A stretch of DNA of 64,000 nucleotides from Thermoanaerobaculia bacterium (GTDB taxonomy: Bacteria > Acidobacteriota > Thermoanaerobaculia > UBA5066), in NCBI GenBank assembly GCA_963719225.1, contig CAVRAY010000001.1, positions 1,952,001 to 2,016,000 on the forward strand, written 5' to 3'. This document shows, one piece after another, positions 1 to 64,000 of this stretch. Numbering within the stretch: the first letter of the stretch is position 1; the number at the start of each line of letters is the position of its first letter. Both the position numbers and the translations under genes were made by a program. A model generated the notes under the pieces. That model saw only the letters and a program-made list of their open reading frames with translations, ran no database searches and had not been told where the DNA came from.

Positions 1-938
1 GTACTCTGTCCTTCTGGATCATGAACATTCCCCGTGTAGACGTAGCGGAGGCCGTTCTTCCGCGCGATCTCACGCGCACGCGTGAGCGTGGCGGGGGGCG
101 TCGCGGGCCGGTCTCGCATCTTCCAGTCCGGATGAAACGCGGTGAAGTGGAGAGGGACGTCCGGGCCGAGGTGGTCCCTTATCCAGAGCGTCATGGCGTC
201 GATCTCTTCGTCCGAGTCGTTGAGGCCCGGGATGAGGAGGGTCGTGATCTCGGTCCAGACGCTTGTCTCCTTCACGAGGTACTCGAGCGTCTCGAGAACC
301 GGCGCGAGGTGCGCCCCGCAGACCTTCTGGTAGAAGTCCGCCGTGAACGCCTTGAGGTCGACGTTGGCGGCGTCCATGTACGTGTACATCTCGGCACGCG
401 GCGCCGGGGACATGTAGCCCGCGGTCACGGCGACGGACTTGATGCCCCGTTCGCGGCACGCCTGGGCCACGTCGATGGCGTACTCCATGAAGACGACGGG
501 GTCGTTGTACGTGAAGGCCACGCTCCGGCAGCCGAGCGACGCGGCGGAGTCGGCGATGCGCCCGGGGGACGCGGAATCCGCGAGCGTGTCGACCTGCCGG
601 GACTTCGAGATGTCCCAGTTCTGGCAGAACCGGCACGCCAGGTTGCAGCCGGCCGTGCCGAACGAGAGGACGGACGAGCCCGGAAAGAAATGGTTCAGGG
701 GCTTCTTCTCGATGGGGTCGACGCAGAATCCGCTGCTCCGGCCGTAGCTCGTGAGGACGATCGCGTCTCCCTGGCGCCCGCGCACGAAGCAGTGGCCGAG
801 CTGGCCCTCTTTCAGTCGGCACTCCTTCGGGCAGACGTCGCACTGAATGCGACCGTCGTCGACGGCGTGCCAGTAGTGGGTTGGGTGGCCGACACCCGTG
901 AGGGTTTCCAGGGACGTTCCTCGCTCCCCATGATGCAC
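1..938 (-). CDS. amrS: AmmeMemoRadiSam-system radical SAM enzyme (PFL-activase-like), 3' end runs off the window
   Basis: Not in the ORF track because it is open at the edge. Manual minus-strand translation gives HYWHAVDDGRIQCDVCPKECRLKEGQLGHCFVR...CVDPIEKKPLNHFFPG...GTAGCNLACRFCQNWDISK (CxxxCxxC)...AFTYNDP...YVYTGNV. Start codon uncertain (GTG at 938). Confidence 0.9.
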   Translation of the reverse strand, partial: MHHGERGTSLETLTGVGHPTHYWHAVDDGRIQCDVCPKECRLKEGQLGHCFVRGRQGDAIVLTSYGRSSGFCVDPIEKKPLNHFFPGSSVLSFGTAGCNLACRFCQNWDISKSRQVDTLADSASPGRIADSAASLGCRSVAFTYNDPVVFMEYAIDVAQACRERGIKSVAVTAGYMSPAPRAEMYTYMDAANVDLKAFTADFYQKVCGAHLAPVLETLEYLVKETSVWTEITTLLIPGLNDSDEEIDAMTLWIRDHLGPDVPLHFTAFHPDWKMRDRPATPPATLTRAREIARKNGLRYVYTGNVHDPEGQS

Positions 939-1077
939 CCGCCGCGCGCCGGAGGCGAGGGGCACCGTGAACCGAAGACGAGGATTTCTTCGAAGGCTCG
1001 TGAGCGCTTCTCGATGCCGGCCTCGACGCACCGCGCCGGTAGCCGTCGCCTTCGGTACATGTTGTCGATCGCCACGC

Positions 1078-1416
1078 TCAGCCGCCCAGGATTTCGTTCA
1101 ACCCTTCGAGGACCTGCTCGAGCTCGTCCGGCGTGGCGCGCGCCAGGCGCTTCCCGAGCCTCTCCGTCGAGAGGGTCCGCAGCTGGCCGATCTTGACCCA
1201 GGACTTCTTCGGGAGCTTCGGGTCCGAAAGGGGAAGCGTGAGGGGGAATCCGGCCCGCGGCGCCTGACCCGTGAGCGCAACCGCGATGACGGTTCCGGAG
1301 TTTCGGTTGAAGACGTCGGCGCTCAAGATGAGTACCGGACGGAGACCCGCCTGCTCGCTGCCACGGACCGGGTTCAGGTCCGCCCAGACGATGTCCCCTC
1401 TCAGTAGGGCGGCCAT
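1078..1416 (-). CDS. mazF: Type II toxin, PemK/MazF family endoribonuclease
   Basis: MAALLRGDIVWADLNPVRGSEQAGLRPVLILS...KIGQLRTLSTERL is the classic MazF signature; overlaps the 3' end of the upstream antitoxin gene. Confidence 0.93.
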   Translation of the reverse strand: MAALLRGDIVWADLNPVRGSEQAGLRPVLILSADVFNRNSGTVIAVALTGQAPRAGFPLTLPLSDPKLPKKSWVKIGQLRTLSTERLGKRLARATPDELEQVLEGLNEILGG

Positions 1417-1640
1417 TCGGCGACCGGTTCCAGACCTTCCTCTGCGAGAGCACGCTCGACGCGGCGATCCAGCTTCGCGCACTCGCGTGCGAGGCGAGTG
1501 CCGTCGATCCGGCCGAGCTTGTCCTCGATGGAGTCCTGCACGAACCGGCTCCGGCTCGGGAACATGCCCCGACGAACGAGCCGGTCGACCTGTGTCAGCG
1601 TTCGCCGGTCCAGCGAGACGGCGACCTTCGCGGTTCTCAT
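1401..1640 (-). CDS. Ribbon-helix-helix (CopG-like) antitoxin
   Basis: 79 aa; KVAVSLD...VDRLV...FPSRSRFVQDSI RHH pattern; directly upstream of and overlapping mazF. Confidence 0.88.
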   Translation of the reverse strand: MRTAKVAVSLDRRTLTQVDRLVRRGMFPSRSRFVQDSIEDKLGRIDGTRLARECAKLDRRVERALAEEGLEPVAEWPPY

Positions 1641-1676
1641 GGGTATGACTCTAAGTCATACCCATGGATTCGTCAA
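1638..1676 (-). promoter_or_regulatory. Sigma70 promoter (TTGACG-17bp-TAGAGT) overlaid by a perfect 13-3-13 palindromic operator of the TA operon; leaderless start
   Basis: CATGGGTATGACT-CTA-AGTCATACCCATG at 1638-1666; -35 at 1671-1676, -10 at 1648-1653, ATG 7 nt after the -10. Confidence 0.85.
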
Positions 1677-1707
1677 ACGTCAATGCCGTCACTTCGAGAG
1701 GGACCCA

Positions 1708-2755
1708 TCAGTAGCCTTCGCCCTCGGGGGCCGCGTTTGACTTGCCTCGGTGAAGCCGTAACACGACGACGAGATAGAAAAGGGCGAGCGGCAGGCCCGG
1801 AATGAGCCATCGGAGAGCCGTTCTCAGACCCGCCGAATCGCCGCCGGAGTTGAAAGCCGTCAGGGAGAGCGCGGGATCCGGAATCGCGCGCAGCATGACC
1901 GGGAAGACGCACGCCGCGGTGGCTGTCGAGAGCCCGGCGAGAAACGCCGAGGAGCCCATGAACGTCGCCAGGTCGCGATCCCGAGCGAGTCCCCGGAAGA
2001 CACCGAAGAGCCCCGCGACCGCGATGGCCGCGAGGAAGATCGCGAGAGGGCGGGAGACCAGCGCCTCGAGAAGCTCCCTGTTCTCGCGCCACGTCGCGGC
2101 CGTCACGACGAGCCAGAGCACCGTCATGGCGACGAAAAGACGTCGTGCCGCCGCGCGGCTTCTCTCCCGAACCGGTCCGGAGGTCTTCCAGGAAAGGAAC
2201 GCCGCGCCGTGTGCCGCGAGCGCGACGAGCGCGAAAACGCCCACGAGGCAGGTGTACCAGTCGAGAATTCCGACCGGAGAGCGTGCGCTGAAGTCGGTGA
2301 AGAGCGTGAGCTCGAACCAGCCGTCGGCCGTGAGCGGGACGCCGCGGATCAGATTGCCGAGAGCAGCCCCGAAGAACACGGGCAGGAGAGTGCTCGCGAG
2401 CGCGAAGAAGAAATCCCAGGAAAGGCGCCAGACGGGATCCTGAACGTGGCTCCGGAACTCGATCGCGATGCCTCGGAGGATGAGACACCAAAGGACGAGA
2501 AAGATCGCGAAGTAGAAGCCTGATATTCCGCCCGAGAGGACTCGCGGAAACGCCACGAAAAGGATGCCGCCGGCGGCCAGCAGCCAGACTTCGTTGCCGT
2601 CCCAGTACGGGCCCGATCGCCGCGAGGACCTGGCGGCGCTCGGAGTCTTTGCGGGCCACGATCAGGTGGAGCGCGCCGGCACCGAGGTCGAAGCCGTCCA
2701 GAACGACGTATGCGGTCAGCATGAAGACGGCGACGGCGTACCAGAGCTCAAACAT
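1708..2755 (-). pseudogene. cydB: Cytochrome bd oxidase subunit II with a one-base frameshift near 2610
   Basis: N-part LDGFDLGAG...AIGP is in one frame and the continuation YWDGNEVWLLAAGG...AFPR is in another; one extra base in the GGG/CCC runs at 2609-2614. Confidence 0.85.
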
Positions 2756-3359
2756 GGACGGCCTCGGAGGCGGGCACGGGCCCGTGCTCGATCTCTCGCG
2801 TCAGAAGGAAGAGGAAGAGCACGCCGAGGGCGAGAAGGACGAAGGCCCCGAAGTCGGCGAGATGGAGCGTGCCGTCGGGGGCGACCGCGAACCCCGCCGG
2901 ATGCTGGAGAAACGCGTTCGTCGCGACGATGAAATAGCCGGAGAGCCAGCTTCCGAAAAAGAGCGCCACCGCGGCGAGAAAATGTCCGCTCTTTCCCAAG
3001 CGTTTCTCCCCCCAGACGAGAAGGGAAAGAAAGCTCGACTCGAGGAAGAACGCGAAGAGCCCCTCCATCGCCAGCGTGTGGCCGACGACGTTGCCCGCGA
3101 AACGCGAGAACCGCGCCCAGTTCGTCCCGAACTGGAACTCCATGGGAATTCCGGTCACGACTCCCATCGCGAAGTTGAGCCCGAAGATCCGGATCCAGAA
3201 GCGCGCGGCGTCATTCCACCTCTCGCCGCTCGAACGGAGACCGAGCGCCTTCATGACGACGATGAGGAACGCGAGCCCCATCGTCAGAACGGGAAAGAGA
3301 TAGTGATAGACGATCGTGAAGGCGAACTGGAGGCGGTGGAGGAAGAGCGGATCGCTCAT
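2748..3359 (-). pseudogene. cydA: Cytochrome bd oxidase subunit I, internally deleted (203 aa)
   Basis: RLQFAFTIVYHYLF, GVVTGIPMEFQFGTNW, MEGLFAFFLES and NAFLQHP are present, then the sequence jumps to the C-terminal helix and EHGP tail; the Q-loop and GRQPW region are absent. Confidence 0.8.
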
Positions 3360-3380
3360 GCTGCGGTGTGAGGCCGCCGG

Positions 3381-6269
<2,889 letters not shown>

Positions 6270-6370
6270 GCGGGCATCTCCTTATGACTTCAGGAATCTA
6301 CTCCGATACGCGGCCCGGCGCTTCGAAGTTTCGGAACGCGAGCGTATCGTGAAAGGGGAGCGGAGCTCGG

Positions 6371-7396
6371 ATGGACCGTCTCGACGACGCGCTCGAAATT
6401 CTGGACGGAGCCGGACCCGAGTACGGCGGCGGCCTCTCGAATCACGGCCCGATGGCGGCCGAGGCTCTCTTCGCGCTCGAACAGCCCGGCGCGGTCGTCC
6501 CCTGGACCGAACGCTACCGCAGGAAGCTGGGGGAGGAGCCCGCGCCCGGCAGGCCGGTGGAACGTGGTGCGATCCGCGACGCGCTCGGACAGATGAGGAG
6601 GTACCCCGACTGGCTCGCTCTTTTCCTGGAGGAGTTCCACGAGGGTCCGTGGAAACCGGCTCTGGACCGGTGGGTATACGAGCTCGCGCCGGGATTCGCG
6701 GGTGCTGCCGCGCACGGCGTCATCCGGGTCGGGCACGCGGCGCGCTCTCTCGCCCGGCACGACACAACGGGGAGGCGCAAGGAGCTCGCGCGAGGGTTCG
6801 CGTACTGGGCGGCGACCCATCAGACTCTGCCCACCAACGAAAGCTGGACGGCCCACCTCGCGCCCGATCAGGCGCTGGCACGCGTGCCGCGTGTGCCCGA
6901 CGACGTCCGGCGCACGGGGTCGATCGCGCAGGGCCTGAAGCTCGTCGCGACCCTGCCGGATTTCCCGGGTGCCATCTCGCTCGTCGACACAGGTCCGCCC
7001 GAGTCGTTCGTGCCCGCGGTCGGGGAGACCTTCGCCCGCGCCTTCCTCGCGGGAACAGCGCCCTCGGGGGAGGGGACGATCGCGCTCATCCACGCCGTGA
7101 CCGGCCCGGCCGCCGCGGGCCTTCTCGTGCCGCACGTGTCTCCGCGGACGGCGGCGCGACTGCTGGCCTGCGCATGGCAGGCGGGAGCGGCGATTTACGC
7201 CGTGTTCGGAAAGCCGCTTGGGCCGGGCGCGGTGGGAACGCCGCACGCGACGCCAGAGGAGTTGATCGCCGGCGCCGTGAAAAGCGGCGACGAGCATGCG
7301 ATCAAGTTCACGGAAGCGTGCCTGCGTCTCGACGCGGCGGCGCCGTCGCCTGCGTTCCGCGCAGCGGCGTCGCGGGCGATCGAGCTGCTTTCGTAA
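6371..7396 (+). CDS. Questin oxidase-like (DUF4243-type) protein
   Basis: LSNHGPMAAEAL, AAHGVIRVGHA, LAR.FAYWAA, LIHAVT, GDEHAIKF motifs. Confidence 0.75.
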   Translation: MDRLDDALEILDGAGPEYGGGLSNHGPMAAEALFALEQPGAVVPWTERYRRKLGEEPAPGRPVERGAIRDALGQMRRYPDWLALFLEEFHEGPWKPALDRWVYELAPGFAGAAAHGVIRVGHAARSLARHDTTGRRKELARGFAYWAATHQTLPTNESWTAHLAPDQALARVPRVPDDVRRTGSIAQGLKLVATLPDFPGAISLVDTGPPESFVPAVGETFARAFLAGTAPSGEGTIALIHAVTGPAAAGLLVPHVSPRTAARLLACAWQAGAAIYAVFGKPLGPGAVGTPHATPEELIAGAVKSGDEHAIKFTEACLRLDAAAPSPAFRAAASRAIELLS

Positions 7397-7412
7397 GCCC
7401 TAGAATCGCGAC

Positions 7413-8606
7413 GTGAACGACATGGGCCTCCCGGCATACGAGCGCGAGCCATACCGCACGACTCTCGACGCGTCGATCCTCGAAGTGCGCGACGACGCGG
7501 GAAAGCCCTACGCCGTTCTCGACGACACGATCCTCTTTCCCGAGGGCGGCGGCCAGCCGCCGGATCACGGCCTGGTGAACGATGTTTCGGTTCTCGACGT
7601 GCAGAAGGCCGAAGGCGAGATCCGGCACTACCTCGCCGCGCCCGTGACACCGGGACCCGCGCGCGTCCAGCTGGACTGGGAGCGCCGCTTCGACCACATG
7701 CAGCAGCACACGGGACAGCATCTTCTCTCCGCTCTCGCGCAGGACCGCTTCGGCTGGCTGACGACGGCATTTCATCTCGGCCAGGAGGTCTCGGACGTGG
7801 AGCTCGACGCGCGCGGCCTTTCGGCCGCCGGCCTCACGGCGCTCGAGGACGCGGTCGCCGCCGAGATCCGCGCGGCCCACCCGGTCCACCCGCGGCGCGT
7901 CTCGTTCGAGGAGTTCCGCGCGCTGCCCGTCAGGACCCGCGGACTCCCCGAGGACCACAAAGGCGACGTGCGCCTCGTCGCGATCGAGGGCGTCGATCTC
8001 AATACGTGCGGCGGGACTCACCTCTCGAACACCGCCGAGATCGAGGCGATCGCTCTTCTCTCGACGGAGCCCCTGCGCGGAGGAACGCGTCTTTTCTTCG
8101 TGGCCGGCCGGCGTGCGCGCAGGAGGCTCTCAGGCCACGAGGAGCGGAACGCGGCCCTGAGGGCGCTGCTCGGCGCCCCGGACGCGGGCCTCGCGGCCGC
8201 AGCGAAGGCGAAGCTCGACCAGCTGGCGGAGGCGCAGCGTGCGCTCCGGCGCGCCGACGAGGACCTGGCCGCCGCTGCCACGGCGGCCGCGCTGGCCTCG
8301 GGTGAGCGTGTCGTCTACGCGCACTTCGAAGGGCGGGACATGGCCTTCGTCCAGGCGGTCGCGAGGCGCTTCTCGGAAAAGGCCGGGGCGCGCGCGGCGT
8401 TCCTCACCGCGACGCGCGACGGGCAGCACGTCTTCGCGCTGGGAGCCGGCGAGGGCTTCGGCGACCCGCAGAAGCTGGGCCGCGAGATCGCATCGCGGGT
8501 CGGCGGAAAGGGCGGAGGCGCGGGCCGCGTCTTCCAGGGCAAGGCGCCCGGCCCGTTCGAGGCGGACCGGGCTCTCGCGTGCCTGAAAGGGAGCTCGAGC
8601 TCGTGA
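7413..8606 (+). CDS. alaX: Alanyl-tRNA editing protein AlaX (long form with DHHA1 domain)
   Basis: FPEGGGQPPD, HMQQHTGQHLLS, CGGTH zinc motifs, C-terminal GGKGGG. Confidence 0.9.
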   Translation: MNDMGLPAYEREPYRTTLDASILEVRDDAGKPYAVLDDTILFPEGGGQPPDHGLVNDVSVLDVQKAEGEIRHYLAAPVTPGPARVQLDWERRFDHMQQHTGQHLLSALAQDRFGWLTTAFHLGQEVSDVELDARGLSAAGLTALEDAVAAEIRAAHPVHPRRVSFEEFRALPVRTRGLPEDHKGDVRLVAIEGVDLNTCGGTHLSNTAEIEAIALLSTEPLRGGTRLFFVAGRRARRRLSGHEERNAALRALLGAPDAGLAAAAKAKLDQLAEAQRALRRADEDLAAAATAAALASGERVVYAHFEGRDMAFVQAVARRFSEKAGARAAFLTATRDGQHVFALGAGEGFGDPQKLGREIASRVGGKGGGAGRVFQGKAPGPFEADRALACLKGSSSS

Positions 8607-9521
8607 TCAACGGGGCTCGGGGCAGAACTCCTCGAAGCCGCGAGCGTGATCCCGGCGTGCGAGCCGCGAAGGGTCCGGGTCGCGCGGCAGGACGCCGAGC
8701 GCGATGAGCTGCGGCCGAAACTCGTAGCGCAGGCGCACGAGGGCGGCGGGTTCGCTCTCGAGCTCGAGGTCGACCTGCGTCACGCCGAACTGGGTTCTCC
8801 GACCCATGCCCGTCGCGGCGTACTCGTCCGAGAGCTTCGGGGAGGGAACGGGAGAAGTCGAAAGAGATTTCTGCGAGTGGTCCCGGGCCGTGCCGGACGG
8901 CTCGTTCTGCGCGATCCGGCCTTCGGCTTCGCCACCGTCCGATGAGGACCTTTTCTTCGAAAGGTCGCGATCGTCGCCGCGGCCGTCCGCCGCCGGCGCC
9001 GCGGCGGACGAGTCCGTATTCTCATTCGAAGGAATCCTCTCTCTTCTGCGGTCTTCTTCCTTCCACCACCTCTGGACGCGGTAGGGGAGTCTCTCGCGGA
9101 AGAACACCGCCTCGATGACGCCCAGGTCCTGGGTCTTCCCGAGCGCCGCGCCGTAAGAGCCGCGTTCACCCGTGAAGACGAACCTGCGGGAGGCCGCGTT
9201 CGAGACCTGCCAGCCCGGGATGATCACGGTTTCGTATGGCGCGAGGACCCATTTGCGCGCGTCCCGGGCCGTCGTGTGCCGGGAGTCGAGCGTGTTGAGG
9301 CCGTCCACCGAGAGCGCCACGGCGACGCGCGTTCCCGTCGGGTTCGAAAGGCGCAGGGCGTAATCGTGGCCGCGAAGCGCCTCGACGTAGACGGTGCCCC
9401 GCGAGGCGAACTCGGGGCGTTCGCGGCCGTCCACGAGGACGTCGAGGCCGAAGCCGAACGAAGAGGAAGCGTTCGCGGCCCCGGCGGTGAGGAGGAGTGC
9501 CGCGAGAATCTGGTGGCGCAT
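8607..9521 (-). CDS. Secreted hypothetical protein
   Basis: Signal peptide; beta-rich N-domain (YALRLSN...LSVDGLN...IPGWQ...LGVIEAVFFRE), low-complexity linker, ATGMG...LRYE C-terminus. Confidence 0.7.
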   Translation of the reverse strand: MRHQILAALLLTAGAANASSSFGFGLDVLVDGRERPEFASRGTVYVEALRGHDYALRLSNPTGTRVAVALSVDGLNTLDSRHTTARDARKWVLAPYETVIIPGWQVSNAASRRFVFTGERGSYGAALGKTQDLGVIEAVFFRERLPYRVQRWWKEEDRRRERIPSNENTDSSAAAPAADGRGDDRDLSKKRSSSDGGEAEGRIAQNEPSGTARDHSQKSLSTSPVPSPKLSDEYAATGMGRRTQFGVTQVDLELESEPAALVRLRYEFRPQLIALGVLPRDPDPSRLARRDHARGFEEFCPEPR

Positions 9522-9585
9522 CGGAATCTCCCTTCGAGGAATTGGACCTCCGCGCCTCCATTCGGTTCCCGGATAGGATCGGCTC

Positions 9586-11178
9586 TTGGATGCCCTGCAA
9601 AAACTCGCGGAAGCGGCTCGGGAGCTGGGGAAACCCCCGAAGGTCGCCCATGAAGTCGTAGGCTCGGTCCGAATGGGCCGAGCGCGCCGTGGAGCGGCGG
9701 AAGCGCCCGACCGGGCGGCGGTACCCCGCGCGGCGGCGGCCGGCGTCCGCGCCGTCCTCGTGGTCCACGGGATCGGGCAGCAGGTGCGCTTCCAGGCCCT
9801 GGACCAGATCGCGGAAGGGCTGCTGCGCGAAGCGGGTGACGGCGCGAGGAAGCCCGTCGCGCGAGCCGTCTCGATCGGCGACGAGATGTACCAGAGACTG
9901 GAGCTTTTTCTGCCGCTCGGGGACGGGGGAGAGCGCGAGGTCCACGTCTACGAGACGTACTGGGCCGAGCTCACGGAGGGACGCGTGACCCTGCGCGACG
10001 TGACGTCGTTTCTCTTCGGCGCCGCCCTCAACGGCTTTCGAAACCTCGGCGGCGTCCTGCGCGTCTCCTTCGGAAGCATCCACACGATTCGCCCGCCCCT
10101 CCCGGCCGTCCTCGGCCTTCTCGGCGCGTGCGCCGTTCTCCTCACGCTCGCCGCGATGAATGCCGTTCTTCTCGCGCTCGCCGCCCTCGAGGGGCTCCAG
10201 CCCGGCTTCGTACCCGCGTCGATCAAGGAGCGCTTTGCGGACAACGTTTCCGCGCTCCTCGCCCTTCTGACCGCCTTCAGCCTCGCCACGCTCGGCGTGC
10301 TGGCCCTCCTGTTCGTCGCGGCATGGGCGAAGCGGCGGACGGCGCGCGTGGGATTCGAGGGCTTCTGGCGCGCGGTCGGCGCGTCGCTGCAAGGCGTCTT
10401 CCTCGCGTGGCTGGCCCTGACGATTCTCGCGGGACTCGCCGTCGCGGTTCTCGTTTCGGGTGTCGGCCCCGAGGGGTGGACGCGCGAGGCTCTCTCGTGC
10501 CCATGGCTCGCGACACACTGGATGTTCCCTCTCGCCGCTCTCCTTCTCGCGTCGTCCGCGGTGAGGCGCTTCCTGGTCCAGTACCTGGGAGATGTCGCCG
10601 CTTACGTCACGTCCTACCGAATCGACCGCTTCGCAGAATTACGAAGCCGGGTAAAGGAGGTCGTTCGGAGAACCGCCGAGGCGGTCTACGAGGCGACTGA
10701 TAGCCCGGGGAGCAAGGTGAGGGCGTACGACGGAGTCGCCGTCGTGGCGCATTCTCTGGGGTCAGTCATCGCGTACGACGCGTTGAATACGCTCCTTCTC
10801 GATGATTCGTTCTGCGCCGAGACGCGCGACGTGGCGGAGAGAACCCGTCTCTTCCTCACGTTCGGCTCGCCGCTCGAGAAGATCGCGTTCGTATTCTCGA
10901 CGCGGGCGACGACGTACGCGCGCGAGGCCCTCGCGACGGCCTTGCAGCCCCTCATCAGCGATTACGCCTTCCGGCCGTTCCGTTGGATCAACGTCTTCTC
11001 CCCGCGCGACCCCATTTCGGGACGGCTCACGTCCTTCGACGACGCGAGCCAGCCGCTCTATCGCAAGCGGAGGATCCGCAATCTCCGGGACAGGGGAGCG
11101 GTGCTGCCCCTCCTCGCCCACCTGGAGTACTTCAGCGACCCGGTCCTGATTCGGCAGCTCGTCCGCGCTTTGCGGTAA
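9586..11178 (+). CDS. Membrane-embedded alpha/beta-hydrolase-fold protein (true start probably downstream of 9586)
   Basis: VVHGIGQQ, AHSLG nucleophile elbow, TFGSP, DPISG, AHLEY; several hydrophobic helices inserted between the motifs. Confidence 0.7.
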   Translation: MDALQKLAEAARELGKPPKVAHEVVGSVRMGRARRGAAEAPDRAAVPRAAAAGVRAVLVVHGIGQQVRFQALDQIAEGLLREAGDGARKPVARAVSIGDEMYQRLELFLPLGDGGEREVHVYETYWAELTEGRVTLRDVTSFLFGAALNGFRNLGGVLRVSFGSIHTIRPPLPAVLGLLGACAVLLTLAAMNAVLLALAALEGLQPGFVPASIKERFADNVSALLALLTAFSLATLGVLALLFVAAWAKRRTARVGFEGFWRAVGASLQGVFLAWLALTILAGLAVAVLVSGVGPEGWTREALSCPWLATHWMFPLAALLLASSAVRRFLVQYLGDVAAYVTSYRIDRFAELRSRVKEVVRRTAEAVYEATDSPGSKVRAYDGVAVVAHSLGSVIAYDALNTLLLDDSFCAETRDVAERTRLFLTFGSPLEKIAFVFSTRATTYAREALATALQPLISDYAFRPFRWINVFSPRDPISGRLTSFDDASQPLYRKRRIRNLRDRGAVLPLLAHLEYFSDPVLIRQLVRALR

Positions 11179-11181
11179 CGC

Positions 11182-11304
11182 AGAGAAAGAGGAAGACGAA
11201 AGAAAGATTTCTTAGAAGGTAAGAAGCGCGGCGCAGCAGGCGCGGTGCGCCGAGGTCGGCATGCGAGGCGCCTCACGCGCTTTCTAAGAAAATTCTCTTT
11301 CTTT
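11182..11304. repeat. Inverted pair of the dispersed CTTAGAA motif between convergent genes (stem-loop, terminator- or REP-like)
   Basis: AAGAAAGATTTCTTAGAAGGTAAGAAGCGCG (11200-11230) faces CGCGCTTTCTAAGAAAATTCTCTTTCTT (11276-11303). Confidence 0.75.
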
Positions 11305-11317
11305 GGCCCCGGTCTTT

Positions 11318-12877
11318 CTACGGAGGCGGCAATGCCGCCTTCAGGAACGCGCCGACGTCCTTGCGCAGCTTCGCGAGCTCGCCCGTGTGGATGTACATCA
11401 TGTGGCCGGCCTCGTACTCGCGTGCCGTGATCCGCGCCCGCTGGCTGGGGTCGAGGCCCATGTGCTGGAGCGTGTACTGCGTCGCGAAGTACGGCGTGGC
11501 GAGATCGAAGTGCCCCGAGGCGACGAAGAGCTTCATGTCGGGGTTCTTCGCGAAGGCCTGGCGCAGCGACTCGCTCGTGTCGGCGAAGCCGTTCCGCGCG
11601 CCCCAGTCCCACGGCCCGATGCCCCCGCCGAGGATGTGATACGTGGCGTCCGACTTGTAGCCGAGCGCGGCGCGCACGTATTGGTTGAACATGGCCGTGT
11701 ACGGCGGGCGAATGGCCGTCATGCTCGGGTCGAAATCGGGACGTTCGGAGACGGCGCTCTGGTCGATGCCCACGAACCGCGAGTCGAGCCGGCCCGCCGT
11801 CCGCCGCTCGTTCCGGAGGAGCTCCTTGCAGAAATGCTGGATCTCGATTCTGAGATCGGCGCGGTCGAGCCACGCCGCGTCCAGGCCGGTATAGCGCGCG
11901 AGGCGTTCGGCGATCGCCTTGCGCTCCGCCTGCGGCAGGGCATCGCCTTTCGCGAGAGCGAACGGATAGTCGCCGGAAGCGAACTTCTCGACTTCGTCGA
12001 GAACGGCGCGGAGGGGCTTGCTCTGGAGGTCGGCGGGGAGCTTCTTGTGGTACCAGGCCGTCGCCGTGTAGGTCGGGAGGAAGAGAGGATAAGGAAGGTC
12101 GTTGCCCTTCGTGAACTGGGCGGTCTGGAAGTTCAGGATGGACGACACGAGGAGGATGCCGTTGAAGGCGATTCCCTTGTCGACGAGGTGGCCCGAAAGG
12201 CCCGCAGCCCGGGTCGTGCCATAGCTCTCGCCCACGAGGAAGAGCGGCGAGGTCCAGCGTTCGTTTCGCGCGAGATAGAGGCGAATGAACTCCCCGACGG
12301 AAACGATGTCCCCCTCGACGCTCCAGAACTTCTTCCCGAGCTCCGGTTTGGCGGCGCGGCTGTACCCCGTCCCGACGGGATCGATGAAGACGAGATCGGA
12401 CTCCGCGAGCCAGGTTTCCTCGTTGTCGACGAGCGCATACGGAGGCGACGGCATCATGCCGTCGTCCTTCATCCGGACGCGCTTCGGTCCGAGGGCGCCG
12501 AGGTGGAGCCACACGGACGAGGACCCCGGGCCGCCGTTGAACGAGAACATGAGCGGCCTCTTCTCGGCCGGCGCGCCGGCGCGGTCGAGCGTGTAGGCGA
12601 CGAAGAAGATTCGCGCCTCGACCTCTCCCGACTCGCTCTTGAGCGGCATGAGGCCCGTCGTGGCCGTGTATTTCAGGATCCGCCCGCCGGCGCGGATTTC
12701 GTGGTGCGTGACGACGGGAGGCTCTTCCTTCTCCTCCTTCTTCTTCGGCTCGGGCGTCTTCGCCTTTTCGGACGCGGCGGCCTCGGGGCGCGGGTCGTCG
12801 GCCGGCGCGCTCGCCGGGCGAGCCGCCTGCGGCTGGGCGAGCAGGGCGAGGAGCGGAAGGATTGCGGACGCCGGCAT
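11318..12877 (-). CDS. S10 serine carboxypeptidase, secreted
   Basis: Start trimmed to MPASAILPLL (GAGGAGG RBS upstream); FNGGPGSSS, FIDPVGTGYS, GESYG, DLATP, YEAGHMMY motifs. Confidence 0.93.
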   Translation of the reverse strand: MPASAILPLLALLAQPQAARPASAPADDPRPEAAASEKAKTPEPKKKEEKEEPPVVTHHEIRAGGRILKYTATTGLMPLKSESGEVEARIFFVAYTLDRAGAPAEKRPLMFSFNGGPGSSSVWLHLGALGPKRVRMKDDGMMPSPPYALVDNEETWLAESDLVFIDPVGTGYSRAAKPELGKKFWSVEGDIVSVGEFIRLYLARNERWTSPLFLVGESYGTTRAAGLSGHLVDKGIAFNGILLVSSILNFQTAQFTKGNDLPYPLFLPTYTATAWYHKKLPADLQSKPLRAVLDEVEKFASGDYPFALAKGDALPQAERKAIAERLARYTGLDAAWLDRADLRIEIQHFCKELLRNERRTAGRLDSRFVGIDQSAVSERPDFDPSMTAIRPPYTAMFNQYVRAALGYKSDATYHILGGGIGPWDWGARNGFADTSESLRQAFAKNPDMKLFVASGHFDLATPYFATQYTLQHMGLDPSQRARITAREYEAGHMMYIHTGELAKLRKDVGAFLKAALPPP

Positions 12878-12934
12878 CGTGGCCTCCTCGGTGGAACTTT
12901 GACCGGGAAGGGGCGTACCGTACATGGCGAGCTC

Positions 12935-14239
12935 ATGAAAAGCGACTCCCTTGAGCCCGTTCGCATCGGCCTGATCGGCTTCGGCACGGTGGGCCGGGCG
13001 TTCGCGAGCCTCCTCGCGAGGGAGGCGCCCGACCTTTCCGCCCGGCGCGGAGTCCGTCTGTCTCTCGTGGCCGTCGCGACGCGAAACGCGGACCAGAAAC
13101 GCGAGCCTTCCCTCGGACCCGGCGTGCGTTGGACGAGCGACCTCGCTTCGGTCGCGACGGATCCCGGTGTCGATCTCGTCGTCGAGCTGCTCGGCGGGAT
13201 CGAGCCCGCGAACGGCCTCATCCGCACCTCTCTCGACGCGGGCAAGAGCGTCGTCACGGCGAACAAGATGCTCCTCGCGCGGCACGGAACCCAGCTTCAG
13301 GAGCTCGCGCGGGGAAAAGGCGCCGGCCTCGGCATCGAGGCTGCCGTCGCGGGCGGGATTCCCATCCTGCGGGCTCTCCGCACGAGCTTCACGGGGGACC
13401 GCGTGATCGCGGTCTCCGGCATCCTGAACGGCACGTGCAACTTCATCCTCACGGAAATGGAGAAGACGGGGCGTGCCTACGAGGAGGTCCTCGCAGAAGC
13501 GCAGAAGCTCGGCTACGCGGAGGCGGTTCCGGCGAGCGACGTCGAGGGCGACGACGCGGCGTACAAGCTGGCGCTCCTCGCGCGCCTCGCGTTCGGCTGC
13601 GATGTGGCGTTCGACCAGATCGCCCGTGAGGGGATCACGCGCCTTCTTCCGTGCGATTTCGTCTATGCCCGGAGGCTGCTCAGGACCCCGCGCCAGCTCG
13701 GGACGGCGAGACTCCTCGAGAGCGGCCACCTCCACCTCTCGGTCAGGACGCACCTCGTCTCCGAAACGTCGCTGCTCGCGAAGGTGACGGGGCCGTTCAA
13801 CGCGGTGGAGGTGCGGGGGGAAAGCGGCGGCCCGTTCGTCTTCTCGGGTCGCGGCGCGGGTGGCGGGCCGACGGCCACCGCCGTCCTGGCGGATGTCGTC
13901 GAGCTCGCGCGCGGAGGCGGGCACGCGGCCCCTCCGCTCGGCTTCGGCGTTCTCCAGCAGTGCGTCGCGGCGACGCCGGGCGAGTTCGTGTCGCCGTTCT
14001 ATCTGAGATTCGTCGTACGAGACCGGCCCGGAATCATCGCGGACCTCGCGCGCATCCTGGCGGTTCACGGGATCAACATCGACGCCGTGTTTCAGGCGCC
14101 CTACGAGGACAAGGGCGCGCTGCCGTTCGTCGTGACGCTCGAGCCGGTGCCCGGAAGATCGCTCGCCGGAGCCCTCGCCGAGATCGAGCCGCTGACGTTC
14201 CACGTCCTCCCGCCGCTCGCGCTTCCGATGACGGACTAG
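12935..14239 (+). CDS. hom: Homoserine dehydrogenase with C-terminal ACT domain
   Basis: GLIGFGTVG, VVTANK, EAAVAGGIP, GILNGTCNFIL, GYAEA, GRGAG, DRPGIIA; start trimmed to MKSDSL. Confidence 0.95.
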   Translation: MKSDSLEPVRIGLIGFGTVGRAFASLLAREAPDLSARRGVRLSLVAVATRNADQKREPSLGPGVRWTSDLASVATDPGVDLVVELLGGIEPANGLIRTSLDAGKSVVTANKMLLARHGTQLQELARGKGAGLGIEAAVAGGIPILRALRTSFTGDRVIAVSGILNGTCNFILTEMEKTGRAYEEVLAEAQKLGYAEAVPASDVEGDDAAYKLALLARLAFGCDVAFDQIAREGITRLLPCDFVYARRLLRTPRQLGTARLLESGHLHLSVRTHLVSETSLLAKVTGPFNAVEVRGESGGPFVFSGRGAGGGPTATAVLADVVELARGGGHAAPPLGFGVLQQCVAATPGEFVSPFYLRFVVRDRPGIIADLARILAVHGINIDAVFQAPYEDKGALPFVVTLEPVPGRSLAGALAEIEPLTFHVLPPLALPMTD

Positions 14240-15177
14240 GTGTCGGGGCTAAACAGGTTGTTCACTCTGGACACCGGTGGTTTACCTCCGAGTGAGGAGT
14301 GCTGGCGATGGAAATTGTAGTAGTGCAGCCATCGCGGCAGGGCGTGACGGCGCTTTGCTGAGGAAGAGTAAGAGCGGCGATAGGCCCACTCCCTGAGCAT
14401 GGTCTGGATGAAGCGCTCGGCCTTGCCGTTGGTGCGCGGGCGGTAGCGGCGAGTAAAGCCGTGGCGAATCGAGGCCCTGTCGAGGACTTCATTGAAAGTG
14501 CCTGAGGTAAAGACCTTGCCGTTGTCGGTGAGGAGTCGTCGGGGCTGGATGCCTGAGGCGCGGTACCAGGCGATGGCACGCTCGAGAAAACCGGTGGCCG
14601 TCTGTTTGTCCTCCGCTTTCAGCGGCTCGACGTAGCTCAGCCGGGAATGGTCGTCGATGCAGACATAGATGTGTTCATAGCCGACGCGGCGTTTCCGCTT
14701 GGTGCGGTCGCCGTGAATGCGATGGCCGGGGCCTCCGACGATGCGGGCGAGCTTCTTGATGTCAATGTGCAGAAGGTCTCCCGGGTTCGGGAGCTCGTAA
14801 CGATTCGGTGGCTCGGGCGGCTCGAGTGAGCGCAGGCGCCCCAGCCCGGCCATTCGAAGAATCCGACTCACGGTGGCCCGCGGAAGCCCCATCGTTTCGG
14901 AAATCTCACGCCCGGTAAGACGCTTCAGCCTGAGCTCGAGGGCTCGCCTTCGAAGATTCTCGGGAGTGCGGCGGGGCGAGCTTCGCGGCCGACTCGACCG
15001 ATCCAGCAGCCCTAAAGCGCCCTCCTCTCGGAAACGCTTGAGCCACTTGGCGGCAGTCCTGACGCTAAGGCCAAGGGCTTCCGCCGCCTTCCGGCGGCTC
15101 CAGCCCTCGGCCTTTACTCTGTCGACTAATAGCTCTCGACTTCGGGGGTTCGTCTTTGCTCTGCTATGGGCGTTCAT
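14236..15177 (-). CDS. IS481 DDE transposase
   Basis: MNAHSRAKT, HTH, LHIDIKKL, IDDHSRL, LTDNG, PRTNGKAERFIQT, YNFHRQH; the stop codon lies in the target duplication. Confidence 0.95.
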   Translation of the reverse strand: MNAHSRAKTNPRSRELLVDRVKAEGWSRRKAAEALGLSVRTAAKWLKRFREEGALGLLDRSSRPRSSPRRTPENLRRRALELRLKRLTGREISETMGLPRATVSRILRMAGLGRLRSLEPPEPPNRYELPNPGDLLHIDIKKLARIVGGPGHRIHGDRTKRKRRVGYEHIYVCIDDHSRLSYVEPLKAEDKQTATGFLERAIAWYRASGIQPRRLLTDNGKVFTSGTFNEVLDRASIRHGFTRRYRPRTNGKAERFIQTMLREWAYRRSYSSSAKRRHALPRWLHYYNFHRQHSSLGGKPPVSRVNNLFSPDT

Positions 15178-15263
15178 CCGGGTCCTTTCCGATGGGGTCC
15201 TGCTGCTCGCACCAACAGCATTCCACCGGTTAACCCGGGTGAACAACCTCCTGAGCCTTTACA
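14241..15263 (-). mobile_element. IS481-family insertion sequence, 1023 bp, TGT...ACA ends, 6-bp target duplication ACTAGG
   Basis: Terminal IRs TGTCGGGGCTAAACAGGTTGTTCAC / TGTAAAGGCTCAGGAGGTTGTTCAC (19/25 identical); ACTAGG at 14235-14240 and 15264-15269. Confidence 0.95.
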
Positions 15264-15264
15264 A

Positions 15265-16128
15265 CTAGGCGGGGCGGCGACCCTCTTCCCACGCGAGGAG
15301 CGAGGCGAAGAAACCGACGCGCGCCATCGCGAGCAGGAAGAATCCGAGCTGCCGGAAGACGAAGAGCCCCGCGACGGCTCCCGTCGTGCGCGGATTCAGG
15401 CGGAGACCCAGGCTCGTGAAGAGGGCCTGTACGAGGACGAAGACCACGACCCAGAACAGCATGATGCGGATGCCCGAGGCGCGGCGTCCCGAAAGGCGTT
15501 GTTCCGCGATGCGGTAGGCGCCGCGGGCATTCCGGGCGTCGTCGCGCGCCAGGGCGATGCGGGCGAGGTCGTACCTGAGCGCCGTGTTGAGGAGGACGAG
15601 AAGCCCCCCGAGAAGGGCCCACCAGAAGAGCAGCGTCGCCGCGCCGCCGTGGGGCGGCGCCTGCTTCGCGATCCGGCCGAGGACCGCACACGGAACGACG
15701 ACGAGGAGGCCGAGCCAGAAGAGAGACGAAAGGACGAAGCGCGCCGCCGCCCACAAGTTCGCCTTGAAGAGGGCGGCCGACTCGGCGATCACCGTCGCGA
15801 GCACGGGACGCGCTCTGCCCGCGACGAGGACCCTGAGCATCCCGCCCGTCAGGAAGATCTGGAGAAAGGCGAACGCCACGGCCGCGCCCAGGAACGCCGC
15901 GAGCACCAGGCGGAGCTGCGCACGCTCCACGACGAGAAACGAGAGCATCCCCCACGAGTCCCAGCCTCTGACGAGGGACTCGCGGAACGGCCCGGAGTCG
16001 AGAATCGCGGTGACGGACCGGAGCGGGAACCATGCGAGGAGGCCCGAAGCCAGGAGAGAAAGCCAGAGGACGCCGGCGAGGCGCCGGTGCTTGAGGGCCG
16101 AGGACAGCCCGGCGACGACGGGGCTCAC
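15265..16128 (-). CDS. Multi-pass membrane protein co-transcribed with the M1 peptidase
   Basis: GTG start overlapping the upstream TGA (GTGA); about 6 hydrophobic helices. Confidence 0.75.
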   Translation of the reverse strand: MSPVVAGLSSALKHRRLAGVLWLSLLASGLLAWFPLRSVTAILDSGPFRESLVRGWDSWGMLSFLVVERAQLRLVLAAFLGAAVAFAFLQIFLTGGMLRVLVAGRARPVLATVIAESAALFKANLWAAARFVLSSLFWLGLLVVVPCAVLGRIAKQAPPHGGAATLLFWWALLGGLLVLLNTALRYDLARIALARDDARNARGAYRIAEQRLSGRRASGIRIMLFWVVVFVLVQALFTSLGLRLNPRTTGAVAGLFVFRQLGFFLLAMARVGFFASLLAWEEGRRPA

Positions 16129-18218
16129 AGGGCCATCCAGAGGTTCGAAAGCAGGATCTCGAGGAGGTGAAGACCGTAGACGCGGGCCTTCCCCGCCGCG
16201 GACGGGCCCGCGTATTCCTTCGTCGTGAGAGCATTGTTCAACGGATTGCGGTCGAGAACGATCCGGTGCGCAGCGTCGACTTCGGCTTTCACGAGCGCCG
16301 CCTGGGAGGTCACGCGAAATCGGATCCAGCTGTCGGTCGCGCCCCAGCTCTTCCTCCAGGTCGTGCCATCCGCGAACGTCAGGACGATTTCCGCGGGGAG
16401 GAGGAGATCTCCGTCGCGGCCGACGAGGACGACCGATTCCCACGGACGAGCCTTCCGGTCCTCGTGCGCGCGCTTTTCGTTATCGTTCTCGACTTTCTTC
16501 GGACCTTTTGCGGTCAACTCGAAGCCGAACGCCTTTCCGGCGTCGTCGTATCCCTTGAACGTCGCGGCCTTCCCGGTCGAGGCCTCGAGAACGGAGAAGT
16601 CGATGAAGGACGTCCCGAGCCACACCTTTTCGATGACTTCCGAGACGGCGGGGACGCCGGGCGCCCCCAGGGCGTCGAAGAAGTCCTCGGACGTCGGATG
16701 GTCGAAGCGCCAGCGCTCCGCATAGCTGCGGAAGGCGCGCCAGAACGTCTCCTCGCCGAGTAGAAGGCGAACCTGCTGGATCGCAGTCGCGGTCTTCGGG
16801 TAGGAGTTTCGTCCGTAGGAGGCGTTGCTCCGGAACTTCCAGGCCGGCGTCACGATTCGATCGAAATCCGGCCTGAAGACCGCCTCGGCGCGGTTGATGT
16901 CCTCGTACGTCCAGCCGATCCCGGTCGGAAGCTCGACGTAGAGCCCGTACTTTCGTCCCATCATCTCGACTTCGACGAAGGAGTCGATCCCCTCGTCCAT
17001 CCAGCTCTCCTCGAACTCGTTCGACGCGAGGAGGCCGTAGAAGTAGCCGTGCCCGAACTCGTGAATCGTGGCGTCCTCGGCAATCCGATAACCGTTCAAG
17101 GGCCAGCGCTCCAGCGCCTTGACGGTGACGGTCGTGTAGAGAGTCTGGTACTCCATGCCGGCGGCGCCGAAGCCGTCTTCAGGCGGGTCGATGGCCGAGA
17201 CCTGAGCGTAGGGATACGGGAAGGCATAGAGCCCGAGCCAGGCCAGCGCCCACTTCTGCGCGTCCCGATGACGCGTCCACTGGCCGACGTGGTCCGGCTG
17301 CATGTAGAACCTGAGCGTTACTTTGTGGAAGCCCGCGCGCAACGCTTCCGGCGTTCGGCCGAGGAGCTTCGCGGCGCGTGCGACCTCGGCCGGCGGGAGG
17401 TCGACGCGTGGGTCGAAGACGTCGTCCTTCACGACGTATCGCGGGTCGGCCGTGAACGCGAAGTCGTGGATCGACTTCTGTGCGAACGTGAGCGTCTTCC
17501 TGCCGTTCGCCTTCTTCTCGTCCAAGAGCGCGCCCGCCGAGCCGACGACGAATTTCTCCGGCAGCGTGATCGACACGCGGTAATCTCCCCAGTCGGCGTA
17601 GAACTCGGAGTTCGCGTGGTACTGGTGGCAGTTCCAGCCGGCGTCGGCGCGGCGGCGCCGGCCCTTCGGCTCGTAGACGCCGATCTTCGGGAACCACTGG
17701 CCGAACATGAAGAAGTCGCGCACGTAGCCGGCGCGCGCGAAGACCCTCGGGATCCGGGCTTTCCAGGCGATCGCGAGCGTGATCGTCTCGCCGCCGGCGA
17801 CAGGCCGCGGGAGCGGAACGACGAGGACCGTCCGGTCGTCCGGGTTTCCGTCGTCCGGGCTGTCGAAGCGGAACTGCTTCGCGAGCTCCGTCCCCTCCCA
17901 CGTCATCGAAGTCACGTCGAGTGAACCCCAGCCGGTGTCCTTGTCCGCCGTGTCGCGCCGGAGCCGCCCGCCCGATTCCTTGAAGAACGTGGACCGGCTG
18001 TTGCGGAAGGCGTTCCAATAGAGGTGAAAGCGCAGCTCGGCGACGGGGCCGTCGGACGGGTTCGTCCACCTCAGTGTTTCGTGTCCGTCGACGGTCTTTC
18101 GCTCGGGGTCGATCGTGACGTCGATCGCGTAGTCGACGATCTTCTTCGGGGCCTCGAGGGCATGAGCCGGCATCGCGAAAGCGAGGGCCAGGGCCGCGCC
18201 GTGGAGACTCTTTCGCAT
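16125..18218 (-). CDS. M1 family aminopeptidase, secreted
   Basis: Signal peptide; AAGMEY exopeptidase motif, HEFGH...WMDEG, YPKTA. Confidence 0.92.
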   Translation of the reverse strand: MRKSLHGAALALAFAMPAHALEAPKKIVDYAIDVTIDPERKTVDGHETLRWTNPSDGPVAELRFHLYWNAFRNSRSTFFKESGGRLRRDTADKDTGWGSLDVTSMTWEGTELAKQFRFDSPDDGNPDDRTVLVVPLPRPVAGGETITLAIAWKARIPRVFARAGYVRDFFMFGQWFPKIGVYEPKGRRRRADAGWNCHQYHANSEFYADWGDYRVSITLPEKFVVGSAGALLDEKKANGRKTLTFAQKSIHDFAFTADPRYVVKDDVFDPRVDLPPAEVARAAKLLGRTPEALRAGFHKVTLRFYMQPDHVGQWTRHRDAQKWALAWLGLYAFPYPYAQVSAIDPPEDGFGAAGMEYQTLYTTVTVKALERWPLNGYRIAEDATIHEFGHGYFYGLLASNEFEESWMDEGIDSFVEVEMMGRKYGLYVELPTGIGWTYEDINRAEAVFRPDFDRIVTPAWKFRSNASYGRNSYPKTATAIQQVRLLLGEETFWRAFRSYAERWRFDHPTSEDFFDALGAPGVPAVSEVIEKVWLGTSFIDFSVLEASTGKAATFKGYDDAGKAFGFELTAKGPKKVENDNEKRAHEDRKARPWESVVLVGRDGDLLLPAEIVLTFADGTTWRKSWGATDSWIRFRVTSQAALVKAEVDAAHRIVLDRNPLNNALTTKEYAGPSAAGKARVYGLHLLEILLSNLWMAL

Positions 18219-18256
18219 CGAGGAGGCAGATCATAGTCGAGCGATAGACTCGCCCG

Positions 18257-19282
18257 ATGGCGCGCGGGGACCTCGTCGCCCTCACGGGCGGTACCGGATT
18301 CGTGGGCAGCCACGCCGCCGACGCGCTTCTCGCGGCGGGCTACCGCGTGCGCGCTCTGGCGCGCCGTCCCGAGGACCCGGGTTGGCTGAAAGGCACTTCG
18401 GTCGAGGTCGTTTCCGGCGATGTGAGGAGACCGGAGTCGCTCGAGGCGCTCGTGGCGGGGGCCGACGCCGTGGTTCACGTGGCGGGCAGGACGTCGGCGC
18501 GAAACGAGGCCGAATACATGGCCTCGAATGCCGCCGGCACGGCGAACGTCGTCGCGGCGGTCCGCAAGTCGGCGCCGAACGCGCACGTCGTCCTCGTGTC
18601 CTCCCAGGCCGCCGGCGGCCCGAGCCGGAACGGGGCGCCCGTTTGCACGGCGGACCGGCCGGGTCCGGTCTCCTCCTACGGGCGCTCGAAGCTCGCGGGC
18701 GAGGAAGCGGTTCGGAAGGAGCCGGGACTCGCCTTCACGATCCTCCGTCCAAGCGCCGTGTACGGGCCCCGCGAAACCGCGATCCGGGACCTGTTCGTCG
18801 CCGCGTCGCGGGGCTTCGTGCCGGTCCTCGCAGGCGGAAAGCCCCGGATCCAGATGGTCTTTGCCGAGGACGTGGCGCGGGCGGTCGTCGGCGCGCTCGA
18901 AAGGGGAGGCCGGGGGGAGACGTTTTTCGTCGCCCATCCGGAGGTTCTCGAGTACCGGGCCATCGCCGAGACGCTCGCGACCCTGCCCTCGAGGCGGCCT
19001 CGGCTCGTGCCGGTCCCGACGGCAGCCATCCGGGCTGCGGGCTCACTGGCGGGCCTCCTTTCGACATTCTCCAAGGGCCCCCCGGTCTTCAACGCCGAGA
19101 AGGCGAACGAGCTCCTCCAGAGCGCCTGGATTTGCGACGTATCCGACGCACAAATGGCGTTGGGGCAGCCGTTTAGGACTAATTTCGAGGTCGGGGCGAG
19201 GGTTACCTGGGAGTGGTACCTCGAGCGCGGGTGGATCTCGGATCGAGGTGGTAAAATCCGAGCGACAGGGGACACGAAATGA
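18257..19282 (+). CDS. NAD-dependent epimerase/reductase (extended SDR), candidate ceramide reductase CerR
   Basis: TGGTGFVG, YGRSK, LRPSAVYGP; overlaps the start of the spt-like gene (ATGA). Confidence 0.8.
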   Translation: MARGDLVALTGGTGFVGSHAADALLAAGYRVRALARRPEDPGWLKGTSVEVVSGDVRRPESLEALVAGADAVVHVAGRTSARNEAEYMASNAAGTANVVAAVRKSAPNAHVVLVSSQAAGGPSRNGAPVCTADRPGPVSSYGRSKLAGEEAVRKEPGLAFTILRPSAVYGPRETAIRDLFVAASRGFVPVLAGGKPRIQMVFAEDVARAVVGALERGGRGETFFVAHPEVLEYRAIAETLATLPSRRPRLVPVPTAAIRAAGSLAGLLSTFSKGPPVFNAEKANELLQSAWICDVSDAQMALGQPFRTNFEVGARVTWEWYLERGWISDRGGKIRATGDTK

Positions 19283-20556
19283 GACAGCACCACGGGGCGC
19301 GGCCCGCGGCCGCAGAGGATGGATCGATGCTTGCTCGCTCGCAGGTCGTCGCCGAACCCGCCTCGAGCCGCGCACTTTTCGACAAGTGTCGAACTTATAC
19401 GGTGCCCGACGACCTCCGCGCCGCGGGGGTCTTCACGTTCTTCAGGACGATCGAGTCCGGCCAGGACCCGGTCGTCATGATGGGCGGCCGCGAGATGGTC
19501 ATGCTGGGGTCGAACAACTACCTCGGGCTGACGTCCCACCCGAAGATCAAGGAACGCGCGATCGAGGCCATCCGGAAATATGGCGCCGGCTGCGCGGGGA
19601 GCCGACTCCTGAACGGGACGCTCGACATCCACGTCGAGCTGGAGGAACGCCTCGCCGACTTCATGAAAAAGCCCGCCTGCGTGACCTTTTCGACGGGCTT
19701 TCTCGTCAACCTGGGCGTCCTCTCCTCCCTCGCCGGCAAGGGTGACGCGATCTACCTCGACCGGCAGGACCACGCCTGCATCTACGACGGCGCCCGGCTC
19801 GCCGTCGGGGCCGAGGTCAAGAAGTTCAAGCACAACGATCCGGAGGACCTCCGTCGCCTGCTCGCCCTGAACGGCGACCGCAACGGGCGGATCCTCGTGG
19901 TCGACGGCGTGTTCTCTATGGAGGGCGACATCGCGCCCCTTCCCGAGTACGCGCGCATCTGCGACGACTACGACGTCGCGTTCATGGTCGACGACGCGCA
20001 CGGCGTCGGCGTTCTCGGCAAGCACGGCCGCGGCACGGCCGAGCACTTCGGCCTCGAGCACAAGGTCGACCTCACCATGGGCACGTTCTCGAAGTCCCTC
20101 GCGACCGTCGGGGGCTTCGTCGTGGGCGAGCCGGACGTCATCAAGTTCATCAAGCACCGCGCGCGCGCGTTGATGTTCACGGCGGCGCCTCCGCCGGCCT
20201 CGGTCGCGGCCGTCCTCGCCGCGCTCGACATCATCGAGAGCGAGCCCGAGCGCCGCGAGCGCCTGTGGGACAACACGCGGTTCATGCTGACCTCTCTGCG
20301 CACCATGGGCTTCGACTGCGGCAACTCCATGACTCCCGTCATCCCGATCGTCGTCGGGCCGGACCATCTCGCGTTCCGGATGGCCGCGCGCCTGGACGAC
20401 GAAGGCGTGTTCGTGAACGCCGTCGTCAGCCCCGGCTCGCCTCCGGGCCGCGCGCTCATCCGCACGTCCTACATGGCCACCCACACGAAGGCTCATCTCA
20501 CACGCGCCCTCGAAGCGTTCCACAAGGTGGGCCGGGAGCTCGGGCTCGTTTCGTAG
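19279..20556 (+). CDS. spt: Serine palmitoyltransferase (AONS-family PLP enzyme); alternative start at 19327
   Basis: FFRTIES, GSNNYLGLT, GCAGSRLLNGTLD, DHAC, DGVFSMEGD, DDAH, GTFSKSLA; recalled resemblance to Bacteroidota SPT rather than BioF/Kbl. Confidence 0.8.
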   Translation: MRQHHGARPAAAEDGSMLARSQVVAEPASSRALFDKCRTYTVPDDLRAAGVFTFFRTIESGQDPVVMMGGREMVMLGSNNYLGLTSHPKIKERAIEAIRKYGAGCAGSRLLNGTLDIHVELEERLADFMKKPACVTFSTGFLVNLGVLSSLAGKGDAIYLDRQDHACIYDGARLAVGAEVKKFKHNDPEDLRRLLALNGDRNGRILVVDGVFSMEGDIAPLPEYARICDDYDVAFMVDDAHGVGVLGKHGRGTAEHFGLEHKVDLTMGTFSKSLATVGGFVVGEPDVIKFIKHRARALMFTAAPPPASVAAVLAALDIIESEPERRERLWDNTRFMLTSLRTMGFDCGNSMTPVIPIVVGPDHLAFRMAARLDDEGVFVNAVVSPGSPPGRALIRTSYMATHTKAHLTRALEAFHKVGRELGLVS

Positions 20557-20601
20557 AGAAGCCTCTTCTTCCCTCTTCCCGTCATAATCGGCCGACGCCT
20601 C

Positions 20602-23007
20602 ATGCCTCTGACCGAGGGCTCGAAAATCGGCCCGTACGAAGTCGTCGCGCGTCTGGGGGCGGGCGGCATGGGCGAGGTTTGGCGTGCACGCGACCCGCGG
20701 CTCGGGCGCGACGTCGCCATCAAGGTCCTTCCCGACGACATGTCACGTGACCCGGACCGCGTCGCGCGTTTTCGCGCGGAGGCGCGCGCGGCGTCCGCCC
20801 TCAACCATCCGAACATCATCGCGGTCTACGACATCGGTGAGGACGGCGGGCGGACGTACCTGGCGATGGAGCTCCTCGAGGGCACGAACCTGAGACAGCT
20901 CCTCGACGCCGGCGTGCCGCCGCTCTCGAAGGCGCTCCAGATCTCCTGCCAGATTGCCGAGGGACTCGCGGCCGCGCATGCGAGAGGCATCGTTCACCGC
21001 GACCTGAAGCCGGAGAACGTGATGCTGACGACGGACGGCGTCGTCAAGATCCTCGATTTCGGCCTGGCCAAGAGCTCACCGCTCGCGGCCTCGGGAGACG
21101 ACGAGCCGACGATGTCCGCGCCGCCGGTGACCTCGGCGGGGACGCTGCTCGGTACGGTCGGCTACATGTCCCCCGAGCAGGTTTCCGGAGCCGCCGTGGA
21201 TTTCCGCTCGGACCAGTTTTCGTTCGGCACGATCCTCTACGAGCTCGTGACCGGGCGCCGGGCGTGGAAAAAGACCACGCCTGCCGAGACGCTCGTTGCG
21301 ATCCTGAGAGAAGACCCGGCGCCGATCTCATCCGGCGATCACATCGTTCCCGCTGCCGTGAGCCGGATCGTCGACAGAAGCCTCTCCAAGGTTCCGCAAG
21401 ACCGCTACGGCTCGACCCGCGACCTCGCCGGAGACATCAGGTATCTCGTGGACCACTTTTCCGAGATCCAGGCCACGTCGGTCGTTCGTCTAGCCTTGAA
21501 ACCTCCGGTTCGCGGCATGCGCCGCTTCGCCGCGCCAGCCGTCCTCGGGTTCTCCGCCCTCATCGTCCTCGCGGCCCTCGGTGCGGTCATTCGGAACCGC
21601 CTCCAGCACGGTCATAGGGCAATCGAATCGCTCGCGGTCCTGCCGTTCGAGAACGGCACTCGCGACGCCGACAGCGAGTACCTGAGCGACGGCATCACCG
21701 AGAGCCTGATCGACCAGATGTCGCGCCTGCCCGCCCTCAAGGTCATGGCCCGCGCCACGGTTTTCCACTTCAAGGGTTCCATGGATCCGCAGGAAGCGGG
21801 CCGAAAGCTGGGCGTGGGCGCCGTCCTGATGGGAAGGATCTCCCGGCGGGACGGCCGTCTCTCGATCTCGGCGGAGCTGGTGGAGGTCGCGACCGGCGCG
21901 CGCCTCTGGGGCGAAAAGTACGACAGGCCGTTCGCGGACTTGCTCCGCGTGCAGGACGAGATCGCGTCGGTCATCTCCGACGGACTTCGTCTGAAGCTCA
22001 CGGAGCCGGAGAAGCGTGCCCTCGGCCGGCACGGCACCGAGAACCCGGAAGCCTACGAGCTGTATCTCAAAGCGCGCTACTTCTTCTACAAGGACACCGA
22101 GGAGGGATACCTCGAGGCGAGACGGCTCTTTAATCAGGCTGTCGAGAAAGACCCGAAGTTCGCGGAGGCTCATCTGGGCGCCGCGGAGACATTTGGCGTG
22201 ATGGCGGCGGACGGTTACTTGACGCCCGCCGAGGGATGCGCGCGACAACGCGAGGGGGCGCACAAAGCCCTCGCTCTCTCGCCTGGCCTGCCGCAGGCGC
22301 GCTTCGTCCTCGCCGACAGCCGGTTCTTCTGCGACTGGGACTGGGACGGCGCCGAGCGCGAGCTTCGCGAGCTCGTCGCGGACCCAACAGGGCTGGGAAC
22401 CCTCGATTTTCGTGTCCTCGCCCTCCTCCTCTGGTCGCGTGGTCGAACCGAAGAGGCGCTCTCGATCATGGAGAAGGCGCGGCGGGCCGACCCGGGAAAC
22501 CTCGCGTTCACCGTCACGACCGCCGACTACCTCAAGAAGGCCGGCAAACTCGAGGAGGCGGCCGCTCTTTACCGAACCGCGATGGAAGCCGATCCGTTGG
22601 ACCCGCGCGCGCCGTTCGGCCTGGCCGAGGTCCTGAAGCGCCAAGGAGACATGAGCGGCGCGGTCGGCGCTCTGCGCAAGGCTTACGAGCTCACCGGGGA
22701 GGACGAAGGCGTGAAGGCGCTCGCCTCTGCACGCACCGAGAAGGACTACGAAAACGCGCAGGTCGCGGTGGCTCGAGTCCGGCTCCGCGACCTGGAGGCG
22801 CTCGCGAAGGAGCGGTACGTCTCTCCGCTCGACCTGGCGCGCCTCGCGGCGCAGGCTGGGGAACGCGAGAAGGCGTTCCAACACCTCGATGCGGCGTTCG
22901 CCGAGCGCTCCGGCGGGCTCGTCCTTCTCAATGTGGATTCGGCATGGGACCGGATCCGCGAGGAGCCCCGATTCGCCGCTCTCGTTAAAAAGGTCGGAAT
23001 CCCCTGA
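20602..23007 (+). CDS. Hanks-type Ser/Thr kinase with TM helix, TolB-like domain and TPRs
   Basis: LGAGGMGEV, VAIK, HRDLKPEN, DFGLAK, YMSPEQ; TM helix; SLAVLPFEN; TPR helices. Confidence 0.93.
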   Translation: MPLTEGSKIGPYEVVARLGAGGMGEVWRARDPRLGRDVAIKVLPDDMSRDPDRVARFRAEARAASALNHPNIIAVYDIGEDGGRTYLAMELLEGTNLRQLLDAGVPPLSKALQISCQIAEGLAAAHARGIVHRDLKPENVMLTTDGVVKILDFGLAKSSPLAASGDDEPTMSAPPVTSAGTLLGTVGYMSPEQVSGAAVDFRSDQFSFGTILYELVTGRRAWKKTTPAETLVAILREDPAPISSGDHIVPAAVSRIVDRSLSKVPQDRYGSTRDLAGDIRYLVDHFSEIQATSVVRLALKPPVRGMRRFAAPAVLGFSALIVLAALGAVIRNRLQHGHRAIESLAVLPFENGTRDADSEYLSDGITESLIDQMSRLPALKVMARATVFHFKGSMDPQEAGRKLGVGAVLMGRISRRDGRLSISAELVEVATGARLWGEKYDRPFADLLRVQDEIASVISDGLRLKLTEPEKRALGRHGTENPEAYELYLKARYFFYKDTEEGYLEARRLFNQAVEKDPKFAEAHLGAAETFGVMAADGYLTPAEGCARQREGAHKALALSPGLPQARFVLADSRFFCDWDWDGAERELRELVADPTGLGTLDFRVLALLLWSRGRTEEALSIMEKARRADPGNLAFTVTTADYLKKAGKLEEAAALYRTAMEADPLDPRAPFGLAEVLKRQGDMSGAVGALRKAYELTGEDEGVKALASARTEKDYENAQVAVARVRLRDLEALAKERYVSPLDLARLAAQAGEREKAFQHLDAAFAERSGGLVLLNVDSAWDRIREEPRFAALVKKVGIP

Positions 23008-23049
23008 GGCGACTCGGCCCGTCAGAGAGATCGGAAGCCAGTGGCGCGC

Positions 23050-23577
23050 TCAGGGTTTCAGGTCGACGTTCTTTCTCGCCTTCGCGTGCAGCCCGACGGC
23101 CTCGTCGAGGGCGTCGAGGAGGGAGTCGCCGCTCGCGGGAGCCTTCAAGACGACTCCCCAGATCCTGCGCGCCTCCGCGAGCTCCTGGCGCGACGCGTTG
23201 TTGAGGACCGGGAGGATGACCGGGCCGGAGGATCCCGCCGGCGCGCGTTTCTCGACCGTCCGCGCGTCCGCGATGTCCACGAGCACGACGTCCGGGCTCT
23301 TGCCCCTCAGGAGTCCGTCGAGGTCCTGGGCGGAGGCGGCGGTGGCGGGACGGTAACCCGCGCGACTCAGGACGCTGTCGACGGAGAGATTCGCGAGTCC
23401 TGCGCTGAGAGCCGAAGCGGGGGGCGCGTAGATCAGGACCGTCGCGCGCGCGTTTCCGCGCTGAAAGCGTGCGCCGCGCCCGGCCACGAGGAACTTGTCG
23501 CCGCAGGCGAGGAGACTGGTGTTCGCGAAGACTCCTGCGATGCCGACGAAACCAATTACGCCGACGCGAAATCTCAT
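23050..23577 (-). CDS. Exported (signal peptide or lipobox LLAC) protein with a CheY-like receiver fold
   Basis: Start trimmed to MRFRVGVIG (GGGGGG upstream); AGYRPATAAS...PDVVLVD...PVILPV...VLKAP...LLDAL pattern. Confidence 0.6.
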   Translation of the reverse strand: MRFRVGVIGFVGIAGVFANTSLLACGDKFLVAGRGARFQRGNARATVLIYAPPASALSAGLANLSVDSVLSRAGYRPATAASAQDLDGLLRGKSPDVVLVDIADARTVEKRAPAGSSGPVILPVLNNASRQELAEARRIWGVVLKAPASGDSLLDALDEAVGLHAKARKNVDLKP

Positions 23578-23653
23578 GAACCCCCCAGGCCTGCGCGACC
23601 GGTCGAGAACCGGTCTCACCGCGTGACAAGAATAGCAGAAGGCGGCGCCCGCG

Positions 23654-24595
23654 TTACTTGGTTCCACCGAAATACCACGTCGCTCCGACGGTGTAGGCCT
23701 GCCCGTCGTGTGTGTCGGTTCCCCAGACGTACTTCGTGAACGAGGCAAAGACGTCGAACGATCCAACGGAGTACGAGACTCCGCCTCCGGCCTGCCAGTA
23801 GTTGTTGCGAAAGAGACGATGGAACTCGTCGAGGCGCTCGGGAGTATTGACGTCCCCGGGGAAGGGAAACGGGTCTCCACTCGGGGACCCGAGCCTCAAG
23901 CCGCCGTGCGTCTTTTGCCAGACACCGGTCGCGCGGAGGAAGAGCCGGCGGGTCACCGCGTACCCGATCTCGACCGTGCCGTTGCTCCGGTCGTTCGGAA
24001 TCCCGAGGAACTGCTCGACGAACGAGTACGTGTAGCCGGCCTGGAGGCTGGCCTTGGGCAGAAGGCCGGCGAGGCGCAGAGACGCGTTCACGCCCAGCGC
24101 GACCTCCCTGCGATCGAAACCCACGACCGCCTCCCCCTGATAGGGATAGTCGTGGCTGGGTTCGACCAGCCTTACGAGCGGGGTGACGGCCCACGGGTCG
24201 TTTCCGAGGCGGTAGCGGGCCGTGAGGGAAAAGTCCTGGAAAGTCGAATGCCAGCAATGGCACTCGTCGTTGGCAGAGTAGTCGTAGGGGATAAACGGCG
24301 GCGGCGGCCCCCCCAGCCATCTCGCGAAGACGTAGGGAAGGCCGAGAGTCGCGGAAAGGCGATCCGTGACGCCGTAATCCGCCTCGAGGAACACGGTGAC
24401 CGTTTCGGTGGGCCCGACCGACAGGCGGGTTCCGTCGCTGAACCGGCGGCCGGTGTCGTCGTAGTACTGGAGGGCGAAGGTCAGGGATCCGACGCCCCTC
24501 GGGAGCGTAAAGGCCTGCGCGGCGAGGGGAGCCGGAACGGACGCGAGCGCGCCCGCGACCGCGAGAGGGAAAAGGAAACGGCGCGCCGCGGTCAT
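23654..24595 (-). CDS. Putative outer-membrane beta-barrel protein
   Basis: Signal peptide; alternating aromatic beta-strands (EADYGVTDRLS, YTVGATWYF near the C-terminus). Confidence 0.7.
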   Translation of the reverse strand: MTAARRFLFPLAVAGALASVPAPLAAQAFTLPRGVGSLTFALQYYDDTGRRFSDGTRLSVGPTETVTVFLEADYGVTDRLSATLGLPYVFARWLGGPPPPFIPYDYSANDECHCWHSTFQDFSLTARYRLGNDPWAVTPLVRLVEPSHDYPYQGEAVVGFDRREVALGVNASLRLAGLLPKASLQAGYTYSFVEQFLGIPNDRSNGTVEIGYAVTRRLFLRATGVWQKTHGGLRLGSPSGDPFPFPGDVNTPERLDEFHRLFRNNYWQAGGGVSYSVGSFDVFASFTKYVWGTDTHDGQAYTVGATWYFGGTK

Positions 24596-24760
24596 CGTGC
24601 CACGCTTTCGCGCATCCAGGTCTCACGAACCTCGATCGGGTTCATCTGAGCCTCCCGAGCCTCGCCGGCTCGTCGAAAACAGTTCCGGGATGTCCATCGA
24701 AGATATCAAAGGCGGCGCCGCCCACGTTCAATCTGGCGCCGTGACCGGCGGAAGTCCTTG

Positions 24761-24782
24761 TAGAATTCTCAGGATTTCCTGA
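24761..24782 (+). promoter_or_regulatory. -10 box (TAGAAT) followed by the palindrome TCAGGA-TT-TCCTGA, candidate autoregulatory site
   Basis: TAGAAT at 24761-24766; perfect 6-2-6 dyad at 24769-24782 ending on the A of the ATG. Confidence 0.5.
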
Positions 24783-25435
24783 TGACCGCGAGCGTCGACC
24801 CTCCGAAAAAGGTCTCCATTGGCGCCTTCGCCTTCGACGCGGAACGCCGCCAGATCCTCGGAGAAAGCGGGCCGGTCGCTCTTTCTTCGAAGGAGTTCGA
24901 GCTCCTTGCCCTCCTCGTCTCGAGGAGGCCGCGCGCCGTCTCGAAGGAAGAGATCCAGGACGCGCTGTGGCCCCGAACGGCCGTGGCCGAGACGAGCCTG
25001 ACCACGCTCGTCAGAGAAGTTCGGACCAAGCTCGGCCAGGAGGGCCGCGAAGGGCCCATTCGCACCGTGCATGGTTTCGGATACGCGCTGGAGGCCGACG
25101 AGGAACTCCCGGCGCAATCCACGGGACCCCGCCTCCTGCGGGGTGCGGCGGAGATCAAGCTGGCGTCGCCCGAGCTCGTTCTGGGGCGCGAGCCGGGACA
25201 CCCCGGAACGATCGACGACGCCTCCGTTTCGAGGCGCCACGCGCGCCTGAGCTGGGACGGCGCGGCGGTCTTCCTGTCGGACCTCGGGAGCAAGAACGGG
25301 ACGTTCGTGAAGGGAGTCCGCGTCTCCGAACCCGTCGCTCTCGAGGACGGGGACGAGATCCGACTCGGCCTCGTGTCGTTCGTCTACCGTGCGCCGCGTT
25401 ACGCGGGCGAATCAACCACGAATACGGTCGCTTGA
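24782..25435 (+). CDS. Transcriptional regulator, OmpR-type winged helix plus FHA domain
   Basis: LSSKEFELL...LWP...VRTKLG...IRTVHGFGY; FHA motifs LGR...SVSRRHA...DLGSKNGTFV. Confidence 0.9.
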   Translation: MTASVDPPKKVSIGAFAFDAERRQILGESGPVALSSKEFELLALLVSRRPRAVSKEEIQDALWPRTAVAETSLTTLVREVRTKLGQEGREGPIRTVHGFGYALEADEELPAQSTGPRLLRGAAEIKLASPELVLGREPGHPGTIDDASVSRRHARLSWDGAAVFLSDLGSKNGTFVKGVRVSEPVALEDGDEIRLGLVSFVYRAPRYAGESTTNTVA

Positions 25436-25436
25436 T

Positions 25437-25943
25437 TCATCGCGGCGCCAGGGCGCGTCGCCCGGGGTCCGTCGCGCGGTCGATCCGAAACATGAAGCAT
25501 CCCCAGGTGCTGTTCCGTGCGTGCAGGTACGAAACGCGCGGATTCTCGAAGAGGCGCGCGATGACGTGCTCGACCGACTGCTTCCCCACGAGTTCCGCGT
25601 CCTCGATCTCGTCCCGTTCGTCGTACGCGCGCAGGACGACGGCTTCGCGTGGGAACTCGACGGGGTATTCCCGATCGTCTTCGTAAGGTCGGCATTCCCT
25701 CTCGTGAATGAAGACGGGACCGACCTCGGCGTACGGCTGATCGGACGTGAAAGGAGAGTAGGACAGGAGGATGCATCCTTCCCCGGGTTCCGTCAGCCGG
25801 AGGCAGGCGCGACATTGATGGGGAGAGGGGTCGCGGCGCACCGAGAGGGAATGGCCGAAGTCGTCCTTCATCTCGCGGCGAATCCGCGAGGCGACGTCGG
25901 GGTGAAGCGGGGAGATCCGGAACGACTCCACGAGTACTTTCAT
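25437..25943 (-). CDS. DUF1203 domain protein
   Basis: CRACLR, LLSYSPF, PYAEVGPVFIH, LRAYD, YLHARN...GCF; start trimmed to MKVLVE. Confidence 0.85.
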   Translation of the reverse strand: MKVLVESFRISPLHPDVASRIRREMKDDFGHSLSVRRDPSPHQCRACLRLTEPGEGCILLSYSPFTSDQPYAEVGPVFIHERECRPYEDDREYPVEFPREAVVLRAYDERDEIEDAELVGKQSVEHVIARLFENPRVSYLHARNSTWGCFMFRIDRATDPGRRALAPR

Positions 25944-26071
25944 GCTCACAAGATGCACCGTCGGCGGCTGGGAATCTGGCCGTTTTCGGACGTGACAACC
26001 CGGGCCCTGCTCTCGAGCTTGATCGCCCCGAGCCGCTGTGAGACCGTCCACGCCCGGAGGCGCAAAGGGGC

Positions 26072-27223
26072 GTGAGCGATTCGGCGGCCGTGCGGGTGGA
26101 TCCCGTCTCCTCCTCGCCCGACCTCAAGGAGTTCGTCGAGCTGCCGTACCGAATTTACGCCGGTGATCCGAGCTGGCCGCCGCCGCTGCGCTCGGACGTG
26201 CGCTGGATGCTCGACGAGGCGAAGAATCCGTTCTGGAAACACGCGAAAAGGAAGCTCTTCCTGGCGCGGCGCGGGGGCAAGGTCGTCGGTCGCATCGCGG
26301 CGATCGCGGACGCCGAGCACAACCGGGTCCACGCGGACAAGACGGGGTTCTTCGGATTCTTCGAATGTGAGAACGATCCGGAAGCGGCGCGCGCCCTTCT
26401 TGGCGCCGCCGAGGCTGCGGCGCGAGAGCTCCTCCCGGGCTGCGACCGGTTGCGAGGCCCCGCGAACCCATCCTTGAACGACGAGGTGGGAGCATTCGTC
26501 CCGGGCGAAAGCGACCCGGGGCTGCCGTTCCTCATGATGACGTACAACCCCGCGTATTACCTCGACCTCTTCGCGGACGCGGGCTACGCGAAGGAGAAGG
26601 ACCTCGTCGCGATCCTCGCGCCCGTGAGCGACGTCTCGTTCAAGCGCCTCGCGCGCCTCGCGGAAGGCGTGAGGCGCCGCGAGCCCAAGCTCGTCGTGCG
26701 GCCGATCCGCATGGGCAAGTTCGACGAGGACCTCGCGATCGTCAAGACGATCTACAACGGGGCGTGGGAGAAGAACTGGGGCTTCGTGCCGATGACGTCC
26801 GACGAGATCGACGCGATGGCGAAGAAGCTCAAGCCCATCCTCTATCCGCCCTACATCCTCTTCGCGGAGATCGACGGGAAGCCCGCGGCCTTCCACCTCG
26901 CGCTTCCGGACTTCAATCAGGTCCTCGTGAAAATGGGAGGATCGCTGTTTCCCCTCGGTTGGCTGAAGTTCCTGACCGAGAGGAAGAAGATCGACCGCTG
27001 CCGCACGATGGCGCTCGGCGTGCTGCCGGAGTACCGCAAGCGGGGCCTCGACGCCGTCCTCTATTACGAGGCCATGAAGGAAGGAATCCGCATCGGCCAC
27101 AAGTGGGCGGAGTTCTCGTGGATGCTCGAAGACAACCTCGACATCCTGAAACCCCTCGAAGTGTTCGGCGGGCGCGTGTACCGGCGCTACCGGCTCGTCG
27201 CACGGAGCCTCGTCGCGCCGTAG
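26072..27223 (+). CDS. GNAT-fold protein, candidate bacterial ceramide synthase bCerS
   Basis: FVELPYRIY..DPSWPPPL, NPFW.HA, VGRIAA, GFFGFFEC, RGP.NPS.N, MMTYNP.YY, W..NWGFVPM, SWMLEDN. Confidence 0.8.
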   Translation: MSDSAAVRVDPVSSSPDLKEFVELPYRIYAGDPSWPPPLRSDVRWMLDEAKNPFWKHAKRKLFLARRGGKVVGRIAAIADAEHNRVHADKTGFFGFFECENDPEAARALLGAAEAAARELLPGCDRLRGPANPSLNDEVGAFVPGESDPGLPFLMMTYNPAYYLDLFADAGYAKEKDLVAILAPVSDVSFKRLARLAEGVRRREPKLVVRPIRMGKFDEDLAIVKTIYNGAWEKNWGFVPMTSDEIDAMAKKLKPILYPPYILFAEIDGKPAAFHLALPDFNQVLVKMGGSLFPLGWLKFLTERKKIDRCRTMALGVLPEYRKRGLDAVLYYEAMKEGIRIGHKWAEFSWMLEDNLDILKPLEVFGGRVYRRYRLVARSLVAP

Positions 27224-27224
27224 A

Positions 27225-30200
27225 ATGCCGTTCAAGGTTTTCCGGTTGAAGTATCCGGTTCGATCTCTTGCGCTCGGTGTCTGCGCCCTCGTCGCGCTCT
27301 GCGCCGCGGCGCCGGCCCGGGCTCAAACGTACGAGATCGTCACCGCGTTCACCGTTCCCGCCGCGCAGCCGGTCGCCGGCCTCGTGCAGGGGACCGACGG
27401 CTTCTTCTATGGAACGACGCGGGGCGGGGGGGCCTCCTCCGGCGGCACGGTCTTCAGGATCGACTCCGCCGGCAACCTCACGACGCTTCACACCTTCTCT
27501 TACGAGGACGGGAACGACCCTGAGGCCGGCCTCATTCAGGCGAGTGACGGCAGCTTCTACGGCACGACGTACGGGGGTGGCGCGCACGGTTTCGGCACGG
27601 TGTTCAAGATCGACAGTGCCGGCGACCTGACCACCCTGCACTCGTTTGCTGGCGACGACCAGAGCACGTCCGGCAACGACGGGGGCCATCCTGTCGCCCC
27701 GCTCGTGCAGGCGCCCGACGGGAACTTCTACGGCACCACGTCCTCGGGCGGCCTCTCGTTCAACGACCTCGGCACCGTCTTCAAGATGACACCCGCCGGG
27801 ACGGTGACGATCATCCACAGCTTCACGGGGGGCCCGAGCGACGGCGTCTATCCGGTCGCCGGCCTCGTCTACAGCTCTGCAGACGCGAAGCTGTACGGCA
27901 CGACCCAGGTCGGAGGAGGCGGCTCGGGCATGGTGTTCCGCCTCAGCCTCGACGGATCGAACTTCGCCGATCTTCACAACTTCGTGATCACCGACGGCGC
28001 CGCCCCGAGCGCCGCCCTCGTCGCTGCGAACGGAAAGTTCTACGGCACGACGAAGTCGGGCGGCAGCGCCGGCTTCGGGACGATCTTCAGCATCGACGTC
28101 CCCGGCACATTCGCGGTGCTGAAGCACCTCGGCGCTGCCGACGGGCATGCTCCGACCGCGCCGCTCTTCCTCGCGGGCGACGGAAAGCTCTACGGCACGA
28201 CGACGGCCGGCGGCACCAACGATCTCGGGACCACCTTCAAGGTCGATTTCGCCGGCACCCTGACGACGCTGCACCCGATCGCCGCGGGCGAAGGCTCCAC
28301 GCCGCTCGGCGGAGTCGTGCAGGGAAGCGACGGCAACTTCTACGGGACGGCGAGGGACGGCGGCGCGTTCGGCGGCGGCACCGTGTTCAAGATGACTTCC
28401 GCGGGGGCGCTGACGAAGATCTACGACTTCGGTGGTTCGAGCACCGGCTACGAGCCGGAGTCGGGCGTCCTGCAGGCGAACGACGGCAATCTCTATGGCA
28501 CGACGTTCTGGGGCGGCCCGGGCAACTTCGGGACCATCTACAAGCTCACGTTCGCCGGAACGCGTACGATCGTCCACAACTTTTCCGGCGCCGACGGCTC
28601 CGCGCCGTGGGCCAAGCTCATTCAGCTCAGTGACGGCAAGCTCTACGGCACTGCCAGCCGCGACGGCGGGTCGCACTGGGGCACCGCGTTCAGCGTCACC
28701 CTTGCCGGCACCTTCTCGCTGCTCCACAGCTTCAATGGGACCGACGGGCTCGGCCCCCGTGATGCCGCCCTCGTTCTGCGGCCGGCCGACGGCATGCTCT
28801 ACGGCACGACCGAGGGCGGGGGCACGGGTCTCGGGAACGCGTTCAAGATGTCGACCGCGGGCGCGGTCACGTCCATCCACGCCTTCAACTTGACGGACGG
28901 CGCCTACCCGAGCGACGGCCTGCTGCTCGGGACCGACGGAAACCTCTACGGTACGACCGCGAGCGGAGGCGCCGCGGTCGCCCAGGGCAACGTCATCAAG
29001 ATCACGCCCGCCGGAGCCGTGACGGTCCTCCACGAGTTCAACCACACGCAGGGCGCCGACGATGACGGCATGTGGCCCGTGGGCGGTCTCATCCGCGCGA
29101 CGGACGGCAAGTTCTATGGGACGACGCGCGCAGGCGGCGCGAACACGGCCGGAAACGTCTTCCGGATCGACGCCGCCGGCACCTACGCCTCCATCCACAG
29201 CTTCTCGGGAAGCGACGGGAGCGAGCCTTACGGCAACCTCCTGCAGGCCTCCGACGGCAGGCTCTACGGCACCACCTTGACGGGCGGCGCCCATGGCCAC
29301 GGGACGGTCTTCAGTATCGACACCGCCGGCACCGACTTCTCGTCGCTTCACAGCCTTACGCTCGAGGAGGGTGCGGGCCCGCGCGGCGGCCTGATACAGG
29401 CTTCCGACGGCAAAGTCTACGGCGTCACGGGTGGGGGAGGCCCGGGAAAAGCCGGTGTCGTCTTCAGACTGACGCTCGCGGGCTGCACGCCTCCGGCGCC
29501 GCCGACCGCCGGCAACAACGGGCCGAAATGCGCGGGGCAGACCCTGCAGCTCACCGCCTCGACGATCGGAGGCGCGACGTACGCGTGGACCGGTCCCAAC
29601 AGTTTCACGTCGGCGCTGCAGAACCCGAGCATCGCCGCCGCGACGACCGCGGCCTCCGGCACGTACAGCGTGCGGGCCACCGTGGCCGGCTGCACGTCGG
29701 CCGCCGCCACGACGACGGCGACCGTCAATCCGCTCCCGTCCCCGGCCATCACCGCGCCGTCACCGCTTTGTCCCAACGTTACGGGCCAGGTCGCGTCGGT
29801 CCCCGCCGCGGGACCTGGCGCCACGTACGCGTGGTCGATCGTGAACGGAACGATCACGGCCGGCTCCGGCACGCGCACGATCACGTTTTCGGCGGGCGCA
29901 AGCGGCAGCGTCACGTTGAACGTCACCGTGACGAGCGCGAGCGGCTGCGCCTCCTCCGGTTCGCTGCCGATCCCGATCTCCACTTCCTGCGGCTCCGCGT
30001 CGCGCTTCTTCCCGGTGACACCGTGCCGGCTCGCCGACACGCGCAATCCGACAGGCCCCCTCGGAGGCCCGGCGCTCGCCGCGGGAGCGCAGCGCTCGTT
30101 CCCGTTGACCGGCACGTGCGGCGTCCCGGCGGGAACGCGCGCTCTCTCTCTGAACGTCACGATCACGTCCCCGACGTCCGCCGGCGATCTGAAGCTCTTC

Positions 30201-30371
30201 GCGGCCGGCACTTCCGTCCCGGTCTCCACCGCGATCAGCTACCGTACGGGCCAGACCCGGGCGAACAACGCCATCGCGGCTCCCTCCACGTCGGGCGCTC
30301 TCGCCGTCTACGCCAACCAGCCGAGCGGAACGGTGCAGGTCATCCTCGACGTGAACGGGTACTTCAAGTAG
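27225..30371 (+). CDS. Secreted GloVer-type tandem-repeat (beta-propeller) protein with Ig-like and TPCRLADTR C-terminal domains
   Basis: 14 repeats of DGxxYGTT..GG...GTVF; signal peptide; C-terminus FPVTPCRLADTR...VILDVNGYF. Confidence 0.88.
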   Translation: MPFKVFRLKYPVRSLALGVCALVALCAAAPARAQTYEIVTAFTVPAAQPVAGLVQGTDGFFYGTTRGGGASSGGTVFRIDSAGNLTTLHTFSYEDGNDPEAGLIQASDGSFYGTTYGGGAHGFGTVFKIDSAGDLTTLHSFAGDDQSTSGNDGGHPVAPLVQAPDGNFYGTTSSGGLSFNDLGTVFKMTPAGTVTIIHSFTGGPSDGVYPVAGLVYSSADAKLYGTTQVGGGGSGMVFRLSLDGSNFADLHNFVITDGAAPSAALVAANGKFYGTTKSGGSAGFGTIFSIDVPGTFAVLKHLGAADGHAPTAPLFLAGDGKLYGTTTAGGTNDLGTTFKVDFAGTLTTLHPIAAGEGSTPLGGVVQGSDGNFYGTARDGGAFGGGTVFKMTSAGALTKIYDFGGSSTGYEPESGVLQANDGNLYGTTFWGGPGNFGTIYKLTFAGTRTIVHNFSGADGSAPWAKLIQLSDGKLYGTASRDGGSHWGTAFSVTLAGTFSLLHSFNGTDGLGPRDAALVLRPADGMLYGTTEGGGTGLGNAFKMSTAGAVTSIHAFNLTDGAYPSDGLLLGTDGNLYGTTASGGAAVAQGNVIKITPAGAVTVLHEFNHTQGADDDGMWPVGGLIRATDGKFYGTTRAGGANTAGNVFRIDAAGTYASIHSFSGSDGSEPYGNLLQASDGRLYGTTLTGGAHGHGTVFSIDTAGTDFSSLHSLTLEEGAGPRGGLIQASDGKVYGVTGGGGPGKAGVVFRLTLAGCTPPAPPTAGNNGPKCAGQTLQLTASTIGGATYAWTGPNSFTSALQNPSIAAATTAASGTYSVRATVAGCTSAAATTTATVNPLPSPAITAPSPLCPNVTGQVASVPAAGPGATYAWSIVNGTITAGSGTRTITFSAGASGSVTLNVTVTSASGCASSGSLPIPISTSCGSASRFFPVTPCRLADTRNPTGPLGGPALAAGAQRSFPLTGTCGVPAGTRALSLNVTITSPTSAGDLKLFAAGTSVPVSTAISYRTGQTRANNAIAAPSTSGALAVYANQPSGTVQVILDVNGYFK

Positions 30372-31245
30372 CGGTCTGTCGTGCCCGGCCGAACTTCGCG
30401 TAGATCGCGTTCCCGAGCGGCACCGCCACGAGCGCGAGTGCGAAGCCGCCGATGACGTCCGCGACGTAGTGATAACGGCAGTAGACCGTGGCGAGGATGA
30501 GGCCGACGGCGAACGGCAGGAACGCCCAGAACGTCTTTTTCGAGCGGCGATATGCCTCGAGGAGGATCGCGACGAGGACCATCGTGTGGCCTGACGGGAA
30601 GCAGTCCCGCTTGTTCTTCTCGAGGACGTCGAGGGTGTGATCGATCGCCTGTGAGATCGCGCCCCGCGGGAGCGGTCCGGCGTGCACGAGCGTGTAACGG
30701 GGCCCGGTCGCGGGCACGAAGAAGTAGCACGCGTAGCTGACGTAGAAGACGAAAACGATGACGAACGCGTAGCGCGGAAAGTCGCGCGTTTCCGCCGGGC
30801 GAGCCCGGTCGTCGAGGAGCACGAGCGTCCCCAGAATGATCGGATGGAAATAATAAAGGGCGTAGAAGATCGTCAGGACGTCCGAGAGGAACGGCGTCGC
30901 GATTGTCTCGAGCACCACCGTGGGGTCCGTTCCGAACATCGCGCGGTCGAGGGCGATGAGCGTGGCGTCGTAGTCGACGGGGTGCACGGCGCGGATGAGC
31001 GGGCCGAGCCCGTCGAAGATCGCGACGACGCAGCCAATGATGTAGTAGTCGAAGAGAATCCGAAGATTCTTAGAAGGTGAAGAGACGCGCGCGCGCATGA
31101 AGGCGATGCCCGCGGGTACCGCCGCGACCACGATCATCCTCAGAAGAACTCCTCGGTCCTCGAGCGCATCGATGCGCACGAGGCCGGCGAGAAAGAGAAG
31201 GGATGCGAAACCTGTCGTCAAAACGTCGACCGGCTTCCAACGCAT
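30364..31245 (-). CDS. PAP2-superfamily membrane protein, Aur1/IPC-synthase-like
   Basis: D..LIALDRAMFG, FYALYY, YFFVPATGPRY, DCFPSGHT, YCRYHYVADVIGG. Confidence 0.8.
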   Translation of the reverse strand: MRWKPVDVLTTGFASLLFLAGLVRIDALEDRGVLLRMIVVAAVPAGIAFMRARVSSPSKNLRILFDYYIIGCVVAIFDGLGPLIRAVHPVDYDATLIALDRAMFGTDPTVVLETIATPFLSDVLTIFYALYYFHPIILGTLVLLDDRARPAETRDFPRYAFVIVFVFYVSYACYFFVPATGPRYTLVHAGPLPRGAISQAIDHTLDVLEKNKRDCFPSGHTMVLVAILLEAYRRSKKTFWAFLPFAVGLILATVYCRYHYVADVIGGFALALVAVPLGNAIYAKFGRARQTAT

Positions 31246-31278
31246 CCACGCGTTCTAGCACGAACCTATAATGCCGCC

Positions 31279-32565
31279 GTGCGCTCCTGGGCGTCGGTCC
31301 TCTTGTTCTCGGCCTTCACGGTCCAGGGCGCGCCGCGTCCCGGTAAGGTCGTCGTCATCGACCTCGACACCCAGATTCATGCGGTGAGCGCCCGGTTCGT
31401 CTCGCAGGCGATCAAGGAGGCGGAGAAAGCCGACGCGAAGCTCGTCATCATCCGCATCGATACGCAGGGCGGCCGGCTCGATTCCACGCGGGTGATCGCA
31501 CAGGCGATCCTCGCCTCTCCCGTGCCGGTCGTGGGGTGGGTCGCTCCTCCCGGGTCGCAGGCGGCCTCCGCCGGTTTCATCGTCCTCATGTCGTGCGACG
31601 TGGCGGCGATGGCGCCGGGCACGAACGCGGGCGCGGCGTCGCCCGTCGGCGGCGGCGGAGAAGACCTTCCGAAGACGATCGCGAAGAAGGTAGGTGAGGA
31701 CGTCTCCGCGCTCCTTCGCTCGGTGACCGAGCCCCGCGGCCGCCCGGTGGACGACGCGGTGAAAGCCGTCAGCGATGCAGCGTCGTATTCCGAGACCGAA
31801 GCGGAGAAACGAAAGCTGATCGAGGTCGTCGCGCGCGATCTTCCGGATCTCCTCGCGCGACTCGACGGGCGAACCGCCAGGCGCGTGGGCAAGCCCGACG
31901 TGGTCCTGAAGACCGCCGGCCTCGCGGCCGAGGTCAAGGAGATGACGCGGCGCGAGAAGTTCCTCGGCGTCCTCGCGAGCCCCGCGCTCGCCGGCATCCT
32001 CTTTCTCATCGGGCTCGTGGGTCTCTACTCCGAGCTGTCGCACCCGGGCGGGATCCTGCCCGGCGTCCTCGGGGCGATCTGTCTCCTCGTCGCGCTCTTC
32101 GCGATGTCCGTCCTGCCCGTGAACGGAGCCGGGATGGGCCTCCTCGTCCTCGGAGCCCTGTTCTTCTTTCTCGAGATCAAGCTCGCGTCCCACGGCGTCC
32201 TCGCCGTGGGCGGCGCCGTCGCAATCGTGCTCGGCGCCATCCTGCTGTTTCCCGACCGGCCCGGGGCGCCGCGCGGCGAGCTCGCGACGCTCGTGGCGGG
32301 CGCCATTACGACCGCCGTGATCCTGGCGCTCCTGTCCTTCCGGGCGCTCGCCGTGAAGCGGCTTCCGGACCGCACGGGCGCTGGCGTGCTCGTGGGCCAG
32401 ATCGTCGCGGCGCGCACCGCCCTCACGCCGACGGGCAAGATCTTCGTCGATGGCGCGATCTGGGAAGCGCGCTCGACCGCGCCCGTCGCCGCCGGCGAGA
32501 ACGTCGAGATCACGGGTCTCGACGGCTTGTCCGTGCTCGTTCGCCCCGCCCCGAAAGGGGCTTAA
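31279..32565 (+). CDS. nfeD: NfeD membrane-bound serine protease (ClpP-like N-domain)
   Basis: IDTQGG, AASAG, MAPGTNAGAASPV, TM bundle, C-terminal OB-fold GKIFVDGAIWEA. Confidence 0.92.
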   Translation: MRSWASVLLFSAFTVQGAPRPGKVVVIDLDTQIHAVSARFVSQAIKEAEKADAKLVIIRIDTQGGRLDSTRVIAQAILASPVPVVGWVAPPGSQAASAGFIVLMSCDVAAMAPGTNAGAASPVGGGGEDLPKTIAKKVGEDVSALLRSVTEPRGRPVDDAVKAVSDAASYSETEAEKRKLIEVVARDLPDLLARLDGRTARRVGKPDVVLKTAGLAAEVKEMTRREKFLGVLASPALAGILFLIGLVGLYSELSHPGGILPGVLGAICLLVALFAMSVLPVNGAGMGLLVLGALFFFLEIKLASHGVLAVGGAVAIVLGAILLFPDRPGAPRGELATLVAGAITTAVILALLSFRALAVKRLPDRTGAGVLVGQIVAARTALTPTGKIFVDGAIWEARSTAPVAAGENVEITGLDGLSVLVRPAPKGA

Positions 32566-32574
32566 GGAGACTCG

Positions 32575-33339
32575 ATGTCGAATCTGCCGATCCTCATTCC
32601 GATCGTCTTCGTCGGACTGGTTTTCCTGTCGAAGTGGATCAACGTCCTGAACGAATACGAGCGGGCCGTCACGTTCTGGCTCGGGCGCCTCTCGCCGGCC
32701 CCGAAGGGCCCTGGCCTGACCCTCATCTTCTGGCCGTTCGAGACGATGGTGCGGATCTCGCTCCGCACGGTGGTCCTCGACGTGCCGCCGCAGGACGTCA
32801 TCACGCGCGACAACGTGTCCGTGAAGGTGAACGCGGTCGTTTACTTCCACGTCATGGATCCGGCGAAGGCCGTCGTGAAGGTCGAGAACTACCTCTACGC
32901 CACTTCGCAGCTGTCCCAGACCACGCTCCGGTCGATCCTCGGCCAGGCGACTCTGGACGAGCTGCTCTCTTCCCGCGACAAGCTGAACGAGAGCCTGCAG
33001 GAAATCCTCGACAAGCACACGGACCCGTGGGGCATCAAGGTTACGATGGTCGAGCTGAAGGGCGTCGACCTGCCGATCGAGATGCAGCGCGCCATGGCCA
33101 AGCAGGCCGAGGCCGAGCGCGAGAAGCGCGCGAAGATCATTCACGCCTCCGGCGAGTTCGAGGCTGCCAAGCAGCTGTCGGAAGCGGCCGCGATCATCGG
33201 CCGCGAGCCCGCCACGCTTCAGCTTCGGTATCTCCAGACCCTCACGGAGATCGCAACGGAGAAGAACTCCACGATCATCTTCCCGCTGCCGATGGACCTC
33301 ATTTCGGCATTCCTGAAGAAAGGCGGGACCCCGGGATGA
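32575..33339 (+). CDS. SPFH/band-7 stomatin-like (slipin) protein
   Basis: [53 protein letters not shown]. Confidence 0.95.
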
Positions 33340-34031
33340 CGGCTCTAGGGCTTTCGGAAGGCCCGGAGGAACGACAGGACCGGCCGCCCGTCCATTACCA
33401 GATCTCCGTCACGGGGCGGCAGGCCGCTTTCTTCTTCCTCCTCCTTCTCGTCGCTCTCGCGCTCTCCTTTTTCTTCGGGATGAAGACGGGCGCCGCGGCG
33501 CGGAAGGGTCCGGGCGCAGTTGCGACTCTGGCAAACGCGTCAGATCTTCCCGTTCCGACGATGGCACCCTCGGAAAACCCCCGCGAGGAGAAGAAGCCTT
33601 CCGAGGAGACGCTCGGGTTCGCGGCCGACAAGCGTGCGGCGCTGAAGGAAACGGCGGCCGCGCCGACGCCGGCCCCCGCGCCCACCGCGATGCCGACGAA
33701 GCCTCCCGCGCCGACCGCGCCCGCGCCCGCGCCCGCGAAGGAGACCCCGCCAAAAGCGGCGTCGGCGAAAGCCGCACCGGCGAAGGCTGGGCCGAAAGGG
33801 CCGTTCTGGGTCCAGGTGCTCGCGACGAAAAAAGCCCAGGCCGCCGACGAACTGATGAAGCGGCTCAAGGGGGAAGGCTTCGCGGCGGACGTCTCGGCCG
33901 TGCCGGGTAAAGACGGCTGGTTCCGCGTACGCGTGGGCCCGTTCAAGGAACGCTCCAAGGCCGAGGCGACCGCGCGGAAGATCAAGTTGACCGACAAGCA
34001 GATCAAGAACACGCCTCTGGTAGTGCCTTGA
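33336..34031 (+). CDS. SPOR-domain (FtsN/DedD-like) membrane protein
   Basis: ATGA-coupled start; TM helix, Pro/Ala linker, FWVQV...WFRVRVGPF. Confidence 0.85.
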
Positions 34032-34909
34032 GCCGTCCTCTTCCCGTTCGCGGAACGCCCGCCCTGCCCGTCTGGATTCGCGAAAAGAAGCTGCGGCTCG
34101 CCGACCTCCACGAAATGAAGGCGCGGATGCGGCGCGGGAGCCTCTCGACGGTCTGCGAGGAGGCCCGCTGTCCGAATCGTACCGAGTGCTTCGAGAGGAA
34201 GACGGCCACGTTTCTCATCGCGGGCGACGTCTGTACGCGTGCCTGCGGCTTCTGCCACATCACGTCCGGCCGGCCCGCGCCCCTGGATCCCGACGAGTCC
34301 GTACGCCTCGTCCGCGCCGCCAACGAGATGGGGATCCGGCACATCGTGGTGACCTCCGTGGATCGCGACGACCTCCCCGACGGCGGCTCGGCGCATTGGG
34401 CGGCAGTCGTCTGGGCGCTGAAGCAGGACGACGCCGCCCGGACGGTCGAGGTCCTGACGCCGGACTTCCAGGGAGCCGCGGACGCGATCGACCGTGTCGC
34501 CGATTCCGGTCCGGACGTCTACAACCACAACGTCGAGACCGTTCCGCGTCTCTACGACACGGTCCGGCCGAAATCTCAGTTCCGCCGCTCGGTTGATCTT
34601 CTCGCGAGGGTGAAGGCGCGCCATCCCGCGATGACGACGAAATCCGGCCTCATGCTCGGCCTCGGGGAGAGAGACGAGGAGGTCGTGGAGCTCTTTCGCG
34701 CACTGCGCGGCGCCGGCGTCGACGTGGTCACGGTGGGGCAGTACCTCAGGCCCTCCGCGTGGAACCTCCCGGTCGTGGAGTACGCGACGCCGGAGCGCTT
34801 CGCGGGGCTCGAGGCGCGGGGGATGGAGATGGGCTTTGCAGCCGTGTTCTCCGGCCCCTTCGTCCGCTCGAGCTACCGGGCGGAAGAGTTCGCGCCGAAG
34901 AGAGATTGA
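34028..34909 (+). CDS. lipA: Lipoyl synthase
   Basis: TVCEEARCPNRTEC, CTRACGFC, TSVDRDDL, NHNVETV, VRSSY. Confidence 0.97.
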   Translation: MSRPLPVRGTPALPVWIREKKLRLADLHEMKARMRRGSLSTVCEEARCPNRTECFERKTATFLIAGDVCTRACGFCHITSGRPAPLDPDESVRLVRAANEMGIRHIVVTSVDRDDLPDGGSAHWAAVVWALKQDDAARTVEVLTPDFQGAADAIDRVADSGPDVYNHNVETVPRLYDTVRPKSQFRRSVDLLARVKARHPAMTTKSGLMLGLGERDEEVVELFRALRGAGVDVVTVGQYLRPSAWNLPVVEYATPERFAGLEARGMEMGFAAVFSGPFVRSSYRAEEFAPKRD

Positions 34910-35053
34910 TCTTGCTTAGGACCCGAGCGTCTGGCGACGGAGGGCGCGCGGAGACAGGTTCCCGCCTGTTCCGGGGACGTGGCCCGATTTCTTCGATGGA
35001 GGATGTTGCAGTTCGCGTGTGCGCCGCCGGGCGCCACGCGGCTCGGCCGCCGC

Positions 35054-36607
35054 ATGTTGCCTCTCTTACCTTCTAAGAAAATCTCCCGTCTTTTCTTCTC
35101 TCTCGCTTCCGGCGTCCTTCTGGCCCTCTGTTTCCCGAATTTCTCGATTCTTCCTCTTCTCCCCGTCGCGCTGATTCCGCTGCTCGCCGCGCTCGATGGC
35201 GCGCGGCCTCGAAACGCCGCGGTCCTCGGCTACGCCTTCGGGCTCGCCTTCTGGATCGTCACGATTCCCTGGATCGCGTACACGGTGCACCGATTCGGAG
35301 GCGTGCCGTGGGTCGTGGCGGGACTCGCGCTCGTGCTCGCCGCGGCCATCTGCGCGGTCCCGATGGCCGTCCTGGGGCTTCTGTACGCGTGGGCGGCGCC
35401 CCGCACCGCCGCCGGCGTCGTGGCGACGTTCGCCGCGGCGTGGGTCGTCCAGGAGTTCTTTCGCACGACCGTCTGGATCTTCGGCGGTTTTCCGTGGGCT
35501 CTCCTCGCGAACCCGCTCGCCGACGTCCCGCAGCTCCTCGGCACGGCCGCTCTCGGCGGCGTTCTCCTGTCGTCGTTTCTCGTGGCCTCCTTGAACGCCG
35601 CGCTGTACGTCGCGCTCACGAGACCCGCCCGGAATCTGCGGCTGGCGTGGCTCGCCGGCGCGGCGCTCGCCGCCGTGATCGCGGGGGCGGCCAGGCCCGG
35701 CCGCCCGGCGGCTCCAGTCGAGTTCCTGAGGGTGGGCGTCGTTCAGCCGAACGTCCCGCAGGACCTCCGCTGGGAGGCCGGCACCGCGGAACGGCTGCTC
35801 GCCGATCTGGAGGACCAGACGCGCGGCCTCTGTCACCACGGGCGGCCGGCCCTCGTGCTGTGGCCCGAGAGCGCCGCTCCCTATTCGTGGTCTTTCACAC
35901 CGGCTTTCCGCGAGCGGGTCGTCGCGCTTTGTCGAGAGCTCGACATCGCGATCCTCTTGAGCACCGTGTGGTCGGACGCGCCGGACGACCCGGGCGCCCC
36001 GTTCTACAACGCCGCTCTCCTCGTGACGAAGGACGGACCCGTGACGCCGCCCTATTTCAAGCAGCGGCTCGTGCCCTTCGGCGAGTACGTCCCGATGGCC
36101 GGCCTCCTCCGGAGGATCAGGCCCATCAGCCGCGCGGTGCCTTCGGCGTTCACACCCGGCGCCGGACCGGCTCTCCTGAGGCTCGGCACCTGGAGGCTCG
36201 GCGGCGCCGTGTGCTACGAGGTCGTCTACCCGTGGATCGCGCGGGAAGAGACGCGGGCGGGGGCCGACGTCCTCTTCACGCTCACGAACGATGCGTGGTA
36301 CGGCCGGGCCGGCGCTCAGCGGCAGCACTGGCAGTCGGCCGTCGTGCGCGCGATCGAGACGGGGCGCCCCCTCGTGCGCGCCGCGATCACGGGAATCAGC
36401 GGAGCCGTGGACGGAAGCGGGCGCGTTCTCGTCACCCTCGGCCCCGACACGAAAGGCGCTTTCGCGGTGCCGCTCGAGCGGCGCGCCGCGCCTGCGCCCG
36501 CGGCCGCCGCAGGCGACGCGGCGGCCTGGGTTTGCACGGCGGGGCTGGTGGCCGGTATTCTCCGTGCGCGGCTTCTCAAGCCCCGAGAGCCCGCGGCGGC
36601 CGGCTGA
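35054..36607 (+). CDS. lnt: Apolipoprotein N-acyltransferase
   Basis: GGFPW, VQPN, LWPES, YNAA, YFKQRLVPFGEYVP, VCYE, TNDAWY, RAIE; start uncertain. Confidence 0.95.
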   Translation: MLPLLPSKKISRLFFSLASGVLLALCFPNFSILPLLPVALIPLLAALDGARPRNAAVLGYAFGLAFWIVTIPWIAYTVHRFGGVPWVVAGLALVLAAAICAVPMAVLGLLYAWAAPRTAAGVVATFAAAWVVQEFFRTTVWIFGGFPWALLANPLADVPQLLGTAALGGVLLSSFLVASLNAALYVALTRPARNLRLAWLAGAALAAVIAGAARPGRPAAPVEFLRVGVVQPNVPQDLRWEAGTAERLLADLEDQTRGLCHHGRPALVLWPESAAPYSWSFTPAFRERVVALCRELDIAILLSTVWSDAPDDPGAPFYNAALLVTKDGPVTPPYFKQRLVPFGEYVPMAGLLRRIRPISRAVPSAFTPGAGPALLRLGTWRLGGAVCYEVVYPWIAREETRAGADVLFTLTNDAWYGRAGAQRQHWQSAVVRAIETGRPLVRAAITGISGAVDGSGRVLVTLGPDTKGAFAVPLERRAAPAPAAAAGDAAAWVCTAGLVAGILRARLLKPREPAAAG

Positions 36608-36652
36608 CCGATCCTCCAACTCGAACCGTGCGCCGCCGAGAGGAAGTTCCAC

Positions 36653-37802
36653 GTGAACGAAGAACGCATTGAGCGCCTGCTCGAACTCGCGTCGTCCGTG
36701 AGCGCCCTCCGGGGCTATCTTTGACGTCCGCAAGGCGGCGAAAGAGAAGGAAGAGCTCGAGCGGAAGACCGGCGAGCCCGGCTTCTGGACGAACGCTCTC
36801 GAGGCGCAGGAGACGCTGCGCAAGCTGAAGCGCGCCGAGCGCGTCCTGGACGACGACAAGGACCTCAAGGAACGACAGGACGAGCTCGAGATCCTCGCGG
36901 AGTTCCTGCGCTCGGGCGAAAAGGTGGAGTCGGACGCCGACCAGGCGCTCGCCACGATCGGCCCCTGGGCGCGCCACAAGGAGCTCACCTTCAAGCTCAC
37001 GCACGACGAGGATCCGCTGCCGGCGATCGTCGAGATCCACGCGGGCGCGGGCGGGACGGAGGCGCAGGACTGGGCGGAGATGCTCATGCGCATGTATCTC
37101 CGGTACGGGGAGCGGCGGGGATGGAAGACGGACGTCCTCGAGGCGACGTACGCCGAGGACGCGGGCATCAAGACCGCGACGCTGCGCTTCGAGGGGGAGT
37201 ACGCGTACGGACACATGAAGGCCGAGCGCGGCGTGCACCGGCTCGTGCGCATCTCGCCGTTCGACGCCGCGGCACGGCGCCACACGTCTTTCGCCGCGGT
37301 CTACGTCTCGCCGGAGATCGACGACACGATCCAGGTCGAGATCGGCGACAAGGACCTGAGGATCGACACCTTCCGGGCCGGCGGCAAGGGCGGACAGCAC
37401 GTCAACAAGACGGAGTCGGCGATCCGCATCACGCACCTGCCGTCGGGGCTCGTCGTGCAATGCCAGAACGAGCGTTCCCAGCACAAGAACAAGGACGCGG
37501 CGATGAAGGTCCTGAGGTCGCGTCTCTACCAGCGCGCCCTCGAAGAGCGCCAGGCGAAGGACGCCGAGCGCGCCGGCACGAAGATGGAGATCGGGTTCGG
37601 ATCGCAGATCCGTTCGTACGTTCTCGCGCCCTACAGGCTCATCAAGGACCACCGCACGAACTTCGAGGTCGGAGACGTGGACCGGGTGCTCGACGGGGAC
37701 CTCGACGGCTTCATCGAGGCGTATCTCCAGACTTTCGTGAAGAGAGGCGAGAAGGCCGCCACCGAGCGGCAGGGGTTCGGCGCGCCCGACGCGGCTCCAT
37801 GA
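36653..37802 (+). CDS. prfB: Peptide chain release factor 2 with programmed +1 frameshift
   Basis: GTG at 36653, 23 codons to GGGGCTATCTTTGAC (CTT TGA C at 36719-36725), then the +1 frame with SPF and GGQ motifs. Confidence 0.96.
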
Positions 37803-38428
37803 CGGATACGGACGGCGCGTACAGCCCCTGGATGGAAGAGCTGAGGACGCGTCTCGGCCGGGGCTTTGCTCCGCGGGCCCGCACTTCCGAGAGGGAAGAC
37901 GAATCCCGTCCGCTTCGTCAGGCGGCGGTGCTGATTCCGCTCTACGTGCGGGGGAAGGGCCTGTGGACGCTCTTCACGAAGCGGACGGACATGGTCGAGC
38001 ACCACAAGGGCCAGATCTCGTTCCCGGGGGGCGGGAAATCCGACCGGGACGCGAATCTCTGGGAGACGGCGACCCGCGAGACGGAGGAGGAGATCGGCGT
38101 CCCGCGCGCGAGCGTCCGCATCCTCGGCGTCCTGCCGAAGCTCGAGACCGTCACCGACTTCGAGGTCTCGCCGTTCGTCGGCGCGATTCCCTATCCGATC
38201 GACTTCGCGCCGCGCGCGGGCGAGGTGGAATCCATCATCGAGGTTCCCATGTCGTACCTCCTCGATCCGATGGTCGTCGAAGAGCGTGCCGTGAAGTGGA
38301 AGGGCCGGGACGTCAAGACGCTCGTCTACCACTACCGCGGCCATGCGATCTGGGGCGCGACCGCCCGCATCCTCGCGGACCTGCTGGCCGCGATGCGGGA
38401 CGAAGGCGGCCTCGTTTCACCGGGGTGA
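37799..38428 (+). CDS. Nudix CoA pyrophosphatase (NudL-like)
   Basis: AAVLIPL, LFTKR, HKGQISFPGG, ATRETEEEIG, IWGATARIL. Confidence 0.92.
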   Translation: MTDTDGAYSPWMEELRTRLGRGFAPRARTSEREDESRPLRQAAVLIPLYVRGKGLWTLFTKRTDMVEHHKGQISFPGGGKSDRDANLWETATRETEEEIGVPRASVRILGVLPKLETVTDFEVSPFVGAIPYPIDFAPRAGEVESIIEVPMSYLLDPMVVEERAVKWKGRDVKTLVYHYRGHAIWGATARILADLLAAMRDEGGLVSPG

Positions 38429-38446
38429 CGTCCGGCAGGCCGGCGC

Positions 38447-40093
38447 TCAGCGTTCGGCGACCGTGAGGCCCGACCCCTTCAGGAATGCGGCGGCCGCCAT
38501 GGCCTTTTCACGGTTCGCCTTGTAGAGCGCCGAGTCCGGATCCTTCGCGAGCGCCTTCTCGAAGAAGGTCACCGCCTCCTCGTACCGGCCGCGCTCGTAG
38601 GCGATGGCGCCGGCCTCGTCGTCGAGCAGCCCCTTGTCGGGGGCGGTGGACCGCGCCAGGCTCTCGGCAGCTTCCTTCAGGGCGCCGGTCTGCCGCAACG
38701 CGCGGGCGAGCGCCCATGCGCCTTCGAGGTTCGCCGGGTCGCGAAGCACGGCTTTCCGGAGGGGCTCGACCGCCTCGGCGGCCTGTCCGCGCTCCAGGAG
38801 CAGCGAGCCGAGGCCGCGCAGGGCGGGGGCGTAGTCGGGATCGGAGCGGATCGCCTCGCGGTATTCCTTTTCGGCGTCCTTCCAAAGACCTTTTTTCCGA
38901 AGCGCCGAAGCGAGATTGGCGCGCACGATCTCGCGGTCCGGGTCGGCGGCCGCTGCCTTCATCAGCGGATCGAGCGCCGCGTCGACGTCGCGCGCCTGCA
39001 GGAGAACGATCGCGTATTCGGTCAGCACGGAAACGTCCTTCGGAGACGCCGCCGCTGCGGTCGCGAAGACCTGTCGGGCGTGCGCGAGATCTCCCTCCGC
39101 GTAGGCCTTCCGGCCGAGGGCGAGAAGCCGGGCGCCGTTCTGGGGATTCACCGCGGTGGCGCGCCGAAGGGCATCGAGGGCGGCCTCCCAGTTCTTGTCC
39201 CCGATCGAGAGCTCGTAGAGGTCGAGCAGCGCCCCTTCGTTCTTGTCGTTGTACTTGAGCGACTGCCTGAGCGTCGCCTCGGCGAAGGCCCTCTCCCCGC
39301 GCAGCGCATAGGCGTTCCCGAGGAGGCGATAGGCATCGCTCGACTGCGGGTCGATCTCGAGGAGGCGGTTTGCCGCCGACTGGGCATTCAGAGCGTCGCC
39401 GCGCGCGAGGGCGGCGCGGCCGAGAGAGAGGTAATCCGTCGCTGGTGCAGCAGGGGCGGCCGCGACGACGCCGGACTGAGGCCGCGCACCCGTGGGCGCA
39501 GCAGGGGAAGCCTTCGGAGAGTCCGGCCCGGAGGCGCGAACCTTCGCGGCCTCGGTGAACTTTCCCTGCTTCTCGTAGGCCTGCGCGAGGATGTCGAGGG
39601 CCTCGGCGTCGAGCTTCTCGCGCGGGACGTTGTAGAGGAGGTCGTGGATGACGTCCTCGGTATTGCCGTCCGCGAGCTTCTCCTTCGCGACACGTTTCAT
39701 CTCCCCGAGGTCAGCCTGGGGAGACGGCATCGCGGCGCGCGCGGCCGTGCTCACCTCCCCGGCGAGCTTGACGAAGTCCGGCGAGTAGAAATCGGGCACG
39801 ATCTCGAAGTCGGGGAGGGCGCCGAACGCGCGTCGAAGTGCCTCCTGAGCCTCGGATTTCTTTCCGTCGTTGAAGTGCGCCCAGGCGGCCTGGACGAGCA
39901 TGCGCGAGCGGCGACGCGGATCGCTCGCCGCCGAGGCAGAGCTCTCGAACTTGAGCGCGGCCTTCCGGAACTGGCCGGCGTTGACGGCCTTGCGCGCTTC
40001 CTTCTCGAGCGCCTCGGAGCCCTCCTGGGCGACGAGAGGCGCACCAAGGAGGAGAACCACCCCGACCGCTACGAGGATCAGGCGCGTCCGCAT
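38447..40093 (-). CDS. Secreted tetratricopeptide-repeat protein
   Basis: Signal peptide; multiple TPRs (A...DP...A...LG). Confidence 0.85.
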   Translation of the reverse strand: MRTRLILVAVGVVLLLGAPLVAQEGSEALEKEARKAVNAGQFRKAALKFESSASAASDPRRRSRMLVQAAWAHFNDGKKSEAQEALRRAFGALPDFEIVPDFYSPDFVKLAGEVSTAARAAMPSPQADLGEMKRVAKEKLADGNTEDVIHDLLYNVPREKLDAEALDILAQAYEKQGKFTEAAKVRASGPDSPKASPAAPTGARPQSGVVAAAPAAPATDYLSLGRAALARGDALNAQSAANRLLEIDPQSSDAYRLLGNAYALRGERAFAEATLRQSLKYNDKNEGALLDLYELSIGDKNWEAALDALRRATAVNPQNGARLLALGRKAYAEGDLAHARQVFATAAAASPKDVSVLTEYAIVLLQARDVDAALDPLMKAAAADPDREIVRANLASALRKKGLWKDAEKEYREAIRSDPDYAPALRGLGSLLLERGQAAEAVEPLRKAVLRDPANLEGAWALARALRQTGALKEAAESLARSTAPDKGLLDDEAGAIAYERGRYEEAVTFFEKALAKDPDSALYKANREKAMAAAAFLKGSGLTVAER

Positions 40094-40106
40094 GCGCGGA
40101 TTGTAG

Positions 40107-41807
40107 CTATTCCTTCTTCAGCTCGATGGGAGAAAGGACGTAGACATCGCCTTCCTTGAGGTCCACGGACCGTGCCTCGGTCCTGTAGCCCTTCAGGCTC
40201 AGAGTGATTTCGTGGGGACCGGCCCGCAGCGACTTCCGGACTGATGCCCCGGAGGATGCTCCGATGAGAACGCCGTCGATGCGGATCTCGGCACCCACGG
40301 GACGGGCGGTGATCGACACGATCGAACGCGGCGGAAACTTGCCCGTGATGGTCAGGGGGGCCGGATTCGCCGCGGAAATATCGAATTCCTGCTCAACCTT
40401 CGTGAACCCCGGGGCGTCGAACACGGCCACGTAGTGCCCGGGCTTGAGCGTGACGCGCGTCGCAGCCGGCAGGCTGGCCGGGTACTTTCTCCCGTTGATC
40501 GAGAGCTCTGCGTACATGTTCGACTTGAACGTGACGACGGCGGTCGTCGGGACTTCCTTCACCACGACCGTCGGCTCGGGTGGAGCCGTCGGTGTCGGCT
40601 CGGGCGGCGCCGTCGGGGCGGGAGCGGCTGTCGGGACGGGCACGGGCGTGGGCGCGGGTGGAGCCACGGTTCGTCGCTGCTGCACGACGAACCAGACGCC
40701 TCCCGCGACGGCCAGGAGAACCACGGCCGCCAGCAGGACCTTCAGCGCCGAGCCGCCCTCTTCACTTGCGCTGACGCGAACCCCCGCGCCGGTGTTCGTA
40801 TGGAGCCGCACGTCCCCGATGCCTCCGGCCGTGGGTCGCGCGGCTCCCGTTCCGAGCGGCGTATCGAGGACGCGTGACGCCCTTGCGCCGACGGGCGTCC
40901 GGGGCGACACGGAGGCCGAGACCGGAAAACCCGACGACGGGGTCGCGACTGTTTTCTCGGTGTCGCCGTCAGGCATCTGGAAAGCGGGACCCTCGGGCAC
41001 GGTCTGAAGAAGCGCCTGGCACTCGGCGCGCATCTCGGCGCACGAGGCGAAGCGTTTCGTGCGGTCCTTTTCGAGAGCCTTGAGGATCATGGCGTCGAGG
41101 CCCCGCGGCAGCGCCGGGTCGAGCGAGCTCGGCGGGGGCGGCGCCTCGTTCATGATCTTGTAGAGGACAGTCGAGATGTGGTCTCCACCGAAGGGCTTCT
41201 GGCCCGTCAGCATCTCGTAGGCGAGGACGCCGAGCGAAAAGATGTCGGTTCGCGGATCGAGGTCCTCTCCGCGGATCTGCTCCGGCGCGAGGTACGAAGC
41301 CGTGCCGAGCGTGATGCCGGTCTGCGTCAGAGTCGACTGGGAGACCATCGACTTCGCGATGCCGAAGTCCATGATCTTCACGGTTCCGTCCTCGAGAATG
41401 CGGATGTTCGAGGGCTTGATGTCGCGATGAATGATTCCGGTCGAGTGCGCGTAACCGAGCCCGTCGCAGACGTCGATGAGGATCTGAAGCTTGCGCCGGA
41501 GAGTGAGCGGCTCCTTCTTCTTGATCGCCTTGTCGAGGTCGTCGCCGGTGAGGAACTCCTGCACGATGTAGGGGGTGCCGTCTTCCGTCACGCCGAAGTC
41601 GTAGATCGTGGTGACGTTCCGGTGATGCAGATTTCCCGCGAACTCTGCCTCGCGGAAGAAACGTTTCTTGATCTCCTCTTCCTCGCTTTGGCAGGTCTTG
41701 ATCGCGACGGACCGCTTGATGAAGGGATCCCGGCCCTTGTAGACGGTTCCAAAACCGCCCACACCGATTTTCTCGACGATCTGGTACTTCCCGACCTGAG
41801 TCAGCAT
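40107..41807 (-). CDS. Ser/Thr kinase with TM helix and C-terminal PEGA domain(s)
   Basis: Start trimmed to MLTQVGKY; IGVGGFGTVY, HRDIKPSN, DFGIAK, YLAPEQ; PVGAEIRIDG...GPHEITLSLKGY. Confidence 0.92.
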   Translation of the reverse strand: MLTQVGKYQIVEKIGVGGFGTVYKGRDPFIKRSVAIKTCQSEEEEIKKRFFREAEFAGNLHHRNVTTIYDFGVTEDGTPYIVQEFLTGDDLDKAIKKKEPLTLRRKLQILIDVCDGLGYAHSTGIIHRDIKPSNIRILEDGTVKIMDFGIAKSMVSQSTLTQTGITLGTASYLAPEQIRGEDLDPRTDIFSLGVLAYEMLTGQKPFGGDHISTVLYKIMNEAPPPPSSLDPALPRGLDAMILKALEKDRTKRFASCAEMRAECQALLQTVPEGPAFQMPDGDTEKTVATPSSGFPVSASVSPRTPVGARASRVLDTPLGTGAARPTAGGIGDVRLHTNTGAGVRVSASEEGGSALKVLLAAVVLLAVAGGVWFVVQQRRTVAPPAPTPVPVPTAAPAPTAPPEPTPTAPPEPTVVVKEVPTTAVVTFKSNMYAELSINGRKYPASLPAATRVTLKPGHYVAVFDAPGFTKVEQEFDISAANPAPLTITGKFPPRSIVSITARPVGAEIRIDGVLIGASSGASVRKSLRAGPHEITLSLKGYRTEARSVDLKEGDVYVLSPIELKKE

Positions 41808-41845
41808 GGAGTCAAAAAATCGTACCACGCGGCTATCATCCGGGC

Positions 41846-42496
41846 GTGCGGCGTCGCGTCCGGGAGCTCCTGACCGTTCTCGCGGCTGCGGGCGTCGGCT
41901 GCGGCTCACCCGACGCGAATCCGGCGGCGCCCTCGAGCGCGCCTGTCGCGCGCGCGGCCGAGGCGCGCGACGTCTATCGTCCTCCGGCCGACGGGCGCGT
42001 CACGACAGTCCAGGTGGAGATATTCCTGTCCGTTCTCGACCGCGTCCGCCTCGACCGGAGAGGGGAGAAACCCACCCCCGCCGGCGATCCTCTGTCGAGC
42101 GTTCCCGCCGACGTCGCCGCGGCCCGTGCTCGAGGCGTGAACGTCGAGGAGTTCCTCTGGGTCAAGGAGAGGGTGCTCGAAGCCGAGGCGGCGACCATGA
42201 CCGCCCGGCTCAACGCATCGGCTCTCGCGATGCTAGACAAGACGCTGGCCGACCTGAAGGCCCGGAGGTCGGACGCGGCGGACGAGGGGTCGCGAAAGCT
42301 CCTCGCAGAGCAGACGGCGCAGTTCGAGGCTGAAGCCGAACGGGTGCGCCGGGAGTCGAAGGTGCGCGAGAACGATGCCGTGCGCGCGAACATGAAGACT
42401 CTCGAGCCGTACCGCATGCGCCTCGCGGCGGCGCAGGACGCGCTCGAAAAGCCGCTTCTCAAGGAAGCGGAGAAGAAGAGCACCAAAGATTCTTAG
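41846..42496 (+). CDS. Putative lipoprotein, helical
   Basis: MRRRVRELLTVLAAAGVGC lipobox-like N-terminus; coiled-coil C-terminus. Confidence 0.65.
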   Translation: MRRRVRELLTVLAAAGVGCGSPDANPAAPSSAPVARAAEARDVYRPPADGRVTTVQVEIFLSVLDRVRLDRRGEKPTPAGDPLSSVPADVAAARARGVNVEEFLWVKERVLEAEAATMTARLNASALAMLDKTLADLKARRSDAADEGSRKLLAEQTAQFEAEAERVRRESKVRENDAVRANMKTLEPYRMRLAAAQDALEKPLLKEAEKKSTKDS

Positions 42497-42497
42497 A

Positions 42498-43367
42498 ATG
42501 GAGATACGGAGAGTCGGAATCCTGGGCGCGGGGCTGATGGGGTCGGGCATCGCGGAGGTGTGCGCGAAGGCGGGCTACGAAGTCGTCGTCCGTGAACCCA
42601 CGGACGAGCTGCTCGCGAAAGGGCGCAACCGCGTCACGCAATCCCTTTCTAAGGCAAGGCAGCGAGGCAAGCTGCGAGAAGAAGATGAATCCGCGATCCT
42701 CTCGCGGCTGCTCTTCTCCTCTTCACTCGAAGAAATCTCTTCTTCGGATCTCATCCTCGAGGCGATCGTCGAGAGCCTCCAGGCCAAGAAAGAGGCCTTC
42801 GAAGCACTCGACAAGTCGTGCGCGCCGCACGCGATCTTCTGCTCGAACACGTCGTCGCTGACGATCGCCGAGATTGCGGCGGCGACCGCGCGGCCGGATC
42901 GCTTCGCCGGATTGCACTTCTTCAACCCCGTCCCCGTGATGAAGCTCGTGGAGGTCGTGCGGGCGATCGGGACTTCCGACGAGACTCTCGCGCGCGTGAC
43001 GGCGTTCGCTCGAACCCTCGGCAAGGAGCCCATCGCGGCGCGCGACAACTCGGGATTCGTCGTCAACCGGCTGCTCGTGCCCTACCTTCTCGACGCGATC
43101 CGCGCGCACGAGCAGGGCGTGGGCACGCTCGAGGACGTCGATACCGGCATGAAGCTGGGCTGCGCGCAGCCCATGGGACCGTTCGAGCTTCTCGATTACG
43201 TCGGGCTCGACACCGTGTATGCGATCGCGGAGATCATGTTCACCGAGTATCGCGAGGCTCGCTTCGCGCCGCCGCCGCTGCTCAAGAGGATGGTGATGGC
43301 CGGGCGTTTTGGCAGGAAGTCGGGAAGGGGATTCTATGAATACGACGAGAAGGGGAACCGAAGATGA
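42498..43367 (+). CDS. 3-hydroxybutyryl/3-hydroxyacyl-CoA dehydrogenase
   Basis: GAGLMGSGIA, EAIVE, SNTSS, GLHFFNPVPVMKLVE, GFVVNR, PMGPF. Confidence 0.95.
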   Translation: MEIRRVGILGAGLMGSGIAEVCAKAGYEVVVREPTDELLAKGRNRVTQSLSKARQRGKLREEDESAILSRLLFSSSLEEISSSDLILEAIVESLQAKKEAFEALDKSCAPHAIFCSNTSSLTIAEIAAATARPDRFAGLHFFNPVPVMKLVEVVRAIGTSDETLARVTAFARTLGKEPIAARDNSGFVVNRLLVPYLLDAIRAHEQGVGTLEDVDTGMKLGCAQPMGPFELLDYVGLDTVYAIAEIMFTEYREARFAPPPLLKRMVMAGRFGRKSGRGFYEYDEKGNRR

Positions 43368-43867
43368 GGCTGATTGACCCCTCCATCATGGAGCTCGACC
43401 GGGAGGCGTCCTCGACTCGCAAGATGCTCGAGCGCGTGCCCGAGGGGAAGAACGAGTGGGCGCCGCATGCGAAATCGATGACCCTCGGAAGGCTGGCCAC
43501 GCACGTCGCGACGCTCCCGCGCTGGGCGGGCTTCCTGGTGGAGGACGCCTTCGATCTGGTCCTGAATTCGGTCGCCACTCCGACCCCGCCTCCCACGACG
43601 GCAGGCCTCGTGGCGCTCTTCGACAAGACGATCGCGGACGCCAAGAGCGTCCTCGCCGGATTCGACGACGGGCGCGCCATGGGAATGTGGACGCTCTCGA
43701 TGAAGGGAAAGACGATTTTCTCGATGCCGCGCCTTGCGGTCGTGCGGATGATGATCCTCAACCACTCCGTGCATCACCGCGGGCAGCTCTCCGTCTATCT
43801 CCGCCTCCTCGACGTCCCCGTGCCCGGCATGTACGGCCCGAGCGCGGACGAGAATCCGTTCGTCTGA
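43364..43867 (+). CDS. DinB family protein
   Basis: KSMTLGRLATH, NHSVHHRGQLSVYLRLL, PGMYGPSADE. Confidence 0.9.
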   Translation: MRLIDPSIMELDREASSTRKMLERVPEGKNEWAPHAKSMTLGRLATHVATLPRWAGFLVEDAFDLVLNSVATPTPPPTTAGLVALFDKTIADAKSVLAGFDDGRAMGMWTLSMKGKTIFSMPRLAVVRMMILNHSVHHRGQLSVYLRLLDVPVPGMYGPSADENPFV

Positions 43868-43881
43868 AAAGAGGTACCGAC

Positions 43882-44655
43882 ATGTCCGTCGTTCTCAGCG
43901 AAGTCTCGGACCGCATCCTCACGGTCACGATCAACCGGCCCGAAAAACTCAACGCCCTCAACGCGGAGGTGATGGAGGGGCTCGCCGCTGCTTTCGAGAG
44001 AGCGCGCGGCGACGACGTCGGCGGGGTGATCCTGACCGGGGCCGGTGAGAAAGCGTTCATCGCGGGCGCGGACGTCTCGACGTTCCCGGGGTTCACGCCG
44101 GTCTCGGCCCGCACGTTCGCGCGCCAGGGGCAGGCGTTCCTGGACTCGGTCGAAAACCTCGGCAAGCCGGTGATCGCGGCCGTCAACGGCTTCGCGCTCG
44201 GCGGCGGCTGCGAGGTCGCGCTCGCCTGTACCCTGCGCGTCGCGTCGAAGAACGCCCGGCTCGGGCAGCCGGAAGTCAACCTCGGCATCATTCCCGGTTA
44301 CGGCGGGAGCCAGCGGCTGCCGCGCCTCGTGGGGAAAGGCCGGGGGCTGGAGATGCTCCTGACCGGAGACATGGTTTCGGCGGACGAGGCGTGGCGCATC
44401 GGCCTCGTGAACCGGGTCGTCGAGCCTGCCGAGCTGCTCCCGGCGTGCCGGGAAATCCTGAGGAAGATTCTCGCGAAGGCACCGGTCGCGATCCGCTGCG
44501 TCCTCGACGCCGTGAACGCGGGCCTCGAGATGCCGTTCGCCGCCGCCGAGGACCACGAGGGAAGCCTTTTCGCGCTGTGCTTCGCCACGGAGGACATGAA
44601 AGAAGGCGTGTCCGCCTTCCTCGAGAAGCGGCCGGCGAAGTTCACCGGCCGCTGA
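43882..44655 (+). CDS. Enoyl-CoA hydratase (crotonase)
   Basis: Start MSVVLSE after GAGG; NRPEKLNAL, AFIAGAD, ALGGGCE, GQPEVNLG. Confidence 0.95.
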   Translation: MSVVLSEVSDRILTVTINRPEKLNALNAEVMEGLAAAFERARGDDVGGVILTGAGEKAFIAGADVSTFPGFTPVSARTFARQGQAFLDSVENLGKPVIAAVNGFALGGGCEVALACTLRVASKNARLGQPEVNLGIIPGYGGSQRLPRLVGKGRGLEMLLTGDMVSADEAWRIGLVNRVVEPAELLPACREILRKILAKAPVAIRCVLDAVNAGLEMPFAAAEDHEGSLFALCFATEDMKEGVSAFLEKRPAKFTGR

Positions 44656-44670
44656 AGAGCTCCGGCGCTT

Positions 44671-46074
44671 CTACGGCTGGCCGGCGGGCGGCTGATACGG
44701 CTTGAGCTGGTCGTCGATCAGCTTGCGATCTCCGACGACGACGAGGGTCGTCTGCTCGGGCCGGATGTACGCCTTCGCGAGCCGCGTGACCTCCTGGGGC
44801 GTGACGGCCTGGACGCGCGTCACGAAGCCGGAGAGGTACGAGTCCGGCAAGCCGTGGAGCGCGAGGAACTGAAGCTGGTTCGCGATGCCGTTGCGCGAGG
44901 AGTTCTGGAGGACGAACGTTCCCGCGAGGTAGTTCTGGATGCCCTTGAGCTCGGAGGCAGAAGGGGGCTCCGCGCGGAGGCGGTCGATCTCCCCGAAGAT
45001 TTCCTTGATCGACGCGCCCGTGACGTTCGTCGTGACGTCCGCCGTCTCCGCCCAGTACGCGCCCTGACGGCGCACCGAGACCTGGCTGAAGGGCGAATAC
45101 GTATAGCCCTTCTGCTCCCGGATGTTGCTCGTGATGCGCGACCCGAAGGAGCCGCCGAGGAGCGCGTTCGTGACGACGAGCGGGACGTAGTCGGCGTTCG
45201 AAGGATCGACGACCGGCATCCCGAGGACGACCGTGGATTGGGAGGCGCCCGGACGATCCAGGACCGTGAGCGTGCGCTTCGGGGACGGCTTCGGGGTCGC
45301 AGCCGCCGGGGCCGACGCTTTGCCCCAGCCGTCGAACGCCTTTCGGATCGCCGCCTCCGTCGCCTTCGCGTCGAAGACGCCGACGACGTAGAGAGTGGAG
45401 CGGTCCGCTCCGAAGTGCCCGGACCAGAAGCTCTTTGCGTTCGCGAGCGTGTAGCCCTGCAACGCCTCGGCGGCGGGGTAAAGCCGGCCGTACGGCTGGC
45501 CGGGATACATCGCGGCGCGGAAGGCCTCGGCGGCCATCTGCTGGGACTGGCTCTTCGCGATCGAGAGACGGCGCCCGAGGTTCGCCTTGAGGCGCGCCAG
45601 CTCGCTCTCCGGGAACGTCGGGTTGCGGGCGACGTCGGCCACCAGGCCGACCATCGCCGGGGTGAACTCGGACAGCACCTCGCCGCCGACGGTCGTCAGG
45701 TTCTCGGCGACCTGCACGGCGACTTCGCCGCCCATCGCGGCCGCGTCCTGCGCGATCTTGCTCGCGCTGCGGGTCTTCGTGCCCTCGAGAAGCAGGTCGC
45801 CCGTGAGGTCGGCCATCCAGACCTGTCCGGCGGCCTCGTCCGCGTTTCCGGCCTGGACGGTGAGCCGCACGAGAGCCTTGGGGATCGTGCCGTAGGACAC
45901 GAGCGAGACCTTCATTCCGCTTGGAAGCGTGAACCGGGTGGGCGCCGGGAGCTTGAACGGCCGGGCCGCCTCGGGCTCCGGCGGCTTTTCCCGCTCCTGG
46001 GAGCGGGCGGGTGAGGGCTGCAGGGCGAGAAGGGCCGAGGCGGCCAGAAGCGGGAGAGTGCGTCGGAGCGTCAT
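44671..46074 (-). CDS. M16 peptidase, non-catalytic subunit
   Basis: Start MTLRRTLP with signal peptide; LGGSFGSRI..NIREQKGYTY; no HxxEH. Confidence 0.9.
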   Translation of the reverse strand: MTLRRTLPLLAASALLALQPSPARSQEREKPPEPEAARPFKLPAPTRFTLPSGMKVSLVSYGTIPKALVRLTVQAGNADEAAGQVWMADLTGDLLLEGTKTRSASKIAQDAAAMGGEVAVQVAENLTTVGGEVLSEFTPAMVGLVADVARNPTFPESELARLKANLGRRLSIAKSQSQQMAAEAFRAAMYPGQPYGRLYPAAEALQGYTLANAKSFWSGHFGADRSTLYVVGVFDAKATEAAIRKAFDGWGKASAPAAATPKPSPKRTLTVLDRPGASQSTVVLGMPVVDPSNADYVPLVVTNALLGGSFGSRITSNIREQKGYTYSPFSQVSVRRQGAYWAETADVTTNVTGASIKEIFGEIDRLRAEPPSASELKGIQNYLAGTFVLQNSSRNGIANQLQFLALHGLPDSYLSGFVTRVQAVTPQEVTRLAKAYIRPEQTTLVVVGDRKLIDDQLKPYQPPAGQP

Positions 46075-46085
46075 GTCATCCTTCC

Positions 46086-47483
46086 TCAGAGCTTCTGGCC
46101 GGGAACCTTGGGGGCCTCCGGCTTCGGCTCGATCGCGAGGATCGTGCGGTTCGTCGGGCGGAGGTATTCCTCCGCGGTCTTTCGGATCAGCTCGGGCGTG
46201 ACCTTCGCGAATTCCTTCTCGAGGCCGTTGATCCGCGCCGGGTCGTCGTCGAACAGGGCGAAGGACGCGAGGAGGTCGGCGCGGCCGAAGCCGAAGAGGC
46301 TTTCCTGCACCGCATAGAGGTCGGAGCGCATCTTGACCATGGCGCGGTCGAGGGTCGCCTTGTCGACCGGCGTCGTCCGGAGCTTCTCGATCTCGGCGTC
46401 GAGCACCTTGAGGATCGCCTCCGGGGTCTTGTCGCGGTCGTGGAAGAGCGAAACCGTGAAGAGCGTGGGGCCGGCGATGTTGAACTGGTTGCCGAGCCCG
46501 TTGATCGACGAATTCACCTCGCCCGTCAACGCGGCCTTGCGGACGAGCGCTTCGTAAAGCCGGCTGTCGTTGCCGCCCGCGAGGATCTGCTCGAGGACGC
46601 CCAGCGCGTAGTACTCGGGAGTGTTGCGCTTCGGTGCATGGTACGCGACAGCGAGGGCGGGGCGGGGCGCCTGCGCGTCCTGCTTGGAGGTCTTCTTCTC
46701 TTTCTCTTGGCGCGGCTCGGAGATGTCGGGGATCTCCTGATGCGGCGCCGAGGGGATGGGTCCGAAGTACTCCTGGATCCACTTGAAGGCCGCCTCCGTC
46801 TCGAAGTCGCCCGTCACGACGAGCGCGGCGTTCCCCGGCGAGTAGAACGACTTGAAGAACGCCTCGGCGTCCTTCAGCGTCGCCGCGTCGAGGTCCTTGA
46901 GGTCGCCGTAGAAGTTGTGGGCGTTGTACCAGTTCTCGTTCGCGACCTGCGGCATGTCGAGCCAGGGGAACCCGCCGTAGGGGCGGTTCAGGACGTTGAC
47001 CTTGACCTCGTTCTTGACGACGCCCTGCTGGTTCGCGAGGTTCTCCTGGGTGATCGCGAGGCCGCGCATCCGGTCGGCCTCGGCCCACAGGGCGGTCTTG
47101 AGCACGTTCGCGGGCACGACCTCGAAGTAATTCGTGAAGTCGAAGCGCGTCGAGCCGTTCAGGATGCCGCCGTTGGACTGGACGAGCTTGATGAACTCCA
47201 TCTTCCCGAGGTTCTTCGAGCCCTGGAACATGAGGTGCTCGAAGAGGTGGGCGAAGCCGGTCCGGTCCCGGGGCTCGATGCGGAACCCGATGTTGTAGTA
47301 CACGGCCACGACCACGGTGGGCGAGGTGTGGTCGGGCGAGAGGACCACCTTCAGCCCGTTCGGGAGCTTCCGGTAGTCGACGGGAATCGGGGCGCGGCCG
47401 GGGGCGGAAGGCCCCGTGGCGGGTGCGACCGGCCCGATAGCCGCCGCGAGGGCGAGTGCGGCAAGGGCGAGGCGTGGCTTCAT
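46086..47483 (-). CDS. M16 peptidase, catalytic subunit
   Basis: Start MKPRLALA after GGAGG; GFAHLFEHLMFQGS, NGST..D.TNY. Confidence 0.93.
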   Translation of the reverse strand: MKPRLALAALALAAAIGPVAPATGPSAPGRAPIPVDYRKLPNGLKVVLSPDHTSPTVVVAVYYNIGFRIEPRDRTGFAHLFEHLMFQGSKNLGKMEFIKLVQSNGGILNGSTRFDFTNYFEVVPANVLKTALWAEADRMRGLAITQENLANQQGVVKNEVKVNVLNRPYGGFPWLDMPQVANENWYNAHNFYGDLKDLDAATLKDAEAFFKSFYSPGNAALVVTGDFETEAAFKWIQEYFGPIPSAPHQEIPDISEPRQEKEKKTSKQDAQAPRPALAVAYHAPKRNTPEYYALGVLEQILAGGNDSRLYEALVRKAALTGEVNSSINGLGNQFNIAGPTLFTVSLFHDRDKTPEAILKVLDAEIEKLRTTPVDKATLDRAMVKMRSDLYAVQESLFGFGRADLLASFALFDDDPARINGLEKEFAKVTPELIRKTAEEYLRPTNRTILAIEPKPEAPKVPGQKL

Positions 47484-47536
47484 CGTTCCTCCGATCAAGG
47501 TCATTGGGGAAGATACGCAGTCCCGGGCAGGAGGTT

Positions 47537-48049
47537 TCAGGAGCGCTGGAAACCGAGCGCGTCGAGCCCGGCTGCGAGCTTCTTCCGGGCGAGGTGGAGC
47601 CGGGACCAGACGGTGCCTTCCGGAATGCCGAGAATCTCGGCGATCTCGCGATGGGTGAGGCCGTCGAGAGAGAAGAGGGCGAGGACGGTCCGGTGCTCGG
47701 CCGTCAGCCTCGCCAGGCACTCACGAACTTGCCGCGAGCGCTCGCGGACGAGGGCGGGGTCGCGGACGTCGACCGCCGGGTCGCCGTCGAGGGCCTCCGT
47801 GCGAGGCCGGCGCGCTCGGACCCGAAAAGCGCACCGGACGGCGATCCGATAGATCCACGTCGAGACCGCGCAATCTCCCCGAAACCCGGGGAGCCCGCGA
47901 TATACGGCAAGGAAAGTCTCCTGGGTGGCGTCCTCGGCGTCCGCATGGTTTCCGGTGAGATGCAGCGACAGCCCGAACACGCGGCTCCGAAGCGCCGAGA
48001 AGATCTCGTCGAAGGGGGGCGGGTCAGAAGAGATGGGGGAAGTCGTCAA
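47537..48049 (-). CDS. ECF RNA polymerase sigma factor
   Basis: DAEDATQETF, STWIYRIA, EIAEILGIPEGTVWSRLHLAR. Confidence 0.92.
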   Translation of the reverse strand: MTTSPISSDPPPFDEIFSALRSRVFGLSLHLTGNHADAEDATQETFLAVYRGLPGFRGDCAVSTWIYRIAVRCAFRVRARRPRTEALDGDPAVDVRDPALVRERSRQVRECLARLTAEHRTVLALFSLDGLTHREIAEILGIPEGTVWSRLHLARKKLAAGLDALGFQRS

Positions 48050-48728
48050 AGAAGGGGAGATCCTGCTCCTCCCGTTCGAGCCGCGGCACGACGACGAAGC
48101 GTTCCCACACGAGACCTCCGATCACCGCCGCGCTGAAGATCTTCGCGACGATCCCTTCGAAGCCGGAGGCGTTTTCGACGAACCCGAGCAGAATAGAGAG
48201 GCAGAGCGTCGGGGCACCCCATATGAGGATGCGACCCGATCGGATCCGTCGGGCGAGGTCCTGCCGGTAGAAGTGGGTCAGGTATCGGGGCGACGTCGCT
48301 TTGCGGACGTCCCTCCACTGGGTCCACACATGCCACACGATGAAGCCGATCACGGCGGCATTGAAGAGGACTTCGACCGGGAACGCTGTGATCCCAGGAG
48401 CGCCGCTGGATGGTCGCGCGATCCGGTCGAGCCAGTGTTTCAGGGAACCGGCGAGAACGAGCGCGCCGACGGCGATCACGGCCAGCAGGCTCTGCGAGCG
48501 CCAGCCTCGCACGCGGGCTCGGAGCGCGCTCCAATCCACGTCTTTTTCCTCTTCGATCGCCGCGTCTCTCAAGGTGCGATCGATGGTCCGGGCTCGGGAT
48601 TCGAATTCGCGGCAGGATGGGCACGACGCGAGGTGGGCATCCAGGTCGGCGCCGGCCTCCGGCCCCAGCTCCCCGTGAAGGCGCATCTCGATGGCCAGTT
48701 CGAAGCGGTCACAGGGAACTTCGCTCAC
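48024..48728 (-). CDS. Zinc-finger (ZAS) anti-sigma factor with several TM helices
   Basis: C...LDAHLASCPSC (HxxxCxxC) followed by about 4 hydrophobic segments. Confidence 0.82.
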   Translation of the reverse strand: MSEVPCDRFELAIEMRLHGELGPEAGADLDAHLASCPSCREFESRARTIDRTLRDAAIEEEKDVDWSALRARVRGWRSQSLLAVIAVGALVLAGSLKHWLDRIARPSSGAPGITAFPVEVLFNAAVIGFIVWHVWTQWRDVRKATSPRYLTHFYRQDLARRIRSGRILIWGAPTLCLSILLGFVENASGFEGIVAKIFSAAVIGGLVWERFVVVPRLEREEQDLPFFDDFPHLF

Positions 48729-48803
48729 GGCCCTCCACCTCCTGTTCTTTCGTACCCCTCTCGCGCGGTTTCCTTCACCGCCAGCGAGGAAAATGACCTG
48801 GAA

Positions 48804-49487
48804 TCAGGGGTTGGCAGCCGGGACGGCCGCGAGATCCCGAAGGAATGCGAGGGTCGAGTCGTCATCCCATCGAGCGGCGCCGGTGTGGCGGAAGACGATC
48901 CGGCCGTCCGGCGCGAGGATGAACGTGGCCGGAATGCCTTCGGACTGGTAGGCCGTGGGGCGGCTCCTCGTGGCGCGGTAGAAGGGCATCGTGAGGGAGT
49001 TCGTCTTCAGGTACTCGGCGATCTTCTCGGGCCTCTCTTCGGACACGAGCAGAAAAACGACGCCGAGATCCCGGGTCTTGTCGTAGAGCCGCTGGATTGC
49101 CGGCATCTCCTTCCGGCAAGGCCCGCACCACGTCGCCCAGTAATTGAGGAACACGACCTTGCCGTGGGCGGAGGACGTGTCGAAAGGCGTCCCGTCCGGG
49201 CTCTCGAGTCCGAGTCCGTAGTCGGAAGAGACGGCGGCTGCGGCAGGAAAGGGCGGTGCCGAAAGGCCCCCTACCGGCGTGGAACCCGGGTTGGTCCGTC
49301 CCATCACTTTCATCATCCACAGGCCGATAACCAGTGACCCCCCGACGAGGAGAACGAAGGAAGCGAGGATGCCGAACCCGAAGCCGGTCCAGAACTGCGG
49401 GCCGATGAATCGGGGCTTCGGCGGCGGAGGAGGGCCTGCAGGATTCACGGGCGTCGGGTCGGGTTGCGGCGGCGGGTCCTCGTTCAT
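48804..49487 (-). CDS. TlpA/ResA-like thiol-disulfide oxidoreductase
   Basis: TM anchor; GKVVFLNYWATWCGPCRKEMP, GIPATF. Confidence 0.92.
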   Translation of the reverse strand: MNEDPPPQPDPTPVNPAGPPPPPKPRFIGPQFWTGFGFGILASFVLLVGGSLVIGLWMMKVMGRTNPGSTPVGGLSAPPFPAAAAVSSDYGLGLESPDGTPFDTSSAHGKVVFLNYWATWCGPCRKEMPAIQRLYDKTRDLGVVFLLVSEERPEKIAEYLKTNSLTMPFYRATRSRPTAYQSEGIPATFILAPDGRIVFRHTGAARWDDDSTLAFLRDLAAVPAANP

Positions 49488-49497
49488 CGCAAGAAGC

Positions 49498-50649
49498 TCA
49501 GCCAGGGATCCAGCTGTCGTGGTAGCCGGGGTGCTCGAGTGCGAGGGCCTGCTCCGTGAGGTGGAGCGGGACGAACGTGTCCATCATGACCGCGAGCTCG
49601 TCGGTCGACCGCGAGCCGATCGATCCCTCGTAGGCGCCGGGGTGCGGGCCGTGGGGAACCCCCGAGGGATGCAGGGAGACGGCCTTCGGCCCCACGCCCT
49701 TGCGGCTCGTGAACGTGCCGTCCACGTAATAGATGACCTCGTCGCAGTCGACCGAGGCGTGCGGGTACGGACACGGGATCGCGTCGGGATGCGTGTCCGT
49801 GACGCGCGGAACGAACGAGCAGATGAGCGCGTTGCGCGCGCCGAAAGTGGAGTGGATGGTAGGCGGAAGGTGGATGAGGCCGGTCTTCGGCTGGTACTTC
49901 CGGATGTCGAACGCGAAGGGCCAGACCGTGCCGTCCCACCCGACGACGTCGAACGGCGAGACGAGGGGAGCGCGTTCGACGAACGCGTCGTCCTTCTTGA
50001 CGAGGATGCGCTTCGGCCCGGAGCGCGGACCCTTGAAAACGGGCCGGACGAAGTCGCGGTGCGTGTAGGGGGCATCCATGCGCAGCTGGCCGACGGGATT
50101 TCTGAACTCGCGGGGCAGGTGTAGTCCGGCGCGCAGTTCAAAGAGAACTCCTTCGAAAGGCGAAGAGATCCGGAAACGCGCGACGACCCCGCGGGGCACG
50201 AGCACGTAGTCGTTCTTCCGGACCGGAAGATCTCCGAAGGGCGACTCCAGCGTTCCCTCACCTTCGTAGAAAAAATACAGGTCGTCCCCGTCGCCGTTGC
50301 TGAACCCGTCGGGGCTCTCCGCCTCCCGGGGCACCTTGAACAGCGAGACCGTCACGTCGGAGTTGAAGAGGATCGGCGTGAATCCCTCGGGGGCCTTTTC
50401 CCCGAGGACGAGGCGGCGGCGCAGCGGTTGATGCCCCGCGGGCCGGGGAACCTGCCGGTCGAACCGGCCGGGCTTCGCCGGGCCGATGAGGGTGTCCGTC
50501 ATCGGCGGCCCCTCGTGGTAGAGGATCGAGAACTCCCCGTCGAAGCCGCGGCGTGTCAGGCACTCCTCGTAGCGCAGCGCCCCGGACGAGGAGCGAAACG
50601 CGGTGTGCGGCTTCGGAGGCACCTCCCCGAGCTGCATCCGATCGATCAT
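49498..50649 (-). CDS. hmgA: Homogentisate 1,2-dioxygenase
   Basis: PPKPHT, NGDGD, PFDVVGWDG, IHLPPTIH, PYPH..VDCDE, HPSGVPHGPHPG. Confidence 0.93.
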   Translation of the reverse strand: MIDRMQLGEVPPKPHTAFRSSSGALRYEECLTRRGFDGEFSILYHEGPPMTDTLIGPAKPGRFDRQVPRPAGHQPLRRRLVLGEKAPEGFTPILFNSDVTVSLFKVPREAESPDGFSNGDGDDLYFFYEGEGTLESPFGDLPVRKNDYVLVPRGVVARFRISSPFEGVLFELRAGLHLPREFRNPVGQLRMDAPYTHRDFVRPVFKGPRSGPKRILVKKDDAFVERAPLVSPFDVVGWDGTVWPFAFDIRKYQPKTGLIHLPPTIHSTFGARNALICSFVPRVTDTHPDAIPCPYPHASVDCDEVIYYVDGTFTSRKGVGPKAVSLHPSGVPHGPHPGAYEGSIGSRSTDELAVMMDTFVPLHLTEQALALEHPGYHDSWIPG

Positions 50650-51809
50650 CAGCCCACGACCTCGAGAGCGGGGGAGGCCTCACGCTGCGTCGCCTCGATG
50701 GATTCGAAGAGCGCGCGGAAGTTCCCGTACCCGAACCCGCGGTCGCCCTCGCGCTGGATGATCTCGTAGAAAAAGGGCCCGGCTTTCTCGTCGCCGTACA
50801 TCGCCATGGCGTCGAGCATGAAGATCTGGAGCATGTACTTGTCGTCGGCGCCGTCCAGGAGGATGTGGTTGCGCCTCAGAGCGTCCATCGGCTCCTTGAC
50901 GTTCGTGATCTTCACGTCCTCGAGGCGCTTCGGCAGCCTGTCGTAATAGGCCCCGGGTGCTTTCAGGAACTGAATGCCATGCTCGCGAAGGGCCTCGACC
51001 GCGGGAATGATCTCCTTCACGAGGAACGCGATGTGCTGCACGCCCGCGCCGTGATGGTCCTCGCAGAAACGATTGATCTGGCTGTCGCGGAAGAACGGCC
51101 GCATGGGCTCGTTCGTGGCGAGCTTCACGCCGCTCTCGGGATCGGCCATGACGATGGAGCGCAGGCCGGAGCCGGCGAGCCGCTTGCCCGTCCCCATCTC
51201 GGCGGTGTGGAACTCGACGTCCCAGTAGTGCGTGAACCCGAGGACGTCGCGATACCAGTTGACGACGGGCAGCATCGTGTAGGCGTTCGACGTCACGTGG
51301 TCGATCGTCGCGAAGCCGTGCGGGTTCTCGCGCGGCTTCCCGTCACCCACGTCGTCGAAATCAGGGGCGAAGCGCGGGTAGGTCCCTTGCCGCTCGATGA
51401 ACCGGAACGTGACGTCGTCGAGCGGCGTCGCGATGTTGAACGTCTTGAAGGTGCCGCCCGGAGCCTCGTCCACCGCGATGTCCGACAGAAACGTGGCGTT
51501 GCGCGCGGCGAGGAAATCCCAGGCGCCCTGGATGTCGCGCACGCGGAACGCGAGCGAGGAGATGCCGTCGGGATGGATCCTCAGGAAGCGGGCGGCGCGC
51601 GAATCTTTGCGCTCGGGGCTGGAGACGAGCACCCGGATCTGCCCGGCACCGAAGACGGAGGCCACCTCGCCCCCTTTTTCGATCTTCGAGGCGGACGCGC
51701 GCGCCACCTCGGAGAAGCCGAGCCCCGCGTAAAACCCGCGGCTCCGCCCGAGATCGGCCACGACGAAGTGGAACGAGTCGTAACCCACGATGCCGAGCGA
51801 ATCGACCAT
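50649..51809 (-). CDS. hppD: 4-hydroxyphenylpyruvate dioxygenase
   Basis: HPDGI, IDHV, SQI, GAGVQHIAF, LQIF, FYEIIQR, GFGYGNFRALFESIE. Confidence 0.93.
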   Translation of the reverse strand: MVDSLGIVGYDSFHFVVADLGRSRGFYAGLGFSEVARASASKIEKGGEVASVFGAGQIRVLVSSPERKDSRAARFLRIHPDGISSLAFRVRDIQGAWDFLAARNATFLSDIAVDEAPGGTFKTFNIATPLDDVTFRFIERQGTYPRFAPDFDDVGDGKPRENPHGFATIDHVTSNAYTMLPVVNWYRDVLGFTHYWDVEFHTAEMGTGKRLAGSGLRSIVMADPESGVKLATNEPMRPFFRDSQINRFCEDHHGAGVQHIAFLVKEIIPAVEALREHGIQFLKAPGAYYDRLPKRLEDVKITNVKEPMDALRRNHILLDGADDKYMLQIFMLDAMAMYGDEKAGPFFYEIIQREGDRGFGYGNFRALFESIEATQREASPALEVVG

Positions 51810-51869
51810 AATGCGATCTTAGTCCGCGGGAGCGCCGGGCGGGAAGATCGACCCGGCGGGGAAGGCGCG

Positions 51870-53165
51870 ATGGATCCGCAACGCCTCGTGTATGACTGGA
51901 ACCGCGCAGGAGGGGAGGGCCGGCCCCGCCACGTTCCCGTCGAGCTCGTCGACGAAACTCTTCGGGACGGTCTTCAGTCTCCGTCGGCTGTCGCGCCGAC
52001 GCTCGACGAGAAGTTCGACCTTCTCGTCTTGATGGAGCGCCTCGGCGTGGATACGGCCGTCATCGGGATTCCCGCCGCGGGCGGCAGCTCCGTCTCGGAC
52101 CTGTCGTGGCTCGTCCGGCGCATGACGGATTCGGGGCTTTCGCTCCGGCCGTGCTGCGCGGCGCGCACGCTCACGTCCGACATCGAGCCGATCATCGAGA
52201 TCTCCCAGGACACGGGCCGGGAAATGGAGATGACGACGTTCATCGGGTCTTCGCCGATCCGCCAGTACGTCGAGGACTGGGACCTCTCGCGAATGATGAA
52301 GCTCACCCGGGACGCCGTGTCGCTCGGTGTCCGCAACTCCCTTCGGGTCACCTTCGTCACCGAGGACACGACGCGCGCCCGCCCCGAGGACCTCGTCTCG
52401 CTCTACGGGACCGCTATCGCCGCTGGCGCCAGCCGGATCTGCGCCTGCGACACCGTGGGCCATGCAACGCCCGAAGGTGCCGCGGCGCTCGTCGGCTTTC
52501 TGGCGGAGTTCGTGGCGCGCGAGAACCCGGACGTGCTCATCGACTGGCACGGTCATGAAGACCGCGGACTCTCCGTCGCGAACTCGCTGGCCGCCCTGCG
52601 GGCCGGCGCGCACCGGGTGCACGGCTGCGGGCTGGGAGTCGGCGAGCGCGTCGGGAACACGCCGCTCGACCAGCTCCTCGTGAACCTCCAGCTCCTGGGC
52701 TGGATCGACCGCGACCTGTCCGCCCTCGCGACCTACGTCGGAAAGGTCTCCAGCTACCTGAAAGTCCCGGTCCCCGACGGGTACCCGGTGGTCGGCCGCG
52801 ACGCCTTCCGGACAGGGACCGGCGTCCACGCCGCGGCGATCGTCAAGGCCCGCGCGAAGGGCGACGACTGGCTCGCGGACAGGATCTACTCGGGTGTGCC
52901 CGCGGCCATGGTGGGCCTGACCCAGCTCATCGAGGTGGGACCGATGTCCGGCGAATCGAACGTGTTCTTCTGGCTGCGGGCTCGCGGCATCGACCCGACC
53001 CCGAGCCGGGTTGCCGCGCTCTACCGGGCCGCGAAGGCGTCCGACCACGTGCTTTCGGAGCCGGAAATCCGCACGGTGCTCTCGGCCCTGCCGGACGCGG
53101 GCGCCTCCGGGGTGTCCGCCCTCGAAGGCTCCCTGAACGAAACGCGAAAGGCTCTGCTTCCGTAG
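51870..53165 (+). CDS. DRE-TIM metallolyase, LeuA-like (short form, no regulatory domain)
   Basis: Start trimmed to MDPQRLVYDWN; DETLRDGLQ, EDTTR, DTVG, WHGHEDRGL, GVGERVGN. Confidence 0.85.
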   Translation: MDPQRLVYDWNRAGGEGRPRHVPVELVDETLRDGLQSPSAVAPTLDEKFDLLVLMERLGVDTAVIGIPAAGGSSVSDLSWLVRRMTDSGLSLRPCCAARTLTSDIEPIIEISQDTGREMEMTTFIGSSPIRQYVEDWDLSRMMKLTRDAVSLGVRNSLRVTFVTEDTTRARPEDLVSLYGTAIAAGASRICACDTVGHATPEGAAALVGFLAEFVARENPDVLIDWHGHEDRGLSVANSLAALRAGAHRVHGCGLGVGERVGNTPLDQLLVNLQLLGWIDRDLSALATYVGKVSSYLKVPVPDGYPVVGRDAFRTGTGVHAAAIVKARAKGDDWLADRIYSGVPAAMVGLTQLIEVGPMSGESNVFFWLRARGIDPTPSRVAALYRAAKASDHVLSEPEIRTVLSALPDAGASGVSALEGSLNETRKALLP

Positions 53166-53166
53166 A

Positions 53167-54102
53167 ATGGCCCGAGTGAGTTCGGGATCTCCTGCCAAAG
53201 CGCCGGCCGGCGTCTTCTTTCAAAGGCACCTCCCGCTCTTCCTCGACTATCTCTCGGCGGAGAAAGGTCTCGCCCCGAACACGTTGGAGGCCTATCGCCG
53301 TGACCTTGCTGGATTTGGCCGGTTTCTCGCCTCGTCGCGCACGAATCCCGCGGGCGTCACCCGGCGGGACATCGTCGCGTTTCTCGGCGCGCGGCGCGCG
53401 GACGGCATGTCACCGCGGACGCTGGCGCGGGTGACTTCGGCCCTGCGGGGCCTCTACGGGTTCCTGGCGGCGGAGAAGGTCCTCGAGGCCGACCCCACGG
53501 CCGACCTCACGAATGCCCGCCGGTGGGCGATGCTTCCGAAGGTGCTGTCGCCCGAGGACGTGACGCGCCTTCTCGACGCGCCCGACGTCGCGACGCCGAG
53601 GGGCCTGCGAAACCGCGCTCTTTTCGAGCTGCTCTATGCGTGCGGCCTGCGCGTCTCCGAGCTCGCGGAGCTCCCCGTCGAGGCGCTCCGTCTCCCCGAG
53701 GGGTTTCTCGTCGTCCGCGGAAAAGGCTCGAAAGAGCGCGTCGTGCCGATCGCCGACTCGTCCGCCCGCTGGGTCGCGCGCTACCTCGAAGCGCTTCGGG
53801 CCGAAAAACCGGGCGCGGCGACGAGATGGGTCTTCCCCGGCGGACGCGGAAAGCCGATCACCCGGCAGACGGTCTTTCTCGCTCTGAAAGCCGCCGCGCG
53901 AAAAGCCGGCCTGCCGGCGGCCTCGGTGTCCCCGCACGTCCTGAGGCATGCGTTCGCGACGCATCTGGTGGATAATGACGCCGACCTGCGCGCCGTGCAG
54001 ATGATGCTCGGCCATGCGGACATCGCGACGACCGAGATCTACACGCATGTGTCCCGCTCCCGTGTCCGGAAGGTCTACGACCGGACGCACCCGCGGGCAT
54101 GA
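53167..54102 (+). CDS. xerD: Tyrosine recombinase XerD (possible true start GTG 53176)
   Basis: EKGLAPNTLEAYRRDL, LPKVL, LRNRALFELLYACGLRVSEL, GKGSKER, HVLRHAFATHL, LGHADIATTEIYTHV. Confidence 0.92.
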   Translation: MARVSSGSPAKAPAGVFFQRHLPLFLDYLSAEKGLAPNTLEAYRRDLAGFGRFLASSRTNPAGVTRRDIVAFLGARRADGMSPRTLARVTSALRGLYGFLAAEKVLEADPTADLTNARRWAMLPKVLSPEDVTRLLDAPDVATPRGLRNRALFELLYACGLRVSELAELPVEALRLPEGFLVVRGKGSKERVVPIADSSARWVARYLEALRAEKPGAATRWVFPGGRGKPITRQTVFLALKAAARKAGLPAASVSPHVLRHAFATHLVDNDADLRAVQMMLGHADIATTEIYTHVSRSRVRKVYDRTHPRA

Positions 54103-54123
54103 AAGGCCGGGAAGAGGAAGATT

Positions 54124-54939
54124 TTGCTCAAGAGGGGAACCGAAGAAGAAGATTTCCTTAGAAGGGTTGCGAGAGCTGCCGGCGTTTGGGGCGGGCTCTT
54201 GCTCTTCATGTTTTCGGCACCCTCCGCGGCCGCGTCCCTCGTCGTCTTCGAGGACGGGCGGCACATTCGGGTCGCGAGCTACGAGGTCGTCGAGGAGGAC
54301 CGCCTGGCCGTGAACCTCGTCGGAGGGGGGTCGATCACGATTCCCCTCGACGTCGTGGAGCGCATCGTCGACGAGGAATACGAGCGGCCGGCACCGGTTC
54401 CCGAGAGCGTTGCCGCGGGCCTCGCGAGCGAGCCGCCGGCGCCGGAGAGACGTTCCGTCCGCGCCTTCTCGGAAAATGTCTCTTCTCCTTCGGCTCTCTC
54501 TTCCTCCTCAGCAGCCGCTTTCTCTTCCTCGACGCCTTCCCCCTTCTCCTCCCAGATCCTGGAGGCCGCGAAACAGCACCACATCGACCCGGCCCTCATC
54601 GCTGCGGTCATTCGCGCGGAGTCGAACGGCTATCCGCGCGCCGTTTCCCGAAAAGGAGCGCGCGGGCTGATGCAGCTCATGCCGGCGACGGCGCGGCGGC
54701 TCGGGGTGAAGAGCGCCTTCGACCCGCGGGAGAACATCCGGGCGGGCACGGCGTACCTCGCCGAGCTCGCCAAGCGATTCGGCGAGACGAACGCGGACCT
54801 CATCCTCGCGGCGTACAACGCCGGGGAGCACGCCGTCGAGGAGCACGGCGGCGTTCCGCCATATCGCGAGACGCGCGATTACGTCAGGCGCGTCCTCGCG
54901 TTCTGGGCCTTGCTCGCGGCGTCCCGATCGGCTCTCTGA
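54124..54939 (+). CDS. Lytic transglycosylase (SLT domain); start uncertain
   Basis: AVIRAES, AVSRKGARGLMQLMP, NIRAG..YL, LAAYNAG, PPYRETRDYV. Confidence 0.9.
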   Translation: MLKRGTEEEDFLRRVARAAGVWGGLLLFMFSAPSAAASLVVFEDGRHIRVASYEVVEEDRLAVNLVGGGSITIPLDVVERIVDEEYERPAPVPESVAAGLASEPPAPERRSVRAFSENVSSPSALSSSSAAAFSSSTPSPFSSQILEAAKQHHIDPALIAAVIRAESNGYPRAVSRKGARGLMQLMPATARRLGVKSAFDPRENIRAGTAYLAELAKRFGETNADLILAAYNAGEHAVEEHGGVPPYRETRDYVRRVLAFWALLAASRSAL

Positions 54940-54942
54940 CGG

Positions 54943-55473
54943 ATGTTCCGCATCGCGCGCGCCTTCCTCGTCGCGGCGCCCGCGGCTTTCCTGCTCGTCC
55001 TCGTTTCGTTTCTCGCGATGCATCCGCGCGCGGCCGAGGCCTTCGTGCCCTATCCGTTGCTGGCCGACGCGCTCGGCGCGGCCCTTTCGAAGAGACCTTT
55101 CGTGCGGTTCGTCGCCGCCTCGATCCTGTTTTTCCTTCCTCTCTATCTCATGTCGGGCGTCCTGCTGCTCTTCGCGGACCTGGGAGTCTCGGCCGCGGCG
55201 CCACTGTGGTCGCGCGGCCCACGTCGGCGGTCCGATGCGTCGATTCCTCCCGAGAGCCGGTGGGGGTTCCTCGCGATCACGGTCCTGGCGGCCGTGGCGT
55301 TCGGCGTCTCGCTTCACCGCGTGGCGCACGGAGGTGACCTTCCGGGCGGGATCAACATCGGACCCCTCCTCGTCGTGCTCGCCTCCTTCGCCGCCCTGAT
55401 CTCGGCCCTCGTCGTGGCGGGTCTTCTCGCGGTGCCGCGCGCGGTCATCGGACGCCTTCGCACCCCCGCCTGA
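54943..55473 (+). CDS. Hypothetical membrane protein
   Basis: About 4 hydrophobic helices; lies between SLT and guaA on the same strand. Confidence 0.65.
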   Translation: MFRIARAFLVAAPAAFLLVLVSFLAMHPRAAEAFVPYPLLADALGAALSKRPFVRFVAASILFFLPLYLMSGVLLLFADLGVSAAAPLWSRGPRRRSDASIPPESRWGFLAITVLAAVAFGVSLHRVAHGGDLPGGINIGPLLVVLASFAALISALVVAGLLAVPRAVIGRLRTPA

Positions 55474-55504
55474 GGGGCCGAACGCCGTCCGTATACTCGG
55501 CGCC

Positions 55505-57043
55505 GTGAACGCCAGCGCCGATACGGTCGTCGTCCTCGACTTCGGCTCCCAGTACACGCAGGTGATCGCCCGGCGGATCCGCGAGGCGAGGGTGCGATCG
55601 GTCGTCCTTCCGTTCGACGCGAAGGTGGGAGAGATCGCGGCGCAGTCCCCGAAGGGGATCATCCTGTCGGGAGGCCCCTCGAGCGTGTACGACGTGGGAG
55701 CGCCGCAGGGCGACCCGGGACTGTTCGACCTCGGTGTGCCGGTGCTCGGCCTTTGCTACGGGATGATGTGGATCGCCCAGCGCTGCGGCGGCAAGGTGGG
55801 GAGCGCACCGGGTCGCGAATACGGCCGCGCGCACGTGAAGGTTTCGGGGGGCCGGCTCTTTCGCGGTCTCGGCCCGAACGAAACGATCTGGATGAGCCAC
55901 GGGGACCATGTCGAGACCGCTCCTCCCGGCTTCGCCGTCACCGCCACGACCGAGAACGCGCCCGTCGCCGCATTCGAGGACCCCGCGCGCGCTCTCTACG
56001 GAATCCAGGGCCATCCGGAGGTCCATCACTCCGAGCACGGAGCCCAGATGCTCGAGAACTTCCTCTACGACGTCTGCGGCGCGAAGGCCTCGTGGACGAT
56101 GGCCGGCTTCCGAGCTGCGGCGGTCTCGCGCCTGAGAGGCGAGGTTAAGCACGGGGTCGTCCTGGGAGCCCTGTCCGGCGGCGTGGACTCGACGGTGGCG
56201 GCGGTCCTGACGCGCGAGGCGGTGGGCGACCGCTTTCGCGGCGTCTTCGTGGACACGGGTCTCCTGAGAAAGAACGAAGGGCGTCAGGTTCTCGAAGCTT
56301 TCCGCCACCTGGACCTGCCCGTGACGGGAGTCGACGCCTCGGAGGTTTTCTTCAGGTCTCTCGCGGGCGTGTCCGAGCCCGAAAGGAAGCGGAAGATCAT
56401 CGGGGGGCTCTTCATCGACGTCTTCACCGAGAACGCGAAGGCCGTGGACGGCGCCGAGTGGCTCCTTCAGGGCACGCTCTATCCGGACGTGATCGAGTCC
56501 GTTTCGATCAAGGGGCCTTCGGCGGTCATCAAGACGCATCACAACGTGGGCGGGCTGCCCGAAAAGCTCGGGTTCCGCCTGCTCGAGCCTCTCCGTGAAT
56601 TGTTCAAGGACGAGGTCCGGCGCCTCGGCGAGGAACTTGGAATCCCCGGCGAGATGCTCTCGCGCCATCCGTTTCCGGGCCCCGGTCTCGCCGTGCGCAT
56701 CCCGGGCGAGATCACGAGGGACCGTGTCCGGATCCTGCAGGACGCCGACGCGATCTTCCTCGAGGAGCTGCGCTCGGGCGGCTTCTACGAGAGGACCTCC
56801 CAGGCCTTCGCGGTGCTCCTGCCCGTGAAGAGCGTCGGCGTCATGGGCGACGGCCGCACCTACGAGAGCGTCATCGCGCTGCGGGCCGTCACGACGGAGG
56901 ACTTCATGACGGCTGACTGGGCCCGCCTGCCGCACGACCTCCTCGACCGGGCTTCCCGCCGCATCGTGGGCGAGGTGCGCGGCGTGAACCGCGTCGTCTA
57001 CGACGTCACGTCGAAGCCGCCCGGCACGATCGAGTGGGAGTGA
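55505..57043 (+). CDS. guaA: GMP synthase (glutamine-hydrolysing)
   Basis: LDFGSQYTQ, GLCYG, HPEV, LSGGVDS, IKTHHNVGGL, HPFPGPGL, SKPPGTIEWE. Confidence 0.98.
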   Translation: MNASADTVVVLDFGSQYTQVIARRIREARVRSVVLPFDAKVGEIAAQSPKGIILSGGPSSVYDVGAPQGDPGLFDLGVPVLGLCYGMMWIAQRCGGKVGSAPGREYGRAHVKVSGGRLFRGLGPNETIWMSHGDHVETAPPGFAVTATTENAPVAAFEDPARALYGIQGHPEVHHSEHGAQMLENFLYDVCGAKASWTMAGFRAAAVSRLRGEVKHGVVLGALSGGVDSTVAAVLTREAVGDRFRGVFVDTGLLRKNEGRQVLEAFRHLDLPVTGVDASEVFFRSLAGVSEPERKRKIIGGLFIDVFTENAKAVDGAEWLLQGTLYPDVIESVSIKGPSAVIKTHHNVGGLPEKLGFRLLEPLRELFKDEVRRLGEELGIPGEMLSRHPFPGPGLAVRIPGEITRDRVRILQDADAIFLEELRSGGFYERTSQAFAVLLPVKSVGVMGDGRTYESVIALRAVTTEDFMTADWARLPHDLLDRASRRIVGEVRGVNRVVYDVTSKPPGTIEWE

Positions 57044-57058
57044 AGCCGGGAGATCCGG

Positions 57059-57200
57059 TCAGTCGGAGACGACCCGGATCTCGTTGACGACCGAGCGGAC
57101 GCCGGCCGCGCGACCCGCCTCCGCAGCCGCCCGAGGCCGGTCCACGTCGCTGTTCAGCGTCCCTTCCGGCCACCGAAGCCTCCCGCGTCTCGGAAGGCAA
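57059..57200 (-). pseudogene. Remnant of a BON-domain gene (C-terminal half)
   Basis: EGTLNSDVDRPRAAAEAGRAAGVRSVVNEIRV* matches a BON C-terminus; the upstream ETREASV segment is in a different frame and there is no clear start. Confidence 0.55.
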
Positions 57201-57299
57201 TGAGCGTGCCGCGATGAGCCCGCCGGGCCGGGGACCAGCGCTCGGACAGCACGGGTACAATGCCGCTCCTTCGCCAACCGCCATTCCAGGGAGAAAACC

Positions 57300-60200
57300 G
57301 TGGTGAAGAGAGTCGTCAAGAGCGCGCAGCGGAGCACCCGGGCGGCACGGGCTCGCCCTTCGCCGAAAGTGCGCCGGCCAAGAGCCGTTGCTCCGGACGC
57401 GGCGCGCTCGCCCGAAGACTTCCCGATCGTGGCCGTGGGTGCGTCCGCGGGCGGTCTCGAGGCGATGACCGAGCTCCTGTCGAACATCCCCTCGGACTCC
57501 GGGATGGCTCTCGTCGTTCTCCAGCATCTCGATCCCTCACGCGCGAGCCTTCTCGGGGACCTCCTGGCGCGTTCGAGCGCGATGCCGGTCCGCCAGATCC
57601 GGACCGGGCTGCGGATGGAATCCGGGCACGTCTACGTCGCTCCGGCCGCGACGCGAATCGACCTCGACGGCGAAGCGTTCGTCGTGACGCCCCTCCAGAA
57701 GGGCCATGCCCGCGACCTTCCGATCGACCGACTCTTCGAGCGCCTCGCGACGCTCCACGGAAGCCGCGTCGCGGGCGTCATTCTCTCCGGCACGCTGTCC
57801 GACGGCGCCCGGGGGCTCCAGGTCATCAAGTCGGCCGGGGGCGTGACGTTCGCCCAGGACGAGGTCTCCGCGAAATTCCCCGACATGCCGCACGCCGCCG
57901 CCGCGACGGGCAGCGTCGATTTCGTTCTCCCTCCCAAGGAGATCGCCTCGCATCTCGTGACGCTCGCGAGCCATCCTCTCGTTCGTCGCGAGACGCCCGA
58001 AGGCGGAACTCAATCCGCGTACCAGCGGATTCTGGCGATGCTGCGCGTGGCGAGCGGAGTGAGCTTCGCGCACTACCGGCAAACGACCGTCCGGCGGCGG
58101 ATCCTCCGGCGTCTGGTCCTGAACAAGATCCAGGATCTCTCCGAGTACGTCGCCTATCTGCGGGAGCATCCCGAGGAAGCCGTCGCGGCCTACGAGGACA
58201 TCCTGATCAGGGTGACCTCCTTCTTCCGCGATCCCGAGACGTTCGACGCGCTCAAGAAGACGGTCTTCCCGGCGTTCGTCCAGGAGCCCCGGCACGACCG
58301 GATTCGCGTCTGGGTTCCGGGGTGCTCGACCGGCGAGGAGGCTTACTCGCTCGCCATCGCTCTTCTCGAGTTCCTCCCCGAGGCGGAAGGGATTCGCGTC
58401 CAGATCTTCGGCACGGACATCAGCGAGAAAGCCATCGGGAAGGCGCGCGCCGGCATCTACCCGGAGGACGCTTTCTCCTCGGTGTCGCCCGAGCGAAAGC
58501 GCCGTTTCTTCACGCGCGTGAACGAGGGATATCAGATCGCACGACAGGTCCGCGACCTGTGCATCTTCGCCCGGCAGAACGTCATCGAGGATCCCCCGTT
58601 CTCGAACATCGGCCTCGTGAGCTGCCGCAACCTTCTCATCTATCTCGAGCCCGTTCTGCAGAGCAAGGTCATCGGTCTTTTCCATTACGCCTTGAAGCCG
58701 TCCGGTTTCCTCCTTCTCGGCAGCGCCGAGGCGCTCGGTGACTTCGACGACTATTTTTCTCCGCTCGACAGGGGCAACCGCATTTTCGTGAAGCACGCGG
58801 TCCCGACGCCTGTCCTCCGGGGCCTCCCGGGCCCGACGCGGCCGGCGGAAGCGGTGCCCTCGAGGCCGGACGCCGGGCTCGGCGGAACGGCCACGACCCT
58901 GGAGCTCCAGCGCCGCGCCGACCAGCTCGTGCTCCATGAATACGCTCCCCCGGGAGTCCTCGTGGACGATGCGTTCAACGTGATCCAGTTTCGCGGACGC
59001 ACGAGCCCCTATCTCGAGCCGGCGTCCGGCACCGCCAGCCTCAACGTGCTGAAGATGGCGCGTGAAGGCCTGATGGCCGAGCTCCGCTCGGCACTGCTGA
59101 AAGCGCGCAAGACGGGTCGCGGCGTGAGGACCGAGGGCCTTTCGATTCGCGAGGACGGGAAGACCCGCTCGGCGGCCCTCGACGTGACGCCGGTCAGGGA
59201 CGAGCCGTCGGGGATGCGGTGTTTTCTCGTCTTGTTCGAAGGGGCGCCGGAACGCCGCGGGGAGCCCCGCAAGCCGAAGCCCGCTTTCCGGAAGAAGGAG
59301 CCCGCTCCGGAGCGCTCGCCCGGCCGACTCAGGCGGGAGCTGGCCGAGACGAAGGACTATCTCCAGTCGATGATCGAGCAGCTCCAGGCCTCCAACGAGG
59401 AGCTGAGATCCGCGAACGAGGAGATTCTCTCGTCGAACGAAGAGCTTCAATCCACGAACGAAGAGCTCGAGACCACGAAGGAAGAGCTCCAATCCACGAA
59501 CGAGGAGCTCACGGTCGTCAACGAGGAGCTGAACACGCGCAATGCGCTGCTGTCCCGCAGCCTCGAGGATGTCGAGAAGAGCCGCGATTTCGCCGTGTCG
59601 ATCCTCGAAACGATGAGAGAACCACTGGCCGTCCTGGACGACCGCTGGCGCCTCACGTCCGTCAACCGCGCGTTCCAGGACATGTTCCGGACCACTCCCG
59701 AATCTCTTCGCGGCGTCTCCCTCTTCGAGCTCGGGGAATGGCGCGAGCACGCGGCGCTTCTTCGCGATCGCCTCGACTCCATCGCCGGAACGCCCATGGT
59801 GATCACGGATTTTCCTCTGGAGCTCGTGGTCGCGGGGGTCCCGCGGAAGTTCATGGTGAACGCGTCGCGGGTCCGGCGCGGCCCGCTGATCCTCCTCGCC
59901 CTCGACGACGTCACGGAGCGGACGCTCCTCGAGGACGAGCTCCGCCAGGTGCAGAGGCTCGAATCGATCGGGACGCTCGCGGGCGGCGTCGCGCACGACT
60001 TCAACAACATCCTGAACATCATCCTGGCGCACACGTCTCTCGCCAGGCGGCTGCCGGGAGACCCCGAGAAAAGGGACGCGAGCCTTGCCGCCGTCGAAGG
60101 GGCCGTCAAGCGGGGGTCGGCGGTCGTGCGCCAGCTCCTGACGTTCGCGCGTCGGTCGGCGGCGGCGAACGCCCCGATCCAGCTGAACGAGCTGGTCGAG

Positions 60201-61097
60201 GAGCTCGTCGCCATGCTCCGCGAGACCTTTCCCCGGTCGATCGAGATCGAGACGTACCTCGAGCCGGGGCTGCCCCCGTTGCCCGTGGACTCCGGCCAGA
60301 TCCACCAGGTTCTCCTCAACGTGTGCGTCAATTCGCGTGACGCGATGCCGGATGGCGGGCACCTTCAGATCACGACGCGACTCCTCCCCGGAGACCAGGT
60401 GCGGCGGCAGTACCCCGAAGCCCAGGCTCCCTGGTACGCGGCCATCGCGGTTTCCGACACGGGTCTCGGTATGGACGAGGAGACCAAGCGGCACATGTTC
60501 GAGCCCTTCTTCACGACGAAGCCGATGGGAAGCGGGAGCGGTCTCGGGCTTGCCGTCGTCTACGGCGTCGTCAGGGCGCACCGGGGATTCGTGGACATCG
60601 TTTCGGATCGGGAGAAGGGCACGACGGTCCGCCTCCTGCTGCCGATCGAGGAGGTCGCCACGAAGCCCGCGATCGCAGCGGCAATTCCGGAGCGGACGGC
60701 CTCGGGCTCGGAGACCATTCTCCTCGTGGAGGACGAGGCGCCGCTTCGCGACGCGGTCAAGGAGCTGCTCGAGGAAGAAGGTTACGCCGTCCTGACGGCC
60801 GGGGACGGAGTCGAAGCCCTCCGGATCTTCGCCGAGAGGCCGGACTTGAAGCTGGTCGTGATGGACCTGGGCCTGCCCCACGTGTCGGGCCTGGAAACTC
60901 TGCAGCGGATGAAGGCGACGAACCCGGCCGTGCGGTGCGTCATCGTGAGCGGGAACCTCGACACCGAGCGCCGTAAGGAGCTGCACAACGCCGGAGTTCT
61001 CGCGACGCTCCGGAAGCCGTATCAGCCGTCCGAGCTCTTCGAAACCGTCCGAAGAGCCCTGGACGAGCCCAAGCCGGAAAAGAACGCTCCCGCCTGA
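57300..61097 (+). CDS. CheB-CheR-coiled coil-PAS-histidine kinase-receiver hybrid
   Basis: GASAGG/QHL/SDG (CheB), TSFFRD...GCSTGEE...SCRNLLIY (CheR), NEELQS repeats, AHDFNN, GSGLGL, LLVEDE...MDL...KPY. Confidence 0.95.
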   Translation: MVKRVVKSAQRSTRAARARPSPKVRRPRAVAPDAARSPEDFPIVAVGASAGGLEAMTELLSNIPSDSGMALVVLQHLDPSRASLLGDLLARSSAMPVRQIRTGLRMESGHVYVAPAATRIDLDGEAFVVTPLQKGHARDLPIDRLFERLATLHGSRVAGVILSGTLSDGARGLQVIKSAGGVTFAQDEVSAKFPDMPHAAAATGSVDFVLPPKEIASHLVTLASHPLVRRETPEGGTQSAYQRILAMLRVASGVSFAHYRQTTVRRRILRRLVLNKIQDLSEYVAYLREHPEEAVAAYEDILIRVTSFFRDPETFDALKKTVFPAFVQEPRHDRIRVWVPGCSTGEEAYSLAIALLEFLPEAEGIRVQIFGTDISEKAIGKARAGIYPEDAFSSVSPERKRRFFTRVNEGYQIARQVRDLCIFARQNVIEDPPFSNIGLVSCRNLLIYLEPVLQSKVIGLFHYALKPSGFLLLGSAEALGDFDDYFSPLDRGNRIFVKHAVPTPVLRGLPGPTRPAEAVPSRPDAGLGGTATTLELQRRADQLVLHEYAPPGVLVDDAFNVIQFRGRTSPYLEPASGTASLNVLKMAREGLMAELRSALLKARKTGRGVRTEGLSIREDGKTRSAALDVTPVRDEPSGMRCFLVLFEGAPERRGEPRKPKPAFRKKEPAPERSPGRLRRELAETKDYLQSMIEQLQASNEELRSANEEILSSNEELQSTNEELETTKEELQSTNEELTVVNEELNTRNALLSRSLEDVEKSRDFAVSILETMREPLAVLDDRWRLTSVNRAFQDMFRTTPESLRGVSLFELGEWREHAALLRDRLDSIAGTPMVITDFPLELVVAGVPRKFMVNASRVRRGPLILLALDDVTERTLLEDELRQVQRLESIGTLAGGVAHDFNNILNIILAHTSLARRLPGDPEKRDASLAAVEGAVKRGSAVVRQLLTFARRSAAANAPIQLNELVEELVAMLRETFPRSIEIETYLEPGLPPLPVDSGQIHQVLLNVCVNSRDAMPDGGHLQITTRLLPGDQVRRQYPEAQAPWYAAIAVSDTGLGMDEETKRHMFEPFFTTKPMGSGSGLGLAVVYGVVRAHRGFVDIVSDREKGTTVRLLLPIEEVATKPAIAAAIPERTASGSETILLVEDEAPLRDAVKELLEEEGYAVLTAGDGVEALRIFAERPDLKLVVMDLGLPHVSGLETLQRMKATNPAVRCVIVSGNLDTERRKELHNAGVLATLRKPYQPSELFETVRRALDEPKPEKNAPA

Positions 61098-61103
61098 GCG
61101 GTT

Positions 61104-63782
61104 TCATTCTCGTCGAAGCGAGCCTGGCGGGTCGCGCGGAAGCGTGGCCAGGAGGTTCACGAGGGCGTCGTAGTCCAGGGGCTTGACCATGTGTTCGTCG
61201 AACCCCGCTTCCTTGGACTTCCGGCGATCCCCGTCCTGGCCCCACCCGGTCAGCGCCACGAGCACCATGTGCTTGCCCCAGGGCTGGCGCCGGATGCGGC
61301 GGGCCGCCTCGTAGCCGTTCAGCACCGGCAGGCCGATGTCGAGCAAGACGACCTCGGGTCGAAACCGCTCCGCCGCCTCGACGGCTTCGAGGCCGTCGTG
61401 AGCCGACACCGTTTCGTTTCCCGTGACCTCCAGGAGCGTGGCAAGCGACTCGGCGCTGTCTTCATCGTCGTCGACGACGAGGATGCGATGAGGCAGCGCC
61501 GGCCGGTCGAATGAGGCCACCGCCGCTTGATCGGGCAGCGACGTGTCGGTCGGGAGCGGCAGGCGCACGACGAACTCGCTTCCCAGACCCGCCCCGTCGC
61601 TGTGGGCTTCCACCTTTCCCTCGTGCAGCTCCACGAGGCGTTTCACGAGCGTGAGGCCGATGCCGAGCCCGCCTTGCGAGCGCTCCCGCGTCCCGGGCGC
61701 CTGCATGAACATGTCGAAGACGTCAGTCAGAGCGTCGGGCGAGATTCCGATGCCCTCGTCCTTGACGGCGATGACGACGTCGTTTCCCTCGCGGGCGGCC
61801 GTCAACCGAATGGGGCTTCCCGGCTCGGAGTACTTGGAGGCGTTGCTCAGGACGTTGCCGAGGACCTGAGCCAGCCGGACGGGATCCGCAAACAGATGGA
61901 TCGGGTCCGCCGGAAGGGTCACCACGACTTCCTGGCGGCGGCTCTCCATCGCCGGACGACAGAGCTCGACGGCGTCGTTCACGACGCGGGCGAGCTCCAC
62001 GTTCTCCCGGCGCAGCTCCAGGCGGTCGCGGGTGATCCGGCTCACGTCGAGAAGGTCGTCCACGAGCCGCGTCACCTGCGTGAGCTGGCGGTCCATGGTC
62101 GCGCGGGCGCGCAGCAGCACCTCGTCGCCGCCGCCCGTGCGCTTGGCGATCTCCAGCGCGTTCCGGAGCGGAGCGAGCGGACTTCTCAGCTCGTGGGCCA
62201 GCAACGCGAGGAACTCGTCCTTCCGCCGGTCGGCTTCCTTGAGCTCGATGAGGAGCCCGTACATCTGCTTCTCGGAGCGCTTGCGCTCCGTGATGTCGCG
62301 GACGATGCCGGTGAAGAAGAGGCGCTCTCCCAGGCGGAACTCGCTCACGGCGAGCTCCATCGGGAACGTGCTGCCGTCCTTCCGGCGGCCCTCGACTTCG
62401 CGCCCGATTCCGATGATCCTCGGCTGTCGCGTGCGGACGTAGCTCGCGACGTAGCCGTCGTGCTCGGCGTGGTACGGCGCTGGCATGAGCATGTTGACGT
62501 TCTGCCCGATCGTCTCCTTCGCCGGGTACCCGAACAGCCGTTCCGCGGCGCGATTGAAGGTCTGGATGCGGCCGCGGTCGTCGATCGTGATGATCCCGTC
62601 CACGACGTTGTCGACGATCGACCGCGTGCGCTCCTCGGCGTCGGCGAGCCGGTCGACCCGCGTCCTTCGGTCCTCCTCTTCGCGCTTTCGGGCCGAGATG
62701 TCCCGGAAGACGAGGACGACGCCGGCAACGCGCCCGATCTGATCGCGGATCGGTGCGGCGCTATCGTCGATCGGCCATTCCTGCCCGGTTTTGGAGATGA
62801 GGATGGTGTGATTCGCAAGGCCGACGACCTGTCCCTTTTCGAGCGCGCGCAGGACCGGGTTCCCGGCGGGCTCCCCGGTTTTCTCGTTGACGATGCGGAA
62901 GACCGTTTCCAAAGGCAGCCCTCGGGCTTCGTCCTCCGTCCATCCGGTCAGGGTCGCCGCCACGGAGTTCAGGAACGTGACTCGCGCCTGGGTGTCCGTC
63001 GCGATCACGGCGTCTCCGATGCTCGTCAACGTCGTCCTGAACCATTCCCGCTGCTCGTGAAGCGCGGCCGCGGCCCGCTGGCGCGCGCCCAGATGTCCCC
63101 GCAGGATCCCGACGAAGCCGGCGAGCGCGGCCAGCCCGAGGAGAGCGGTGGCGACGACGCTCAGGAGCGACGTCTTGTAGCCGCGCTCGCTGGCGTCCCT
63201 GCGTTCCCTCAGCAACGCCCGCTCGTCCGTCTCCATCGCGGCGATGAACGCACGGATCGCGTCCATCCGGCTCGTTCCGAGATGAGTCAGCACCTCGTTT
63301 TGCGCGGCCTCGAGGCCTGCTTTTTTCAGCAGAGCGATCGTGCGGGCAAGCTCGTCCAGCTTCTCGCGGACGAGCACACGAAGCCGCGGGATCCGCGCCG
63401 CCTGCCGGGGGTCGCCGGCGGTCAGGCGCTCGACCGTCGCGAGGCGCTCTTCGACGACGCCAATGGCGTGGCGATACGGCTCGAGATAGCGCTCGTCACC
63501 GGTGATGAGGAAGCCGCGCTCGCCGGTCTCGGCGTCCTTCATCGTGGAGAGAAGGCCGTCGAGCGCGCCCAGAACTTCGTTCGTGTGGGCGACCAGGGCG
63601 GTATCGCTGCGTAGCTGCCGCGTGTTGCGTAACGAGACGCCAGCGACGACCACCATCAGGAGGGCGACGATCCCGAGGCCGGCGATCAGCCACTTGTCGA
63701 ACCTCGGGCTCCCCGGCGTGTCCGCAGGGGAGGGACTCTGGGGCGTAAAGATACGCCCACCTGAGGTGCGACCCAGTCGCAT
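61104..63782 (-). CDS. CHASE3-PAS-PAS histidine kinase-receiver hybrid; start uncertain
   Basis: DAETGERGFLITGDERYLEPY (CHASE3), two PAS domains (one FixL-like with HDGY), LAHELRSPL, GLGIGL, LVVDDD...LDIGLP...KP. Confidence 0.94.
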   Translation of the reverse strand: MRLGRTSGGRIFTPQSPSPADTPGSPRFDKWLIAGLGIVALLMVVVAGVSLRNTRQLRSDTALVAHTNEVLGALDGLLSTMKDAETGERGFLITGDERYLEPYRHAIGVVEERLATVERLTAGDPRQAARIPRLRVLVREKLDELARTIALLKKAGLEAAQNEVLTHLGTSRMDAIRAFIAAMETDERALLRERRDASERGYKTSLLSVVATALLGLAALAGFVGILRGHLGARQRAAAALHEQREWFRTTLTSIGDAVIATDTQARVTFLNSVAATLTGWTEDEARGLPLETVFRIVNEKTGEPAGNPVLRALEKGQVVGLANHTILISKTGQEWPIDDSAAPIRDQIGRVAGVVLVFRDISARKREEEDRRTRVDRLADAEERTRSIVDNVVDGIITIDDRGRIQTFNRAAERLFGYPAKETIGQNVNMLMPAPYHAEHDGYVASYVRTRQPRIIGIGREVEGRRKDGSTFPMELAVSEFRLGERLFFTGIVRDITERKRSEKQMYGLLIELKEADRRKDEFLALLAHELRSPLAPLRNALEIAKRTGGGDEVLLRARATMDRQLTQVTRLVDDLLDVSRITRDRLELRRENVELARVVNDAVELCRPAMESRRQEVVVTLPADPIHLFADPVRLAQVLGNVLSNASKYSEPGSPIRLTAAREGNDVVIAVKDEGIGISPDALTDVFDMFMQAPGTRERSQGGLGIGLTLVKRLVELHEGKVEAHSDGAGLGSEFVVRLPLPTDTSLPDQAAVASFDRPALPHRILVVDDDEDSAESLATLLEVTGNETVSAHDGLEAVEAAERFRPEVVLLDIGLPVLNGYEAARRIRRQPWGKHMVLVALTGWGQDGDRRKSKEAGFDEHMVKPLDYDALVNLLATLPRDPPGSLRRE

Positions 63783-63893
63783 TTGTAAGAAGACGATATC
63801 ACCCGTGGCAACGCCGTGGTCCGGACTTTGCTCACTATCGGCGGGTCGCGTGCAAATCGGAAAGGAGTTCTCGCAGGAGAAAGGAGGGCACCG

Positions 63894-64000
63894 ATGTACG
63901 ACACAGGGCTCGTCTACATTCGCCTTCGTCGCGCCGCGCTCTGCTGTGAAGAGAGCTGTGAAGCTCTTTTCGAGCTGGGCGGACGTGAGGCTCTCGTCGA
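63894..64000 (+). CDS. Start of a small hypothetical protein (runs off the window)
   Basis: Strong RBS AAGGAGG at 63881-63887, ATG at 63894, MYDTGLVYIRLRRAALCCEESCEALFEL open to the edge. Confidence 0.5.
   Translation, partial: MYDTGLVYIRLRRAALCCEESCEALFELGGREALV

Follow-up and report, generated by a model that had tools for sequence, protein, structure and literature searches.

The AT-rich motif dispersed through the window, the 64,000-nt stretch of acidobacterial DNA analysed here, marks a family of directional arms. The best explanation for it, to which we give about even chances, is a genus-specific palindromic repeat that likely spread as whole units and, within genes, is predicted to be translated in the manner of Rickettsia palindromic elements (RPEs). 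Each arm is about 40 nt long with TTCTTAGAAGG as its core, and runs from a purine tract of 10-45 nt through ATTTCTTAGAAGG to TGAAGAGGG; the core consensus is (A/T)TTTCTT(A/C)GAA(G/A)G. A 34-position weight matrix built genome-wide and thresholded at 18 bits or more finds 848 arms in the 4.75-Mb genome, about one per 5.6 kb, divided 430/418 between the strands; 544 form 272 convergent pairs and 304 are solo.

The window has 8 copies of TTCTTAGAAG with at most one mismatch. Dinucleotide shuffles gave 1.12 on average and 6 at most, and 0 of 100 matched the observed count. Genome-wide, the 10-mer of the motif has 181 exact copies where composition predicts about 1. For the 11-mer, exact copies number 170 and one-mismatch copies 336; Markov simulations of C1 gave 0 and 42, respectively, at order 3, and 11 and 114 at order 5. 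The motif reported by the first-pass annotation is thus real and larger than described there. All six copies ranked as best score 26.7-38.9 bits, and four of the eight called degenerate pass 18 bits (986-996, 9023-9033, 42724-42734 and 50149-50159); three others are weak, and 42643-42655 falls below 8 bits. One copy (50261-50271, 20.2 bits) had been missed, and the convergent inverted pairing had gone unnoticed, while the purine tracts, the use of both strands and different frames, and the rare A/T-ending codons were all borne out.

About two thirds of the arms lie inside ORFs, in all frames, although the split between coding and intergenic DNA is approximate because genes were called with a home-made codon-bias caller. 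Against the codon-aware background that had been proposed as a check, 563 arms of at least 18 bits fall within called coding sequences, compared with 74-79 after within-gene synonymous-codon shuffling (three runs) and 4-5 when codon order is shuffled (two runs). The motif is therefore set by codon choice and not by the peptide, which supports the earlier suggestion that DNA, not protein, is the target of constraint. The fifth base of the core is A in 178 of 279 intergenic arms; in the two frames that would read TAG or TAA there, it is C or T in 87 of 92 and in 128 of 133 arms, a count that is partly circular in resting on the same gene calls; A gives way to C or T exactly where a stop would come in frame. 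Arms may be tolerated in genes because the purine and pyrimidine tracts hold no stops and the core stop is removed by this change. From their open frames, intragenic arms are predicted to add peptide loops to the proteins, E/K/R/G-rich for the 5' arm in mRNA sense and S/P/L/F-rich for the 3' arm. Relative to a same-order outgroup, IleRS, AlaRS, a DnaE-like protein and others carry insertions of 6-36 aa exactly at arms.

Pair geometry is strongly directional. Neighbouring arms less than 400 nt apart form 272 convergent, 18 divergent and 91 tandem pairs, where 15, 15 and 29 are expected at random. The convergent pairs, which take up 64% of arms, leave 26-360 nt between arms, with a variable middle of about 40-250 nt. 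Long-range convergent pairs of solo arms number 16, about chance level, and enclose unrelated housekeeping genes. Interiors of different elements are unrelated to one another: when 258 were clustered, the sole large cluster comprised 15 kinase paralogues, and the rest fell into clusters of 2-3. The window element at 11179..11308 has a sibling at C1:947477 with an interior 93% alike over 30 nt; the best siblings of two species-specific units reach no more than 76%.

At orthologous intergenic sites, some genomes have an entire unit of 95-160 nt and others lack it, so the units behave as insertions. A complete 130-nt palindromic element at 11179..11308, between convergent genes 9673-11178(+) and 11318-13735(-), consists of a GA tract (11179-11204), a left core (11209-11219, +), a GC-rich interior, a right core (11280-11290, -) and a TC tract (11291-11308), with cores of 38.9 and 32.8 bits. 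The site is filled with a homologous interior in G011 and empty in G003; contigs of about 95-96% identity in three environmental DNA runs lack the element too, joining 11168 to 11316/11327. A unit of 134-159 nt found only in G019 is missing from all four other genomes. For a unit found only in G001, flank mapping finds no arm in any of the four others (length differences -121, -130, -130 and -33 nt), and alignment gives clean absence in three, the G044 site holding other sequence. Between window genes 49498-50649 and 50649-51809, the spacer contains a unit in G017, G019 and G044 and is empty in G001 and in G000, the genome under study. Downstream, an arm at 54155-54165(+) (27.0 bits) sits between a xerC/D-like recombinase gene (53176-54102) and an SLT gene (54199-54939), and is opposed by a weak arm at 54464-54474(-) (16.0 bits; whole feature 54135..54490); G019 and G044 have a full +/- pair there and are 83-120 nt longer, and G017 and G000 have the left arm only. 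No target-site duplication is visible at four filled/empty comparisons, and the search for a mobilising enzyme yielded none, G000 having no Y1/RAYT transposase.

Pairs of this kind could instead be RNA hairpins under stem selection, serving as mRNA stabilisers, processing sites or bidirectional terminators, a reading we consider very improbable. The element at 11179..11308 does fold into a single long hairpin with a 26-bp interrupted stem (-53.2 kcal/mol, z -2.5), pairs in general are more stably folded than their mononucleotide shuffles (mean z of -2.3 over 67 intergenic pairs and -1.6 over 129 in CDS), and 149 of 279 intergenic arms are closest to a gene's 3' end. However, covariation is absent. 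The two arms of an element resemble each other no more closely than they resemble arms elsewhere (z -0.6 across 68 intergenic and +0.2 across 152 CDS pairs), and their duplex energy is -47.6 versus -46.5 kcal/mol for arms of different elements (p 0.07); complementarity as such is therefore not what is conserved. Native coding sequence in loops of 100-300 nt makes for poor hairpins, termination would be harmful for the two thirds within ORFs, and the element has no Rfam match. Since partner likeness is no higher, yet the 11-mer is abundant across the genus, we infer that arms are recognised by sequence and not by structure.

Other window loci illustrate how arms sit in and beside genes. A solo arm at 974..1010(+), a purine tract plus core TTCTTCGAAGG at 986-996 (24.8 bits), adjoins the 5' end of a minus-strand gene ending at 965 and has no nearby partner of at least 8 bits. 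The 304-aa ORF 8607-9521(-) contains an element at 8940..9060(-) with a strong core (9023-9033, -; 29.6 bits), a decayed partner (8953-8963, +; 14.1 bits) and a further weak arm (8869-8879, +; 10.3 bits), reading in frame as ...WKEEDRRRERIPSNEN...ARDHSQKSLSTSPVPS.... This low-complexity insert occurs, at varying length, in all 12 genus orthologues examined, with the frame intact in 10; in G007 and G008 it contains stops or frameshifts, which we ascribe, without proof, to errors in assemblies that have few contigs and completeness of 53% and 88%. In environmental contigs, 8789-9092 is replaced or skipped. At the 5' end of lnt (ORF 35003-36607, in which Pfam LNT_N starts at residue 36), the arm at 34985..35105(-) has a core of 38.8 bits (35069-35079, -) and, 80 nt off, a decayed partner of 11.8 bits (34989-34999, +); an arm cluster of variable length is found in 5 of 5 syntenic genomes.

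The alignment of orthologues that had been suggested to separate insertion from substitution gives both answers, with length variation at the lnt and SLT loci and substitution without indels at PAP2 and Hbd. The arm at 31045..31095(+) (core 31067-31077, 31.3 bits) lies in a PAP2-family gene (30364-31245, -; Pfam PAP2_3), is read antisense as ..VSSPSKNLRIL.., and falls in a 198-nt region of equal length in six species, arm quality differing by point substitutions only. At the 3-hydroxybutyryl-CoA dehydrogenase gene (hbd, 42498-43367), a convergent pair at 42470..42755 (26.7 and 29.5 bits) spans the gene start and the first 79 codons: the left core (42490-42500, +) provides the TAG that ends the upstream ORF as well as the hbd ATG, and the right core (42724-42734, -) reads SSSLEEISSS. 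Residues 6-183 match Pfam 3HCDH_N positions 2-179, hence no net insertion; the arm region shows no indel against seven out-of-genus homologues. Arm peptide and DNA occur in all 27 genus orthologues read through the region, one further match being partial. A weak convergent pair at 50130..50290 in an HgmA_N-like gene (49498-50649, -), with cores at 50149-50159(+) and 50261-50271(-) of 19.0 and 20.2 bits, lies within the Pfam match with no insertion and shows zero length difference in the four syntenic genomes with flanks; these could be coding look-alikes of an ancient pair.

Beyond the window, pairs bracket native host coding sequence in IleRS (22 aa), AlaRS (about 45 aa), g186 (about 97 aa) and the kinase alpha-C region, as at the Hbd N-terminus, and arms have arisen without length change in Hbd and at AlaRS columns 1026 and 1231, as well as at AlaRS column 800, where only 3 of 17 species have the arm. 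Substitution at proto-sites is seen in IleRS (native KFFDHV to DFFERV) and Hbd (LED to LEE). Such pairs and arms are not explained by unit insertion. Orthologous arms are actively kept near consensus: in other species, A/T third positions under G000 arms stand at 0.49 in IleRS (25 species) and 0.53 in AlaRS (16 species), against 0.13 elsewhere and 0.16 at aligned outgroup codons, and in Hbd at 0.47 against 0.13 (25 gap-free sequences including G000). This persistence across 16-25 species also favours constraint on DNA over protein.

The same observations suit an unlikely alternative, that a DNA-binding protein peculiar to the genus uses the arms as its sites for some host function, such as looping or bridging through convergent sites or organising the terminus-centred part of the chromosome; purifying selection would then keep the arms, and unit insertion would be one route to new sites. 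Arms conform to a single consensus irrespective of their partners, that consensus is stable in all genus genomes searched, A/T third positions persist in essential genes, arms have arisen by substitution beside native sequence, and convergent orientation is strongly preferred. Between 0.8 and 3.1 Mb on C1, a span centred on the GC-skew maximum at 2.09 Mb, there are 26.1 arms per 100 kb, compared with 11.0 elsewhere on C1 and 8.6 on C2. But this terminus-centred 2.3 Mb is only 2.4 times denser and may just follow old versus newly acquired DNA, and the similar central enrichment of forward-strand matches on G044:C4 is not independent because arm positions are inherited. Pair distances lack helical (about 10.5-bp) periodicity (top power 5.8, below the 95% null of 6.9), no candidate protein was identified, and selection rewriting aminoacyl-tRNA synthetase loops at hundreds of sites is hard to credit when about 10% of the genome is intergenic. 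The replichore strand bias that had been proposed for a chromosome signal did not appear, solo arms having no polarity.

Less likely still, though ahead of the hairpin, is that arms are DNA uptake or recombination-drive signals gathered by preferential uptake and recombination. Neisseria DUS and Pasteurellaceae USS are lineage-specific sequences whose short core is strongly conserved and whose flanks are less so; they lie in either orientation, enter genes where the protein can accommodate them, and persist at orthologous positions. The arms resemble them in all these respects, with hundreds of copies, equal strands and coding copies in all frames; some arose by substitution at core-like proto-sites, orthologous copies are held against GC pressure, and the second replicon has a lower density. 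The arms are restricted to a single genus of soil Acidobacteriota: all genomes of the genus that were searched (24/24 and 10/10) have 37-267 exact copies of the 11-mer each, whereas 146 other genomes of the class have 0-3, and 400 kb sampled from a same-order outgroup (GC 67.5%) contain 2 arms where the same length of this genome contains 71. Yet a 400-kb sister-genus sample contains no motif dialect, and DUS and USS are several-fold denser than the arms. To our knowledge, no described uptake sequence requires convergent pairing of the kind seen here, with divergent pairs nearly absent. DUS and USS are not known to have this obligate pair geometry or the gain and loss of units with their own interiors, which counts against an uptake role. 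ComEC, DprA and ComEA-like genes, a proposed check, are present but uninformative, because the same families match in E. coli and in 9-10 other controls. No discriminating result favours the uptake or chromosome signal initially proposed, and the terminus density is the only hint of a chromosome-scale signal. Among the three options then listed, a repeat family on the Rickettsia precedent fits best because of the convergent pairs and whole-unit presence/absence, but it is not simply decayed, since arms are actively kept near consensus.

The repeat-family reading can be set beside known elements. MITEs such as the Correia elements of Neisseria and ERIC are small, bear terminal inverted repeats, are polymorphic for presence and absence, and occasionally fuse in frame. 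The present family shares these features, as far as the review PMC10969869 describes them, but lacks a conserved interior, a fixed length, target-site duplications and a same-ended autonomous partner, and its arm conservation fades gradually outward with no sharp terminus. A plain MITE does not fit the unrelated interiors without the expected siblings, the native coding sequence between arms, the arms without length change, or the arm codons that retain A/T at about 50% of third positions. Like RPEs, as that review presents them, these elements are palindromic, about 100-150 bp, lineage-specific and without known transposase, and lie in frame in unrelated housekeeping genes as extra peptide segments, here predicted. 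They share no sequence relation with RPEs, and the host is a free-living acidobacterial genus of 68% GC; 569 arms lie in 291 called genes, compared with the 44 insertions, around half in ORFs, that the review gives for R. conorii (Ogata et al. 2000, 2002, per PMC10969869). Only arms are conserved here, interiors being unrelated; many pairs surround native coding sequence, some arms involve no indel, and six frames give different peptides where RPE peptides, in that account, are conserved as units. REP/REPIN sequences, in the features Di Nocera et al. 2013 (PMC3733652) set out, likewise number hundreds of copies, mainly as inverted head-to-head dimers, are lineage-specific, and lie between unidirectional and convergent ORFs, at times supplying stop codons or sitting within genes. 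Unlike them, the arms do not take the form of short GC-rich stem-loops, are without GTAG or CGTC tags, have no Y1_Tnp/RAYT gene in the genome, are mostly intragenic, and form dimers of long, variable spacing, often over host sequence.

Whole units would thus insert and, where they land in genes, be translated in frame as RPEs are. Their arms may be recognition sites for a putative trans-acting recombinase or transposase, or for another DNA-binding protein. Something beyond transposition, either binding selection or drive through biased conversion or uptake, would keep orthologous arms near consensus, and the same force could also make arms by substitution beside native coding sequence. In our reading, the genus carries a new RPE/REP-like palindromic repeat family whose arms are putative sequence-specific recognition sites.

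The genome that holds the window at C1:1952001-2016000 (G000, a Thermoanaerobaculia bacterium; 4,750,048 bases in two contigs, C1 at 67.7% and C2 at 68.7% GC; ~97% complete) carries a dispersed AT-rich motif in large excess. With at most one mismatch, TTCTTAGAAG occurs 8 times in the window against 1.12 expected, a count that none of 100 shuffles reached, and genome-wide this 10-mer has 181 exact copies where composition predicts about one. Another, TTTCTTAGAA (197 copies, 0.49 expected), shows the highest excess behind poly-A/T among 10-mers with at least 60 copies; poly-A and poly-T 10-mers themselves reach 179 overlapping counts despite a 68% GC genome. The 11-mer TTCTTAGAAGG is present in 170 exact and 336 one-mismatch copies, and Markov-simulated versions of C1 yield 0 and 42 at order 3, and 11 and 114 at order 5. 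When copies are aligned, a directional motif of ~40 nt emerges (here called an arm): positions from about -20 to -3 are purines only, and (A/T)T, the core TTCTT[A/C]GAA[G/A]G and [T/G]GAA.AGGG follow in that order. Calling with a 34-position weight matrix, whose scores are bimodal, at a cut-off of at least 18 bits gives 848 arms (773 on C1 and 75 on C2; plus strand 430, minus strand 418).

Two controls bear on this count. A 400-kb sample of G040, an outgroup of the same order, another family and equal GC, contains 2 arms, versus 71 per 400 kb in G000. The 563 arms in called coding sequence fall to 74-79 when synonymous codons are shuffled within each gene and to 4-5 when codon order is shuffled; since synonymous shuffling removes most of them, the motif is encoded by codon choice and not by the peptide. 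The first-pass annotation had proposed comparing genome-wide counts with a codon-aware background, and these figures show an excess. Its individual copies fared less evenly: the 18-bit cut-off is reached by all six that it ranked best and by four of the eight that it called degenerate; of the remaining four, three are weak, at 10-16 bits, and one is undetectable. By titles and abstracts, literature hits to the 11-mer come only from apparently unrelated eukaryote, virus and human-disease contexts, and among publications listed for Acidobacteria MITEs and repeats, judged by the listing, none deals with this arm family.

The family is confined to one genus. The exact 11-mer has 37-267 copies in 24 of 24 same-genus genomes and 0-2 in 16 genomes from two other families of the order. 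A class-wide draw gives 51-201 copies in 10 of 10 genus genomes, 0-1 in six genomes from four sister genera of the same family, and 0-3 in 134 others; the unpublished G030 is among the near-zero genomes, and no result depends on it. No "dialect" of the motif, in the form of a comparable over-represented AT-rich 10-mer, was found in 400-kb samples of G040 or of G086, from a sister genus. For Hbd (3-hydroxybutyryl-CoA dehydrogenase), encoded in the window, the closest named-contig homologues are Thermoanaerobaculia/Acidobacteriota MAGs at 69-70% amino acid identity (3 of 64 collection parts scanned).

Arms are organized as convergent pairs. Neighbors less than 400 nt apart are convergent (plus, then minus) in 272 cases, divergent in 18 and tandem in 91, where random placement gives 15, 15 and 29; pairs account for 544 of the 848 arms (64%), leaving 304 solo. 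The layout of such a unit is GA tract, core, TGAAGAGGG, interior, CCCTCTTCA, core', TC tract. Core-to-core distances span 26-360 nt with a sharp lower shoulder at ~63-66 and a mode at 70-90, and lack 10.5-bp helical phasing; the median is 78 nt for 68 intergenic pairs versus 124 nt for 152 pairs in coding sequence, and with the tracts added to the former an intergenic unit measures ~130-150 nt. Some arms (for example at C1:3791408, C2:746050 and in unit K of the genus relative G019) have, in place of a mixed purine run, an outer tract built of tandem (CGGATT)n hexamers or of GAA/GAAGAG repeats, which suggests slippage-type tract growth. A link to tRNA, suspected from the pair at C1:3124482, was dropped after ARAGORN returned no tRNA in the window.

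With genes taken from our own codon-bias caller (3906 genes, 89.6% of the genome), the approximate partition of arms is 287 sense and 282 antisense in called coding sequence (569 of 848) and 279 intergenic. Intergenic DNA is ~3-fold enriched, yet the majority of arms lie in genes, where 164 pairs and 205 solo arms fall within called ORFs, evenly over gene length and in every frame; arms occur in 291 genes, 177 of which have two or more. Accommodation to reading frame is visible at core position 5. Intergenic arms have A there in 178 of 279 cases; where the frame would read TAG or TAA, 87 of 92 sense arms and 128 of 133 antisense arms have C or T instead. This count is partly circular, given that ORFs define the genes, and the C variants nonetheless cluster in those very frames. 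The arm core supplies the stop codon of 21 genes and the start codon of 8, and the TTCTTAGAATGG core at window positions 42490-42500 both ends the upstream ORF (TAG) and starts hbd (ATG). Read in mRNA sense from either strand, a pair opens with a GA-rich arm and closes with a UC-rich one, with predicted peptides such as DFLEGEE, EFLRRK and EKISLKGEEG from the first and SPSKKSSSS, SFEEIPSS and YFLRKSSS from the second.

Comparison among relatives indicates gain and loss of whole units, 95-160 nt in length. At the site of the complete window element (11179-11308), the stop codon in genus relative G003 runs directly into the downstream flank, and in G011 the site is filled, with longer tracts and a homologous interior. 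Environmental contigs from three DNA runs, ~95-96% identical and thus metagenome relatives, possibly of other species, show an empty site in which 11168 is joined to 11316/11327 with 17-25 other letters between. When 50-75 kb from five genus genomes were aligned to the window, one unit of 134-159 nt proved particular to G019 (missing in four of four other genomes), and another, particular to G001, was cleanly absent from three of the four others, with other sequence at the G044 site. Between the window genes 49498-50649 and 50649-51809, three genomes (G017, G019 and G044) have a filled spacer and two (G000 and G001) an empty one; a 95-nt length difference separates syntenic genomes upstream of hbd; and at two loci one arm has been lost together with the interior. 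Many further arms are orthologous in every compared genome, with a length difference of zero. No target-site duplication is evident in the four filled/empty alignments, in which the flanks have diverged. Interiors are mostly unrelated: the only clusters among 258 of them are a 15-member one from kinase paralogues and others of two or three, one of which joins the window element with C1:947477, and a search for siblings of the two species-specific units gave a best match of 76%.

Other changes were observed in the same stretch. The 501-aa ORF at 9673-11178, which lacks a Pfam match and adjoins the complete element, has no counterpart at the syntenic position in G007 and G017, whose flanking blocks meet there within 2-4 nt. 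Window positions 14236-14500 are multi-copy, with a 100% copy at C1:3327262-3327526, a 95% copy at C1:2461944-2462203, and 83-97% matches at several places in other genus genomes; summed contig depth there rises to 270-1024 in three environmental runs. The ORF at 41846-42500 directly abuts hbd in G000 and in most of the other genomes of the genus lies 70 nt to 3.5 kb away from it, a variability that marks the junction as a rearrangement hot spot beside an arm.

These arms can be envisioned as a family of dispersed palindromic repeats. Whole units would insert and later be lost, and where they fall in genes they are tolerated and would be translated; we give this reading an even chance of being right. 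Of known elements, Rickettsia palindromic elements (RPEs; review, PMC10969869) work as the closest behavioral analogue, and intragenic REPs (Di Nocera et al. 2013, PMC3733652) are another close one. Like RPEs, the arms form a dispersed palindromic repeat within one genus, with 272 convergent pairs and units of ~130-150 nt, and appear from sequence to lie in frame within the ORFs of conserved genes that have no relation to one another, in some of which they coincide with 6-36-aa insertions. The family works like RPEs; that it is RPE by descent is implausible in an Acidobacteriota host.

Membership in the REP/RAYT and classical MITE classes was rejected, as defining features are missing. A search for RAYT (Y1_Tnp, PF01797) had no match in G000 and was positive in 6 of 14 control genomes; the arm logo (purine tract, AT-rich TTCTT[A/C]GAA, TGAAGAGGG) has no GTAG/CGTC tag and is not a 20-40-nt GC-rich palindrome; and, whereas REPs are mainly extragenic, most arms are in called coding sequence. 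Convergent arms resemble the terminal inverted repeats of MITEs, but the units have no common interior, vary in arm distance and lack an autonomous partner. No autonomous element with arm ends was found, since solo arms that converge over 0.4-4 kb number 16 pairs, about as many as chance gives, and the genes they enclose are mutually unrelated (a transporter, an ABC protein, a HisZ/HisG-like gene and others). A 1.5-kb IS110-family insertion sequence in 4-5 copies (C1:1111421-1112942, 2198825-2200346, 2200822-2202332, 2206288-2207809 and partial 2209325-2210162) carries one arm-like motif, GATTTCTTAGAAGG, ~65 nt from its 3' end. It was discarded as a mobilizer or arm-targeting element: no copy is inserted in or bounded by arms, and three copies have an upstream flank of their own in common, ..CTAACGATATC(A/G)AG(C/T)TCAGCGGCGAG.., which looks like a preferred target.

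Within conserved proteins the picture is mixed. In the 304-aa ORF at 8607-9521 the element forms a low-complexity linker in every one of 12 orthologues, with an interior of variable length, an extra arm in G011 and the left arm missing in G004; the frame is intact in 10 of 12 and broken in G007 and G008, which we attribute, without proof, to assembly indel errors (few contigs; 53% and 88% completeness). Comparison of G000 proteins with the 400-kb outgroup sample covered 73 arm sites, many in paralogous kinases, and showed 6-36-aa insertions coinciding with arms in IleRS, AlaRS, DnaE-like and acyl-CoA-synthetase-like proteins, and others. Alignments with the outgroup were then made across the genus, of 26 species for IleRS and 17 for AlaRS. 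A strong IleRS pair has one arm in 26 of 26 species and the other in 22; its left arm combines a 6-aa insertion with a native KFFDHV overlaid by DFFERV, 16 inserted residues make up its right arm, and the 22 residues between are native IleRS. In AlaRS, arms in 17 and 15 of 17 species entail no length change relative to the outgroup, a third arm (16 of 17) is an insertion of ~25 aa, and a fourth, confined to 3 of 17, is again length-neutral. The hbd arm, found in all 27 genus orthologues read across the region, reads RLLFSSSLEEISSSD versus RISGTTxLEDLADCDL outside the genus, with no indel. The first-pass annotation had asked, for Hbd among other orthologues, whether motif sites are insertions or substitutions; hbd shows a substitution, and in IleRS and AlaRS there are insertions as well as arms or overlays on native sequence without added length.

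Pairs also bracket genuine host sequence, as in 15 kinase paralogues in which arms exactly 91 nt apart flank a genuine alpha-C region. A tandem array at C1:2.293-2.320 Mb comprises about ten paralogous Ser/Thr kinase genes, each with the 91-nt pair round this region and with a Ser-rich insert following ..SFEEIP... The codon-usage score for interiors of pairs in coding sequence, 0.13, is intermediate (flanks 0.26), consistent with a mixture of inserted and native interiors.

Codon choice under the arms is distinctive throughout the genus. At codons under G000 arms, the fraction of A/T third positions in other species is 0.49 for IleRS (25 species, 1037 codons) and 0.53 for AlaRS (16 species, 641 codons), against 0.13 in the remainder of these genes and 0.16 at aligned outgroup codons. 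In hbd the values are 0.47 for the arm versus 0.13 (25 sequences, G000 included), and GAA GAA is retained in 17-18 of 25 sequences, GAG being dominant elsewhere. The hbd arm does not exceed the remainder of the gene in synonymous codon identity (0.61 versus 0.68), so these sites are not frozen and sit instead at another compositional equilibrium; the shift points to a persistent force.

The complete element at 11179-11308 folds into a single long interrupted hairpin (-53.2 kcal/mol, z -2.5), and Rfam returned no family for it, just two sub-threshold chance matches. If arm pairs served as RNA hairpins, partners would be expected to covary. Outer tracts of partners are out of register (ungapped identity 0.305 vs 0.302), hence the use of duplex energies and core-anchored matching. 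In-register matches within the same versus different elements number 16.49 vs 16.64 for intergenic pairs (z -0.6) and 16.62 vs 16.58 for pairs in coding sequence (z +0.2), and duplex energy with the own partner versus other elements is -47.6 vs -46.5 kcal/mol (p 0.07). Partners are thus no more alike than strangers, with neither stem-type covariation nor any trace of partner copying, and an RNA hairpin role is very improbable. Each arm would seem to be pulled singly to one genus-wide consensus, the signature of recognition by a protein of fixed specificity.

Recognition of arms by a host DNA-binding system would accord with that signature and is, on balance, unlikely. KOPS, Chi and matS sites show strand polarity that switches at ori/ter, or confinement to a chromosomal domain. 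Solo arms show no polarity switch: counts by replichore and strand are 70/66 and 78/63. Arm density is 26.1 per 100 kb at C1 0.8-3.1 Mb, 11.0 in the rest of C1 and 8.6 on C2, with equal GC throughout. This dense block of 2.3 Mb, which includes the window at 1.95-2.02 Mb, is centered on the cumulative GC-skew maximum at 2.09 Mb, the presumed terminus; it amounts to a 2.4-fold enrichment over the origin-proximal 1.6 Mb, and not to confinement to a domain. A 3.67-Mb contig of G044 shows similar central enrichment among the first 100 of 119 forward-strand matches listed, which reflects inherited positions and is not independent. At ~3.1 Mb in C1, density drops abruptly from 38 to 11 per 100 kb.

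An uptake-type drive, in which arms accumulate as uptake signals, would explain their over-representation across the lineage in both orientations and in coding and noncoding DNA, as with DUS/USS. Those sites act singly, without spaced convergent pairs or unit insertion; with 64% of arms in convergent pairs and 95-160-nt units coming and going, we consider such a drive distinctly improbable. Competence genes, to which the first-pass annotation had looked, are present (ComEC, DprA and ComEA-like), but they are uninformative, as the same families also match E. coli and most other controls.

Substitution-born arms, pairs bracketing native coding DNA, and genus-wide synonymous A/T without covariation together mean that insertion alone is insufficient, and for this reason the mobile-repeat mechanism is held at no better than even. 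A more tentative proposal, which we rate as possible though doubtful, is that a genus-specific sequence-reading system installs and maintains convergent site pairs round host DNA, essential genes included, either as a molecular drive or through a chromosome-organizing protein. Such a drive might be biased uptake, biased conversion or templated patch replacement, and ~850 sites would be held against GC pressure genus-wide. If so, this would be a live DNA-protein system of undescribed kind and not a decaying selfish repeat, with the rewriting of protein loops as a by-product.

Arms are AT-rich low-complexity islands that can mislead gene callers, start choice and domain boundaries in Thermoanaerobaculia MAGs. 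If the repeat-family reading holds, the genus shows one of the densest palindromic-repeat occupations of protein-coding genes that we have met, the 291 called genes with arms including IleRS, AlaRS, a DnaE-like polymerase and the Ser/Thr kinase family. Nature would here have run an experiment on the absorption of inserted linkers by proteins, and in a soil lineage that is free-living and GC-rich instead of intracellular and reduced. The RPE precedent does not extend to three of the findings, namely ~50% A/T third positions over 16-25 species, length-neutral arms, and pairs that bracket native coding sequence; through them, whether such repeats are junk, drive or function becomes directly testable.
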